Shown: positions 1-64,000 of the stretch, piece after piece
How positions within the stretch are numbered: the first letter of the stretch is position 1
How the letters are laid out: each line of letters opens with the position of its first letter
Made by a program: the position numbers and the translations under genes
The notes under the pieces: generated by a model
Told to the model about the DNA's origin: nothing
The model's database searches: none
The model's input: only the letters and a program-made list of their open reading frames with translations
Assembly: GCA_013115125.1 (NCBI GenBank)
Contig: JABANN010000016.1
Location: 1-64,000 of the forward strand
Reading direction: 5' to 3'
Source: Perkinsus olseni
Lineage: Eukaryota
Length of the DNA stretch: 64,000 nucleotides

Positions 1-204
1 TTATAGTAGACGACTTTACACTGGAACAGATGACCACTGGACGAAATTATACTGGATCAGTTGGGTTACCCCGGTGTACACACAAGTGTGCTTCTGATAC
101 TGAGTGTTTTGATATTGGTCAGACCTATCGTTGTAACAAACAAGACCACTATGCGAGTAGTGCTCAGCCTTCTCCTGGGCCCCCATACGTTTCTTGAGGC
201 TCTA

Positions 205-965
205 CTCTGTCATCACCCTTCGGGCGTAGCCTGGTGTATCACCTATCATGGTACATCAGCCTGATAGTATATCACTTCTGAGGTCTTTTTTCGTGATCTG
301 TGAACCCCTGAATGATGCAGCCGCTATCTTTATTCCTTCTTGTTGAACACCGCAATGCGACAGCGAGGTCTGTTGCTTTTCTGCCCGGCTCCCGTGTGGT
401 AGCTTCCGTAACTTCCTTCGCTCATTCGACTAGTGCTTGGAACACTGTGTTTCGGACACTAACGTATACCGGAGCTTCCGACGGGGAAGAAGATATTCTC
501 CATCGGATTTCGTTACGAGCTGGTATGTTGAATTTCAACCATTGAAAGAGATATCTTCGGGCAAGTCCTTTTCGGCCAGAAGCAACTTCTTCGACTCTTT
601 TCTTGACTTCAAGAATCAATTGAGTTATTCACGGTGGTGGATCTTCAGCTAAGGATAGAACAATGCTCGCCTGAACACCCAACTCATTGAAAAAATACGC
701 AACATTATATCTGCACAGTTCTTCTGTTGTTGCTCTCACTCTGTAGCTCACGAATATCTGGCGTCTTGACCCAAGACTCTTGGGTTAGTAGTCCACATTT
801 TTGAATATCATCATTCGCATTCCTTGGTCTACCACCGCCACTAAGGGTCGTTGCCCATAACTTGTAACGCAATACAGTATGACTAGGAAGCACTACTCAA
901 GACACGATGTGCGTCGTTTTTTACTGCCGGTGCATGACATATCGACCTTGTATTCCTTTGAATTA
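205..965 (-). pseudogene. Decayed copy 1 of an unknown repeated gene family (paralog of 4030-5254)
   Basis: Colinear nucleotide similarity with 4030-4795, e.g. gtgtggtagcttccgtaac, ttcaagaatcaatt, gtaacgcaatacagt and tcaagacacgat are shared. Minus-strand translations align but are broken by stops and frameshifts. Confidence 0.65.
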
Positions 966-1796
966 GATAGACAGGTTGACCACGATCCTGGGAGGCCTGG
1001 CGGAGCTCCGCCCGAGTTCCGCCTGCTCCTGAGCTACCCAGGAGTAATTCACTGGAGCCCCGCCTGCTCGTCGTCACCATTTGCCGTACCGGACCAAACG
1101 TAACTCGCAGAGCATACATATACAGTTGCAACCGTCGAAAAAAGAGCTCTTCCCCAACCATCATTGAATCAACGGCAATAGAACAATGTAAGGCGAGCTA
1201 CAGCCTTCAGGTGCCACTAAGCGGTGTGAAAAAGCCGTAGGTGGCCCCTGGACCAGGGGCCCTGGTGATACGGAGTGTCGTTGGGATCTGCCATAACGAG
1301 CCCTGCTTATTTCTGATGGGGTTCCGAATCCCCTAGCCGTCGTGGCAGATTAACTCGCTCATGATCATGCAAGTGGGGAGGGGCATCGGAGTGTTAACGA
1401 GTTTTACGAATGAATTTGTGTAGGTCACCATTGGCACGAAAACTCTTGTGTATAGCAACTCGCTTGTTGCGATATACGCTTGGTGAGGCTGATTTGTAGT
1501 TCGTGAGAATGAAAATCGTTGCTTGTTGCTCAGTATTGTTCTGGTAGTCGCCAAAATAGCAACAGTATCAGTTTCTCCAGTCTTCAAAGGATGCGTTGAT
1601 TTCTTCTTCTCTTTGAATTATGTCGCATGTTCGTTGTACAGTCTTGTGAATCGTCCACTTGCAGAGTTCTCCCTCCATCAGAGTTCACGCAGTATTAGCG
1701 TCGTGCGGAAAAACTACATAAATTTTAGCAAACTCGCTCTCGTGCATTCTCTGAAACAAGAAGCGTGACAAGTAGCTCTACCTCGACCGTTATCAG

Positions 1797-2331
1797 GTGG
1801 ATCGGCGGCGAGCGCTCAGGAGGCGGCACCCGTGGACCCCGCGGACAATCAACTTTTCAAAATTTACACGGCAAGGTAGGATGCATCGTGTTGGAGACCG
1901 ACTGATTGCGAACACAACACCCGAGTTTTGACATCCGGTATCCTCTTCTTGTCATTCGCCGCTTAACTCAGCTCCAGCGTACTCTGTTATCGGAGCAGGA
2001 TGCTCAACCAACGTGCTTCGGGCAGTCCGCATTCTGAAAACGCAGGTCCGAAGATGAAAAGATTCTCGCCGATGAGCATTACCCGAAATGGCTGTGGGGA
2101 CTGGAGCAGCCAGCTCCGGGTTACGGTGAACTCAGTCTGATGTTCGTCCACGGCTTGAATATCGAGAACGCTACCATGTACCACTACCACAGGTGAATTC
2201 GGACAGCAGTCCCTGCTGTCAGTTGCTGCAGCAGGTTCCTCCGGAAGCATAGGGTACTGGTGATTGAACACAACATCCGACTAAACAAGAAGTTCAAAAA
2301 GTCGTCCGATTGGCGTGTCATGACACATTGA
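1797..2331 (+). pseudogene. MRPL54: Mitochondrial ribosomal protein mL54 (L37-type), apparently 5'-truncated, 3 exons
   Basis: Spliced translation (exons ~1797-1875, 2046-2191, 2235-2331): ...QLFKIYTAR SEDEKILADEHYPKWLWGLEQPAPGYGELSLMFVHGLNIENATMYHYHRFLRKHRVLVIEHNIRLNKKFKK. D-x-x-YPxWLWxL and the following segment match apicomplexan-type mL54. No upstream start or targeting exon is seen. Confidence 0.7.
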
Positions 2332-3762
2332 GGGCGGGTTTCTAATATTCGCGACCGGCCATTTGCGTTCAACGTCATCACAGTCGCCTATGATCGCAAT
2401 CATATTCTGTTGATCGGAGTCCGGATGAAGGGACAGTAACTGGGCGTTGAGGACGCTAGGAACCGCCGGTTCCAGTGTCACTTACCTGAGCTGCCACTAA
2501 TCATGTGATATGATATGATGTGACATATCGCACTCTTCAAGTTTCTGCCGTCTACTACGAGAGGTCTACACAGCCTCGTTTGAGGTACACACCAATCAAA
2601 TGCCTTGTTTCTTTCGGGAGTTCACGGTGCGAAGCTAGTAGTTGTAAGCCGGATCGCCGACCACAGTTGATCCGTGGTGTCGAACTGGGCACCTTGACGG
2701 TATATCGCTCTGGAATGGACGGAGAAGTCTGAAGAGCATCGCAGGAGACTAAATTACCTCTTCAAGACGCCCCAATAGCCGATGATACTAACTATGGCAA
2801 CACAATCCCGGAAACAGACACAGAAATGAAAGTGACAGAAGTAAGTACTTGAGCCGAGAAGGTTGCCGGGAGTGTGAAGAATACGCCTCAGGGGACACTT
2901 GTTGCTGGAAAAATATCGAACGTCCGGTCTCTCAGATGGATCCTTTAACGCATCCACATTCGGGCTACACTCGAGTCCTTAGTGCACGACGCGGACCTTC
3001 CCATTTGGCAGGCTTACGGCCAATAAATGCCACCCTCGTCGAAGATAGTTTACCGAACGGAGTCGATTTACACACAGACAAGTTATGGAGCTATCACACC
3101 AAAGGGGACTCGCAATATAAGACCAAAAGGAGTGCAGAGCACCAGAGTGCGTTCGCGTACTGGTATCCCGTAAGGGAGACGCGGTCTCCGCCAAACCCTC
3201 CTCACTTGTTGGGAACCGCTTTTTCCTACGCGCCACCTCTGCATCAACACGCGACACGTAACGAGCTTTTTGATTGATTGTCAGACAGAGCAGGCTCGAT
3301 TTTGCGTGGTCTCATCGTAAGCTCATTAAATACACTTGCGCCTTGTCGCTGCAGAACGGACGCGGTCGCCGAAAACCAGAGTCTCCCTGCGACATGACCG
3401 ATTTCTATACGGCTGGCGCGAGACTTCTTTCACGAGAGCTTTCTTGGCTTATCCAGCCTGAGCTCCCGAATTCACCAACCGACTCTCAGGATAATCCAAG
3501 CGCGCTTTCGGTTGATGTTGTTATAATGTCTGCACTACAGTGCCATTCTCACAGCTTCACCTGTCCCGGACAGATAACACGTATCATTCTGCGCCTTCCA
3601 CCCGTGTGAGGTGAGTACACGTGGCAGCCTCAGCTAGAGATCACATCATCACTGAAATCTCTTCATTGAGGGGCCTCATTGCACTGAGATGTAGTGCATG
3701 CCTTGTCGCAATTCCCTCTGTTTTTATCAGTTTTTTTGAAGTAATCGCACTCACTGTGCTTC

Positions 3763-3984
3763 ATGAAGTTCATCATCGCTATGTTTATGCTAATCTCGGT
3801 GTGCGAGAACCATTTGATCCACTTCATCTACTGCCGCAACGACAAGAACTGCCCCAAGGGAACACCCAAATGTATCGATGCCAAGTGCACAACCAGCTGT
3901 AAGAATGACCAAGATTGTCATGATGCTATGGGCGCGATCTATCATTGTAGGCTATATCCCGGTGGTTTGAGGTACTGCGAATAG
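3763..3984 (+). CDS. Small secreted cysteine-rich peptide (73 aa, two CxxDxxC modules)
   Basis: ATG start, hydrophobic signal-like N-terminus MKFIIAMFMLISVC, 8 mature Cys, and an upstream pyrimidine tract with AG (tttttatcag). Confidence 0.7.
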   Translation: MKFIIAMFMLISVCENHLIHFIYCRNDKNCPKGTPKCIDAKCTTSCKNDQDCHDAMGAIYHCRLYPGGLRYCE

Positions 3985-4029
3985 CCTTCAGGCCTCCCTA
4001 AGGCCTCCATACGGTTCTCGAGACTTTTT

Positions 4030-5254
4030 TCAGTCATCACCCTTCATGCAGATCCTGGTGTATCATGTATTATGGCCAACCTGAACGGTATACCATTTCT
4101 GAGGCATTCTTTTCATGGTCTGCGAGCCCCGTGACGATGCACCAGGAGCCAATTAAAGTGCCCACTTTTCCAAGTCCAAGTGGAGGGAAAGTATTCATAT
4201 CCTCATTCAGTATCCTCATATCTTCTTGAACGTCGCACACGACTCCGAGGTCTGTAAATTTTCTGCCCAGCTGCCGTGTGGTAGCTTCCGTAACGTCCTT
4301 TGCCCATTCGACTAGTGTCTCACACACTAACGTCTGTCGGACCTTCCGACGGAGAAGAAAAGCTTCTTCGTCGAGAGTCCTTACGAGGTGGCCGGTTAAA
4401 TTTCAGCCGTTGCAAGAGATGCCTTCGGGCAAGTTCTCTCCAGCTACTGGCTACTTTTCTATTCTTTTCTTGAGTTCAAGAATCAATTAAGTTATTCACA
4501 GTGGCGGAAAGCGCGCCCGAAACACCAAACTCACTGAGGGAACACGCAACATCGCATATACACAATCCTTCTCTTCATGGTTTCACTATTTAACTCGTAG
4601 ATCTTCCGTCTTGTGTTAATATTTCACACGTTTGCGTATCATCCTTCCCAATGCTCGACCTACCACAAGGGCAGTTGCCTATAACTCGTGTAACGCAATA
4701 CAGTTCGACTAGGAAGCGCTAGTCAAGACACGATATGCGTCGTTTTTTGCTGACGATGCATGCCACCTCGACTGTGTGCTCTTTCGAATTAGAATGACCT
4801 GCCCTTCGAGAACTTTTCATCAGCATTTCCAGTTTCCTGGCGCGGTGACAAATCTCGTCGCCCTCCTTAATTCGTTGTCTCTGCTTCGCGATGACTTCCG
4901 AAAGTGCTGCGTTTGCAGCTTCAACCTCAGCCAACCTCAACATCGCATCCATCCGAGCGCTCACTGCACCGTGAAGATCAACGTCGAGCCTTGTCTTCCT
5001 GAACAGCATCAGAACTACGACCGACGCGCAGCCATCGGAGTCTACTCTGAATCGACCCGTTCCTGAAGCGTAACAATTTCGTCCTCCTGCGACTTCAGCT
5101 TGTCCCTCAACCACTCATTCTCTTTCTCAGCCTGTGACAATGCCCACTCCAAACGAACGCTGTGCTGCTTCGACTCGTTTGCTGATCTCTCCAGTATGCA
5201 CAGAGTACTCGCATTAGCCTCCACTCTGAACAAATACCAGACAGTGTAGCCCAT
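4030..5254 (-). pseudogene. Decayed copy 2 of the repeated family, with an N-terminal coiled-coil part
   Basis: Fragmented ORFs 5042-5254 and 4719-5114 (heptad-rich), then 4070-4327. Nucleotide homology to 205-965. Confidence 0.6.
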
Positions 5255-5919
5255 CGCGAGGAGGAAGCCTACTGTCTGCGGAATTACCCTAACAAAATTC
5301 AGATTCCGTACTGCTAATGACTCGAAGAATTTCGTTCAGCAAATGGACTCCCTCCTTTTTTCGCCGGAACCAATCACAGGCTACCCGCGCTTTGATCGGA
5401 GTAACCCGTTTCCGGAACCGTCGAGTGATGATTTCTCAGAGGATCAACTATATTTCGGTTGTGATGCTGTCTGAGTGGCATTTCGAGCTTAGTTGTATAA
5501 TAGTGATGCTGAATAACCGATACGACTGCTTCTCATGCATGACGAATGCTATCCTTAACGATTGAGCTTAGCCGCTTATGCCACATAAATGCTGTCGAAT
5601 CCCGTCTTATCGGCTTCCTTCATGGCCAAACACGTACAAAGAATGGCAGTGAGCATGTCACTTCAACAATGATGTTGAATGAACATCATTGACAGAGCGA
5701 AGTTGAATCGTAATTGCACGTTGGAGGAGGAGAAAATTCGATAAAATATGAGCCGCTACTCACAGCGCAGCCCTGAGAGCCGCAAACCCGACAGCTGACG
5801 GCGTCGATGGGCAAGTTCATGTAGACTCTGCACTGTGAAGGGGCCGTTAAGGTTCGCGATAACGCTCTACGGAAATACCACGGATTTCATGGCTAAACGG
5901 AACTACGCCTACGACTCAG

Positions 5920-8600
5920 TCCTCCTGGTAGTAGAGGGAGCCGGCGACAACACCGCGAGATACCGTTGTATGATGTTGAGCGGATTGCCTCATCATCACG
6001 CTATCCCGTCTAGCGTACCTGTCCTCCTGTCGACGAAGTTCCTCCGTCACAGCCTTCACTCTCCGATCTCTCTCGGCGATAGTTTCCAGCACTTGCCTTC
6101 TTGCTGACTCTAGGGGACCGTACTCTCACAGGACTTCCCAGGAATCCTCACTCACCTGCAGTACTCTTCCAACTCTGCATAACGCCGAGCTCTGCCTTCA
6201 GTCGAGCAACAGCGTCCTTGTCCGTAGCACGGAGCTCACTCTGTAATTTTTGTACCGTTATCCTGAGCTGCTCTAGCTCCTTCTTCGTAGAACCTGCGAT
6301 ACTCGTATACTGGAACTGTCCCTACACAGTTCGCACCGAAGGAAATGCGACATGCAAAAGTGAGGCGACTATGTCAGTGCAGCCGAGTCACAGGAATCAC
6401 AGCAGAGTAATGACGCTGCTGCTGCTGGTGCCACATGACATAGTGACCTTGTTCCGGCAGGTTGCATTCTTTCGGTTACGGAGTCACTCCGGCCGACTCC
6501 CCAGTAGGGTACCTTCCAACTCTGCCTCGAGACTGCAAGCTCCCGTCGCCGAGACTCGACTCTTCCTGGTCCGAAGCTCTTCGGTGGCGCTGTCGAGTTC
6601 TGCCTGGACGTTATAAAGTCTGTTGGAGACGGCCGAGTGGCCCTCAATCGCCTGAGTTGACAGAGACTTGAATAAGGAAGACGAAGGAGCCCTTGTAGTC
6701 CTGACCATTTGCTTTTCGTCCTCGAGCGCCGAGTTTTCCTCCCGCATAACAGATATCTTCTTCTCGAGCTTACAGCACTGAAAAGGAGGGCTTTCTCTAT
6801 CAAATCTCTGGGGTGGGACAAGAGGAGAAAACTGATAGAAAAACTGCAAATTCCATGGCAAAACTGATCGACAGTGGGCCTTCAGAATCTACACGGGAAG
6901 CCGAGAGCTGAGGGATCAGGCAACTCCTATGCGGCAGCAGGAAGAACAGCCGAAGGAAGGACGATTTTTACCATCAGACGTTGGCAACTACTGGGCACCC
7001 GACGTACCAATAACGGTCGCTCAGCCGCTAGACTACAAACCGCCTCTGGAGATCGCAGGTTCGAATCCCAGTCCCTCCACCAGCGGGCCACCTGTGTCCT
7101 CAACTCCTCCTCTACTCTTTCCTGATTAAGCCTCTTCTGTCGCTCTTGCTGCATCCTATCAGTGAGGCTCTGCACCTCTGCGTCGGCTTTCTCCTTTTCT
7201 CTCTCTAATTCTTCCGTCCTCGTCACCCATTCAACCTCCTTGTCCTTCCAATCCTCCACCTGCCATCCCGGACGCTACAACTTCGCAGGCCCGCCATCTA
7301 ACCACGCTCTCCGACGCCAGCAGAAGCAAGAAAAGTCCAAACCCACTTGTTCCTCGAGAGATCGTATCGCCCTCATCATGTCCTTGGCATCATCTCCATC
7401 ACCCCCGACGCCGCCCAGTAGCCGGTCTCGCTCTAATTCGCCTTCGAGCTCCTTCACCCTGTCAAATCAACAACTCTACGAAACCACTTCGCGGCCACTC
7501 CCGATTCCACCACCCCTCCCGCCAGCTAGAACTACCCACGACCGATGCACATCGCAGTGCCAGGAGCTCTTCGCATAAGTCTCTACTATGACGACCAATA
7601 AGCCTCCGAAAGATTCACACAGGATGCAGCTCTGCGGACCTATATCGCATCTTTTCGACCCTGGGAATGGTACCATGCCTAGGTGTCCTGAGCGAGCCGC
7701 CACCGGAGGGCAGCAGATGGCTCCTCGCTAAGCTAGTTGCCTTCAACCACCGCTACCGCAAAACCAGATGATGATTCGGTACCCGAAAGCGATGGTATTC
7801 CCTCTTTTCCTCATTCGGTCCGAATCACGGATTTTCTGCGGTGAGCTCTTATTCGCGCCATAATATGCGGCTTCCAACGAGGACGATGAAAATTAGAATT
7901 TTCAGCTCAAAACTCACCACAGGCATTGGCGAACCCCTCCCCCCCCAAAAAAAAGAAAAAAGGAAAAAAATAAAATAGAGAATTCGTAAAATTCGCCAAT
8001 ATTCCCGAAATTCTATAATTTCCGGATGGCCCCATCCATTAACACCAAAACCGACGGAAGACGAGGCAAACGACCCTTTCCCGGAGGAATGACCTTCTAC
8101 GGAGACGCTCATTTTCCTTCTCTTTTTCTCGGCATTCTTCCGTTCTCTTCCACTCGTTATCAAGAGCTTCTGCTAATTTTGCCTCCATGCCCATCACCCC
8201 TCCTGGCGTGCGCGGATTGCCCCGCTCGCCATAGCCGAATGACTTAGGGGTAGCGGCTACTGGTGATGTAGGCGGTGATGATGAAGATGATGACATTAAC
8301 AACGACAAGACAAAGAAGTACTTCGCCGACCAGAATGAGCGCGTCCGCGAATCGCATGCCTCAGGAGCGCCGATAATCTCGGATACACGGCGTCCGAAGG
8401 CGGTAGAAGGGTTTGCAGAGTTGCAGCTCCATAGCACCTTTCTACTCTCCAATGCGGGCAGGCCACCAACACTCTGGAGACTCGGATCCGGACGGCGAGG
8501 ACTTGCCCGAACAACCCTGTCAAGCTCTCTTTCCAACCCCCACCGTCTCGTTCCCCATGTACCTCCTTAACGGAGGCCCCCAAGCGATTTCAGTAATCCT
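5920..8600 (-). CDS. Multi-exon coiled-coil protein, boundaries approximate
   Basis: E/K/R-rich heptad exons (MEAKLAEALDNEWKRTEECREKEKENERL; VKELEGELERDR; EELEREKEKADAEVQSL; KKELEQLRITVQKLQSEL) separated by GT-AG introns. Confidence 0.7.
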
Positions 8601-8917
8601 CGCACCATCCTCAGAGCCATCCTTCCGTTCGAGATTCGCCGACTCGGTAGTGCCCAGCTTGCCCCTTCCTAGCAACAACCAGCCTCACGGTCGATAGACC
8701 CTCGATCGCCAGCAGCTTCGCTCCGCCTTTTTTCATTAACAACTCATGAGGCAACACACAGAAGTACACACTCGCGCCAAGTCTTTAACTATAAAACTAC
8801 AGGAACAGCCTCGTCTTCATCAATAATAATCACCGCAAATAATCAGCACGCATGCACAAAGATACTCAACGGATCAGATGTTGTTGTTGATGATGAACTG
8901 GAAAGATACTCCTATAC

Positions 8918-11564
8918 TCAGATATCAGGATTCTTCCACGGGGAATTCTCCGCGAATTCAAAGTCCGTCACTTGAGTCAGCTCGCCATGCCTGACATACA
9001 CAGATCCAGCGCAGGACACCTCGATGCGGGCCATTCCCTTATCTATAAGAACAATATTTAATACAATCGCCCGAGCGAGACCTCGAACATGCTGTCCTAC
9101 CGATGCAGAGAAGGCAAATAAATGAGCATAAATGATCCCTTCTGTACGTCAACGCTAAAGTACGATATCAGGAAAATCTTGTTGAATATTGTTCACACAA
9201 TGCGTGATATCAGATCACTATGAGCCAGACCGACAGGCGATCCCTTTAATACCTCCATATTCCAGATAGAACATGTCCGCTACTGAATTGCAAGATACCC
9301 CTAAGAATGAAAAACAATTGCAGCGGAGCGAAGCACGGCGATTCGAGCAGCTATTACCTGCCCTCTCTCCGGCCAAATGCAAACTCGCCTTCGTAACTGC
9401 TACCGTCTTCAGCGCAGGTGAACAGGCCACGACCTGAAACGCACAGTTTCTCAATCAAAACATACAATGGCATCTTCCGAACGAACACGCCATTTAAAAA
9501 GAACCAGCCCAGAAATTTTGTCGATTCAATAACGGGATGTCACTGATCAGATTGCTGTCAGTGAGAAAGAGTAGCGGAGCGAACACTGTGAAGCGAGCAC
9601 GGGGTGAACTACTCCCAGATGTGAACGCCGAGTAGCACAGTCACTCGCCACGAAATTCCAGAACTCCTACATCTACTCTTTAGCGAAAATCACCATCAGA
9701 CCACCTTTACAGCCCAATCGCCTTAGGTATCCGAGTTCGCGTCCGTCCACGAGCCGCGAGAAAGATACCGCCCTTCCAGTGCTGCACTACCATGCCTCTT
9801 ATCATCCTGCCATTGTCCTTCATACTTGTTGCCATTAGCATAGACAAAAACTCCGTACCCGCAAGCTCTATCATCTACCCATTGACCCTTGAACCTGAGC
9901 CAATGCCCAATAATGTCCCTCCTGTTTCCGGAATAATCTGTACTCACTTATCGCCATTGGAGTAAATGAGCTCGCCCTCTCCGTGCTTCTTAGCGTCCAT
10001 CCAGTCACCAACGTACTTGTCACCGTACGTATACACCAAAGTGCCTTTACCGTGCACCTGCAGAAACAGCTCTGTCGACTCCGCTAATCCCCCTAGAAGG
10101 TGGTACCTTGTCCTGCTTCCAGTAACCCTCATACCGTTCGCCATTAGTGTACGTGAGAACACCGTAACCCTCCTTCAAATCGTCAACCCATTCTCCTGAA
10201 AGCTCATAAATGTCGCCCGCCTATGCATTTCAACAAAATAGAACCATCAACTACTAATGCGAACACTCCCCAGCAACTTATACCCGACCACTCAGCGAAA
10301 ACGAACTTACTCAAATCATACATAAACAACAGTGTGAACATACCCTGCTGGGGCTCAACTTTTTCATAACAGCGAACTTTTCCATCGCTATCATCGCAGT
10401 CCGCGACACTGTGAGTTCAGCGTGAAAATAATTCTATTCAAAACCGTCGAGGGACTTAGACGAGAGAAACGACAGGACGAGAGGAATACCCCAGAGACAA
10501 CGAACGTCTTTCTACTATTGTGAGCACCAACGATGCTCCACCAACTCCCAGTGTAAGTTTATTACCCTCATATCGGTTGCCATTGGGGAAGGTGTAGACA
10601 CCCTTGCCGCACATCTTACCATCCACCCAGTCCCCCTTGTAGACGCCGCCGTCAGCGTACTACAAGCGACAAGCCTCCTACTCGACGACAGAAGTGAATC
10701 CCAATTACATGGTAAGTGCCTTGGCCCTGCATCTTCCCGTTCACCCAATCACCTTCGTACTTCTCAACGACCTGATGGAGCACACATTCACACGAGCAGG
10801 GGAAATCTCTCGCGTACCTGTCCCTTGGCCGACACGTAGGTGACAGTTCCCTTGCCATGTCTCTTGTCCTCTCGCCACTCACCATCGTACCTACAGAGTT
10901 GAGTTGCTGAAAATCTTTACGAGGTTGTTCTCTATTACACGTCGCCCTCAGCGTAGCGATAGACGCCGTGCCCGTGCATTTTACCGTCCTGAGAAGAGGC
11001 AGCACATACCACAGAACAGGAATAGAACCAGATATCAACCCAATGGAAAGTTGCCAATCTAACCACTACACCATCCTAGCCGGCCATCCTGTACTACATG
11101 CCATTCGCCTTCATATACATCCCCGTTGTTGTACTTCAGCTTGCCAGTACCGTTGATGCGGCCGTTCTCCCAGTTCCCCTCATACGAATTACCCGAGGCA
11201 AAATGGCTGACCTAAACTCACCAAGACCTTCCCACTCCATCAACAACCGACCCCTTCTCCCCCTACCCCATAACCCTGGATGTGGTCGTCCACCCACTGG
11301 CCATCATACACAGCGCCGTCGCTGTACCTAACCTCGGTCCCTCCATAACGATGGCAGTCAGCTCGCCTCATCCTCCTACGTGAATCGACCATGGCCTTCT
11401 CGCTTGCCATACACCCAATCGCCTTCGTATTTTTCATTGCCCTGGTATATTAGGGTACCTACACTAGCCCTCCAATGGCCCGTTACGAGCGCCGCAACGC
11501 TACCTTTGCCGTGGAAGAGGCCGTCCTTTATCCCGCCGTTGTACGCGTTACCGCAGTCTGCCAT
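8918..11564 (-). CDS. MORN1: MORN repeat protein, ortholog of apicomplexan MORN1
   Basis: Spliced product [46 protein letters not shown]...[18 protein letters not shown]...[23 protein letters not shown] is colinear end-to-end with Toxoplasma/Plasmodium MORN1 as I recall it. Stop TGA at 8918-8920. Confidence 0.93.
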
Positions 11565-11740
11565 TAATTCCTGCATTCGATGCAAATCGGGCAGAGAACC
11601 AAACGTTGTTACTGCGTGAAGTCAGCGAAATTTGAGCATTGAGGAAATGCAAGTGAGCAAGATGACGTGCAAGTCGCAAGATTTGCTCCACCCACTCGTG
11701 CTGATCGTAGCAAGTCTCGTCGTCGTCCCTGCCTTGGTTC

Positions 11741-12190
11741 ATGCGCGGCCTCGAAGAGTACTCATCTGCCTTCAAGCACGGTATGGCCCTCTGTATCATC
11801 GGCCTGGTCCTCCAGTGGTCTGCCGCGATCACAACCCTACAGCACGTCCTCATGGCCGTTGACGTCGTTCTCATCGCGACAGGCATTACCCTCATCATTG
11901 TGCAAGCAGAAGGTCGTCAAGGCATCTCTAACTGGTTGCTCATCGCTATCTGCATCGCCATGGCTGTTCCGGCCCTCCTCAACCTAGCCCAGGTGGTGCG
12001 GCTTCACCTCAAGTACAAGCACACAGGCATTCCCGCCTGGACGCCCGTGGTTGGCCTTTCCGGCTCTGTACTCCTCGTCATCGGTTCTGTCCTCCTCCTA
12101 GTGGCGCCTGAAACCAGGTTGGCTGTTCCTAAGGCCGATTACGACGGTGACGCGGAGGTCAGAGCAAGTCTCACTTCCGCCACTGTGTGA
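11741..12190 (+). CDS. Intronless four-TM membrane protein, paralog 1
   Basis: 149 aa, four hydrophobic segments. Shares YSxxFKxxMAxxIxG and LxxAPE[TS]R with paralog 2. Confidence 0.85.
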   Translation: MRGLEEYSSAFKHGMALCIIGLVLQWSAAITTLQHVLMAVDVVLIATGITLIIVQAEGRQGISNWLLIAICIAMAVPALLNLAQVVRLHLKYKHTGIPAWTPVVGLSGSVLLVIGSVLLLVAPETRLAVPKADYDGDAEVRASLTSATV

Positions 12191-12423
12191 CTTCTCTTTT
12201 CCGCACTTTGTTTTAAGGCCTTCTGGCCCACCTCTTGTAGAGTGTTCCGTTCACTGTCATCGCCATTTCGCTGCGTTCCCAATGCACAGGAATCCAACAG
12301 GTCACAATTTGTGAGTCGCGCCTAGTGTCTGTCTCAGATGCATCACCGAACGCCGACGTCCGACGTGCGCCTGACCACCTCCCCTACTGACCAGGCCCAT
12401 TTTATCAAGCCCCTTTCACTCCA

Positions 12424-12945
12424 ATGAAATCCCTCGCCGCCTACTCTGGTCAGTTCAAGGCCGCCATGGCCATCGGCATATGCGGTCAGGTCCTCTCCTG
12501 GCTCGCCAACGCCGTCTATCGCAGCAAGGTGGCCCTCGAGATCATCAGGAGAGCTCGTGTGAATCAGCCATTAGGCGATATACAGTGCGTTGCCATCGCC
12601 TTCCAAAGCTTCATGATCGGCCTGCAGCTGCTAATGCTCATCGTCACCCTTGCCCTGGTCATCGTACGCGTTGAACGCAGGAAAGGCCTCTCTCGTGTCA
12701 TCCCTGCCCTCGGCGGCGTCGGCATGATCGGCTTCGCTGTCGGCCAGATCGTAGGCATTCTCATAGTGCCGGGCGGGTGCGAGATTGACCAGGCTGTATG
12801 GTCGAAGATTATTGGCTGCGTGGGTGCCGTGTTCATCATTATCAGTGCCTTCCTCTTCGTGCTGGCACCGGAGTCTAGACAGTCCAAAAATAGTGACGAG
12901 GCTGCTCAGTTGAGACCTCAAGGGTTGGTCTATGCCAGCGCGTAA
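12424..12945 (+). CDS. Intronless four-TM membrane protein, paralog 2
   Basis: 173 aa, four TMs. Motifs YSGQFKAAMAIGICG, ERRKGL and FVLAPESR. Confidence 0.85.
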   Translation: MKSLAAYSGQFKAAMAIGICGQVLSWLANAVYRSKVALEIIRRARVNQPLGDIQCVAIAFQSFMIGLQLLMLIVTLALVIVRVERRKGLSRVIPALGGVGMIGFAVGQIVGILIVPGGCEIDQAVWSKIIGCVGAVFIIISAFLFVLAPESRQSKNSDEAAQLRPQGLVYASA

Positions 12946-13117
12946 GTCTTCAAGTTGACATTACAGCATGACTGTTAGCGTACATGCCCCTCTGTTGAGA
13001 TAACTTGGTGAATTGGCGGGGTTGAGTTGACAATAATGTTAGTGGGCTGAAGATTCTTACTGGAGTATCTTAGGTTGATCATGGCGTTGCACGAGTTCCA
13101 GCTCAGTTCGGTTGCTC

Positions 13118-13723
13118 ATGGCCATCCCCACGACAGCACAGTATAAGGCGGGCCTGGCATTAGCATTGTTGGCCACGATTGGCTCGGCCGTCGCCGCAGT
13201 ACTTAGCAACAAGTTCCTCAAGGGTGTTGACTACTGCAACGGAGAGGGCGCCTCTGGCAACATCAACTGTCAAGTCGGCCTCCTGCTTACCGCTATGGCC
13301 GTGTCTATCGGCGTCGCTGCAGTCCTTCTCGCGACTTTGGTTTGGTTGTCCAGCGAGAAGAGGTCAGGACTGGCTCGGACTGGAGTTGTCTTTCTGTGCA
13401 TCATCCTCGCTCTCTGCGGAGTCGGTGTGGCTGTGCTTAGTGGCCTTCTCGCCACCGAGAGCGACAAGGTCCCGACAGCCCCGGTCTTCAACACGGCGAT
13501 CGGCGCTGCTGCGGGCATCCTAGCGTCAGTCGCTGCCATGCTCATCATGTGCTCTGCCGACGCTATGTCGTATGAAGGATGGCTTGAAGTGTACGGCGAC
13601 GTCGATGAGGACGATGGCGAGGTTGAAGGAGCGACGTGGAAGGAGTTCTTTGATAAGTACAAAGAGGAAGAGGAGAAGGACAGTCTAGAATACCAGCAGC
13701 TGCTTAGTCGCCAGGGAAATTGA
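13118..13723 (+). CDS. Intronless four-TM membrane protein, paralog 3, acidic C-tail
   Basis: QYKAGLAL start of TM1, Cys pair in loop 1, EKRSGL loop, four TMs. Confidence 0.85.
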   Translation: MAIPTTAQYKAGLALALLATIGSAVAAVLSNKFLKGVDYCNGEGASGNINCQVGLLLTAMAVSIGVAAVLLATLVWLSSEKRSGLARTGVVFLCIILALCGVGVAVLSGLLATESDKVPTAPVFNTAIGAAAGILASVAAMLIMCSADAMSYEGWLEVYGDVDEDDGEVEGATWKEFFDKYKEEEEKDSLEYQQLLSRQGN

Positions 13724-13949
13724 GTGAGCTGTGAGAACGTAGGCCGCCCTGTTGAAAGGTTGTTATTGCCCCGATGTTAGGTAGAAGAACTAGTCGTGAA
13801 CTCAACTGGAGAAAGCATCAGCAAATTTACAAGGTGTATCCCATGAACCCTTGAAAGATTTTGCGTTGTTTCGCAGTGTAGGAGGCGAGGGTGCTTCTGG
13901 AGGCAGTTTTGAGGCTCTCAGCCGAACGACCTACGGAGGGTCGCTTCTT

Positions 13950-14456
13950 ATGTCCAGCACTACCCGTCCCACTTCGGCTCGTATACGGCTTGGTCTATTC
14001 TACCTCTTCCTGGCTGCCGCTCTCGCCATCACCGCTGTTCTCTGCGACTTCACTCACGACCATACAAACTCTATATGCTCCTCCCCCTCCCCTGTTGACT
14101 GTAAATTCCGGTATATCGTTATAGGAGTGACGGTTGCACAAATATTGTCCCTCTCCTGCCTGGTCCACTTTCTCTACGCCGATCGACCTTCTCTGTTCCT
14201 CGTGGTAGCCCTTTGCGTCTGTGTGGGTCTTGAGGCTTTGGCCTCGGGGCCGCTTTTCGTAGTGCATTCAATCGTGGCAAAGACACAGTACTACGCTCCG
14301 CCCATACTGGCCTGTGGGGGGACTTTCATCGCCGTGATGGGAGTGCTGTTGGTTAGCCAGGCTGATGAACTGAAGGCGATTGGCTCCCTTAGCAATACCG
14401 AAGGAGATGGAATAGTAGACAGTCGGCCGCTAAATTATGGCGCTACTGAGAATTGA
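13950..14456 (+). CDS. Intronless four-TM membrane protein, paralog 4 (most divergent)
   Basis: ATG at 13950, four TMs, Cys pair in loop 1 like paralog 3. Confidence 0.78.
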   Translation: MSSTTRPTSARIRLGLFYLFLAAALAITAVLCDFTHDHTNSICSSPSPVDCKFRYIVIGVTVAQILSLSCLVHFLYADRPSLFLVVALCVCVGLEALASGPLFVVHSIVAKTQYYAPPILACGGTFIAVMGVLLVSQADELKAIGSLSNTEGDGIVDSRPLNYGATEN

Positions 14457-17257
14457 ATCTGCATGTACAAGGCCTCGGTCTTGAGTTAGTACCTAGTTCA
14501 ACTACTTTACTTGAGTGTCAGCTAGTGAGTGGAGTCGTGTTAGTTGCTTCCGAATGAAGGGTTGAAGGATCACTTGTGGTTTTAGGACGGCGAGGTCACC
14601 AGAGGGACGCGCCGGTCTCCGTTCTGGTACTGCTGCCCTCCAGGGTTGAGCCACTCTGGCTCTCTTGGCGTTCCGAGATCGCTAGGTGAGGGGAGCTTTA
14701 TCTTCACCTAATTGTCATGGAGAAGGCTTCTTCGTTGACTTGAACTCACGAAAGCTATTTGTTGTGCCTTTTATGGAGTGCAAGCACCGCCTACCCAACC
14801 TTACGAAGTAAATACTTTTTCCTCGACTGGATGTAGTGACTTGGCGATTATCGACAAGTCCAGGACTTCAAGTCCTGACTGAATGGGTGGATGAGCTGCC
14901 TCGGTTGGCTGACTTCAACACCGAGATGGCGAAGTAAGAAAAGAGGTCGACGATCATAGGTTGTTGCTCCGTTTGTTATGGAAAAATAGAAAAAGGGTCT
15001 GGGTTCTTCGCCTTCAGTGAAGGCCCTTCACCCTTGCCGCTCCAGCTCAGTGTTGTACCCGAAGCGTTCGGGTACAACATCGAGCTGGTCGGTCCGACCC
15101 CCCGACGTTGTAAAGTGAGTTTCTCGACTTGGCGTCCCAAGCCCAGTTTTTAACAGTAGTAGATGTTGCTGAGTTAAATGCCTTAACGCTACAGACAGAT
15201 TGTGTAACACGCCAGTTCTTATTGAGACGACATACATCTGCGTGATCGGTGAGTATCTACAATGCACTTATCTTTGAGTAATGGAGAGACCGTCCTCTGA
15301 AGTCTCCTAGTAAATTCCACTCCGGCTACTCTGAAGAACCAACCACGGAGACGGTGGGGGTAATCCGAAAAGAAATTATAGCTGCAAACCACACTAGATC
15401 GATTCGATCAATATTGAATATCGCAAACTTACGCTGCTTCGAAAAGGAAATGTACTGACAAGCTTCGAGGACCTGAAGATCTTCTCGTGCGGTCTCGTAA
15501 TTTCAGAGTGACGCAGATCACGATGATCTGATGACCTGGATCCACAGACGTAGTTATAACTGGATGACCCTGCCGGAGACGGATCCGAGTGGTCGATAGC
15601 ATACGCTTGACCCAGTGAGTACCTACGTTCAATGTCCAGGTGTATGGTATAATACCATTGGTGTGTGCTGTAAATAGTTCACAGGAAGCCTTCTCGAAGA
15701 CGTTCGAAGAATCGTGGATCGTGGATATGACTGAGCCATCTCGGAACCTTGAGAATTTGTCAAGAGGATAGAATTTCCCGGAATCTGCTTGAACAGTCCA
15801 AGTTTAACCAGAATCGTGATCTCACCCGGAGGAATTGATGGCCCGTCAGTGATGATGGCCTCGATCAAATCCAGTCGAACTTCGACGTAAAGTAGCTCAT
15901 GAACGTCGGCCCTTTAGACCATTGGCAGCGAGAGCAGTCATAGCGGTCACAGATAGTATTTCCGAAATACCTCGATAATCACTGTGAGCCAAGTAACAGC
16001 AACTTGTACCTAGTTTGAGAGAGACCGAAGTAACTGCTGGGAGCAATTAGAGAGCCAGTAGACCCTACATTGCGTACACGCCGGTTGAGTGAGGGTGTCT
16101 ATAAGTTCTTATTACTCGACCGGAGTATTCCTTAAAGCATTCTCCACACGGACTGCGGCCCCTCGACGAGGGGCCCTCGTTGATCATCCTCTTGGAAGGT
16201 CAGAAGATTGTACAACTCAAACGCTGAATTCAAACTTGAGTGACAGAGTTTCAGTCACCGGTTACTGACTAAGTGCTAGGTACCAGTTAGTAATTGGTGA
16301 TACCAGGTTTCAGTAACTGACAAGTACTCTAGTAAGTGTTACGGCAACACTGTTACCTACACAGCGAGGATTTGACGGCGCTGCTCCTCATCAACGTTTC
16401 CACGGCGAGTTGTGCATAATTCACTTTCGTGATTCACTGCAGAGTTCATTTGTTGGACATTGATTCTAACTCTCATTGTCTCACGGTGAGACGGTAGAGC
16501 CCAGAGTCAAGGGCAGAAGCCTCCTGCTCACGCTGATTTGGTCACGTGATGAGACTCTCGTCACCTCGTCGGTGACGGTTTCAAACGTCCGAGGGATCCC
16601 TGAGCTCAAGCATCTCGAGTCACCACACCACCTAATGGTGCTGACAGCAGCAGCAGCAGTAAGGGATTTAAAATCCCGGGTTTTCTCCGTTCAGGATCAA
16701 TCATCCCGAGCGTGTCGGTCTAACAGTCAGACTCTGACCGCCTTTGCCAAATTTCGGCATGAGGAGTCGCGAGAGTCTACATATTGTCCCGCCGTTGTCG
16801 TCAGTCGTCATTTGCGATGGGCGAAACTGCGGTATGAGATCCGTAACTGCTGGCAGCAGTCTGCTGCGACCTCGGCGACAACCTACCACTCGTACGCTGA
16901 ACGGCGCCATGTCATGTGTTTGCTAGGCCGGTCCTTCGCACTGGTCGTGTTCCGGACTTGGATACCGGCAGGAACAGCGTTCGGCCTGGGGAGAATGGCA
17001 CCTTTGGGGATCGAACCTCCATCGAACCTCGTGCACACTGTCAGACCGTGTACACGAAGGTTCCCGTACTGCCATATTTAATCTATCAGTCTCTCCGACT
17101 CTATCGCATTGGTATCCTCTGGCGAGGTGAGTTGTGTTAGTTGTGTAGGAGTCTCGATAGAGCTGCAAGGACCCTGGCTCTCACATGACTGCTTTAGGGA
17201 CTTGAATCATGGACACGGAGAGAAAGTATCTTGGCTTGCTGCTAGTGGGCTTCAGAA

Positions 17258-19306
17258 ATGGCAGCAACAGTCGTCCAGCGCCCAGAACGACCCTACGTGT
17301 CGGTCCTTCTCCTGCTCATACTAGCGCTACAGTTTTACAACCCTGTCCGCCATTATCCAGAGTGCCGCTGTCTTTGTGGCGAGAGCAGGGTAGGTCACCC
17401 CGCTTCGCGGCTCCAACCCCGGCCGAGAACAGCTCGGAGGCGCCTCGGACCAAGCCCACGTTACAGGGGTCGCCCAGCGTGCCTTCCCCACCATCCGTGG
17501 CTGCACCTCCGGCCTCGAGCTCTGCCAGCCAGGCACGAGATGCTCTGAGCGATCTTGCTGCTGTACGCAGGGCCGCTGAGGAGCAGCACGCCCGGCTAAA
17601 GGAGGCAGGGAGACTTCCGGCAGAGACCGAAATATCTCAACGGGTGACTAAATAGCAGTGTAATTTGGCCAAGCACTCGTCAATTGATAATTTCAGGCTC
17701 AAAAGCTCCTGGAGGACTACCGACGCTCCGTAGACAGCTCACCTCCTCCTCCTCCGCCGCCGCCGCCGCCTGTTCACTCCGAAACTCCAGTCAGCGCTAA
17801 CACGTAGCCATTAGCAGCGAGCCGATACGCACTCTTGTTCCGTCGGCTCAGTTATCGTCCCCGGGACGCCGTGCCTCCGTCACAGCCGATTCCCTACAAT
17901 GTGAGCTCCTCCGTGCGTTCAGAGGTCAGACCGGCAGTCTTACTAACTCAGGCGGATAGTCTACAGGCTCAGCCCCGCACGCCCAGCCTCTCTCAGGCAA
18001 CAGGTCAGTGCTTGGCTGCAACACGACAGGTCTGCCCTATTTAACAAAAACCATGCTCAGGTCCGTACGAGCAGCTCGGTGATGGCCCTATCAAATTCAC
18101 TGCGGATTTCGGAGCAGTCCTTCAGCAGGCCCAGGGCCAGGGCATCGGGGTGAGTCCCTCTTTATCCCTCCCCTCCTGCCTGCTCGTCCGCGCAGGTTAT
18201 TCTCGGCGTGGGTCGGGGTGAGTTCGCCCTCCAACTTCTCAAAACGTGGCCTGCTTCCGGTGAGTCGCCGATGGTGCCTCTTTCTTTTTTGTGATTATTT
18301 CATGGTGGAAGTGCCGTTCGCCGGTGTGGATTATCTTATCATATTTGACGTACCCTTGCTGTCACAATCGGATCTTCGCTCACATGCAATGTGCAAGCTC
18401 CTACCTGAGGATACTGTCCTGGCCCACACCATTGTAATGATTAATCGGTATCTCAGCTGGCGTCTACCTCTGCGACCCCTACATCCACATCTGGCATGGG
18501 TATAAGGACCCCGACAACCACTCGGATAGAGACCATCAGGTGCCGCCTGATGAGCTCACCAGCGCTTCGCTCCGCTCTTTTTACAGCTCATTTTCGAAGA
18601 CTTGAGGAATCGTCTAGTGCCGTACGAAGGGAAGTACGTCCTCATCAGAGACTTCTCGTACTCGTGTAAGTCCACGGCACCCCCCTGCCGGTCGATCCCT
18701 CTGTGCAGTCGCCGACACATACCGCTCGGAGCCTAACCAACCCCCTCCAACCTTCATATACATCGATGCCAACCATGCTTATGCAGCAGTGAAACAGTGA
18801 GGCCTGCCGGTGTTGCGATGCTGTTGTCTGGCTGTGTGGAGCAGGGATCTGAAGCAGTGGTGGCCTGTGCTGGCCACTGGCGGACTTATAGCTGGCAGCA
18901 CCTTCCTAGACGATGATCAACGTAAGATTCCGGGACTTGATGAACTCTCAAGCGGCCGCTAACGTGTAACTTCTGAAGCATGAAATTTTTCGGTCATGAA
19001 GAACATAAAAATCCCCCAGACCATCACTATAGAATATCAGAGAGCGTCGATATTTTTGATGGAGAGTCAGCGACGATATCGGCCCTGGGATGGAGATGTT
19101 GAATGGGCTTTTACATTGCCATTATTCTCCTAGATTCAATAGGCGTTGCTACGGCTGTTAGGGAGTTCGCTACCACTGTACAGGTAAGTGGTAGAGTGAT
19201 GATGATGGCAGCGATTGAGGAATGAGACTGGATCCTCGCTCCTTGTCAGGCGGATCTTTATCTGACGCAAGACAGCTTGCCCTCATGGTACATGGTGAAA
19301 GGCTGA
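17258..19306 (+). CDS. Membrane-anchored/secretory class I SAM-dependent methyltransferase (Methyltransf_24-like)
   Basis: N-terminal hydrophobic segment and Pro-rich stalk, then spliced exons [66 protein letters not shown] and LPSWYMVKG*. TGA at 19304-19306. Confidence 0.82.
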
Positions 19307-19416
19307 TGATGTCGTCGACGACGATCATGTCACGTGGCCGTCGCCACTGTGCTTTCCACGACGATGTTGTTCTGCGTTAACCAAGTGCGTGTATCGTCAA
19401 GTAGCGGAATATTAAC

Positions 19417-22400
19417 ATGGATCTTTCCTCGTCCGCCTCGTCCTTCCCTCCACGGCCAGCGAGTGTCCATAACCGAGGAGTTGCCGACCCTACCTCAGTA
19501 AGGCTGCTCAGGTCTGGTCACGACGGACCGTCCCACGAACAAGCTATGAAAGAGCCCCCAGAGGCCGTGCCTCGATGGGAAGGTATCACAAAGCATTCAT
19601 CTCGGGGGATTCGGTTCACCTGCCCTCAGCGACTCGGCTGGTTCATCGCTATGCGAGGCTACGCAGCTCGGTCAGTTCTTCTGTACGCAGCGCAGGCCTG
19701 GATCCCACTGATCGTAAGTCGGCCGATGACCGTTGCCCTCTATTGAGTCGGTTTGGACTCTTCCTGTTGCTCAATCTCCTGAAGCGGTTATCTCCTTCAC
19801 TGGCCAGATGAAGCGCCCCGTTCTAGCGTCGAATCGTTGCCCTCCTCTGTGGGCTGCGCCCCCCGATACGCCCATCATCGCCGGCCCCCGCCGTTGTTCA
19901 TAAACCGCGACATCGACCACAGCGACGACGATGGCTACGGCAGCAACGCGAGTGATGATGTGGATGCTTCCCTCTCTCGTCCCATTGCCAAGCCTCTTCA
20001 GTGTCCTCCCTGGAAGCGTCGTCTGGTCTCGGTGGGCGGCTCCTGTCCAGCGGCAGCAGTTTCGTGATCGGCGATGACAGCATGAGGTGGCCTCTTGACG
20101 TAGCGCTCAGCAAAGGCGTGACGAGTCATGCCGTAACCTCCTTCCATTCAGGAACCTTCTCTCAATCTTTCTACGTTCCGACGCTCGCAAGGAGCTTATA
20201 CGGAGAGAGGTGGGCTCAGTGAATGAGATCTACCATACGACAGGGTTGGCTTCCGTCGAGCCCGTACTAGGCTAATAGTTCTATCGTTCATGCAGCGTTA
20301 ATTTTGAGTGAAGTCACGCCGAAATCGACTGTCTCGGAAATCTCTCTGAGACGAATGTCACCTGAGCTTCTAGTCAACGGCCATCGATTCGTCATTGGCT
20401 TCTGACTCCGGACTAACCTGGTTGGAAATGAGACAACCAGGTCTTCTAACGATGATGTCTCATCTTGAGTCATCTTCGAGGAAGCTGAGAAGACATTTTA
20501 TCGTTTTTATAGAAGACTACCGGGAGTATCGATCTCTCGGTCGGAGTTATTATACTCAGTGACGAACAATAGACAAGCTCCGTACCATCGGGCTTACTCT
20601 CAGTCTCTGGACAATCTCTCAGGCGGCGGGGTCAGCCTCCCGTTCGGGGCCCCTCTCCGTTCATCGATTCCCCGACCGAACAGTGAAGAGAGGCTCGCGG
20701 GGGACTCCGTTTCCAACGAGAAGCCGCTACGGCAAACTAGCGTGCCTGTTGCCAGTGATCGAGGAGAGTCGATGGACAGTAGAGAGAACACCGCCGATCG
20801 GCAAGATTGCTCGCCGTCGAACCTTGTAGCACCGCCGCTCGGTGCTTTCCCGCAGCAGAAATCGTACCTCAGATCGAATTTGGAGACACGGTGGTTGTTG
20901 ACGCGCCTGTTGACGAGTCACCGGCCTTTACAGTGAGTGAGGACGGTACGACAGCATCCCTGCAGAATTGCGCTGATGCTGCTACTGAGCACCATCCACC
21001 GCTATCGGAACACGCTTATAGTAACGACAAGGCAGTTCCCAGTACGTGCCATTCCATACTGTGCTTCCGAGTCCTCTTGTGGCACGCAGGTCGTTCTCGA
21101 GCATTGAGTGCTAGTTTGCTGAGGAATGACGAGCTGACAGAGTCGAGGGTGGACTTCCTCACAGAAGAGATGCGGTCTCTCAGAGCGCAGGTGAAGACAG
21201 TGGAGCATAGCGGACTGCATGAATCACCTCCGTCAACCAGCGTGAAGCGAACTCTGTCGACAACCGTGATCTCAGTCATCCTGTTCTATCCTCTATTGCC
21301 AGGTAGAGCTCGTTCAGAATCGCTTATACGAAGACGCGTCAAGCATGACGATATTGGAACCCTCCAGCTCGAGTGAAGAGACGCCTCCTCCGGACACAGC
21401 CGATGCGGGTGTGCCACGCAAACACGCTACTTGGACGAACCCAATCATCCTCCCATCGCCAGTCTCTATACCCACTTATGGTGACCCGCTGGTTGTCGAA
21501 GGTTCTTCTGCAGGTACCCAGTGCTCGCCGCTCGTCGGTGATGCATCAACCCTCACTGATCCCCCTGTGACAACAGCCTGTAGTGTTATGACTGATTCAC
21601 GACCGGCCATGGTGTCGACAGGTCACTAAAGCGCCTTCTCTCCTCTGGGGAGCTTGTTTACCCTTTAGAAGTGCAAACGGAAGCAACGGTCAGTGTCGTG
21701 CCCTTCGAACAGGAAGAAGAGCAGCAGCGGAGAGCCGAGCAACGAGGAGCTGTAGCCGCGGAAGTGCGTATGCTGCAGTTGATACTCACTTGAGTGCCCC
21801 GATGGTTTTTCGTGACAAAAGTCCTCACGACTACCTTGTTTGGCATATTGTCCACTCCGTTGCGATCAGTTCTCAGCCTAGTCTCAATTCATAATCCAGA
21901 TGAAAGACGGGTGATAGATGTACTGCATCCGATGTAGGAATCTTTAGGTCGCGTCGTTGGAGCGTGAGCGTGATACCTTGGAGGAGGAAATCGGCAATTT
22001 GACAGCTGAGGTGTCCAAGCAACGCAAGCTCATCAGAACTCAGAGTGACAACCAATTGAGGTGTCGGCTGTGTCTGTGCCGTCGTGCAGGTACGACGCAG
22101 AGCATCACTGAAGCCCTCAGACATAATGGCGAGGTTAGAGCTTATCACACAGCGAACATGCGGTTGCGGAAGCAGGTACTCGAGGTAGGTGGAAGTAGAA
22201 GAGAAACTCGGTCTCGGATATGGCCCTATCCTTAGCTCCGCAATGAGATGGATTCCCAAAGGCAAGTCGTCTGCGAGGCAGCATCAGTAGGCCTCAGAAA
22301 CATAGAGGACCGCTTGATGGAGTGCCATGCGCTGGCTAATATCGACAGGTGAGCTTCTGAGCTAACGTGTCTTGTGAACGCTTAGAGGCTGACGCACGTC

Positions 22401-22937
22401 CTCTCAGTGCGTCGGGGATCGGCTTTGCAGAGCTGTTGACCGAGATAGACTCCTGCCGGAGGAGGTACTACCTAGCCCTGGGGAGCCGTCGCTCGACAGT
22501 GGCTTGAGTATCGTAGAGTGCACCGTGCTGCGCTCCAACCTGTGCCCTCTTCGACATCCAAGAGGGATGATAGCGGGTCGGCCTACGCCGGCACAGCTCC
22601 CTCACAGCGAAGACCAAGCAACGCATCCGGCGGCTCAGAGTCAGCGTCAATCGACAGAGGTGGGCACCGCCACTATAGAGTAGAAGAATGTACGTGTGCC
22701 AAGCAAGCCGATGTCGACGCTTCTAGGAATCCTTCAAGAGTCGACGGAGATGGCACAGACATTGCTCGGTGACCTCGTCGATATACGTCGTATGCGCTCC
22801 CATACGGCAGCCTCGCCTAACGAGCGGGCCGCGTTCAAGTCTCCTGGTGATGTTTCTTGTTTCGAGACGCTCGATAACATCGCTTAGGTGAAACGTTCCT
22901 GAGTGACGCCGGCTTAGTGACTCCTCTAGGTGGATGA
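19417..22937 (+). CDS. Multi-exon hypothetical protein, Ser/Pro-rich with C-terminal coiled coils
   Basis: Chain of ORF fragments bounded by GT-AG, e.g. RVDFLTEEMRSLRAQV and ERERDTLEEEIGNLTAEV. Ends ...GLVTPLGG*. Confidence 0.6.
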
Positions 22938-23850
22938 ATTCGATTTTACCATGATCAAGTAAGATTCTCTATTTTCTCGGTCTGTGTTGAGCACTTGAGT
23001 GCATTCTAAGGGAATCTTAGGAAGCTGGGGAACTTCGCCTCAAAACAAAAGCAGATAACAATTATCTGATAACCCTACAGCTGCAAAATTCAAATGCAGA
23101 CACATCACTTAGGGAGGGAAACCTGACCCTGGCTCCTTATTGCGTCAAAACTGTTGACCAGGGGGGTAACTTACCGTGGGAAAATGCGAATATGAAACGG
23201 CGTTTCATAATGCGTGCGTCGGGCCCAATGCTTGCTTGTCGGCTTGGTATGACTCCGTTACAGGGTCTTGTACGAGCACGCTGCTTGCAGCAGCACGGTT
23301 GGTATGAGGATGACGGAAGGGGTGCCGGTTTTCCCCCAATAGGGGACCCCCATAGGCGTACACTCGTTTCCTCGTCAAAAGGGTGCAGTCTGCTATTCTG
23401 CAGCTACTGAGACTAGCTCGAGACTTTCATCAGAGTCGGGACTTTCATCAAATCGTTCATTGAACTGTCCAACTAACAAGTTTTTACAGCTGGACGTTTT
23501 GTTCAACTTTAACAAAGTAGACAAACGTTTAGATGATCAGGGATGGGCGAGATATACTCCGTATGGGGAAACAATGTTGTGTAGGCCATTGAATGGGCAC
23601 CCTTCATATCGTACATAACAGGCTTTTAGGGTATGTGTAGCAGCTACACTGTAGCTCACGTGGTTTCTCTTCTCAGGTGACTCATCTGAGGTAAGGATTT
23701 TTTGTCTTATCGTTCATGTCTTTAGGGCTTCTCGGCCCGATGAGGTGTGGAATGTTTCGTCTCGGATAGAAGGAATATTTGCGCTGAAGGACCGAAAATC
23801 ACGGAATGTATGACGCGGGATTGTGATTTTATATCTCCTGCTGTCACAAG

Positions 23851-23999
23851 ACCGCTGTCACAGCGGTTGACAGTCTGCACATTGCAGACTGTAAAATTTA
23901 CAGTCAATTGATTATTGAGTGTAAAATTTATTATAATACTGCAATTTAATTGCAGTATTATAGTGTAATAATTACATCCACTCCAGGCGCTGTCACAGC
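23851..23999. repeat. Dense cluster of chained perfect inverted repeats flanked by a 12-bp direct repeat
   Basis: Arms-spacer-arms 8-1-8 (23851-67), 10-3-10 (23870-92), 9-1-9 (23887-905), 15-1-15 (23932-62), 6-1-6 (23964-76). cgctgtcacagc occurs at 23853 and 23988. Confidence 0.95.
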
Positions 24000-24599
24000 C
24001 GCAGTTGGTGTAAGATTGTATCGATAGAGAGGTGATACGGCAATGACAAGCATCTTTACAAACCAAAATAGGCGATGCGCGAGGTTCAAACTCATAGGGC
24101 GCGCGCTTCGCTGGTGAATGAGCGCGTGTTAACGTGGCGCCCCCAATATGATGTTGGTTGGCGAAGTTGGAAGCATATGAGTGATGAATCAACATCATTG
24201 TATCTTCGAATATTTCAAATTGTCCGGCTCCTGTCACCATGGAGCAACAGAATGACCAAAGCGCCTTCGAGGTCGGGATTGATGGCAGACACGGTCAACG
24301 CAAGCCAATGTACAGGTAACTCTCTCCCTGTGATATGAGGGGGCTCTAGATCGCTCGAGTGCACTCGGTGTAGCATTGTGTGGCTAAGGTGTAATTAAGC
24401 ACGGTCCCGGGGTCACGCAGCCACATCGCACGGGACCCCGCACGTTACTGTGATCTCGGTCCTGACATAGAGCGTTTATACATCAGGATCTGCTATGGTC
24501 ATAGTAGACGATAGCGGATCATGCCCTCACTCTGGTGCGATGCGAGGCGTTACCGAGACCCCGGATAAGATAACAAACTCCGCTTGCATCTCAGTATTC

Positions 24600-25000
24600 G
24601 AACGGCCGACCAGCTCGAAATAATAGGAGGGCAACTTGCAGTATTACGTCGCAAACATAACGATACTGTCCTCATTCCGGTCTTCACACATCCCATTAGC
24701 TTGCTTCAGGCTTGTCTGGTGGACTGGGACTGGTGGACTGTGGTGTATGAGGGTGCCACTTTCGCGATACCTGTTATCTTCTCCGACGGCCCCGAGCCCT
24801 CTATGATCGCTATATGCGCTACTATAATAGAGGCCTGGCTCTCGGAGTTTTCTCCTGCTTCCGCGAACTCGATGGATGGACTCCATCATAGTCGATGAAC
24901 CTGGTTGCATTCCTTGGATTGCGCCAGTTCTACTCTGGCACAGTGGAGCCACGGTCGGCCAAGAATGTGGTACTCAAAGAAGCTGTTAGTAACAGCAGTA
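24600..25000 (+). mobile_element. Possible degenerate Ty3/gypsy reverse transcriptase fragment
   Basis: Frameshifted pieces LQYYVANITILS (YVDD-like) and LDGWTPS..NLVAFLGLRQFY (like W..P....L..FLGL..YY). Confidence 0.35.
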
Positions 25001-25309
25001 TCGCGAAGTTTGTCCGAGTAGAAGCGAGCCAGACGGAGAATGAATCTCGCGGTGTGGGCCGCACTTACTGTAACACTATGGATCTCCCCACCAGGAAGGA
25101 GCCGGAGGTTATGTTGGAGTGACTTGTTGGCGCACCAAATAGCCTGTAGCGCAGTTTCTCTGTGGTTGCATAGTACTCGTTATTCTGGATCGTCGCTGGG
25201 GCGCCTGCTTCCAACTAGATTCCCTAGGGGAGTTTCCCTTATCGATGGGCCATCGTCGATCATCGACGTCATGGCCATCATGGCCGAGAGACCCAAATCA
25301 CCAACTTGC

Positions 25310-25344
25310 GGACCATTGACTCGTGGTCCACGAGTCAATGGTCC
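25310..25344. repeat. Perfect 17-1-17 inverted repeat
   Basis: ggaccattgactcgtgg t ccacgagtcaatggtcc. Confidence 0.97.
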
Positions 25345-26156
25345 ACGAGGAATCTCAGTTCTGCCATCGATCGTGGGCGATATAAAATGAAAGTCGAATG
25401 AGGTTGCACTTCCAGCAGCATGGCCTTAGTGGTTTCACTATTACCGTGAGGGATCTCGGCACGGGATTCCCGTGCTGCTCCGATGAAGGCAGCGCTGGAG
25501 CGAAGCTTAACAGTCGACAGTTCTAGGCGGTAATCCACCGTCGCTAGCCGAAGGATTGTTTTCCAGAGGCCGGCGTTGGGTTCTTGAGAGTTTTCTCGGG
25601 ATGGCCACGAAGGCTTGTTTCTGCCCGGCGCTGTGGTCCACAGTAGGGTCCATACATTCCTACAGTAGGAATCATAGCTCTGGACCAGACCGCCGAATCC
25701 TACTACGTCCGTTGTTCGCGGCAGCTTCAAAAAAAGGTTGCGGTGGCGGCAAAACCTTCTACAGTTGAAAGTTCTGCATTCTGCCGCAACCCTCAGTTAC
25801 GGAAACGGCTCAACACAACGCAATGCCGCAATCATCTGACCAACATCACTCTGAAGAAGTAGGACTGGGTCCAGGCATCTCTGGGATGCCGGATATCAGT
25901 GTTCCACAATAATCCTCAGCAATCAAGGAGCTTCGTTGCATATTGCAGCACGGCGCTGACCCAACACAAATGACTCCATTGACACAATTGTGTGTTCCAC
26001 GCTGGAAATCCCGCACCAAAGTGACTTCCGATTCCAATTTTGAGAATGGGCCGTTTCGCTTGTGACTATTTGCAACTCAAGACCCAGCTCTAGCTAGAAG
26101 ACACTCCAACGTTCAATACTCGAATAATGAACGAAATGACACGAATGCGCACACTT

Positions 26157-27511
26157 TTAAAGTTCCTCGTCAGGTCGGGGCACCGGGCGATGCACCTGCG
26201 ACCACTTCGCCGATATGAAGTCTCCGAACGCCATGATGTGGCCGTCATCCTCTATCCATCCCGAAGCGCCTCCCTCCTTCTGATCTGCAACCAGGCTTGT
26301 CCTGCACGATGAATTCAATGAATAGGGCACGAAATCGGATCCCCCGTCGGGAGACTCCCGATACCTTTTGGCTGCGTCGGAGTGGAGAAGGCCCTCGAGA
26401 GTTGTGTTGTAGTTAGGGTAGTAGAAGTGTACCAAAGATATCCGCTCCGGAGCTTCCTTCGGTGGCATCACCTGAGGCAGCGGACAAGTATGGCGCAGCA
26501 TTCGGCCCTCGCCCAGGGTACTCGATGAACCGGCGAGTAAAATTTCCCTCCGCTCATGATCGAGGCAAAGTCTCCCACGTTGACAACAACCCGGGACGCT
26601 CGATCGTTGGGCAGGCGATGTAATCTCTCTGTTCGGGGATCTTGCACCTTGAGGAATGAGCAACACTCTGCCGACCTCGACGAGAACTTCTCTGAGTGTC
26701 ACTTGCCTGTAGCCCATCAACTCCTTCTTGCTGCAGCACAATTGTGATAAACCCCCAATCCGTATGAGGCGAACTTCCGATAGTCTTCCCGCCTGAAGAA
26801 ATAGCTGCAGAACATCATTGCGCGCTCCCACGACTGCCACGTGATCGATCATCTCCTTCTTCAGCAAAATATCGGTAGATCCTCTGCAAACTTATGGATG
26901 CACCATCTGATCCACAGTTCTTGGAAAGAGCCTCCTGCCCTGATCGCAAAGATGCTGCTCCGGATAGTGAGCGAGCAAGTCCAACCTGAGACGTGCGCTA
27001 GGGCTTTACACAGAGCGAGGCCAAGTCTCGTAGCTTCGTTGAACCACTTGACCAACGTATGCTGATCCTCTGCCGGAATCTTCGCGGGCCAGACATTGGG
27101 GCCTTGGAGTTTGTTCGCGAATGCACGATGAGTCTTCGGCCACTCGAAGCCATATGAAAACCCCTCTTTCATCTCCTTGAGGTCTGAGCCGCTCTCTCCA
27201 CCAAACAGAACGTATCCGCGAGTCAAGCCACCGCTTGAGACGGAAAGCCTCTCCTTCTCTGACGCATCAACGTCGGTGAATAATCTTCGAGCACTGGAGA
27301 GCACACCGTCAATGAAGTCGTCATCCACACCGTGGCCACGAAGGACGAACGCGCCCCCACCGGATTCGGATGCAGCGCCTAGGAGCTTCGACGCCTCGTC
27401 TTCGCACTTGTCGCCCGGGTGGTCACCGAAGCATGAGAGGTCAATGACCGGAGCTTCCCAGGACCGAGCACATACGGAGACTACAGCGGCGAAAAGGGTA
27501 AACCAGGCCAT
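26157..27511 (-). CDS. 2OG-Fe(II) oxygenase, IPNS/DIOX_N-like, copy A, with signal peptide and C-terminal DEEL
   Basis: PVIDLS, GAFVLRGHGV, LTRGY, KEGF, GPNVWP, HTDWGFITIVLQ, VVNVGD, SPVHRV and RISLV motifs. Ends PDEEL*. Confidence 0.9.
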
Positions 27512-28521
27512 GGGAAGAAATTACTCGATGCAAGCAACTCAGAATCGTCAGGAGAATCGCGGTACCCGAGAGACATCGCTAACGCCGCTGAGAAACGCAG
27601 CAGGTATATGATCAGCCATCGCTCGCCCATCGCACAATTCGGCTTGAAGGTGACTCAGTGACTCTCCACTCATCCATCTAGCCATAGTTCACGCTATTGG
27701 TAAAGGACGCTTCGTCCCTCGGAGTCTTTCCAGAGGATAACCGTTCCCCGATAGCCATATTCCTGGGTTTGAGGTTCCTCACAGGACATCCCACGAAGAA
27801 ATGGTAGACAAAGCCCATGTGATTGTCCTCGATTCGCGTACGATTGTTAACGAGAGTCGCTGTTTGCGACCTGTGACCCGCGGACTCCGGGGCGTGGGGG
27901 TGATTGCCCGAACCGCTAGCACATTTAGTGCTACCGTCATTCATATATCAAATTCATTCTCCTGTTCCCTGCAGCACTGGCAGTACCGGATTGTGTTTGG
28001 CCGAAATTTTGGACGCGTTCTTGTTCATTTTTCTCGTCAGTCGAATTAGGTACTGCGCTGCCTGACGCTGAATGTATCACACAGGCACCTAAGAATCATA
28101 TCTCTTTATATAGTGGCGTCATAGTGTACCAGACAACAGATCATCATCGGTTGTGAATCTCACTTATCCACCCGTATTCGCTGTTCTATTGGTATTCGAC
28201 CCCAGCCTGTGTTCTAAGCGCCCGCGTTGGCAACTTTGGTTCATTGTTGTCAATCAGTGACTCGAGTATCCAAACTCAATGGGCGAACCAGTGCACCTCC
28301 GACGACCAATAATGCACATCGAACATTTCGTGTATCGAGGGAAGATCCAAAGCAGTCCGCTCCAGGAGACAGCTCTGTGTCGGGCACTCCCGTTGTCGGC
28401 TGCAACGTTGAATTTTGTCGGCACACTCGGAGCCGTTCGCTTGTTACCCTCCACTGAAACTCAAGACCTCCCTTCACCTAAGATATACCTTCATCTCGTG
28501 ACGAAACAGACACGCGCACTT

Positions 28522-29912
28522 TCAAAGCTCCTCGTCGGGTCGGGATCTCGGCCGATACACTTGCGACCACTTCGCCGATATGAAGTCTCCGAACGCCATC
28601 ATGTGACCATCCTCGGCTATCCAACCGGAAACGCCTCCCGCCTTCTGGTCTGTCAACAGGCTGGTCCTGTAGAATCGACAGATACGGAACGGCTGAAGCG
28701 GCTTCAGTGAAGCCTGTCGTCACCTTTTAGCTGCATCAGTGTCTAGGAGCCCCTCGAGGGTGGTGTTATAGTTGGGGTAGTAGAAGTGTACGAGAGATAT
28801 CCTCTCCGCAGCCTTCTTCGGCGACACCACCTGGGCCATCGGGCACGTATGGCGCCGCGCCCAGCCCACGACTGGTCTACCCGATGAACCGGCGAGTGGA
28901 GCTTCCCGCCGCTCATGATGGAGGCGAAGTCTCCGACGTTCACCACCATACGGGATGCTCTATCGTTCGGTAGCGGGTGGTATCTTCCTGTCTCAGAATC
29001 TTGAACCTCGAAAAATGCACAGGAAAGGATTGTCGTAATCGCTGACTTTACCTCGAGCCCATCAACTCCCTCTTCCTGGAGAACGATAGTGATGAATCCC
29101 CAATCAGTATGAGGGGAGCTTCCAATAGTCTTGTCACCTGGACAAGAGAGTGCTCAACCGCGCATACTCGCGAGGGAGATGCTCCGAACAGCATGTGAGT
29201 CACAGGTACCAGGAATCCGCATTTCGGCGAGCGAAGTCACCTGAGCTGTCATCTCCTTCCACGGCGAAATATCGAAAAATTCTCTGTAAACTAATGGACG
29301 CCCCGTCCGGTCCGCAGCTGTCACTCAGTGCCTTCTGACCTACACTTAGCAATCGGTCAGAGCGATCATATAGGGTGTTGGCCCACCTAGGGCACTTGAG
29401 AAGGCTCTCGCAAGCGACAGGCCCAGCCTTGTAGCATGCCCGAACCATTCGTTGAGAACGCGCTCATCTTCGGCCGAAATCCCTGCTGGCCAAACGTTTG
29501 GCCCTTGCAGTTTGTTGGAGAAAGACTTGTAGCCTTCAGGCCAGTCGTAGCCGTATGAGAAGGCCTCCTTGATCTCCTCTCGGTCTGAACCACTCTCCCT
29601 GCCGAGGGGTACGTAACCGCGAGTAAGGCCATCGCCGATGATGGACAACCGCTCCTTCTCTGACGCGTCAACGTCGGTGAATAATCTCCGAGCACTGGAG
29701 AGCACACTGTCGATGAAATCGTCATTCACACCGTGCCCACGAAGGACGAACGCGCCCCCGCCGGATTCGGATGCAGCGCGTAGGAGCTTTGACGCCTCGT
29801 CTCCACACTTGTCGCCTGGGTAGTCACCGAAGCATGAGAGGTCGATGACCGGGGCTTCCCAGGACCGAGCAGACAGAGATGCTAGAACACCGAACAGGAT
29901 GGAGTGGGTCAT
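28522..29912 (-). CDS. 2OG-Fe(II) oxygenase, IPNS/DIOX_N-like, copy B, with signal peptide and C-terminal DEEL
   Basis: Tandem paralog with the same motifs (HTDWGFITIVLQ, VVNVGDFASIMSGGKLHSPVHR). Ends RPDEEL*. Confidence 0.9.
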
Positions 29913-30581
29913 GAAATTCCCCATCTGTCGATGGAGGTGCGCATTGTGACCGTAACGCCAATCCAACAGTCAATTTGTTCAGAGTTCGCTCAACACTCAT
30001 GCTAAGTGCACTGTGCAACGGGTAACTCGCTCTTATGCCCTTGTCGAGGACTCTTGTAACCCATGGAAATTTCCCGCCGGAACTCTGGGCCCAGGAACTG
30101 ATAAGCTCCCTCTAATTATAGTATTTCGATTGGGCCTAGCGCTTCTGCCGGAAGTCTCCCGGTTCGAGGTCGGGGCTCATGAGACCATCAAAGAGTATGC
30201 GGCGCGAGTGTAGTATCGTGAGGCAATTGCCTGGTTTCTGCTGTCCGCGGAGCAACGATGCACCGGGTGGACTGCGGATGCTGACGAGAGAAACCCATAT
30301 CAAGTGACCCTTCCACCGCAGTGTATTCCAGTGACGGGAATTTTTCACCCCTTGTGAGTTTACTGCTCGGCCACACAATCGTCCCAGCCGAGATCGAAGG
30401 AGTCTATCGTAGTGCAGTGATGACACGATACCTATTGCCTCTTCGGCACCCACAGCCCCTCACTACGTAAAACTCAACTTGGAACAGATCGTGAAAGGTG
30501 TGAAAAAAAGGTATGACTTTTGGTAAAACAGAGAAGGCGAAATAAAACGAGTTAATAGATAGAGTCCCAGCTGCTGGTCTT

Positions 30582-31454
30582 TTACTTAACAGCCGGGCCG
30601 GAAACTATGATGGAGTGGCCATCAGGATCGGTCATGTAGATCACCTCTTCGTCGTACCTGGAGTCCTTCTCAGCGCAGTACTCCTCCTTCAAGCGATTGA
30701 AGACATCCGCCTTCACCCTGACGCCGAATCCACGGTATCCGAGCTGATCACTCGGGCTCTCCTTAAGGCGGCCGAAGCGATGCTTCACTTGCAGCTCTAC
30801 TGAGGTGAAATTGCGAGACCACAACCACTCGCGGTTCTCAACGGCCCAAGGATCGGTCTTTGGGGGCTTTTCGGTCGTGTCCGCGAAAAAATGCAAGTCG
30901 AAAGCATCGCTGACGTACTGAGTAGAGAGCAGCTTCATACCCAGCATTTTGGTGTAAAACTCCTTGCTGCGCTTGGCGTTGGTCGCTCGGAGAGTCAATA
31001 GGCCAATACCCGCATCCTGGCCGAGTGGGCTCTTGTCGTCCTTGAAGGAAGCCGCGTACTCCTCGCTGAAATTCTTTTCGAATTGGTGCTGTATGAGCTC
31101 GATGTTGTATCCGATAGGATCTTCCGTGTGAGCTAGATACCCTACGTCCTTGAACTGAAAGGAACTGGATACAGGGACGCCCATTTTGGACAGCTTCTGG
31201 CGAGCGAGCTTGACGTGTGGCAAGTACAGGGAGATCTTCCAGTACAAGTCGTCATCGAGAGCACTGTACGTGGCTGCTGGATTTTCGTGGACCCTGAACT
31301 CGATGCCGGCAGCCTCAGGCTTCGATGGGTACCCGACGGTAGCCGAAGTAGAGGTCCTGCTCATCGTCACCATACCGAGACGGGTTCGATACCAATTGAT
31401 AGTTTGCTCTAGCTCAGCAGCACGAACCATGAGGATGACGAAACGCACGGACAT
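30582..31454 (-). CDS. Two-domain glyoxalase/VOC-family protein, intronless
   Basis: 290 aa with two VOC repeats (WYRTRLGM...DPIGYNIELI; FYTKMLGMKLL...DPDGHSI). Confidence 0.88.
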   Translation of the reverse strand: MSVRFVILMVRAAELEQTINWYRTRLGMVTMSRTSTSATVGYPSKPEAAGIEFRVHENPAATYSALDDDLYWKISLYLPHVKLARQKLSKMGVPVSSSFQFKDVGYLAHTEDPIGYNIELIQHQFEKNFSEEYAASFKDDKSPLGQDAGIGLLTLRATNAKRSKEFYTKMLGMKLLSTQYVSDAFDLHFFADTTEKPPKTDPWAVENREWLWSRNFTSVELQVKHRFGRLKESPSDQLGYRGFGVRVKADVFNRLKEEYCAEKDSRYDEEVIYMTDPDGHSIIVSGPAVK

Positions 31455-32122
31455 TTGTAGCGGTCGAAAGAGAAAGATTCGCTAAGTGAGACTCTCACTG
31501 TGAGAGTTGGCGGGGATTCGAGACAGAAAATGAGAAAAACGGGAGTGAGGGCGCTCCCAGTGATGAGAAAATGCTAACGGACGGCCAGCGCTTTTCGGGG
31601 AAATCTTAGACGAAGGGCAGGCAAAGCTGTGGAGATACAGAGCAAGTGCATCTTGTCGTTTTCACGACCCGTGTACGCGCGCGCATAATCATCGGGAGAC
31701 ACCGCCCTCAGGGCGGCTCCCAAATCCGATGGGACTAGTCTACGGACGAGTTGGCAGTTCGCTTCTCGGGAGAAAATCGAGGGAACACCGAAAATCGGTA
31801 ACAGCCTAGAAGAACATTGTTATAGAGACAGGACACGCCAGGTAGGAGCGGTAGCCGTACACCTGCCATCCACAGCGTCGGGTGCGAATGCTTCTGCCGA
31901 GGGGACAACGGCGTGAAATTACGACGTGACGCCACTCGTCAATCCGTCGTCCAGGCCAGCGTACGCCAAATCCGAAAGGAAAGAGTACAATTCATTCAGG
32001 AAGTCTCATGTGACCGGACACTTTAGACAACACCTCCCTGCCGTACTCAAAGGTTACTAGTGATAAGAAAGTTAGCAAACTTGACGCTGTGTCCATGGAT
32101 GGATGCCACAAAAGAGACCGGG

Positions 32123-33155
32123 TCAGTCCCCACGCCGAGGCGTCTCCTCGGCTTCTCCGCCGCGGTCCATGGCGTTCTCTTCCTCGAGCTTCTCTATAAA
32201 CCTGTCTGGTTGTACCGTAACTGAGGCTGAACCCTGACCCCCGCCGTCCTTGCTCCGAGACCTACCATCGTGCAGTAGGAGGTCCCAGCCGTAGAAGCTC
32301 GGGAGGACAGCCTGGCAGAGAGCCGAAAGCAATCGCCGGCAAGAGACGGGAGGTCATTTAAAGGGGGCCCACCTTGAGCATAGTCCGGACGGCGAAGAAC
32401 GCGGGCTCTGGCATCATGACGGTGATGAGATCCCTGTGTCCTGACTGGCGAGGTTTGCACGCATGCACAAGCGTGCCCGGGCTACCCGCTCTAGTGTAAC
32501 TTCGCGGTAGTATCTCTCGTGTAAACGGAAGTGCACACGGGCCTGAACGCCACAAGAACATAGAAAACCGAAGCTGGGGGCCTGGCATACTCTCTCACGA
32601 CAAAGATAACGAGAAGTCAAAAATGGCCTCCACCGAAGCTGCGATGCTTTTCGAGTGATGCCACCTGCTGAGGCTTACATCCTTCTGATTGTAGTCACCA
32701 TTGAGGATCAGGTTGAGCCGGTTGCAGGCGATGATATCCCCGACCTGCCCCGGACTCAGATGGAAGAGGTACTTCGAGCTCCGGTCATACGTACCTACAC
32801 AAGGTGGGTTTGAGCTCCCTGCTGAGGGCATGACCAATACCTTTGCCAAGCAGCTGACCTACAGAGTCTCGTGCCTTCATCATGAACAGTATGCTCAACT
32901 TGCCGGGATGGATAACTCGCATCTCATCACCATCCTTGTGGACCATAGCCTGATCATGATCACCAAAAAATCGAACGACGCCAGGTTAGAGCAGAGCCCT
33001 ACGTGGTGGGGAATGAACTGAAGCATCGCCTCCCGGTCGTAAACGGGAAACACTTTGCCTTGTAAGGCGGCACAGTTCGGCCTGAACTTCCCGCCGCCTG
33101 AGAGTGCGTCGTGGGCTATCGCGCTACAGAAGCAACGCGCGGATGCAGTCATCAT
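32123..33155 (-). CDS. Whirly/MRP-fold single-stranded nucleic-acid-binding protein, probably organellar
   Basis: Spliced: FPVYDREAMLQFIPHHAMVHKDGDEMRVIHPGKLSILFMMKARDSVGTYDRSSKYLFHLSPGQVGDII ... ITVMMPEPAFFAVRTMLKAVLPSFYGWD. This matches the Whirly pattern YDW..KQ.F.LS..E.G.I and C-terminal helix P.LLGW. Confidence 0.65.
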
Positions 33156-33324
33156 TGTTACGAGGAAAGCACATCCGAGTCTGAGTGCTCAGCGTAGTAA
33201 GACGAGAAGGGCCCAGTCCGCAGCGGACTCACTGACTGAGGAACACAAGTCGGGCTGGAGAAGAGAAAATTGAGCCCGTCTGCACAGAACGAAAGTCCTT
33301 CGGTGAAAAAACTTTACAGCCGCC

Positions 33325-36300
33325 TCAGGTAGAATGACTATCGCCACGGGCGAACGTATTGAAAATCTGCTCGAGGGTCGTCTGGGAGAGCTGAAAATCG
33401 TGCATCTCAAGCTCCTCCTTGGCATCAGCATCGGACAGCTCAGAGAAGATGGACCCCAAATCAATGTCGCGCGGAAGCGCAAATTCTCCAACTTCTTCCA
33501 AGGTTCGAGTCTCAGGAGACACATGTTGCATAAGCCACTGAAGAGCGTTCATGTGCTGGAGGGCTCGGGCCGCAGCAGAAGCCAAGGCGCCACGGTTGAA
33601 GGTTCTATTGAAAGTCTCGTCCAGTGTCCCAGCGGTCAACACACTATCGATCAGACGCTGCTCGCTGATGCCTGAGAGAGCATCAGAAAAATCATCGCAA
33701 CACGAAGCCGGATGAAGCTCACCGAGTCGTGTGAGTTGTGCCGTCAAATGAGTGTCTGTGAGGGTGACATACTCGCCATGCGCGGAGGTCTCCGCATCTT
33801 CCGCTGCCAGAATCTGCTTCATCGCGCGCTGCTTGTTCTCTTCGGAAGCATCTCGGAAGTGTATCCAAAGCCTGTACCCACGACCGTAGTCGGACTTGAT
33901 CTGTTGGGATGTCCCGATACAACGGAACTGTCCGTCAACCTACAGGAATGGAAATCATCACAGAATGGTGAGCAGCGAATCGTAGGTACCTGGATGACCA
34001 TCGTCTCACACACAGCATCGGCCTCCTCCATGCTGTGGGTAGTGAGTATAACCGCAGTATAAGTCTTAGAACGATCGTGAGCTATCTTATGGATCACATC
34101 CCAAATGCGTCTAAGTGGGGAGCAGGTCTCAGGCATGTGCCTAAGACCGATCGGCATCACCTTCTAGCCCCAGGGTCAACTCCCGTCGTCGGCTCGTCCA
34201 GGAATACTATGGGAGGATGCCCCACAAGAGCCATACCTACACACAACTTCCTTTGGTTGCCACCAGACAGCTTTACCGCCTCCTTGTCGATGTAGCGCCT
34301 GACGTCAACCGTCCGTTCTTCGTAGCAAAGCGCCGGCACAGACAGACTCACTCAAGCTGCAATATCTTGACCAGATCATCAACGTGCTGAGATATCCTGT
34401 TTGACGGTACTCCACGTATACGCGCGTACCTGAGGGTCAATCAGAAGCCGCCAGCGTCCTGAGCGACCTACAGGTAAAGATGGTCTTTTGCCGTAAGGCC
34501 TTGCAACAAGGGGCTTTGCTGTGGGCAGTATCCCACGGACTTCCGGACCTGGAGCCGAGACATACCACAAAAGGACCTAATCGTGTGGCACAGTCTTACC
34601 TCATACACGTTGCCCTGCAACGGTCGACCGACAAGATTGATGTGCCCAGCGCTCGGCCTTATCAACCCACAGAGCATCCTGAAGGTGGTGGTCTTGCCGG
34701 CACCATTTACTCCCAGTAGGCCGAAGACTCCACCATCAGCCAGGGCGTAATTGATGCCTCTCACCGCCCATACCTGATACATCATCATATGGCCGGACAC
34801 TTACACGTTTTAATGCACCCACCTCGCTATCTTTTCCTGGATAGAAGACCTTCTTGAGATCCTTGAAGTAGATCATCTGAGTTGTCGGGTCGAGCTTGGA
34901 TACTCTCTCCTTCTCCGCTATGACCCTCTCGTCCTCGACACCACATTTCTCCGGAGGAACAGCCAGGTCTCGATCAGGATTCCACTTGTCGTCATTCAGC
35001 TTGTAGTCCAAGAACAACAATAGACCGAAGTAGATGACCCCGTAGACAAACAGCATGATGACATCGTCACCGGCCACAAAGGCGCATACGTTGAAGGGAT
35101 TGCCGTTGATGTCGAAAACTGTGGTATCGTGACAGGTCCTCAGAATCTGTGAGTCGAAGGGCTTAGGGGTGAACGAGCCTGCTCCTGTGTTCTGTAGGCC
35201 AGTGAAGAAGATGGTGGTCAGGCCCTGCGCCACTGAGTAGGTTGGGAATACCCTCACAATCCACATCAAGATCAGTCCAGCAAGAGGCGAAATCCTAGCG
35301 AAGAACAGCACTGAGATGGCGAAGGAGCCAACCAAACCACCAAGGATTGACGAGGCTATCCTCATGTAAGTAGCGATCGTGCTAGTGCGCGCCACTACAC
35401 TGATGAGGTAATTGAACGGTGGGGTCGCGAAGCAGAAGCCGACCAGAAGAGCCCACACGGCAGCCTGGTTGTCCGGTTGGAGGTAGGTATTCACCTCGTA
35501 GACCCTTAGAGGGATGAAGGTGAGGCAAACGGCGATGAGGGAGAATAAGAAGTCGAAGACCCAGCTCGCTGTCCAGTACGGGAGCAGCCCGCAGCCGCTG
35601 ACATACAGCTGTTCTTTGATCTTCGTCGTCTTTTCCATCATCATGTAAGATAAGAGCGTCGAGGCCACAACCGTGAGAGCTATGGCGTAGAAGCCGCCCA
35701 CTGAGAAGGTGACCGCGAAGTTTGTGAGCGAGTTGGAGAACTGAGATGCCGTATGCGGGAGGGGGTGGTTGACAACGGTGAGGGGCTGATTTCCGGCCAA
35801 GGCGAACGGCGTCATGTGGAGAGCAGTCATATCAGCGAAGACAGACCTCGATGTGACACCCAATGCCGTCACCTCAAACCATGCAGTATCCTCGCCTAGC
35901 AGGGAGGCTGAGAACCTCAGGATACCCGCACACAGTGCGTTATTGAGGGTTGAGTTAGGCGGTGTGTTGGGCTCGTAGGGGATCGCATCGTAAGGCTTCA
36001 GTAGGGAACAAGCATGTACCTCAGCATTGGTCAGAGGCAGAGAGGCATCGATACTCGGCAAGGGTTGGCCGTTCCTCGCGACGGTGACAACGAAGGGATC
36101 CACCGTACTCCACTGGGCCACTATATGCTGACTCGGCCCCGCCTTGTAGGGGTTGGAGGACGGACGCAACGTCAAACTGGTCGCGTCCCCGATACTCACA
36201 GCCGTCTTCTGGAAACCCAATAGGACCAGGAGGACCACCATTGGTATGAGTAAAGCAGCGAGAGTGCCAACCCAGTTCCGATAGGCATACACCAGTCTTC

Positions 36301-39300
36301 TCATCAACAAGCCGCGGACTTGCTGCGAGAAGGTCGGTTTCAGCTCGATTTCGTAGGCGTCGTCGCCGAGGCCCTTGCCGATAGAGTCGGAACTTGGGCT
36401 AGAACGCCGAGCGACCTGAGGAGGATACCAATACACCCATACCGTACGCGAGCGAGAAGAAGTAGAGAAACCTCCGTGAGGTTGCTCAGAGCAGTGACTA
36501 GGACTGTGCTCAACGGAATCATTACTGCCCATAAACTAAGCTGACGGCTGAACCAGTGTTGTCAGTACAGCTGTACCGACGACAGGTCCGAGTCGCAGTA
36601 ACACGAGTATTCATACCATAAGGACACGATCACTCCATCGAGGGATCTCCGAGTAACCAAGCGAATGAAGCTGAACTTTAAACCTTAACCTCGGTCTAGC
36701 ACGGCGCTGTGTCACATGCTACTACCAATCACGGCGTCCAATCACCAACCGCTGAGCTGGACTCACGTTGAGGAAGACATCCTCCATGCTCGATATTGAT
36801 ATGCCGTACGAAGTTATCTGATCAGCGGACTTGCAGTCCTCGAGGCCCTCGAAGATCTTCGGGAAGCTCGAGGCACAACTATAAGGAACCTGGCAGAGAA
36901 AGTTGTAAGAGTGCCATCTCTTCGGATAACCACACCAACCTGTAGGGAGAGCTCCTGACCAGCACTTGACCGTACACGGACGGAGGAGGGGTCGTCGATA
37001 CTCTTCTGGACGACCTTGACAAGGGGTTCATCCGGAACCTTGGAGTCTTTCTTGGCGATGCTGAGGGTGTAACCCGTACCTGAGGTGATCATGATTAAGG
37101 GGTTGGGTGAAAGATACAACGAGCTCACCAAACTGCTGCTTGAGGAAGCTAGTAGTGCCGTACGCCATCAGTTTGCCATTCTCCATTATACCAACTCGAT
37201 CGGCTAAGACGTCTGCCTCGTCCATGTAGTGTGTGGTGATGCAGAGGATCCTTCCTTCACGCTTCGATCTCAAGAAGTCCCACATTCTACGCCGAGCGCT
37301 CGGGTCCATACCGCTACTCGGCTCGTCTAATATAACCAACTTGGAGTCGCCAACGAAGGCCAACCCGACCGACAGTTTCCTCTTCATACCACCTGAGGGA
37401 CGCACAGCTGATGAAGACACGACCGGAGCTTCTGAGTCTACCCGACAGAGTCTTCACTCGCGCCCCGAACTTATGCCCGAGTTCTATCTCAGTGGCAAAC
37501 TCAAGTGCCTTCTCATCACGACTTAGCCCACGAATATTGGCGAAGAGATTGAAGTGCTCCTCGACGGTGAGGTCGTCCCATAAGACGTCGTGTTGGGGGC
37601 AAACGCCCATGCTTCGGCGAATGACCGGCATCTCAGTCGGCACTTTATGACCGTAGACAGTCACTTCCTAACACAGAAGCTCAGCCTTATTCGGTTCACA
37701 GCAAGCGCACGGCCAACCTCACCCCGCTGCTCGGGACTAACATCCCACTGAGAACATTGATGGTGGTGGACTTGCCGGCACCATTGTGGCCGAGAAGGAC
37801 GAAGAGCTCATCCCGATACATGGTCAAATCCAGGCCGTCAACCGCACGGACTGACTTGAAATGCACCTGAATGGAAACCAACGATAATACGCAAGTCGTC
37901 GCCGACACAGGCAGTACCCTGAGGTCGTGTATTCCGATAGTGGCCTGCTCTCTCTCCAGCTCCTTCTGATACTCGCCAGAAACCTTCTCAATTCCATACT
38001 GCCGCTCGTCGTTCGAGCTGGTCCTTTCTTCTGACGACTGGTCACTCGAGCCCTGAGTTTCCCCGTCATCGGAGATATTTTGGCCTCGCATTTCCCTCCA
38101 GAATGAGCGGGTGAAAAGGAAGTAGAACTTCCGGCTGGACCGATACTCATGCGGGACGACTTGGTCCAGATAGAGGTAGACGGCGGTCCACAGGACAATG
38201 TCGACCAGGAGCATTATGAGACCTTGTATGAGGTTGAATTCCTCAAACTTCAGTGTGGACGAGGGGTTGGCCAGACCGAGGAAGACCTGCTGACCGAGGT
38301 TCTGCATGACTAGGGTATACGCACACTGCGGCAGCAGCGATACGGCCCACTTGTCGGTCTCTCGGTGGACGGCGACCAGGACGAACGATAGTATGTAGTA
38401 GATGACGGCTGTGAGGGTCGAACCCGAGTTGGGGTACTTGAACAGTGTCGAGACGGAGAAGGCGAAGGCCATCGATGCATAGAAGTAGAGGAAGGTGAGA
38501 AGGAAGAGCCACAGAGCTCCGAAGGGGGACAGGATCCCCAAAGACAGGAGAGCTACAGCAATAGCGAGAACAAAGTAGAATACGAAGTACCAGGCATACC
38601 ATGACAGGTTGTATGGGAGGTCATGAAGGCCCATGATGCGCATACCTGAAAGAAAGACTTTCCGTCGGAGGGATGGGAAAACAACAATAAGCGTACCTTC
38701 TCGCAGGCGGCCACGTCTCTCTGAGATGAGCTTCCTTGAAACCGAAAAAGCCGAAAATGTGAACAGAAGCGCTCCCACGATGCCAGAAAGCTGTTTCATA
38801 GTACCACCAGACCCACGCTCCTTGTACGAAGGGTAGGGCATCGGGTAGAGCGCGGCGACGGGCACGTCCGAGCTTCTAAGATAGTCCATCCAAGTAGCCA
38901 TGAGCAGGGGGAAGTCCAGGGTATCGTAGTAATCCAGACCGTTGTCTATCGGATCGCCGTGCTGGTAGTCGCCGTTTTCCGCGTACCAGTAGCGCGTATA
39001 ATCGCTGTAGTCGTCGGAAGCCCCGGTGGTCGCGTTGCTCCTTATGGTCACTTCATTCTCCTTCCCTACGTCCATGTAGTAGCAGATCTCTGGATGGCTA
39101 TCGGAGCCGTACGCAGGAGACTTGACGTAGGCCGATGGATCAGATATTGAGGTGGTCAGGCTCAACAGCGGCGCCCCGCCGCATGTACCAACGCTACCGG
39201 CAGCACCAATACGTCCGCGCAGATAGCTGGCGAAGGCCTCTGCTCGCTGTGACCCCGAAGGACCGATGGCTAAAGTACCACACAGGCACTTATCAACTAA

Positions 39301-39693
39301 AAGGATCAAGTTGGACTGGCGGAAGAAGGTCGAGTAGGGGACCAGGCCTGATAGACTGAGGGACGAGTAGAGCTGCCGGGCCTCATCCGCGTACGAGGTG
39401 GTGCCGACCCGCAGGTCAGGACCTGAGCCGCCCGGGTTCACTGGGTTGTCGGCAGCAGGCTGAAAGGGAAACTCACAGTCAAGTCGACCGACGAATGAGA
39501 CACGTCAGACGACTGCGCTCACCATTGTTTTCAAGACGTTCCCATTTGTGTTGGCGAAGGGTGGTATAAGCAGCGCAGCGATGGCCACGATGAGCGGTAG
39601 GAGAATTTCGCAGCACACTGTGAGTTTGGACCGACGGGACAGAATAAAGTTCTTCTTAGTGAGCGCCCCAATCTGAGCAGTATCGAGACTCAT
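33325..39693 (-). CDS. Full-length ABC transporter subfamily A, copy 1
   Basis: TMD-NBD-TMD-NBD layout. [74 protein letters not shown]-terminal SQTTLEQIF. Confidence 0.95.
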
Positions 39694-39834
39694 CACTTCC
39701 AAGGCCTGCTTGACACGAACAGGAGCTCCCTCACCTGAGCCCACAGTAGGCTCCCATGATGCTTTCTCGTAGTCGACACAGCGACGTCGGTCATTAATAA
39801 ATGGGCAGAGAGACGAAGGTACTCCCTTCCAAGC

Positions 39835-40870
39835 TCATTCTTGGCACGTGCTCTGTATCACCCTCACGCGACACCACATCGAGAAGTTCGCTCTGCAAGG
39901 TCCCCCCCTGCACGGGTCGAATCCGTTTGAGCCTTGTGCTAAGTGCGACAGCTCCACCAGGATGATATTGTCTCCACCTACTCTCCAGAAGGAGCATGTA
40001 GGATGGCTACCGCTACTGAGAATCACCAGGTGCCCGCTGTCCGTACGTACGCCTGGGCATTGAAACTGACCCCAAGTTCATTAGAAACTTACTAATAACA
40101 AGTACGAGCCAAAGGCCATTAGCGGAAAGAAGGCACTCCCAGGCCAGCGGACTCGTATGGGAGTACAAATCTGAGGCCCTGTCTCCCTCAGACTGCGGAG
40201 ACAGGGCACCGGATATCTCGCCCTAGCGTCGTCACCCTCCCACGTCACGCAGCCTAGGACGACTACCCTAGAGTGGAGATGACCAGAGAACGGGATAAAG
40301 GACGTGGATGGAGGCTGGTACGCTGGAGTGATGTTCCCCTCGGTCCTCTCAGCAAATGGAGATTCACTTGCCACCGACTGTAGTGGGCAGAGGCAACCCG
40401 GAGACCATGAAGGCGCGGGCGCGCGCTTTTCGGATCGCCCAGATCACGGCCACATACGTCACGGTATGATACGTCTCAACTACTGGAGCTCCTCCGCTGG
40501 TCCCAGCGTCTGACTGTGGTCGGAGGGTCATTGGCCAGCACTGGTCAGATCGAAAATAGGGCCGGGCTTGTTGTCACTTATACATCCACTCCACGAGTGT
40601 GGCCGAGGATGGCTCCACGGCGTGAGTCCCTCCTTTTCTTCCTCCACCTGGTGGTGTCAATGGAACGCCTTTTTTATTTACTTTCTAGACCAGCCATGCC
40701 GTTGGTTGATGGCCTTGAACGACACGGTGTTTGGTGGAGAGTCTCGGGATGAGACCAATCGCTGGGTTCAGCTCAGCTGACGAGGGGGAGGATGAGGAGG
40801 GCCGCACTCCGTACCACGACGCTTCTGCGGAGTCTCCCCCTTCGCTGATCTTGGTTTGTTCGCTCACTCC
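39835..40870 (-). pseudogene. Degenerate coding remnant, possibly GH35 beta-galactosidase C-terminus
   Basis: Frameshifted fragments EWMYK, IFDLTSAG, ARAFMVSG and GGDNIILVEL loosely recall GH35 C-terminal motifs. Confidence 0.25.
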
Positions 40871-40965
40871 GTCCTACTCGGTTGCAGGGCACAGCTGTCG
40901 TCGAGCCTACTCGCGCTCATTCGAAGTCGGTTATCGTATGCTTTAGGGTATGCTTTTGGCCTACA

Positions 40966-40998
40966 GACACGTGACACGGTGTCACGTGTCACTGACAC
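40966..40998. repeat. Chained 12-1-12 and 6-1-6 inverted repeats
   Basis: gacacgtgacac g gtgtcacgtgtc, followed by the overlapping gtgtca c tgacac. Confidence 0.95.
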
Positions 40999-41486
40999 CT
41001 GGCAGCACACACATGATGAAGCTGGTCAACGACCAACTCGACGCCAGCTCACTCGACAGCGAGCGTGTCAATTCCTTGAGAAAGATCACCCATCGCAGTT
41101 TTGAAGACAAAGGTTACGGACATGCTTCTGTTATGAAAATACCCAACTCACCCGGAACTTCGTACACGATATCACCATCCCTTCCACGATTCATCAAGCA
41201 AGCGAATGCCTAAAATAGCAGCCCCCGACCGAACTAAGACAACGAGAGAACTCAACTCATCCAGACAGCATGCCAACGATACTGCAACGGGCAAAATTTG
41301 GCACTGGGATTAGATCGGAATACTCATGCTACAATAGCAGTAAACAAAAGCACAGCGGTAGCAGACTTCTAATACTAGTGGCACAAAATTTCACCGACGA
41401 CAATCATCGACATGCGGTACCGAACGCCGTCACGTACACGGCTGAAATTCACACAGTTGAAAAATAAAACAACGGCAATAATAGTG

Positions 41487-44400
41487 TTACATTATAGAAG
41501 GATCGCCTTGAGCGAACCTATTGAATATTTGCTCAAGGGTCGTCTGCGATAACTGAAAGTCGTTAAAGCAGAGTTCCTCTTTTACTTTGGAATCAGACAA
41601 CTTAGAGAAAACTTGACCAAGATTAATGGTACGAGGCAGACTGAATTCCCCAATCTCTCCTAGGCTTTCGCACTCGGGAGATATGACGGAATGCAACCAC
41701 TGGAGAACTCTCGTGTGAAGAGCACCGCCAGTGACCGCCGCGGCCAACGCCGAGGCAGTGAATATACGTGTATTATCGTTCTCATTCAAGGTACCAGTGT
41801 TCACGATACTCTGGACGACACGAGGCTCCGTAATACCTGTCAAAGCGTCCTGTGGGCAGCGAGACGAGAAGGAGTAACTTCCTTACCGAGCGCACCGAGT
41901 GAGGCTCGGAGTTCTTCATCGGTCAGTGTCAGCCGGCCATATCTGTCACTTTTCAGAGCGTCCTCGAGGACTGAGAAATTCTGGAGGAGCTCGGCACTCG
42001 AGGCAGGCGACAGCTCGGTGAACGATATCCACAGCTTGAAGCCCTGGCCGTAGTCCGTCTTGATCTGCTGGGAAGATCCGATACAGCGGAACTGGCCATC
42101 CACCTGAGCCACAGAATAATGAGAAATACAGTGAATGAAAGACTAGTGCACACTCACCTGGATGACCATAGTTTCACACAGAGCATCCGCCTCTTCCATG
42201 CTGTGGGTAGTAAGCACCACGGCAGACGACTTCAACCGTCCGTGAGCGATCTTGTGGATAACATCCCAAATGCGTCTATGGACGAGGGTTAATGCGATAG
42301 CAGATACAACAAAAACCACCACAAGCGACCTACCTTCGAGCATCGGGGTCAACACCGGTAGTCGGCTCGTCTAGGAAGACCAGGGAAGGATGCCCAACCA
42401 AGGCAATGCCAACACATAGCTTCCGCTGGTTACCACCAGACAGCCTGGTCGCCATCTTGTCAACGTAGCGCCTGAAAAAGGCACGTAGGTCGAATATGAA
42501 GAATACTGAGAGAAACGTATCCTACTCAAGTTGGAGAATCTTCAACAACTCCGATATATGATCTTTCAGTACAGTAGATGATACCCCCCGAATTCGTCCG
42601 TACCTACAAGACGAGGAAAAATGACATTCGGGCGACTTACGGTCGATGCATCTTACAACAAAAGGTGCTCCTCGGTAGTGAGCCCTTCTAACAAAGGGCT
42701 ATCCTGTGGGCAGTACCCGATGTTCTTACGTACCTGAAGGGAGTGTGAGCACCAAACTACGCGTATTCACTCGGCAGATAGAGAGACAGAGACTCGATCT
42801 TTACCTCATAGATGTTCCCAAGGAGCGGCTGTCCGACAAGATTGATGTGCCCAGCACTCGGCCTTATCAACCCACAGAGCATCCTGAAGGTGGTGGTCTT
42901 GCCGGCACCATTTACTCCCAGTAGGCCGAAGACTCCACCATCAGCCAGGGCGTAATTGATGCCTCTCACCGCCCATACCTGATACATCATCATGCGGTCA
43001 GACACTCAGTTGTAAGCCGCTTACATCGTTCTTCTTCCCTGGGTTGTAGACTTTTTTGAGATCCTTGAAGTAGATCATCTGAGTTGTCGGGTCGAGCTTG
43101 GATACTCTCTCCTTTTCCGCTATAACCCTCTCATCCTCCACACCACGCTTCTCCGGAGGAACGGGCAGGTCTCGATTCGGGTCCCACTTGTCGTCATTCA
43201 TCTTGTAGTCAATAAGGATAGTCAGACCAAAGTAGATCACCCCGAAAAGGAAGAGCATGATGACATCATCACCAGCCACGGCTAAGCACGTATCGAAGGT
43301 CTTATCGTCGATGCCCTCGAGCTGCACCTCGCTGCACGTGTTCAGAATCTGCGAGTCGAATGGGTTACTCTCAACTCGCTCGCCCGAAGGGTCATTCAGG
43401 AACCCCAAATCCGTGAAGAAGATGCTCGTTAAGGCTTGCGCGACTGGGAAGGTAGGCACCACTCTGAAGATCCACATCAGAGCGAGACCGATGCCGGGAG
43501 CCACGACTCCGTAATACAAGATAGCCACTACGAACGAACCAATCAAGCCGCACCCAACACCTGACCCGACCTGGATGTAAGTAGCGATAGTGTTGGTTCG
43601 TGAGATGAGGGAGACGAGGTAGTTGAAGGGGGGCATGGCGAAGCAGAATCCGATAAGTAGGGTCCATACAGCACCCATATTCGAAGGCTCCAGGTACGCT
43701 TCGATGTCGAAAATAACCAGCGGAATCCACGTCGGGCAGATAGCGATGAAAGTGATGACGAAATCGAAAGTCCAGCTTGATACCCAATAGGTAAGCAGGC
43801 CACATCCGCTGACGTAAAACTGCTCCTTGATGCCTCTCGTCTTTTCCATCATTATGTAAGACAGCAACGAACCAGCAACCACCGTGAGAGCTATCGCGAA
43901 GTAGCCTCCGACAGCCAGAGTGAGGACGAGGTTGCTTCGAGACTTGCTGTTCTGGTAGGCGGTATGCGGGAAGGGGTAGTTGATCACACCAGGCGACTCG
44001 TCCCCCGCCAAGGCGAACGGCGTCATGTGGAGAGCAGTCATATCAGCGAAGACAGACCTCGAGGTGACACCCAATGCCGTCACCTCAAACCATGCAGTAT
44101 CCTCGCCTAGCAGGGAGGCTGAGAACCTCAGGATACCCGCACACAAGTTCAGATTCATAGGAGGATCTTCGGAGGGTATCATCTTGTACGGCTGCCACTG
44201 ATTACAAGCCGTGAATTCATCCGGTGTCAACGGAGTGGCCGCGCTGATGTCTGGCAAGTCCTCCGAGCCCCTCTGGACTCTAACGACCTCAGGATCGCTC
44301 AAGTCCCATCGGCCGATGATATGGTCCTGCTGGTAAACGTCATAAGGAGTAGAGTCACCCCACCTCAGCCCGAGTCGTCGAGCATCGAACACCGTCACAC

Positions 44401-47400
44401 CGAGGTACTGCAGACCCATGAGGACGAGTATGACGAGAAACGGGATGAGCAGAACCGCGAGAGTGCCTCCCCAATTGCGCCGAGAGTACGTCAGACGCCT
44501 CGCCATGAGACCGAAGAACTGCTGCATCGAGTTGGGCTTCACAGACAGATCATACATCCCCTCGCGCTCCTCAGTCGTGTACGTACGACTCTTCAGTCTT
44601 GACATTTGCTCATCATCGCCGTGAGAACGCCGGGCAACCTAACAGAAAATAAAGGAAATGCCGTGGCGTGTGTTAACGGGAATCCCCTGTCATAACCTGT
44701 GAGACTTACATTGAGGAAAACGTCTTCCATCGTGGTTACGGATATGCCGTACGACGAAATGTCCTGCTGAGCCTTTACCTCTTCAAGGCCTTCGAAAATA
44801 AATGGGAGCTGAGGGGCATTCTCGAAAGGAATCTGACAGGATATCCGTGAGCTGTCATGGAGACGAACGGGCGTTCTCGAAGTAGACATAAGGACGTGAA
44901 ACTACCTGTAGGGAGAGTTCCTGACCAGCACTCGACCGTACACGGACGGAGGAGGGATCATCGATACTCTTCTGAACGACGTCAATGAGGAGACCATCGG
45001 GCACGGTGGAGTCCTTCTTGGCGATGCTTAGCGTGTAACCCGTACCTGAGGAGTTCACAATAGAAAGGCGGAGCGGAGGAAGAAAGAAACTCACCAAACT
45101 GTTGCTTGAGGAAGCTAGTAGTGCCGTACGCCATCAGTTTGCCATTCTCCATTATACCAACTCGATCGGCTAAGACGTCTGCCTCGTCCATGTAGTGTGT
45201 GGTGATGCAGAGGATCCTTCCTTCACGCTTCGATCTCAAGAAGTCCCACATTCTACGCCGAGCGCTCGGGTCCATACCGCTACTCGGCTCGTCTAATATA
45301 ACCAACTTGGAGTCGCCAACGAAGGCCAACCCGACCGACAGTTTCCTCTTCATACCACCTGAGGGACGCACAGATGATGAAGACACGACCGGAGCTTCTT
45401 CTGAGTCTACCCGACAGAGTCTTCACTCGCGCCCCGAACTTATGCCCGAGTTCAATCTCAGTGGCAAACTCCATAGCGAACTTGTCAGTGGGTAAGCCTC
45501 GGATATTGGCGAAAAGCTCGAAGTGCTCAGACACAGTAAGATCGTCCCACAACACATTGTTCTGCGGACAGATACCCATACTCCGTCTGATGGCAGGCAT
45601 CTCGGCTGGCACCTCCTTATTGAAGATACTAACGGCCTGAGACGAGTACAAAATATCGAAACCAAAAGAATTGAACCCCGTCATTCTTACCCCACTCTTC
45701 GGCCTCAACATCCCACTGAGGACATTGATGGTGGTGGATTTGCCAGCTCCATTGTGACCGAGGAGGACGAAGAGTTCATCCCGATACATGGTCAAATCCA
45801 GGCCGTCAACCGCACGGAAGTTGCCAAACTCGACCTGAGCAGACAAGCCGTGATAGCATATCCGACACAGACTTGCTCCTCACCTTGAGATCTCTTATCC
45901 GAACCACTTGGCCATCACGTTCCAGCTTGCCTTGCAGCTCGCCCTTAGGCTTCTCTATTCCCTCGTCCATGGTGACACTACTTACTTCGGAGGGTACAGT
46001 ATCCGTAGTCAAACCACGGGACTGACTCTCGTCATCATCCTTACCGGCTATCTCTCGCCAGAAGCTTCGGGTGAACAGGAAATAGAACTTGCGGGTCGCT
46101 CGGTACTCATGAGGGACAACTTGATCGAGATAGAGGTACAGCAGAGTCCACAATATGAAGTCGACGATAAGCATGACCAACCCCTGCACCAGAGTGAAAT
46201 CCCGGTAGGCTAGGGTGGCCGAGGGCGTCTCCTTGCCCAGATAAAGTTGCTGACCGAGGTTCTGGACGATGAGAGTGAACGCGCACTGAGGAAGCAGGCT
46301 GATGGCCCACTTGCTCGTCTCACGCTCGATCACAGAGACCGTGATAGCGAGCACATAGTAGATGACCGCGGTGAGCGTCGAGCCGGAATTGGGGTTTTCG
46401 AACAGTGTCGAAACCGCAAAGGCAAACGACATCGAGGCGAAGAAGTATAGCAGCGATAGCAGGAAGAGCCAAAGCGCGCTGACGATCGGGAGGATGACCA
46501 ACGATAGCGCCGCGACGACGAAGGAGAATACAAGGTAGAAGGACACATACCAGAGGTACCACGAGAGGTTATACGGTAGGTCGTAGAGGCCCATGATGCG
46601 CATACCTGAGAGACTTTTCGTCGTCACAATTTACAATGTCCCGCCCAACTTACCCTCTCGAAGCCTCCCCTTCCTTTCTGAGATGAGCTTCCTCGCGACG
46701 GAGAAAGCAGAGAAAGTGTACAGAAACGGCCCGAGAACATTCCCGAGCAAAATGAGGTCGCTTCCCGAACTCCGAGTTTGATAGCTGCTGTAAGGCATCG
46801 GATAGACACCGGCAATCGGCCTATTGTCTCCTCGTTGATAGTCCATCCATGCTCCCATGAAGGCCGGAAAGTTCAAAGCCTCGTAATACACCAGGCCGTT
46901 GTCATCCGGGTCGCCGTGCTGAATGTCACCGTTCTCTCCGTACCAAAATCTGTTGTATTCACTGTAGTCGACGCTGATAGCCTTAAAGCGACCACTATCA
47001 CCAATGGTAGCATTGGACATTATCAGTAGCTCGAAGGGGTTAAAGACATCCATGTAGCCGCAGAGCTCGGGAACCCCTATTGAGCCGTAGTCAGACCGAC
47101 GGACATACTCTCGGGGATCGTCAATCGATGTAGACACAGTTATCGTTGGGAACCCATCGCACTGGGGCAGGTTGAACCCCTTGAAGATCGACTCGAAATT
47201 GTCGTTCAGATAGGTAGCGAAATTCTCGGCCTGTCTCGTTCCAGCCGGTCCGATGGCCAAAGTCTGACAGGCACAAGTTAGCAGCACCGTGACAGAGTTG
47301 GACTTGTTGAAAAAGTCCTCGTAGGGAGTCAACGCTTCCAACTGAGGGTAGTCATCATAGGCCTTTCGCAGGCCAGAAGCATAGAACAGCGATCCATTCC

Positions 47401-47652
47401 TCTGACCACCCCAGGACGTGTATGGGTAATCAGCGTCGGGCTGAGAGGGGAAAACACAGGTATGCACAGAGAGTGATTCGACTCAAAACTTACGAAGGTC
47501 TCCAGGTCACGTGAACTGGGATTCACCAGAGGGGCGACAACAAAGCAAACCACAGCCACAAACAGCGGCAGTAGGATCTCGCAACATACGGTGATCTTAG
47601 ATCTCCGCGAGAGTATGAAATTTTTCTTCGACAGCGCAAATATCTGAGACAT
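41487..47652 (-). CDS. Full-length ABC transporter subfamily A, copy 2
   Basis: Same motifs and exon structure as copy 1. Starts [12 protein letters not shown] and ends [20 protein letters not shown]. Confidence 0.95.
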
Positions 47653-48529
47653 AGCAGAGCTTTCCTCGCGAATGACTACCAGCCGGCCTCCTCAGTGGAC
47701 TATTAATATGCGAAAGACATCCTCGTGATCGAACGGAATGAGCATCAAGTCAAAACGAGCAGTCAACCGCAGTGAGGGTGCCTCACCTGCTTGCGCAGCA
47801 GCCCCTTAGTGGGGCTCGACTCAGATCCTGCAGTCGTTGCTGCAGCCATGCACAAGATAACAAAACTGCGGAAATATCACCTCCGACGTTAACAGCATCA
47901 CAGGCCTAGCTGACGAGTACTACGGTAAATCTTTCCTCAGTTTCGATAGTCGTCCCTACCGTTGCGCAGTTTCGCAGTGCACGCAAGCGCAAGCACGCAC
48001 GCGTAACTGCCAGAAATAAACTGAGCCATTTCAGCGTTCGGCGTACCACTCCATGACGGAATATTAGACACTGGCGAATCAGACCCCCACTCAGCGGTTG
48101 AGCAGTAACCACTCGCGGAGGTGTGCTAGGGAGTAAGGCTTTCCTAGGCTAGTGGGTCAACCTTGAGCATTGAAGCACTCTGCGCTACACAAATCTTCGT
48201 TGGGGGACACGATCTGACACAATACAGATACGGGATGCCAGACTACCCGGGCACAGGGAATCTTAGTTGCGACAGACTGTAACCCAATAGCCACCTGGGA
48301 GCACTCGCACTGAAAGGCGATGGGAATAGAGCTCCCTAAGTAAGGCTCCGAAAGGCGCAGGAGCCTGTTGGAGCGAAAGTGCTAAGCGACTGAGCTGAAC
48401 CATGCCTCGCGATAATTCTCGGACTCGCACCGCTTGATAGTTCCTTCATTTGTCGAGTCGGATAAGAAGCCTCGGGACTGCTTTTGGGTATGATCGCTCC
48501 TCAGGCAGCGTTCGTCTCATCTTTACCAC

Positions 48530-51500
48530 CCCATGCTGTGGTTATGGATGATCTTCTCAGAGGAGGGGCATCTACGCGTCCCGACGCTCAAGAATCATCT
48601 GCTCCAAAACAATGATTTCACCAAGGCGTTTTTCTACGAAGATCACCTGCCGCCTTACCAGCGCCTGAAGTGGTAAGAAGGTGTGACCGACATGATCGAA
48701 CAAGAAAAGTCGCGCCACGATTTAACTACGTATTGACCTTGCCCATTCGTTGAACTGGTAACGAAGGATATCCGTTATGCGTTCTTCGAGCTTCGACCTC
48801 GGATTCGCCCCACGGGCCGATGAAGGTACCAGCGTGCAGCAAGGCTTGCCTGTTACTTCCTTCTCCTACTAACTGTATCCGCGAGGATGGCAACCTTGGG
48901 GTTACAGGCTGAGAGCTCTGCGCTAGAGCCCAGAGCCGCGTGCCGAGAAGCTTGCGAAGAGGTAACCGTTCGCAAGTCATTCGCGAGAACTTCCGATCAC
49001 GATTGTGTACCAATGATCGCTCCATTCTGTGTGATTCGGGGCGGTCACAAGAACCGTTGCACAGGCCCACTACCCCTTCGGATCTCTCTGCAAAGATCTA
49101 GAGGATCTCTTCGCTGTCACAATCACCCGCCACGGCAACCAGTATGATAGACTCTTCTACTTCCCGGCACCTCCAGAAGACTGCGCAGGGGACCCCGAGA
49201 ACTGCCCAGCTTATGCTGTCTACCTTCAGTGGTGAGCAAACCATGGTTCCTTCACGCAGGGCTGGTTGACAGCCACTTGGGACATCGACACCTTGTGGTT
49301 AGAGCGATCTCGAAAGCCTAGCTCGAACTCTCCATAATCAAGTCACTTACTAGCGTCCGGAAAAATGCCACTACTAGTGGCAGCACGGTTGTGACTCTGA
49401 ACCGACCAGAGCGTCTAAACATCCACGAGTGTTTCAGCCGTCTGGAAAGGACACGGCATACCATTCTTCCTGCTTTCAGTCGAGCATTCGTCGATGCTCC
49501 GTCTTCCAGTAAGGATATTATCTTATCGGATGGAAGTAGCAGGAAACAGCGCCATGAGATCTGTTTCAACGCCTGCCGTAGGCCAGGCAATGATACGGAG
49601 GAAGTAGGGCGTCCAACCTTCCGCACACTCAAAGTATTGCGGTGATTCAGAATGGCTTCATCGGTCTTGACACTCGGCCCCTATGCGCAGCCAATTCTGA
49701 TACCGCTGACCTCCTCTGTGTTTCCTTCGACGACGGGTGAGCAGCCTCGGTTCCCACACAGTCCGACAACAGTGCCGCGAAGCGATGGCATAGGTATGAG
49801 TCACAGCTCGTGTTCTATGGCGGGTACACGTGCTTTTCTGGTGGCCACGAGGACAGCCGCTTCGAACGGGGGTGCACCAGCTGGAGCCTTGTGAGTGCAT
49901 GCGGCTCCTAGTGCCGCCCGTCTGAGCCTCGGACTCGGTGGAGCTCAGAAGGTCCCTTGCAGTTATGGCTGGGAATCCTCATCGCCAACGTCATCCAAGC
50001 AATCACAGAAATGATGATATTCTACGTCACCGGCCTGGTCGAGGATATTCGAGTATATTCCGAAGCTCGAAATAAATGCCTTGGTCACAGCGCCCTCACG
50101 GTAAAGCTGTCTCCTCCTGGCCAATGACTTTTTCGTATCAGCCACTAGCACCGTGTCGGCGTGGCATGCAGCACGTTACATCAGGCGGGTCGACAATTAT
50201 TCGTGCGTTGGCTGAAATTGCTCTACTAACCGCGCCCGTGCAGGTGTACTTTCTTGCGATCATAATATTGCTGTTTCAACCGCTGCAAATCGCCGAGACA
50301 ACTGGACGTGGTCTCGATGTCCTCGTCACAGTAGCTCTAAGCCTCCTCATGGACCAAGTAAACCTACCTCGCCCTTTTATTCCGTGTTCCGAAGCTTAAG
50401 GTATGCGCTGTTAGGCAAAAAGCTTTGTTGTACAGCCAGTCATTTGGTGGGTGCTGATAAGAAGGTGAGACAAGGTCCGTCCGAGACGAGGGCTGTTTCG
50501 ATGAATTGTGAGACCTCCCGGAACTACTAGGGATCCTCGCGTGAAAGGCGCCAGCTCGGGGTGGTTATCGCGCTTGGTCTCAGATGCGGGACCATTTTCC
50601 CCGGAATACAGGAGTATAACGAAGAATATCTCCTCCAGTGGGACCTGCAGGATTCCCTGGTGAACCCCTCCTTCTTGGCGGCTCGTGGTGCCGACCTTCA
50701 GACTAGGTGATGAGCGCCCGTATGAAAGTTCAGCTGTTCTTCGAGACCAAGAGGGTCACGCTTGCTACCAACTATCTCGTCGGCGGCTACGCTATTCTCA
50801 TACTGAGCCAGCTGGCAACGCAAGATTACTGGGAAGGCGTCACAGTTATCGAGAATATTTACAAGTGAGCGACCACCGTATCCATGCTCGAGAGCGATGC
50901 CAGATGGACCGACTTCGCCACGGTCTGCATCTTCATGGTGGAGATCACCTTCAAGACTTTCGCCTACTGGGTGCAATTCTGGATGGACCCTTGGAACTTC
51001 GTCGACAACATCGTGGTCATAGCGAGCTTCATCGTGGCCAGTGAGCTGCCCCTGAAGATTCCCCATAATCACTGATTAGCGTGCCTCAGTCATGGCTGCT
51101 GAGATGAAGGGGCTGGGTCTCCTCCGGCTACTCAAGTTGCTCAGAATCATTGTCGTTATCCGCAAGGCGATGAGATGAGATATCAGCCTGTTAAGTCAGA
51201 CTGCGCCGCGCTTTCAGGTCTCAGAAGGCCGGAAAAAACTGAAGGATTTGAAGACTAAGTCTGCGGTCACCGTGGGCTCCTACGTGGACAAAGTAGGCAC
51301 CGCTCAAAGGAGATGGCCGATGCCTCGACAGGTCGTGGCTAGGTGTTGGAGCTGATAGAGGAGCTGCAGACAGCTAAGTATCTGCCACCACACCTTAAGG
51401 ATGATTTAGATTGGGTTAAAGTGGGACCTGATGATTTACAAGAGTCGCCCCACCAGCTCGGTTAGGACGTTATTGTGTGCAACAAGCTGTATGAGGTCAG

Positions 51501-53528
51501 CATTGACGCGGACACAACAGAAGCCAACAGCGTGAGCATCGAAGCAGCGCGCCGGAAACCAACTGAGCATTGTTTCGTGCATGTCCGTCTCTCAGGATGG
51601 TACTGGCAACAGCGATGAGATGACAGCGTGGATAACGGCAGCGAACGGTGCGCCCGTGAAATCGAAGGACGGCATGAAGGTGGACCAGATCAACGCTGCA
51701 CCTAGCCAGAATATGTCGCTTGGCGATCGAACTTGCGCCCATCAGTGCCGCTCGTGAGGGAAATCTGCGGCGTGTTGTCAGGAGGACGTGCCTGCTTATG
51801 GTGGTCGAGTCCAAACCGAAATGCGGAAAGGTCGCGAGACGAGAGCCTGTAGGTTGAAGCCTCATCGCCTTATAGTTTAATAAGGAGGAGGAATGGCATG
51901 GTCATTCATTCTTGCAGACCGGGAAAGTCAAGCCCGACGAGAAAGCCGTTACAAGGTGACCATGCCCCTCATTGAGTGAAGCTCGGCGCTATCGCCCTTC
52001 TAGACACGCAGCCAGAGCCGGAGACAATCGAGCCAGAATCGAGAGTCCCAGGACAATGCGCGCCATATGAACGCCTACCTCTACAAGATGGGTAACCTCA
52101 CACCCGGTGAGGTGAGTGCTGTTGCTTGGACACGAAATTGCAAAGCTTTCTCCACGTATTTTTCCGGCTCAGCAACAGCAAATAGAGTCAGCACTGAGTA
52201 CGATCGACAGTTGGAGATTCGACGTTTTCCAGACGGCAGAGGTGAGCCTCCTCGAGGAATCCTCGCGCTGGAGCAGATAAGTCAGATCCTCGAAGGAAAT
52301 TTGCTGCCAATACTCTTCGGCAAGATGATGATCGCCTACGACTTAGTCGATATCCTATCGCTCGACTTCGAGATCGTCTTCGCCTACGCGAGCAAGGTGG
52401 GTTCGCTGCCCCCGGCCGCGCAAGCCCGGCGGGCGCGCAAGCCCAATTCGTGTCCATCGCCAGGTTCAAGAGTCCTTCCACCCGCAAGTGCAGTTCCATA
52501 ACGCTGCTCATACTGCGGACACGATCCAGGCGATACACATCATGTACTGCCAGGGGAGGGTCCAAGACAACTTGAACCACCTCGAGAGGTCAGCTAAGGA
52601 GAGCACGCAGAATGGCGTCCGATTGGCAGCCGTTGTGGTTAGGTTTGCTCTGCTATTCTCTGCTCTCACTTGTCACATGCGGCATCCCGGTCTGACGAAC
52701 GACTTTCTGGTGAAGGCTCGGACGCCGGAGGTGTGCTGGTGGGGGTTTTGCCCTACTGGAGTCCTCTCTCTCGAGGCAATACGCTACAACGACATAGCAG
52801 TACTACAGCATTGCCATCTGGCCCACGCCTTCGGGCTTCTCGAGGATCCCGAGCTCAACTTTCTGCTCAACGTGGAGTCGGAGATAGCGGTGGGCCACGT
52901 TTCGGCGGCAACCCTCTGGTCGAGTCCCTTCGAAGCAGACGCAGCTGAGGAAGCTCGTTATTCACATGGTCCTTCGCCTGGACATCAGTCGCCATATGAC
53001 GGAGATTACTAATCTCACCAGCGCCATGGCTTCCGAGTCGTTTCCTAGCAGAGTACGCCCGAGCCTGTCTCGGAGCCGAGCTATCCTCGGTTTTCAGGAG
53101 GAAGATATAATGCTGTTGCTGTCGGTGTCCTTGAGGGTGGCCGATGTGTCCTGGGCGTGCAGACCCCAGCAGATCTATGGTCGATGGGCGGAGAAGTTCC
53201 TGGAGGAGCTATATGTGCAGGGGGACCTAGAGAAGGTTTGGAATCCAGTTAGGTGGGGAATGGCGTTCTCCTTTTCTCAGGTCATGGGGCGCCCAGTGTC
53301 GCCCTTCTGCGACAGGGATGCTGTCCAGTCCACCCGCACGGAGCTCGCCTACGCCTACGTCATGGTGTCACCACTGATCAACGCTTACACAGTGCTCTAT
53401 GAGGGTACTACTAGGGAAGAGGCAGAGCCGGACGAGTCCATACTGCAGGTCTGATCACCTCCTGGGTGGAAGAGGGACTAGAGCCCAACAAGCAGGCTTT
53501 GCGTGATAAGATCGGTTTGACTGCGTAG
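48530..53528 (+). CDS. Multi-TM + voltage-sensor domain + class I cyclic-nucleotide phosphodiesterase-like domain (5' end uncertain)
   Basis: S2 IFMVEITFK, S3 DPWNFVD, S4 LLRLLKLLRIIVVIRK. PDE motifs FHNAAH, HPGLTNDFLV, AIRYND, VADVS and EELYVQGDLEK..G.PVSPFCDR. Confidence 0.85.
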
Positions 53529-53550
53529 GCCAGCATGTCCACCGTGCGTT

Positions 53551-55590
53551 CTAGGTTTCGCCGGCGGGCCGCCTTTCGAGTTGAAAGCCTAGAAGTACCA
53601 GAAAGCTTGACGATACTGTGGGGAGAAGAAAATTAACGAATCTGCGTTCGAAACCATCAGACGATACCGCACGCGAAGGAGCAACCACGAGGTTCGCTCT
53701 CGAATGAGCTAGTGGTTGATCAAGACGACCTAGCATGTACTCTTGTAAGCCCTTCCGAACTCACTGAACCAAAGACAAACGCCGCCAAAAAATGCTAACG
53801 CTCGTAAAATTTTCGTCACGGTCGCAGAGAGCCCGAAGGCGCCACCAACATGGCTCGGTTTTTTCTTTCGCGCCGTGCAATCGCACGAACCCAATCATGC
53901 TCTGGCAAGGGGGAACGGGCTCCTCACCTGAGAATAGTGGAACACCTTGCGCGTCTCCGCATGAGATCCGCCCCACCTCGAAATTCTCGCTGAGCTCTCT
54001 CACCGACTCGCTGTCCGACGATGCCTCAGTCACCGCAGAGATGAGCCAAGGACGGGCGTCCGCTATGATGACTGCTGAGACGGGCCGCTGGATGCCGGCT
54101 ATGTGCCCTGACACTAGTGCTCTGAATGCCGACGTCCCGAGAAGGCGAGGGGCATGCTGACGAATGAGTCGCAGGACAGCGACGAGCTCCTCCCTGTCAC
54201 CGATAGAAGACGCTGTTGCCCAGACTGGAGCATCAACCTCAAGCTTCAGCCGATCGGACGAGAAGCCGAAAATGAGTTCCTCTTTCGTCATCACTACAGC
54301 AACGATGACACCCTGTGAAGTAACAGAGCCGGCCAGCTCGTGGACGGCAGACTGCAGCGCGGACACCTCTTCGAGAGAGCGAAGTTTGCCCTCTAGAGAC
54401 AACAGGACAACGTCATCACTCGAGTCCTTGAAAAGGAACTTCTTCCCACCCATGCAGTCCCCGAGCGTTTCTAGGTGCCGGAATGCTGACTCGGGCGAGA
54501 CCGCAATTTCAGAGTCCGAGTTGGGGGGCACCTCTGGGAGAGGAGTTCTCTCATCATCAAAACAGTGCAGCAAATGGGCGATGCTTCTGAAGCGCGCGAG
54601 CCGGTCAAGACTGGCCTCCAACTCGGGCTGGCTCAATGGCGGACGAGTCCGGAATGTCGACAAGTAGGGGAGGCAGGAGGACCGATGCAGGATGGTAAAT
54701 CTACCGTCGGTTGTCGGCATCCTAGTGGATCGATCGGTCGGCACAACAGAAGATCGCGGCGGGATGATTTCAGGACAATCAGTGCTTCGGTACCATCGCG
54801 AGCCTTGAATAGAGAACCATTCGACGCACTGAGGTTCGGTGCCGCCCAGAACGAGGAGACAGTCGCTAGACGCCGCTGATCCCACCAGGGAGTGCCGCTT
54901 CACGTGATAGATGCTGTGGCTTGCCCGAGGTATTGAACGGACGACCGAGCCGAGGTCAACTCGGCTGCACCAGCCCCGCCGGAAAGAGCTTGAGAGAGTG
55001 ATCCGCCAAAGGTCGTTCAAGGGCATGTTGTGTTGGCCAAGCCCTCCGTGCAGGTAGACGTCGTTGCTGCCAACCGCACACACCGCCACGCGACACGCTG
55101 GATTGGGTAGAGATCCGTCGCCGCTCTCCAACTGGACTCGGCGCCATTTGCCCTTCAAGCCCTCTTTACGGCGTTTCAACTCCAACACCCACATGAAATC
55201 CTCAACGAGCTGAGAGGTCGGTGAGGTACCACCAAAGATCGCCACGCGAACTGTACCAGCGTCCTCCTCGGGAGCCAGCGCAACGGCGGCGTGATGAGAC
55301 CTAGGGGAAGGGGCTTTCCCATCGACCGCGACCAAGCTCCACAGATGCTCTCGCTTGCCGTGGACAGCATCTATCCAAACCTCGAAGGGCTGCCCTCCCT
55401 CACTATGCGGTGCCCCAACAGCCCCTACGAATACGACCTCAGACCTGCCTGGCACCCGAACGACGGAAGGATGGTGCCGGAATTTGGGCGGCTTCGGTGA
55501 TTCCGCTGTCGGGGCTAAGGCCTCCCACCTGTACACGGCATACGGTGGAGGCCCTTCTCCGGAAGAGGGCTCAGGCGGCGTTTCGCTCAT
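53551..55590 (-). CDS. Kelch-repeat protein with a C-terminal domain possibly related to the MORC GHKL ATPase
   Basis: PSPRSHHAAV, IFGG, VYLHGG...LNDLW, PRASHS and LLVLGG Kelch motifs within a 656-codon ORF. The last exon is uncertain. Confidence 0.75.
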
Positions 55591-55599
55591 TCGCAAGAA

Positions 55600-56236
55600 G
55601 ATACGGAATGTCCGCAAGCCTTGGTTGTACTCGCGACTCTGTCGTCTAGCAGCCCTAGTTCTGGTCGAAGGACCCCTGGTCACCCCGTGAACAAGAACCT
55701 CAGCATGATCCAAGGCCACCAAGGAAATCAACCCATCGCCGTCGAGAATCTGAAGACAGTGAATGACTCTTGTCGATGCGATGGCTCTATACGGAATATA
55801 TAATGCTCATACTCTCACAGCCTTTCGTCGAGAAAGTTGAGTTGAGGCTGACCGAATGTTATGGTACCGAGTGTAGTGCGTCCATGGCGCTGGAAATTTT
55901 GGAGATACAACAGCGACATCCGACGAGCCGGTCTGCATTGCGAGAAGTTCTCTAAGACCCGGCTGAACAGACAGGCCGACAACACTATCGAGTCTCCTTT
56001 CCGCCGTACTGAGTTGCGTTTATAGCTGCCCCAGCTGAAACGAACCTCACCCCTACTACCGCTTGCAACTCCTCCGCATGCTTCAGGTAGCTGGTGTCCA
56101 CCCGTGACCGCTCGGCATCTAGCAGTAGCCCTGGCCCTACCACCGGCAGCCTGGCGGGGGCCAATCGCCTCCTCTTTCGAGATTCGTGCTCCTCAAGGAA
56201 TTGGTGAAGGAAAATCGGCCCGTCTTCAAGCGACAT
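55600..56236 (-). CDS. Short hypothetical gene, or 5' exons of the Kelch gene
   Basis: MSLEDGPIFLHQFLEEHESRKRRR... (NLS-like). Downstream exons splice into the same frame as the Kelch ORF. Confidence 0.45.
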
Positions 56237-56389
56237 ATGACAACAGTTGGGACCTCAACTCAACTTGCGCTTTGAGCGCTCTCTGAACGATTTTGACCGG
56301 TTGCGCGTCTGCGTGCAGATTTTTACGAAGACGCGTTGAAGATTTCGGAAAGCAAAACATTTTTTGGAAACGGAATTATACACGTCTGA

Positions 56390-59300
56390 TATGGAAGACA
56401 CGGATTACGAGCGAAATTTCATCAACCCCAACCTCTTATCAGGGAACATGATACGCCTAGTCATGCCCAAGAGCAATAATCCGACTTATCGGCGTTTGTG
56501 AAGTTGTGAAAAGGATCTCTGACAGTATCGTGTGGCGCAGCCTAGAGTTCAACGGACTTGGTCAACCAGAAGCTTCAAGCCTTGCTAGGGAAGCGATTCA
56601 ACGTCGATTCTCGAGTTAGTTACTGCCTCACTCGACTAAGGGGCGGAGGAGGCCCTGAGTGTACAGGTGCAATTGAGATTGACTGGTGTGATATTGACTC
56701 GAGTTTATGATGGAGGCACTGTAAGGCTGAAGACTTCCTATGAGAAGTCACGTGCCTGGAAGAACCGCCGCTCATCAGGCGGTGGCAAACTGCCCGGCGA
56801 TGACGAAGAGACCGACACCGTATCCGCCTACAGCCTGTGCCGTTTTTGCCGAGAGACGTGGCGAATGTGCCTTGTCCAGCACCTTGCATGAGGGAAGCTT
56901 CTATCGTGACGGAGAGGTTGTGGCAGGTAGTAGACGGGATCTCCGGAGCCGCTTCAGATGAATCTCAGAATTTATTCTTGAGCTGCATTTTACGTATGCT
57001 GTTCAAGTTAGCTTTCAAACGGGTCTTGTACCCTTCGTATGTGCCGTTCTGTCAGACCGGTTCCGCCGAACCGCGTTTGTTTTCAATATTCCACAAAATC
57101 TTAGCAGAAGTGGTGTGCGGCCTACAATGAATTCATGTAATCAAAGTAAGGCGTGTAATTCGAGTATGATACCCTAATAGATGGTACACAACTCTCCACC
57201 AGCGAGAAGACAGATCCGCGCTGCCTGAATAAGTAATGCAGCCTGGAGCTCAGAGTTTGTATTATGAGCAAGCTGTTCTTAGTCCGTGTAACCATCTTCA
57301 TGTCTAAAAGTGGCGCTTATGAGTGCCCTCAGTCCCCAGACTGCGGTAGTTATTGTGTTTAAAGTCAGGCTGGGCTGATGGGTGGGGTGGTGCGACTCGG
57401 TAAGGGTAGCAGGTTACAGAGGGTCGAAAGGCACACAGGGTTTATAGCGACCGTAACGGTCTAGCGCATCGCTCAATGGAGTATCGATGCCCCTTGGGGT
57501 TGCCACAAGAAGGCCGAACCGAGCCCTGCCGCAAGAGTTCCTACTATGAGATGTCATTCATTTTCAATCTAGCCTCCACTATCACTAGCGCGTTAGAGGG
57601 CGATCCAACACCCGTATCCGAGGGCCCCGACGATGTCAACGTGGAGGCTGAAGAGCAGCCAAAGGACTCCAGGTGGGAGGCATCGGCAGGTAGAAAACTC
57701 GGGGAAGTACTCTCCAGGGTAGAATAGGGGTATGTCCGTGGGATTGCCTGCGTATTTTCAGTTTCAAAGGCCACCAGTGTCGCAAAGGAAGGCGCAGACT
57801 TCTTCACAGCTCTAGCGGATAACATCGGTCGCGATGTGAGACGGATATGGAATGCCAGCGTTCGTTGTGGACCTCCACTCGTCGTATCTAGGTCAGCACT
57901 TATGACGTAGTAGAAGCGGTGAAGGAGTGTAAGGAGCGTAACACCGCATCACCACACGAGTTAAGGCACGACGCGCATGTAGTGTGGGGGCTCATCTCCA
58001 GCGCTTCTCCAATTGATCTCTTTGGTGGCCGCACGTTGCTAGCAACCCGGGTATCCTGAGTCACTGAACAGCGATCGCTCGGTCACCTTTCGTCTGGGTT
58101 CCTTTACGAAGATTCTCATTGCCGACGCTCTGTTTCAATGAGAGTTGATTCTTCTGGAGCATACAGTCTTCAGTCTTCTGCCTTCGCGAGGACTTCTGTG
58201 TTCCTTCCAGCTGAGTGAGTGTCTCTCAAGACTCCGAGAATCTGCGGAAACGTCCGTGGAGTGTTTGCTGGTGAATCAAGACAGCGGGAGGAACGACACA
58301 GGGCTGCCCAACATTGGTAATGCTGGATTCGAGCAGCGTGATGCCTGCGACCTCCCGGAGTTCGTCTTGGTATCTTTGAGCGTGCTCATATCTTCATATG
58401 GCAGGTATTGTTCTCACTCTGCTTACTCGAGTGCTGGCGGGAGACGATGACTCACCGATCAAGCGTGATGACTCACAGGACTGCGTTGGTGAGATAGTGG
58501 AAAATGCCTTGGCCGTGGTACTAATGATCAGCGTTCTCCGCTCTCGCCTGAGAGTGCCTGTAGTGGGCGACGACTCACTCTCCCACTTATTCGGGGCCTT
58601 CAGTGTCTTCGCGAGCACTTATTCGCAATACCTCGGGATACCAGTGCATTGGTACAGGTACAGAAGCTGTGGGACAATCTAGAGGGACAGTCAGATTCCG
58701 AGAACGCTGATGACGACAAGGATGCCATCGGCTGGTGAGCTCGGATCGTGCTCGAATATTAGTGGATTGTTTGGTGCATGTTGCAGGACCTCGGTGATCT
58801 CACTCATGATGAGCCACTCGTCCAATGGGGTTACCTTCATACGGTGCTTGGAGGTGCTCGGGGGGGGGACCACGAGAGCATCCCACCGCATGCGTTTGTT
58901 GCAGGTCCGTGTCAGTGCAGCTTGCAGGATTTGCAATTCCGTTGTACGACAGTCAGAGGTGGCGGGTCTGCCCAGCCCCCGTGAGTCACTCTCGAAGGTG
59001 AGGCAGACGGTGGAATCTACGATTATACGGTCGCAATGCTTGGGGCTCCTCGGTGATCACCAGAAGTGAACTACTCAGGCACTGGTGCATTCTCCCAGTG
59101 GAATCGGAGCCCTTTTGGGTGCAATATCCACGTTGTCAGCTCAAGACCAGTTTCAGTTGTCCGACGCGGAGCCGGCACCAGTAGAGCTAGAATTTTTGTA
59201 TCATATGTTGATCCCTGCCTCGGGCGTGTCCACGGGTGGCAGTGATGATGATGGTCAGCAGAGAGACGACGGTGGTGATCTGCAGAAGATCGTTTGTTTC

Positions 59301-61775
59301 CAAGGCGGCGTCGAGAGCCTCGTGGCTCTGGTGAGCGCTGCTGTCCAGTCAGGGACGCACTGTCCGAGTCGTGCCTCTCCTCCTCAGGGCCGCCGTAACC
59401 TATCGCAGCCGCTGGTGGTTGCAGCATGTGTTGCTTGTCTGTATCAGCTTGCAGTGAATGAAGGATGTAGAAAGTGAGCAATTCCTAGAGGACTGCGGCG
59501 AGCCCCTTGTCTACCTCTAGAGTCTAGACCGCCTTAGGTATATCAAGGAGACGGGTCTGTTGAAATCTTTGATTGATTTATGCCGGATGATAGTGGCTCA
59601 AATCACCCCAGAGGCCACTGACGACCTGGAAGGTAGCTGGGCGAATAGCGCCGCAGAAATTCGGCCAGGCGTCCATCGATCGACACGAGACTCGAATCAC
59701 TCTCCAATCTGCATTTTCGATTTCCTTAGGCGTTTTGGCGTCTATGGTATCGTGCATCATATGCTTTGGGTCCGCGGACATACAGAAAGTGTCGAGCGCT
59801 TCAGACTTGAGATTGGAGGCTTTCAAGGTGCAAAGAAAGCACACGGGACACTGCGTCCTCGTGGGTCGCGAATGTCGCTGTTCTGCCCTCAGGCTCTCAA
59901 GCGGTCTCTGGAGTCTCATATTGTCGCCGATTCCCCTGAGGTCGTTCAGTGGCTATCACGGTTGTTAGTGCACATGGGCCTTGACGGAAGCAGTGCTCCT
60001 GAAGTGATGAGCTATGCTGTGGACGCGATGCTGGCTCCTGTCTCGGAGGGGGACGAGAACACTCTGGACGCAATGCGGAATGACATGTTGAACGAGTTGT
60101 GTGCCGCACCTGTGAGGTAGGAAGTTGGTCGCGTTAAGTTCTCTCTTGAGCGTCGTTCCATGCAGCCTTGCGAAATACTTATGCACGGTTCCAGAGGCTG
60201 TCAATTCGGCACTCCAAAGCTGGGAGAATTCGCCGCAACTGGCTAGTTTTGGGCTGCGTGCCCTGTCAGCAGCGAGGCAAAACCACGCGGAAGTGGCGGA
60301 AATATACTTTGAAGGTGAGAGGCTTCAGCCTGCTTAAATACGCTCCGTTCTACTGGTAAACTTACTTGACTAAGAAGGACTCGCCATTTCCGTACAACGT
60401 GAGGGGCGTCGTGTGTTTTTATCCCTTGGCGGCCGCCCTTGAACTCAGTGTGAAGGCCTTGGAATTCTGGATGCTAGAAGGTTGGTTCTGGACAGACATG
60501 TTTGGTAGGTGTATCATCTTTGGTGAAAGCACTTGTCGAGGCTCAAAGCTGTCCAGAGAATCCAATGGGCTCGTCAACGCCAAGAGGGAGCACCCGGTAT
60601 TCTACACTTCTCGCGCAAGTAGGCCCTGCTGGTCGATGCAGTATCATTGAGCTTCATCTCTTCTCATGTCCGCGGGCCGCGGTTTGAGGCAGAATATGCT
60701 CACTTTCTTGATCCCCTTGCAAGCTTCTCCTAAATTACGAGTTCTGTTCAGGCATTGCGAGTATTCTTTTTATGGGCAGCGGGATCGTCATTCAACGACC
60801 AACTGCATCGGTACATCTGTGGAGAAGTCGGAAACTCGCCCATACTGATTCCGGCCCTCTCGGAGCTTGCTGCGTGTAAAACTGCCGCAGGTGGGGAGGA
60901 CGTCTACATTGTAAGTCTCGGGTCGTCGTGGCGTTCTGTTGCCTTCCCTTTCAACCTTGCTCCGTTTCGGCGAGGTCTCGCTCTGTCCCTCTATTTCAAT
61001 TCAGCGATTCAATAGCTTATCCTTCAATGGTTCTATGTGCCCTCAACGCTAGAGACATGCCAGCTATGCATCTACAATGTGAGGGGCGCTCAGCGCCCCT
61101 CACGACACACAGAGGGCGAATCCTACGGACCCTTCAACTAATATGATGATGGTCATTGGATGACTTATGCTTTCGCATTAGGAGTGTTTGCCGGTGGCTT
61201 TCCGGAAGCTGCGCTCGCTTCAAGTGTCGGCTCATCCGAAGAGATGACTGCTTTCAGCTGACATTAGCGATGACGAACCAGATAGCCTTCGGTATCACCA
61301 ATGGCATACCTTACGACTAGAGGCTGGACAAAATTGGTGGGACGATTCGCTTAGAGATGCTACAAGGGGTCAAGGCTTGACCGTCAAGCTCGGTCTTGAG
61401 GATAATCATGAATTTGACTGGTATTTAAAGGTTGACGATGGCATTTCGGGAGATTCCCGGCTCCATACACCGACGAACAATGCAGCATTCTCGATATTGT
61501 CGGCATTCATGTCGGCTTGACATGCCTCGAGGGGATAGAGTTTTGGTAGAGAAAACTGAGGCGAGCGAGGTGGATAAGGCGAAGTTCGCCTGGCGAACAG
61601 AAGGAGGGGAATAGAAGGAAGAGAAGGGGGTGACATTGACCCCCACCATGGTGCACCGTCCATGTCTGAGCTCACCACCTATTCTGACCTCCTCTCATCG
61701 CTCGTGCGTGAAGCCGCACTATGCTCTGTCAATGATGAGTCATCTTGTTCGACTCCCTCCTCCGTACCCGAATGA
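56390..61775 (+). CDS. Large multi-exon hypothetical protein, helical-repeat-like
   Basis: Continuous series of Leu-rich helical exon ORFs with GT-AG boundaries (e.g. 58398-58682, 59085-59477, 59560-60120). No recognisable motif. Confidence 0.6.
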
Positions 61776-61997
61776 AATGGGTCAACATACACGACTCATA
61801 TTCTGAACGCGTCGTCAGTGACGTTTCGTCTCTCCAAAATATTTTATTTTGATTTTTGCGTCCTTGGTTATTATAACTCCGAGCCCATGGCTCGAGCGAG
61901 TTCGGGCCCGCAACGTGCGTTCTCTCCGTAGATCACTCTGATTCAGATCAGCAGGGTCGTATTCCCGTGCTGTGATTATTATCAATGCGCTCCAGCA

Positions 61998-62547
61998 TTG
62001 GAGGGGAGTAATCTTACAAGCCTACGAACCAAAACCAGGCTTGAGGGGCCTTCGCGTGCTCTTCTTAGAGAGTGCGAGCCCGCGAACGCATCTCGGGATT
62101 CGAATCCAATTCAACATGCCGCGGGATCTATCCCGAAGCGGCAAAGAAATGCCGATACACCTGCCGGAAGCATTCTGGTGATAGGTCTGATAAATGTGGC
62201 GACGATCATCTCGCTCACGCTTGCGGCAATTGGATTTCCCTTGGGGAGCATATGTGGCTGTCCGTCTGATCTTGTCATCTCTGCCTTAGTCGGGGCTGTC
62301 GTGTGCGATACTTGGGGCAGCCATCATGAGCGGTAAAACTGTCATTCAAGATGCAGTGGAGTCAAAGGTAGGTGTATGATTGTGCGCAGAGATCCCGAGT
62401 ATAACAGGTTTAGGCTGCATGACAGTGTTTAGGTTACGGTCAAGACCTTCGTGAGCAATCTTAGTGGCCTTCTGCAGTTGAAGTACCAAAGAGCACAAGG
62501 AGGCTTACTTGACGGAGGCAAGACTTGCCTCTACGGTCTACTGTAGT
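61998..62547 (+). CDS. Possible small membrane protein
   Basis: Hydrophobic exon ILVIGLINVATIISLTLAAIGFPLG with plausible splice sites. Confidence 0.35.
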
Positions 62548-62667
62548 AGAAGCAGAACTCTGCTTGGACCCGTTCGTACTACGAATAGTTGATTCATACG
62601 ATGTGGAGCTTCTCACTGTCTTCTTATATTGTCGAACGATTCGGCTAAACTCCTCACCCGGGCTCAC

Positions 62668-64000
62668 ATGTGCACAACAATACTACTTCTGAATCAGATG
62701 GACCGGTGGTTTGGAGCGATCTTCAGCGTGTACTTGATGGAGCGAAGAAATGCTTCGTACAAGGGCTGATATCGAAGGCAGCATCGAGCAGCAGCGCGAG
62801 CGAGAAGAGCGGAGAAGGTGAGCCTCGCGACTTCGTCTCGAGATGGACTCAGCGAGGCCGAGTCAGCGTTGTGTCATGGACGGGCGCCATTGGTATTAAA
62901 AGTGCTCTGATAGGAGAAACCGGAAAATTGCTGTCAACAATTAAGCTAAGGATATTCTCTATGCGTAACTCTCTAAGCCGCTTGTCGACGACCGGTTGGG
63001 ATGAGCTCAGAGAGATGTGGCCGGTGATACGATACACGGTGTATGGGATGAAGTAGCTTGGACTTGTGACATGCTACCCGGCTCACCGGCCTCGCTAGCC
63101 TGATGCTTCGGCTCAAGACTTTCCCTTATTCAGCCTCGACGGACAGTGGTAATGGTGCACCGAGTGTTCGCGTTGACGAGGATGGCGAGGATTTCACCGA
63201 AGGAGCCGCCTCGAATGCGCAGATGAAGAGAGTCGTGGCCGGTTATCAGTCCATCATCAGTGCCCATGAACAGGTATGATGACGTCATTTACAGGACTCA
63301 TCCGGCCAGTCGGCGACACTAATGGGATCTCTAAAGCCGAATAAAGATGATATTCGACGAGTTCTTCGACGTTAACGGCCAGGGTCGTAGCTGTTGGGAA
63401 TTCTGGCCCCATACTTTCGCCCGCCTCAGCCTCGGCGAGGGATCCTGAGGTCCGGTGTTCTGTCTCAGGAGCTTACTGAGCTACGAAAGGAGGTGGATCG
63501 ACTTCATGCGGAGAACGACAAATTGAAGAGCTCAATACAGGTAAATAGGACCGTGGAGGGTTCTACGATTTTACGGTCTCCTGGGAGTGGGCGAGTGATG
63601 TTCTTGCGCAGGCCCAGGGCATCAAGATGACCGAAGCGGGCGACTCTGACGCTACCATGGCCCTTGTGGACAGAGTGGCGAAAAGCCTACGGGAAAAGGT
63701 GAGTCAACTAGTTGTGGAGTATCGAGAACTTCTTCGGATCAGCGTGGTTCGGGTTTCAGGTTGATGGTCTCACCAGGCAGCTGGCGGAGGCTCAGACGCA
63801 GGCAGCTTCGAAAGATGCAAATACGGTACGATGGAGCAGTCCGTGACTTGAGGATGTGGGAGTGGTGTTCGTCATGCAGTATCGGAAGCTCCTAGCAGAC
63901 GATAACGAGAGGCGGACACGGATGATGGAGGCTTTTGAGAAGAATAATAGCGACGGACCAAGTGGGAAACTTATTCTCGTTCTTGTGGATCTGATTGGAG
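62668..64000 (+). CDS. Coiled-coil protein, 3'-partial, start uncertain
   Basis: Exons ELTELRKEVDRLHAENDKLKSSIQ, VDGLTRQLAEAQ and YRKLLADDNERR bounded by GT-AG. Confidence 0.6.

Follow-up and report, generated by a model that had tools for sequence, protein, structure and literature searches.

Short palindromes with a single-base center are scattered through the noncoding DNA of Perkinsus olseni, and their basic unit is a 22-mer rather than a loose palindrome. This was established in the first 64,000 nt of contig JABANN010000016.1 (the window, i.e., the whole stretch of DNA that was analyzed), whose identity to P. olseni at the protein level is 95%. The 22-mer has the form T(1-7) + reverse complement of T(1-8) + T(2-8), where T is an arbitrary 8-nt word. 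With a probability of about 0.6, the palindromes are fossil scars at former donor sites of a cut-and-paste transposon that produces an 8-bp target duplication and is excised through hairpins formed on the flanking DNA.

Palindromes with a Single-Base Center

Innermost perfect inverted repeats with spacers of 0-10 nt were counted in the window, which contains no N, and compared with 30 dinucleotide-preserving shuffles. With a spacer of 1 nt, the census gave 71, 43, 16, and 8 repeats with arms of at least 6, 7, 8, and 9 nt, respectively, against shuffle means of 16.2, 4.4, 1.5, and 0.5, while spacers of 0 and 2-10 nt displayed no excess (0-8 repeats each with arms of at least 7 nt, against shuffle means of 2.9-3.7). 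The excess of palindromes with a 1-nt center, first proposed by inspection of the sequence, is real and far above chance. In the raw count there is also a seeming excess at spacers of 3, 5, 7 nt, etc., because such repeats are only nested within the 1-nt-center palindromes. The arm lengths at spacer 1 have a sharp maximum of 27 repeats at 7 nt, a length at which spacers of 0 and 2-4 nt have 1-3.

All of the palindromes listed in the original prediction are present, with coordinates that are exact or within 1 nt, the one correction being 15018-30, which becomes 15017-15031 (7-1-7). Its count of seven palindromes with arms of at least 9 nt was right for the range it covered, and an eighth (61079-61103) lies outside that range. 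The chained palindromes that it described also proved real; ten pairs have their centers exactly 7 nt apart and the window contains no triple chains. It overlooked this 7-nt spacing and the 8-nt unit, and did not recognize most of the apparently solo 7-1-7 palindromes as one half of a decayed 22-mer.

A 22-mer Built on an 8-nt Unit

Each 22-mer consists of two 7-1-7 palindromes whose centers are exactly 7 nt apart. A scan of the window for T(1-7)+rc(T)+T(2-8), which imposes 14 constraints, recovered 9, 6, 13, and 36 copies with 0, 1, 2, and 3 mismatches, respectively, whereas the means of ten shuffles were 0, 0, 0.3, and 6.8 (Table 1). The same scan on units of other lengths found no copies with up to 2 mismatches for 9 or 10 nt, no perfect copy for 6 nt, and, for 7 nt, no perfect copy, 2 with one mismatch, and 9 with two. 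In all nine perfect 22-mers, the first center complements t8 and the second complements t1, as in a flank palindrome whose center complements the base that was next to a hAT element. Of the 43 palindromes with arms of at least 7 nt, 24 lie within 22-mers with at most 2 mismatches and 6 more within 3-mismatch 22-mers; the other 13 are truly solo, and 7 of these have arms of 8-17 nt.

The units are unrelated in sequence, except for two near-twins at 1245 and 16159, and the pattern therefore reflects a process and not a repeat family, as was originally suggested from the unrelated arms and as the series of decaying copies described below also indicates. A repeat family (MITE or dispersed palindromic element) was considered and rejected, since apart from that pair the 22-mer copies share no sequence.

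Table 1. 22-mers read as putative scars, their hot spots, and other palindromes in the window
Feature	Position	Strand	Basis
Perfect 22-mer, unit CCCCTGGT	1245-1266	.	0 mismatches in 14 constraints
Perfect 22-mer, unit GCCTTCAC	15010-15031	.	22-mer scan
Perfect 22-mer, unit CCCCTCGT, near-twin of that at 1245	16159-16180	.	22-mer scan
Perfect 22-mer, unit ACTGCTGC	16846-16867	.	22-mer scan
Perfect 22-mer, unit GTGTAGCT	23635-23656	.	22-mer scan
Perfect 22-mer, unit CTGAAGCC, in inferred intron of second dioxygenase gene (minus strand)	28693-28714	.	22-mer scan
Perfect 22-mer, unit AGTGAGAG, immediately upstream of glyoxalase-family ORF 30582-31454(-)	31485-31506	.	22-mer scan
Perfect 22-mer, unit GGTCAAGC, beyond range of original prediction	61368-61389	.	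22-mer scan
Perfect 22-mer, unit AGGCGAAC, beyond range of original prediction	61577-61598	.	22-mer scan
1-mismatch 22-mer, includes 8-1-8 palindrome 769-785	763-784	.	22-mer scan
1-mismatch 22-mer, second center is t1, not its complement; the 6/8 "chain" 14856-14877	14855-14876	.	22-mer scan
1-mismatch 22-mer	16336-16357	.	22-mer scan
1-mismatch 22-mer, includes 7-1-7 palindrome 16663-16677	16663-16684	.	22-mer scan
1-mismatch 22-mer	23332-23353	.	22-mer scan
1-mismatch 22-mer, in inferred intron of first dioxygenase gene, includes 7-1-7 palindrome 26347-26361	26340-26361	.	
Hot spot, contains 10 of the 28 22-mers that have 0-2 mismatches	14855-16867	.	starts 14855, 15010, 15515, 15644, 16159, 16336, 16541, 16663, 16718, 16846
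Hot spot, 7 22-mers with at most 2 mismatches plus long solo palindromes	23053-25474	.	starts 23053, 23332, 23635, 23674, 23956, 25219, 25453
Long solo palindrome, 15-1-15	23932-23962	.	
Long solo palindrome, 17-1-17, imperfect extension to arms of 22 nt	25310-25344	.	
Solo palindrome, 12-1-12, with a 6-1-6 centered 14 nt further along	40966-40990	.	
Solo palindrome, 12-1-12	61079-61103	.	
Older long palindrome, 22-nt arms, 91% complementary, center gcg	15042-15088	.	
7-1-7 palindrome in phosphodiesterase exon, in frame, without indel relative to PDE4	53002-53016	+	

Decay, Genomic Placement, and Clustering

The palindromes decay through mismatches. Spacer-1 repeats with 7-nt arms number 43, 144, and 827 with 0, 1, and 2 mismatches, against 2-5, 74-86, and 727-757 at even spacers; the window also contains 8 near-chains (0.4 in shuffles), the majority of which are 22-mers with point changes.

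Coding-like DNA, as defined by a crude codon-usage score, makes up 40% of the window and is depleted in these structures, with 8 of the 43 palindromes (binomial p = 0.002) and 4 of the 28 22-mers. The claim that the palindromes all lie outside intact genes holds roughly, but several fall in the introns of both dioxygenase paralogues, and one (53002-53016) falls in the phosphodiesterase exon. This last is probably a chance palindrome, about 4 of which are expected, and not a scar. The 22-mers are also clustered, with a variance/mean ratio per 2-kb bin of 2.9 compared to 1.1 for random placement in non-coding-like DNA; none of 5000 random trials attained 2.9. Such clustering is consistent with local hopping or insertion hot spots.

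Proposed Origin of the 22-mers

The 8-nt unit, the only one from 6 to 10 nt with perfect copies, matches the 8-bp target duplication of hAT transposons given in the consulted part of PMC4763223. Two origins had been suggested in the original prediction, and the fixed 22-mer, this unit size, and the centers that complement the unit ends favor hairpin-repair scars, or hAT-type footprints. Insertion of an element would create L-T-[element]-T-R, and its excision would seal each flank as a hairpin with a tip of one base, the complement of the base touching the element. Both hairpins would then be cut far from the tip and unfold, so that the left flank would end in ...T(1-7) + rc(T), and the bottom strand of the right flank in ...rc(T(2-8)) + T. 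The two tails, complementary over exactly 8 nt, would anneal, and after trimming of the flaps and filling of the gaps the product would be L-T(1-7)-rc(T)-T(2-8)-R, namely the 22-mer, with a net gain of 14 nt and its two 7-1-7 palindromes with centers 7 nt apart. The 1-nt offset of the hAT nick was reportedly described by Zhou et al. 2004. If a tail were joined elsewhere, the product would be a solo palindrome whose arms can be of any length (8-17 nt in the window), and the palindrome at 23932-23962 may be a long tract from a hairpin opened past the 8-bp duplication, at a place where events overlap. The scars would later be eroded by point mutation and would survive only where 14 additional nucleotides are tolerated, that is, in introns and intergenic DNA.

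The sequence itself shows the structure, its 8-nt unit, the decay, the depletion in coding-like DNA, and the clustering. The window contains no transposon or transposase, and the agent is therefore inferred, as are the hairpins and the repair by annealing at microhomology. The behavior of the agent is hAT-like, and another, related superfamily that forms flank hairpins and duplicates 8 bp may be responsible instead. Terminal inverted repeats flanked by a perfect 7-, 8-, or 9-bp duplication gave only two weak 7-bp matches in the window, and a relaxed element scan of it gave 1 match against 0-1 in shuffles. No transposase family was found in the 163 window ORFs scanned against Pfam, which comprised 15 ORFs plus 148 of the 190 stop-to-stop ORFs of at least 90 aa, the other 42 overlapping genes that had already been assigned (ABC, Kelch, dioxygenase, and glyoxalase). 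A hAT element would consist of a DDE transposase carrying BED and hAT dimerisation domains, together with short terminal inverted repeats; none was found in the 64-kb window. The literature on Perkinsus yielded no report of hAT elements, and the only elements found reported there were Dada and Merlin-related.

hAT transposons have the target preference consensus nTnnnnAn, which is absent in the 15 units with at most 1 mismatch (T2 in 4/15, A7 in 4/15, both in 0/15). The sole comparison between paralogues, of the palindrome at 43011-43025 with 34802-34820, revealed no clean 7- or 14-nt gap.

Alternative Explanations

A replication or repair error independent of any transposon, in which the polymerase switches strand and back (template switch or fold-back) and inserts rc(T)+T(2-7), was the other origin initially suggested, and it is unlikely. 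Formally, two strand switches could write the 22-mer as a walk over pairs 1-7, back over 8-1, and forward over 2-8; the window without a transposon, the all-or-none product, and the mild enrichment of short tandem duplications whatever the offset (17-26, compared with about 12-14 in shuffles) are also in its favor. However, nothing in this process would fix the length at 8 bp, processive fold-back should yield triple chains in addition to the ten doubles, and neither intermediate lengths nor an excess at spacers of 0 and 2-10 nt was found. Moreover, a single unpaired base with no microhomology would presumably offer the polymerase no primer-template pairing. Short template-switch mutations and quasipalindrome correction are reportedly the subject of work by Ripley and by Loytynoja and Goldman. 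Like the Perkinsus structures, these are local inverted repeats made or perfected by a single event, but their length and position vary and they have no fixed 8-nt unit or obligatory single-base center; variable inverted-copy length and turn geometry are not seen here, where the copy is always 8 nt and the turn a single base.

Slightly less likely again is a nonmobile nuclease that forms hairpins, either a domesticated transposase or another break-and-hairpin activity at hot spots. The strong clustering in a few 2-3 kb regions and the window devoid of a resident element would suit it, and the solo palindromes with 8-17-nt arms require just one hairpin end. There is also a precedent in Kat1, a domesticated hAT transposase of Kluyveromyces lactis, which according to the consulted part of PMC4763223 makes hairpin-capped double-strand breaks in host DNA, as proposed here; unlike in Perkinsus, that text describes a single locus and repair by gene conversion, with no genome-wide trail of 22-mers. 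Against it, the structure of the 22-mer appears to require the same 8-nt word on both ends, i.e., a prior duplication, which a simple break would not give, and the flanks of the palindromes, inspected by eye, revealed no common recognition motif.

That the palindromes are selected functional elements, either protein-binding sites or DNA/RNA hairpins for splicing or regulation, is highly improbable. In both dioxygenase paralogues, the same inferred intron carries a palindrome close to its 5' end, and another palindrome provides GTAAGC on each strand where an exon and an intron of an ABC transporter gene are inferred to meet. Nevertheless, the two paralogue introns hold different palindromes at different offsets, the arms are unrelated in sequence, mismatches form a continuous decay series instead of conservation, a hairpin cannot close on a 1-nt loop, and no Rfam family was matched. 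Least probable of all is a sequencing, amplification, or assembly artifact, for library chimeras can produce perfect short palindromes but would not shun coding-like DNA, concentrate in certain noncoding regions, form series with 1, 2, and 3 point mismatches, or keep to an 8-nt unit.

Comparison with Known Systems

The closest parallels to excision scars of the kind proposed are the footprints of the hAT element Ac/Ds in plants, S. cerevisiae, and Candida albicans, as reported in the consulted text of PMC5873905, through which the work on Ac/Ds excision of Coen 1986, Yu 2004, and Lazarow 2012 is also known to us. They share with the Perkinsus structures palindromes of the flanking DNA with a single-base center that is the complement of the element-adjoining base, the 8-bp duplication, and, on the proposed reading, microhomology at the joint; in yeast, the arms reach about 20 nt. 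In contrast to Ac/Ds, Perkinsus displays one dominant product, in which the full reverse complement of the duplicated word is flanked by two 7-nt remnants. The heterogeneous short deletions and short palindromic tracts expected of hAT footprints are not seen in the window: palindromic tracts of 1-5 nt between kept duplications number 0 in every class, against 9 full 8-nt inversions, the simple classical footprint (two duplication copies with the end bases flipped) is not enriched (3 against 1.5 expected), and tandem repeats offset by 8 nt are no more frequent than those at adjacent offsets. The Perkinsus products are therefore much less varied than those reported for Ac/Ds in plants, yeast, and Candida. 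In addition, the putative scars are fossils in a wild genome, at a density of about one per 1-2 kb, and not the outcome of an excision assay. An undescribed genome-shaping process, as first claimed, overstates the case, because the chemistry is already known; the novelty lies in the lineage, the density, and the uniformity of the product.

The duplication made by RAG and Transib is 5 bp long. Flank hairpins are reported for MULE and Transib in the part of PMC5499845 consulted, and there, as in the P nucleotides of V(D)J coding joints and in the scars proposed for Perkinsus, off-center opening of the hairpin results in a short palindrome of the flank; the tracts of these systems are short, unlike those in Perkinsus. 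The same text describes Muta1 as mostly precise in its excision, with 8-9-bp duplications, whereas the Perkinsus pattern fits 8 nt only. Within the alveolates, the introner elements of Amoebophrya also place inverted repeats within introns, and are described in the consulted part of PMC7789003 as repeated families with 8-20-nt inverted repeats at both intron ends and 3-5-nt direct repeats. The Perkinsus 22-mers differ in being unique sequences with arms abutting around one base and an 8-nt unit.

Biological Significance

If the 22-mers are excision scars, the formula T(1-7)+rc(T)+T(2-8) would allow past excisions to be counted and dated from one genome, with no need for a second haplotype or a surviving element, and insertion hot spots to be located. 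The imprint of a cut-and-paste transposon on introns and intergenic DNA would become measurable in a commercially important shellfish parasite, and the repair of hairpin-capped breaks could be inferred in a little-studied alveolate. For annotators, the short perfect palindromes of Perkinsus introns would then be mutational scars and not regulatory hairpins.

A tentative and rather doubtful extension is that Perkinsus has, or recently had, a very low-copy, hyperactive flank-hairpin transposon or a host-tamed derivative of one, whose donor sites are mended almost solely by annealing of the unfolded hairpin arms, so that each hop writes the same 14-nt insertion and scars far outnumber elements. 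If so, the scars would be a major unrecognized source of indels and palindromes in Perkinsus introns and promoters, and the uniform product would be a readout of an unusual break repair, in which hairpins are opened far from the tip and joining is dominated by microhomology.

Palindromes with a Single-Base Center

The original prediction listed palindromes consisting of two arms around one central nucleotide, all of which are present in the window, and claimed an excess of such centers over a uniform model, naming shuffled sequence and other spacer lengths as the check. The excess was borne out by a census restricted to innermost perfect inverted repeats and compared with 30 dinucleotide-preserving shuffles. 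At spacer 1, 43 repeats have arms of at least 7 nt (4.4 expected from the shuffles), 16 have arms of at least 8 nt (1.5 expected) and 8 have arms of at least 9 nt (0.5 expected), while spacers 0 and 2-10 give only 0-8 repeats with arms of at least 7 nt vs 2.9-3.7 expected; the excess is therefore specific to the single-base center. A raw excess at odd spacers 3-11 came only from nesting within the 1-nt-center palindromes and was gone after de-nesting. The arm lengths at spacer 1 peak sharply at exactly 7 nt (the 7-1-7 palindromes), with 27 repeats vs 1-3 at other spacers, and ten overlapping pairs have centers exactly 7 nt apart, with no triples.

Two 7-1-7 palindromes whose centers lie 7 nt from each other make up a 22-mer with the pattern a-w-x-w'-a'-w-x', in which w is 6 nt long, and this is equivalent to T(1-7) + rc(T(1-8)) + T(2-8), where T is an 8-nt word. 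A direct scan of the window for this pattern, which imposes 14 constraints, found 9 perfect 22-mers, 6 with one mismatch, 13 with two and 36 with three, the corresponding means over ten shuffles being 0, 0, 0.3 and 6.8. Patterns built on other units fared differently in the window: no perfect copy was found for a 6-nt unit, a 7-nt unit gave no perfect copy, 2 with one mismatch and 9 with two, and 9- and 10-nt units gave no copies at up to two mismatches. The T words of the 22-mers are mutually unrelated.

The 22-mers with at most two mismatches contain 24 of the 43 perfect palindromes, and another six lie inside three-mismatch 22-mers, a weakly supported assignment as a few are expected by chance. 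True solos, that is, palindromes outside any 22-mer, number 13, with about 4 expected by chance, and seven of them have arms of 8-17 nt. Many palindromes that seem solo, among them 777, 26354, 15651 and 25467, belong to a 22-mer whose other half has decayed.

In two of the perfect 22-mers the units, CCCCTGGT and CCCCTCGT, are nearly the same; each is preceded by GG, and the flanks do not align. The likeness may reflect a target preference, or it is a coincidence. Elsewhere, overlapping palindromes form a dense knot that also contains a 9-nt tandem repeat, TCATGGCC(A/G), and suggests that the same place was hit several times.

Coordinates of features in the window
Feature	Position	Strand	Remark
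Diverged duplication, left window end	152-972 and 3976-4798		74-83% identity, ~3.8 kb apart
Perfect 22-mers with near-identical units	1245-1266 and 16159-16180		
Region of negative GC skew	4000-12000		-0.12 to -0.24 across ~8 kb
MORN repeat	10655-11065	minus	
Scar clusters	0.4-1.3, 14.8-16.9, 23.0-25.5 and 61.4-62.9 kb		
Inverted pair, 23 nt	16178-16200 and 18900-18922		abuts 22-mer at 16159
ORF spanning four scars	16470-17078		
Palindrome knot	25240-25290		centers 25249, 25261, 25279
2OG-Fe(II) dioxygenase, first copy	26148-27520	minus	long ORF 26157-26867
2OG-Fe(II) dioxygenase, second copy	28513-29969	minus	
ABCA-type ABC transporter array	34100-39500 and 42300-47700	minus	repeat unit ~8.0-8.2 kb
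ABC identity patch	34596-34801 and 42801-43006		93%
ABC identity patch	37293-37338 and 45259-45304		100%
7-1-7 at inferred exon-intron junction	43011-43025		paralogue at 34802-34820
7-1-7 in phosphodiesterase exon	53002-53016		in frame

Gene Setting, Location and Decay

The window has about 52% G+C and no N over 64 kb, and tRNA and Rfam searches of it gave no match. The products of the long ORFs are tandemly arrayed ABCA-type ABC transporter halves, a tandem pair of 2OG-Fe(II) dioxygenases, a Kelch protein, a member of the glyoxalase family and a cyclic-nucleotide phosphodiesterase. For the Kelch protein, identity is 95% to a protein of Perkinsus olseni and 46% to one of P. chesapeaki; the window is therefore nuclear DNA from the alveolate Perkinsus, which parasitizes molluscs. 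An organelle origin was ruled out, as tRNA and rRNA genes are absent and the genes (ABC transporter, Kelch, dioxygenase, phosphodiesterase) are of nuclear type.

The ABC array carries patches of 86-100% identity within a background of 62-78%, which suggests recent gene conversion. The 93% tract ends exactly at an inferred exon-intron junction; there, in the second ABC gene, the 7-1-7 TGTAAGCcGCTTACA places GTAAGC on both strands, whereas the paralogue lacks the palindrome and carries its GTAAGT some 19 nt farther along. Pfam did not detect the C-terminal domain in the long ORF of the first dioxygenase copy, which is perhaps degraded or uses a different frame. The region of strongly negative GC skew has few Pfam matches, namely one MORN repeat and weak coiled-coil matches, and contains no palindromic scars although its coding-likeness is low.

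The coding-like 40% of the window holds 8 of the 43 palindromes (p = 0.002) and 4 of the 28 22-mers by a crude codon-usage score, weak enough (only 54% of training codons score >6) to serve for a rough split only. For the ORF spanning four scars, no homologue at E <= 0.01 was present among 111-356-residue proteins, and it was therefore treated as non-coding. The dioxygenase paralogues have one scar each in the same inferred intron, differing in sequence and offset. The 7-1-7 in the phosphodiesterase exon shows no indel relative to PDE4 and is taken to have arisen by chance. Clustering of the scars is strong, with a variance/mean ratio of 2.9 vs 1.1 for random placement, a value reached in 0 of 5000 random placements.

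Imperfect copies form a graded series. Spacer-1 repeats with 7-nt arms number 43, 144 and 827 at 0, 1 and 2 mismatches, vs 2-5, 74-86 and 727-757 at even spacers, and the 22-mers number 9, 6, 13 and about 29 at 0-3 mismatches, the last after subtraction of the shuffle mean. Together these series are the picture of a mutational process active over a long time whose products decay neutrally, rather than of elements under conservation.

Proposed Excision Mechanism and Alternatives

The 22-mer is the product predicted by excision of a hAT-like transposon. The first nick reportedly falls one base into the flank (Zhou et al. 2004), which would explain the single-base hairpin tip. If both flank hairpins were cut far from their tips and then unfolded, one 3' tail would carry rc(T) and the other T, complementary over exactly 8 nt; annealing of the tails, flap removal and gap filling would yield T(1-7)-rc(T)-T(2-8). 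In such a product each center would be complementary to an end base of T, which agrees with the 22-mers observed, and a long tail joined elsewhere would leave a solo palindrome with longer arms. Two papers describe the 8-bp duplication of hAT elements and their excision via hairpins on flanking DNA (PMC4763223, PMC5499845), and a third describes palindromic Ac/Ds footprints, whose arms reach 20 nt in yeast and which often involve microhomology (PMC5873905).

A non-mobile hairpin nuclease would account for both solos and hot spots but leaves the duplicated word on both ends unexplained. A polymerase that switched templates could produce the sequence of the 22-mer, yet this gives no reason for the fixed 8-nt unit, the single-base turn or the missing triples. 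The decay series and the sequence diversity of the palindromes contradict a reading as selected hairpins, and an artifact would neither cluster nor age nor spare coding-like DNA.

Some points fit hAT-like excision poorly. The product spectrum is all-or-none: in the window, full inversion occurs nine times, palindromic tracts of 1-5 nt between retained duplications never, and the simple flipped-base footprint three times vs 1.5 expected. The footprints of Ac/Ds, in contrast, are heterogeneous, and the window has no excess of tandem repeats at offset 8 over neighboring offsets. The hAT target consensus is nTnnnnAn, and the units of the window 22-mers show no such preference. The two near-identical units in unrelated flanks are a further point that this model leaves unaccounted for. 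Short tandem duplications, counted as runs of at least 6 nt, are slightly more common than in shuffles at all offsets of 4-15 (17-26 vs about 12-14); a peak at offset 14 (34) is due to the 22-mers.

The search for an element covered the window. Pfam identified no transposase among the 163 ORFs scanned. A scan for perfect 7-9-bp duplications accompanied by a 12-nt inverted terminal match produced no usable candidate, and relaxed criteria gave one match vs 0-1 in shuffles. At the far end of the 23-nt inverted pair neither a matching scar nor a duplication is present. A GCTGTCACAGC pair stands at 23854 and 23989, and its four matches do not exceed chance, as 5 of 100 shuffles reach that number. 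Paralogues were compared as stand-ins for empty sites, but the introns were too diverged and a clean 7- or 14-nt gap was absent, including from the sole usable comparison.

Relation to Known Systems

In full-text literature searches neither such palindromes nor hAT elements turned up for Perkinsus, where Dada and Merlin-related elements have been reported; the introners of Amoebophrya are different from the scars described here. The excision chemistry is already known; the lineage, the density of the fossil record and the uniformity of the 22-bp product appear to be new.

What the first reader, a model, noticed from the sequence alone, without database searches (positions are those of the whole stretch)
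50700..53528. Isolated voltage-sensor domain fused to a cyclic-nucleotide phosphodiesterase domain
Exons encode S1-S4 with canonical VSD hallmarks: S2 F-x2-E-x3-K, S3 WN-x2-D, and S4 L-R-LL-K-LL-R-x5-RK. No S5-pore-S6 follows. S4 runs into a basic helical linker, then a VLELIEEL...DDLDW...NKLYE segment, then a class I PDE domain. This parallels the established voltage-sensing phosphatase architecture and the ion-channel-fused adenylyl cyclases of ciliates and Plasmodium. It suggests coupling of membrane potential to cyclic-nucleotide signalling (inference). Extra TM helices lie upstream (49960-50460).
Basis: partly seen in the sequence, partly recalled or inferred. Interest (0 to 1): 0.85.

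Follow-up and report, generated by a model that had tools for sequence, protein, structure and literature searches.

The report
Voltage-sensor protein with degenerate phosphodiesterase domain
A Perkinsus gene really does join a pore-less voltage-sensor domain to a cyclic-nucleotide phosphodiesterase fold, but the family is already annotated in related protists and this copy lacks the standard catalytic metal-binding pair.

Summary
One + strand gene (about 48533-53528, 29 exons, 28 introns of 39-248 nt) encodes a protein of about 992 aa. It has a membrane anchor, a Cys-rich ectodomain, three further TM helices and an S1-S4 voltage-sensor domain (VSD) with no pore. A basic helical linker, a disordered stretch and a class I PDE fold follow. 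The spliced model is 97.5% identical to a Perkinsus olseni GenBank protein that Pfam scores for both Ion_trans and PDEase_I. Both domains are confirmed by Pfam, by PDB sequence search and by an AlphaFold model (pLDDT 85; PDE4D Z 37.9; Ci-VSP and Cav VSDs Z 14). The fusion is not unique: 58 of the 150 best library hits carry both domains. They include complete transcript ORFs from Chromera, Oxyrrhis, a ciliate and a stramenopile, and a haptophyte genome protein. Toxoplasma papers already note a partial ion-transport domain in TgPDE4 and TgPDE16. The VSD hallmarks are conserved. In this clade the PDE signature pair H-D reads C-H, and three other conserved positions are changed. It is therefore probably not a canonical hydrolase. 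Voltage coupling is inferred. No usable RNA evidence exists for this organism.

The parts
48533..53528 (+). Whole coding region: 29 exons and 28 introns, for a protein of about 992 aa. The start codon is inferred and the stop is TAG at 53526-53528.
   Evidence: Spliced alignment to P0002. The translation is open over 1002 codons from 48503. Identity to P. olseni P0002 is 97.5% over 972 aa with no gaps. The start at 48533 is inferred from the N-termini of P0006 and P0009.
48845..48901 (+). N-terminal membrane anchor (TM0, residues 54-72)
   Evidence: Hydropathy peak of 1.64. Helix 57-79 in the P0002 model.
48902..49881 (+). Cys-rich, beta-rich ectodomain (residues about 73-247, 12 Cys), interrupted by introns
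   Evidence: Cys positions. Strands in the AlphaFold model. No Pfam family and no Atlas hit.
49882..50584 (+). Three TM helices upstream of the VSD (residues 248-274, 282-315, 319-351). The third is one long helix.
   Evidence: Hydropathy. AlphaFold helices 258-284, 292-325 and 329-361 in P0002 numbering.
50600..50629 (+). Invariant cytosolic motif P-G-I-Q-E-Y-N-E-x-Y ahead of S1
   Evidence: Nine of its ten positions are invariant in alignment A1 of 8 proteins; the ninth is E/D/K.
50749..50820 (+). S1 of the voltage-sensor domain (residues 391-414)
50842..50967 (+). S2 with D432, F439, E442 and K446 (charge-transfer centre). It spans the 39-nt intron 50865-50903.
   Evidence: Pfam Ion_trans on this exon. 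Of 83 VSD rows, 77 have a residue at these two columns: F in 73 and E in 74.
50971..51091 (+). S3 with D457, W-N and D463. It spans the 49-nt intron 51041-51089.
   Evidence: D in 77 of the 78 rows with a residue there, of 83.
51113..51259 (+). S4 (R487, K490, R493, R499, K500) running on as one helix into a basic linker. It spans the only GC-AG intron, 51167-51217.
   Evidence: helix 493-524 in P0002 numbering. The junction residues match the ORFs of relatives.
51281..51477 (+). Two conserved linker helices (residues 522-555)
51496..52015 (+). Low-confidence, charged and probably disordered spacer (residues 562-640)
   Evidence: pLDDT under 50 for residues 572-588, 599-632 and 641-650 of P0002.
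52025..53388 (+). Class I PDE fold (residues 644-961). The six positions named as the catalytic centre read H744, H748, C784, H785, H788, D895.
   Evidence: Pfam. PDB phmmer E 1.5e-43. Z 37.9, rmsd 1.5 A over 295 residues to PDE4D2. Site mapping.
52671..52676 (+). C784-H785 in place of the H-D pair of the class I PDE signature
   Evidence: Residue-by-residue alignment to solved PDEs. Column analysis. The signature is quoted from the review read.

Best explanation
This is one Perkinsus gene, most likely from P. olseni or a very close relative. It encodes a multi-pass membrane protein of about 992 aa.

The domain order is: N-terminal anchor, Cys-rich ectodomain, three TM helices, a complete S1-S4 voltage-sensor domain without a pore, and S4 continuing as a basic helix into a conserved helical linker. 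A disordered spacer and a cytosolic class I PDE fold follow.

Shown here: the gene structure, both domains, the lack of a pore, and membership of a widespread protist family of VSD-PDE fusions.

Inferred: S4 moves with membrane potential and passes this through the linker to the cytosolic domain, as in voltage-sensing phosphatases.

The cytosolic domain of this clade has lost the canonical H-D metal pair (C-H here). Three other conserved positions are changed as well. Its output is therefore probably not ordinary cAMP/cGMP hydrolysis. More likely it is a pseudo-PDE that binds nucleotide or a partner under voltage control, or a hydrolase with an altered metal site.
For: Gene structure: 28 introns, 27 GT-AG and 1 GC-AG, keep one frame open over 1002 codons. 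The model is 97.5% identical, without gaps, to P. olseni P0002. Pfam scores P0002 for PDEase_I (180 bits) and Ion_trans (42 bits).

VSD: Pfam on the raw exon. PDB phmmer gives Nav/Cav VSDs at 1e-12 to 1e-8, the mouse Hv1 chimera at 1e-8 and Ci-VSP at 9e-6. The model aligns to Cav1.2 at Z 14.3 and to Ci-VSP at Z 14.2, rmsd 2.0 A over 122 of 136 residues. The hallmarks are conserved over 83 rows: F 73, E 74, S3 D 77, R1 64, R2 R/K 73, R3 72.

No pore: no hydrophobic segment follows S4. Among the both-domain hits the Ion_trans match never passes profile position 132 of 241.

One transcript in relatives: at least 7 transcript-derived ORFs carry both Pfam domains. These are P0013, P0015, P0027, P0037, P0048, P0049 and P0066.

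Family size: 58 of the 150 best hits carry both domains above Pfam's cut-offs.

Degenerate site: the residue-level alignment puts C-H-M-R-H-P-G against H-D-V-D-H-P-G. The window sits in a clade of 20 rows with support 100. Fourteen are VSD-bearing rows, all degenerate at the metal tetrad. The other 6 are short fragments.
Against: No transcript of this organism was seen spanning the gene, so the single mRNA rests on homology. The start codon is inferred. The model needs one GC-AG intron and one 39-nt intron.

Retained VSD hallmarks do not prove voltage sensing.

Cys and His can themselves bind zinc, and the pattern H-C-H-D recurs in P0017 (Cystoisospora) and P0022. The site may therefore be an altered but working metal centre rather than a dead one.

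The model's pTM is 0.61 and the spacer is disordered, so the model says nothing on VSD-PDE coupling.

The PDE4D residue numbers used as labels are recalled.
Confidence: 0.6

Rival explanations
1. An active voltage-regulated phosphodiesterase. S4 movement switches real cAMP/cGMP hydrolysis, so membrane potential sets cyclic-nucleotide levels.
For: The PDE fold is intact (Z 37.9; 180 bits in P0002). Four of the six positions named as the catalytic centre are kept (H744, H748, H788, D895), and the two changed ones are metal-binding residue types. Sister long forms, such as Chromera P0023, and 51 VSD rows keep the full canonical tetrad.
Against: The bridging Asp of the H-D pair is gone. The class I signature fails at its first two positions. 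The positions labelled E230, T271 and Q369 are Q, L and E. Across the clade these positions vary freely, for example A-H, A-Y, M-Y and S-W. That is not expected under selection for catalysis. Vo et al. report many substitutions of signature residues in TgPDE4.
Confidence: 0.2
2. The S1-S4 bundle is only a membrane anchor or assembly module that no longer senses voltage. The protein works as a membrane-bound PDE-like receptor driven by its ectodomain.
For: A large conserved Cys-rich ectodomain and three extra TM helices precede the VSD. The fourth every-third position of S4 is hydrophobic (V496).
Against: The whole charge-transfer centre and three S4 charges are kept at 64 or more of about 77 filled rows each, across distant lineages. 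That points to selection on the sensing function.
Confidence: 0.12
3. Gene-model artefact: two neighbouring genes, a VSD membrane protein and a PDE, merged by prediction.
For: No RNA evidence for this organism. The closest proteins (P0001-P0003) are automated predictions. A disordered spacer of about 80 residues separates the halves.
Against: Complete transcript ORFs of relatives span both domains. The linker and spacer exons keep frame, without stops, through 9 introns. The linker is conserved across the family.
Confidence: 0.05

Closest known systems
TgPDE4 and TgPDE16 of Toxoplasma gondii ('clade B' apicomplexan PDEs)
   Same: Both have a C-terminal PDEase_I domain with a partial PF00520 ion-transport domain among TM helices. 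TgPDE4 has many substitutions of catalytic signature residues (passages read). Coccidian members of the family found here, Cystoisospora suis P0017 and Besnoitia besnoiti P0040, are degenerate too.
   Different: Direct orthology to TgPDE4 or TgPDE16 was not tested, because no Toxoplasma sequence was retrieved. The passages read call the domain 'ion transport' and do not treat it as an isolated voltage sensor.
Voltage-sensing phosphatase (Ci-VSP)
   Same: A pore-less S1-S4 VSD sits N-terminal to a cytosolic enzyme fold, with S4 running into a basic linker. The VSDs superpose at Z 14.2, rmsd 2.0 A and match by sequence at E 9e-6.
   Different: The effector is a PDE fold, not a PTEN-like phosphatase with a C2 domain. 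An ectodomain and four more TM helices precede the VSD. A disordered spacer of about 80 residues lies between linker and effector.
Canonical VSD-PDE fusions of other protists (Chromera velia Cvel_9186, Oxyrrhis marina, Protocruzia adherens, Platysulcus tardus, Chrysochromulina tobinii)
   Same: They share the VSD-linker-PDE order and come out of one HMM search.
   Different: They keep the full H-H-D-D metal tetrad (51 VSD rows). Many are short forms of about 600-750 aa without the ectodomain.
Rhodopsin-PDE of Salpingoeca rosetta
   Same: A membrane sensor domain is fused to a class I PDE. Its PDE domain matches the model at Z 33.3 (entry 5vyd).
   Different: The sensor is a light-driven rhodopsin rather than a VSD. 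That its PDE is active is recalled, not checked here.
SLC9C1 sperm Na+/H+ exchanger
   Same: A VSD regulates a non-channel effector (entry 8pcz, Z 13.1 but rmsd 14.4 A).
   Different: The effector is a transporter with a cyclic-nucleotide-binding domain, not a PDE fold.

Membership tests
Voltage-sensor domain (S1-S4 part of Pfam Ion_trans, PF00520) | Pfam match above the gathering score | tested here: met
   Window exon 29.2 bits against a cut-off of 25. P0002 42.3 bits, profile positions 32-113 of 241.
Voltage-sensor domain (S1-S4 part of Pfam Ion_trans, PF00520) | S4 with basic residues at every third position (three or more) | tested here: met
   R487, K490 and R493, then R499 and K500.
Voltage-sensor domain (S1-S4 part of Pfam Ion_trans, PF00520) | Charge-transfer centre: aromatic and acidic residues in S2, Asp in S3 (feature recalled) | tested here: met
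   F439, E442 and D463. Conserved in 73, 74 and 77 of 83 rows.
Voltage-sensor domain (S1-S4 part of Pfam Ion_trans, PF00520) | Four-helix bundle like solved VSDs | tested here: met
   Cav1.2 Z 14.3, Ci-VSP Z 14.2 (rmsd 2.0 A, 122 residues), Nav1.7 Z 14.0. This is just above the level the tool warns is common for helical bundles.
Voltage-sensor domain (S1-S4 part of Pfam Ion_trans, PF00520) | Voltage-dependent charge movement | not testable with these tools
   Needs electrophysiology.
Voltage-gated cation channel | S5-pore loop-S6 after S4 | tested here: not met
   No hydrophobic segment between S4 and the PDE fold. None in the model. The Pfam match stops by profile position 113 of 241.
Class I 3',5'-cyclic nucleotide phosphodiesterase (PF00233) | Pfam match and PDE catalytic-domain fold | tested here: met
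   53.5 and 64.1 bits on raw ORFs. 180 bits in P0002. Z 37.9 to PDE4D2.
Class I 3',5'-cyclic nucleotide phosphodiesterase (PF00233) | Signature H-D-[LIVMFY]-x-H-x-[AG]-x(2)-[NQ]-x-[LIVMFY] (quoted from PMC10865986) | tested here: not met
   The window reads C-H-M-R-H-P-G-L-T-N-D-F. The first two positions fail and the rest fit.
Class I 3',5'-cyclic nucleotide phosphodiesterase (PF00233) | Catalytic centre His, His, His, Asp, His, Asp (the residues named for TgPDE8 in PMC7720076) | tested here: not met
   H744, H748, C784, H785, H788, D895: 4 of 6 are kept.
Class I 3',5'-cyclic nucleotide phosphodiesterase (PF00233) | cAMP or cGMP hydrolysis | not testable with these tools
   Needs an enzyme assay.
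Voltage-sensing phosphatase (VSP) | PTEN-like phosphatase and C2 domain after the VSD (feature recalled) | tested here: not met
   The only cytosolic Pfam family is PDEase_I.
Ion_trans-bearing alveolate PDEs (TgPDE4/TgPDE16 type) | Partial PF00520 among TM helices plus a C-terminal PF00233 | tested here: met
   with the description.
Ion_trans-bearing alveolate PDEs (TgPDE4/TgPDE16 type) | Sequence orthology to TgPDE4 or TgPDE16 | not tested
   No Toxoplasma sequence was retrieved. Cystoisospora P0017 lies in the window's clade.
Hv1-type proton channel | Acidic selectivity residue in the middle of S1 (feature recalled) | tested here: not met
   S1 (residues 391-414) holds no Asp or Glu.

The most novel reading that the evidence does not exclude
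VSD-PDE fusions are a second natural class of voltage-controlled enzymes after the voltage-sensing phosphatases. They are spread through alveolates, stramenopiles and haptophytes. The canonical members would turn membrane potential directly into cAMP/cGMP breakdown. The Perkinsus/coccidian/Amoebophrya long-form clade would be a pseudo-enzyme offshoot, in which the sensor controls a nucleotide-binding but non-hydrolysing PDE fold, or the fold feeds back on the sensor. My literature searches found no paper that says this.
Probability: 0.3. Interest if true: 0.85.

Novelty: new member of a known kind. Interest (0 to 1): 0.55.

Why it matters
Only one enzyme family, the voltage-sensing phosphatases, is established as directly driven by a voltage sensor. 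That statement is recalled knowledge.

The searches here show that a PDE fold sits behind a well-conserved, pore-less voltage sensor in many protists. Among them are parasites of shellfish (Perkinsus), of dinoflagellates (Amoebophrya) and of mammals (coccidia). If the sensor works, these proteins link membrane potential to cyclic-nucleotide signalling, a pathway that the apicomplexan PDE papers read here treat as controlling parasite motility.

The window's own copy is the less direct case, because its catalytic metal pair is replaced. Even so, it offers a natural comparison between active-looking and degenerate members of one family.

Tried and rejected
RNA evidence. No RNA holder was listed for 49600-53700. 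One run (X1) was found, its kind guessed as RNA, with a word share of 0.14.

Laid on 48500-55000, X1 gave 8 pieces. Four of the listed ones lie on this gene: 151-195 nt, depth 2.4-4.3, at 51041-51235, 52391-52559, 53004-53179 and 53268-53418. All four are collinear with the genome across predicted introns, and no joint fell on the gene. The minus-strand neighbour gave a 2137-nt contig at depth 141.5 with a 49-nt CT..AC skip. This neither shows nor excludes expression or splicing of the gene.

Structure. The first AlphaFold run, with 8 sequences, was poor (pLDDT 50.1). It was replaced by the 80-sequence run.

An error of mine. One search placed the H-D pair one column off, reading H-M. One search corrected it to C-H against the alignment.

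Searches that added little. The third homologous-protein search, with A2, was swamped by channel candidates and gave only 7 hits with no Toxoplasma protein. The Atlas search of the N-terminal 385 residues gave no usable hit. Pfam found nothing in the ectodomain or the upstream TM region.

Rejected readings. An in-frame TGA read as a residue was considered for 50866-50868 and 51176-51178. It was rejected because both lie inside introns with good boundaries and because relatives' ORFs have no insertion there. A GT donor at 51155 was rejected in favour of the GC donor at 51167. It would delete I-R-K, which relatives conserve.

Literature. The six 'voltage-... phosphodiesterase' phrases returned 0 papers. 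The searches listed no paper on a VSD-PDE. Supplementary figures of the Toxoplasma papers, which may show TgPDE4 residues, could not be read.
Full report
**What is there**

The window is eukaryotic DNA of about 53% G+C with short introns. On the + strand, raw stop-to-stop ORFs between 50.7 and 53.5 kb already hit Pfam. The S2-S3 piece (50869-51075) gives Ion_trans at E 6.8e-07 (29.2 bits, cut-off 25). Two pieces (52347-53012 and 52888-53454) give PDEase_I at E 3.6e-14 and 2e-17. The other 10 of the 13 pieces scanned gave nothing.

A search with the last PDE piece found 3 proteins at E <= 1e-5 among 501 candidates. All are Perkinsus: two partial P. olseni proteins (P0001, P0002) and one from P. 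chesapeaki (P0003). Pfam scores P0002 for PDEase_I (180.2 bits) and Ion_trans (42.3 bits). It scores P0003 for both as well.

**Gene model**

tblastn of P0002 on the window, followed by a search of splice sites around each gap, gave 28 introns of 39-248 nt.
- 27 are GT-AG and one is GC-AG (51167-51217).
- One frame stays open over 1002 codons from 48503 to the TAG at 53526-53528.
- The spliced product is 97.5% identical to P0002 over 972 residues without a gap, and 69-81% identical to P0003. The window is therefore Perkinsus, most likely P. olseni or a very close relative.
- The two in-frame TGA codons (50866-50868 and 51176-51178) lie inside introns.
- The GC donor is preferred over a GT at 51155 because it keeps I-R-K. 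These residues are conserved before V-S-E-G-R-K-K in the ORFs of relatives.
- The start is inferred at the ATG at 48533, because P0006 and P0009 begin two residues before the matching W.
- An intron of 49 nt is directly confirmed in this organism. A high-depth contig of run X1 skips 53925-53973 in the neighbouring gene.

**Architecture** (residues counted from the ATG at 48533; the AlphaFold model uses P0002 numbering, which is 10 higher)

Hydropathy and an AlphaFold model of P0002 with 80 aligned sequences (pLDDT 85.3, pTM 0.61) agree on this order:

| Segment | Residues |
|---|---|
| Anchor helix | 54-72 |
| Beta-rich ectodomain with 12 Cys | to about 247 |
| Three TM helices (the third a single long helix) | 248-274, 282-315, 319-351 |
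| Invariant cytosolic motif P-G-I-Q-E-Y-N-E-x-Y | 357-366 |
| S1 | 391-414 |
| S2 | 422-450 |
| S3 | 452-475 |
| S4, running on as one helix into a basic linker | 483-514 |
| Two linker helices | 522-555 |
| Low-confidence spacer | about 562-640 |
| PDE fold | 644-961 |

With the third upstream helix counted once, the ectodomain faces out and the PDE fold faces the cytosol. No hydrophobic segment follows S4, so there is no pore.

**The voltage sensor**

- A 149-aa part of P0002 covering S1-S4 matches solved VSDs by sequence. Nav and Cav channels score 1e-12 to 1e-8, the mouse Hv1 chimera 3wkv scores 1e-8, Ci-VSP 4g80 scores 9e-6 and Hv1 5oqk scores 1e-5.
- By structure, model residues 385-512 align to Cav1.2 (Z 14.3, rmsd 2.2 A, 119 residues), Ci-VSP (Z 14.2, rmsd 2.0 A, 122 of 136) and Nav1.7 (Z 14.0). 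They also align to CatSper, TPC and KCNQ sensors. The tool warns that helical bundles can reach about Z 13 by arrangement alone, so the sequence evidence carries most of the weight.
- Across the 83 VSD rows of the family, the S2 Phe is kept in 73, the S2 Glu in 74 and the S3 Asp in 77. The three S4 charges are kept in 64, 73 (R or K) and 72.

**The PDE domain**

The fold is beyond doubt: E 1.5e-43 to a solved PDE, and Z 37.9, rmsd 1.5 A over 295 residues to PDE4D2.

The catalytic site is not canonical.
- The residue-level alignment sets C-H-M-R-H-P-G of the query against H-D-V-D-H-P-G. The class I signature quoted in the review read therefore fails at its first two positions.
- Of the six positions that Vo et al. 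name as the catalytic centre in TgPDE8, the window keeps four: H744, H748, H788 and D895. It has C784-H785 for the His-Asp pair.
- The positions I label E230, T271 and Q369 (PDE4D numbers, recalled) read Q, L and E. Canonical rows read E, T and Q.
- My first mapping was one column off and was corrected.

**The family**

A profile of 8 relatives (A1) was run against 1.84 billion representatives. It found 22010 proteins at E <= 0.001.
- Of the best 150, 58 carry both PF00520 and PF00233 above Pfam's cut-offs: 34 of 52, 24 of 72 and 0 of 26 in the three batches. One more has Ion_trans below the cut-off. The rest are PDE-only proteins or fragments.
- Among the both-domain hits the Ion_trans match ends by profile position 132 of 241, that is, at S4.
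- Named members: Chromera velia Cvel_9186, Oxyrrhis marina, Protocruzia adherens, Platysulcus tardus, Amoebophrya, Cystoisospora suis, Besnoitia besnoiti, Rhytidocystis pertsovi and Chrysochromulina tobinii.
- At least 7 are transcript-derived ORFs with both domains, several labelled 'ORF type:complete'. This is the best available evidence that sensor and PDE share one mRNA.

**Canonical and degenerate members**

With local HMMs built from A1, 172 PDE-domain rows from 155 proteins were classed by the metal tetrad:

| | Canonical H-H-D-D | Degenerate | Incomplete |
|---|---|---|---|
| Rows from VSD-bearing proteins | 51 | 19 | 8 |
| Rows from proteins without a VSD hit | 71 | 16 | 7 |

I built a quick maximum-likelihood tree of 95 PDE rows (LG+G4, SH-aLRT only). 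It took all VSD rows at least 80% filled plus 30 of the non-VSD rows. P0001 and second domains were dropped.

The tree puts the window in a clade of 20 rows with support 100. Fourteen are VSD-bearing and degenerate, and 6 are short fragments. The clade sits next to long forms with canonical sites (P0016, P0018, P0024 and the Chromera group). Within the clade the two lost positions vary (C-H, A-H, A-Y, M-Y, S-W), while the surrounding fold residues stay invariant.

**Mechanism**

Shown: one gene, a complete pore-less sensor, a conserved linker, a PDE fold with a non-canonical metal site, and a wide family.

Inferred: S4 moves with voltage and acts through the linker on the cytosolic domain, as in voltage-sensing phosphatases.

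Inferred, with less certainty: the cytosolic domain of this clade no longer hydrolyses cyclic nucleotides in the usual way, and acts instead as a binding or scaffolding module. The recurrence of H-C-H-D in Perkinsus, Cystoisospora P0017 and P0022 leaves room for an altered but working metal site.

**What is in print**

- Vo et al. [quoted passage not shown] They report many substitutions of its catalytic signature residues and no expression in tachyzoites.
- Moss et al. 2022 (PMC8809380, passages read) report portions of PF00520 in TgPDE4 and TgPDE16.
- A 2023 review (PMC10865986, passages read) groups these two as clade B with PDEs of free-living alveolates. It says they are expressed only in cat stages. 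Its Fig. 1 legend lists Perkinsus marinus among the taxa.
- None of the passages read treats the domain as an isolated voltage sensor.
- Searches for six 'voltage-... phosphodiesterase' phrases found 0 papers. The searches listed no paper on such a fusion.
- The held library lacks most subscription journals, and supplements were closed.

**Verdict**

The gene is a new member of an annotated but functionally unstudied family, and for this copy the proposed voltage-to-hydrolysis link is doubtful.

Noticed in passing
window 53761-55806, minus strand: A long Kelch-repeat ORF (681 aa; Kelch_KLHDC2_KLHL20_DRC7 at E 7e-14) lies tail-to-tail with the PDE gene. In run X1 it is covered by a 2137-nt contig at depth 141.5 that skips 53925-53973. 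This is a 49-nt GT..AG intron on the minus strand.
   Followed up: partly
window 34739-39504 and 43001-47482, minus strand: Two neighbouring sets of ABC-transporter ORFs (ABC2_membrane_3 and ABC_tran) contain near-identical peptide stretches. This looks like a tandem duplication of an ABCA-type gene.
   Followed up: partly
window 11711-13720, plus strand: Three consecutive ORFs of 159-214 aa begin with similar hydrophobic stretches. They may be a tandem family. Pfam found nothing in the two that were scanned.
   Followed up: no
window 30585-31481, minus strand: An ORF with a Glyoxalase/dioxygenase superfamily domain (E 1.4e-08).
   Followed up: no
window 51167-51217 and 50865-50903: The gene holds one GC-AG intron among its 28 introns, and one intron of only 39 nt. 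Most introns are 44-72 nt.
   Followed up: yes
P0011 (eukprot g3205.t1, 1249 aa): A relative joins a Cupin_8 (JmjC-like) domain to the same ectodomain-TM-VSD module. The protein ends within S4, so it is unknown whether a PDE fold follows.
   Followed up: no
P0035, P0045, P0046, P0057, P0064, P0082, P0084, P0118, P0127, P0148: Several hits without a VSD carry two or three PDEase_I domains in one protein. One of them (P0057, 2922 aa) has many GAF domains.
   Followed up: no
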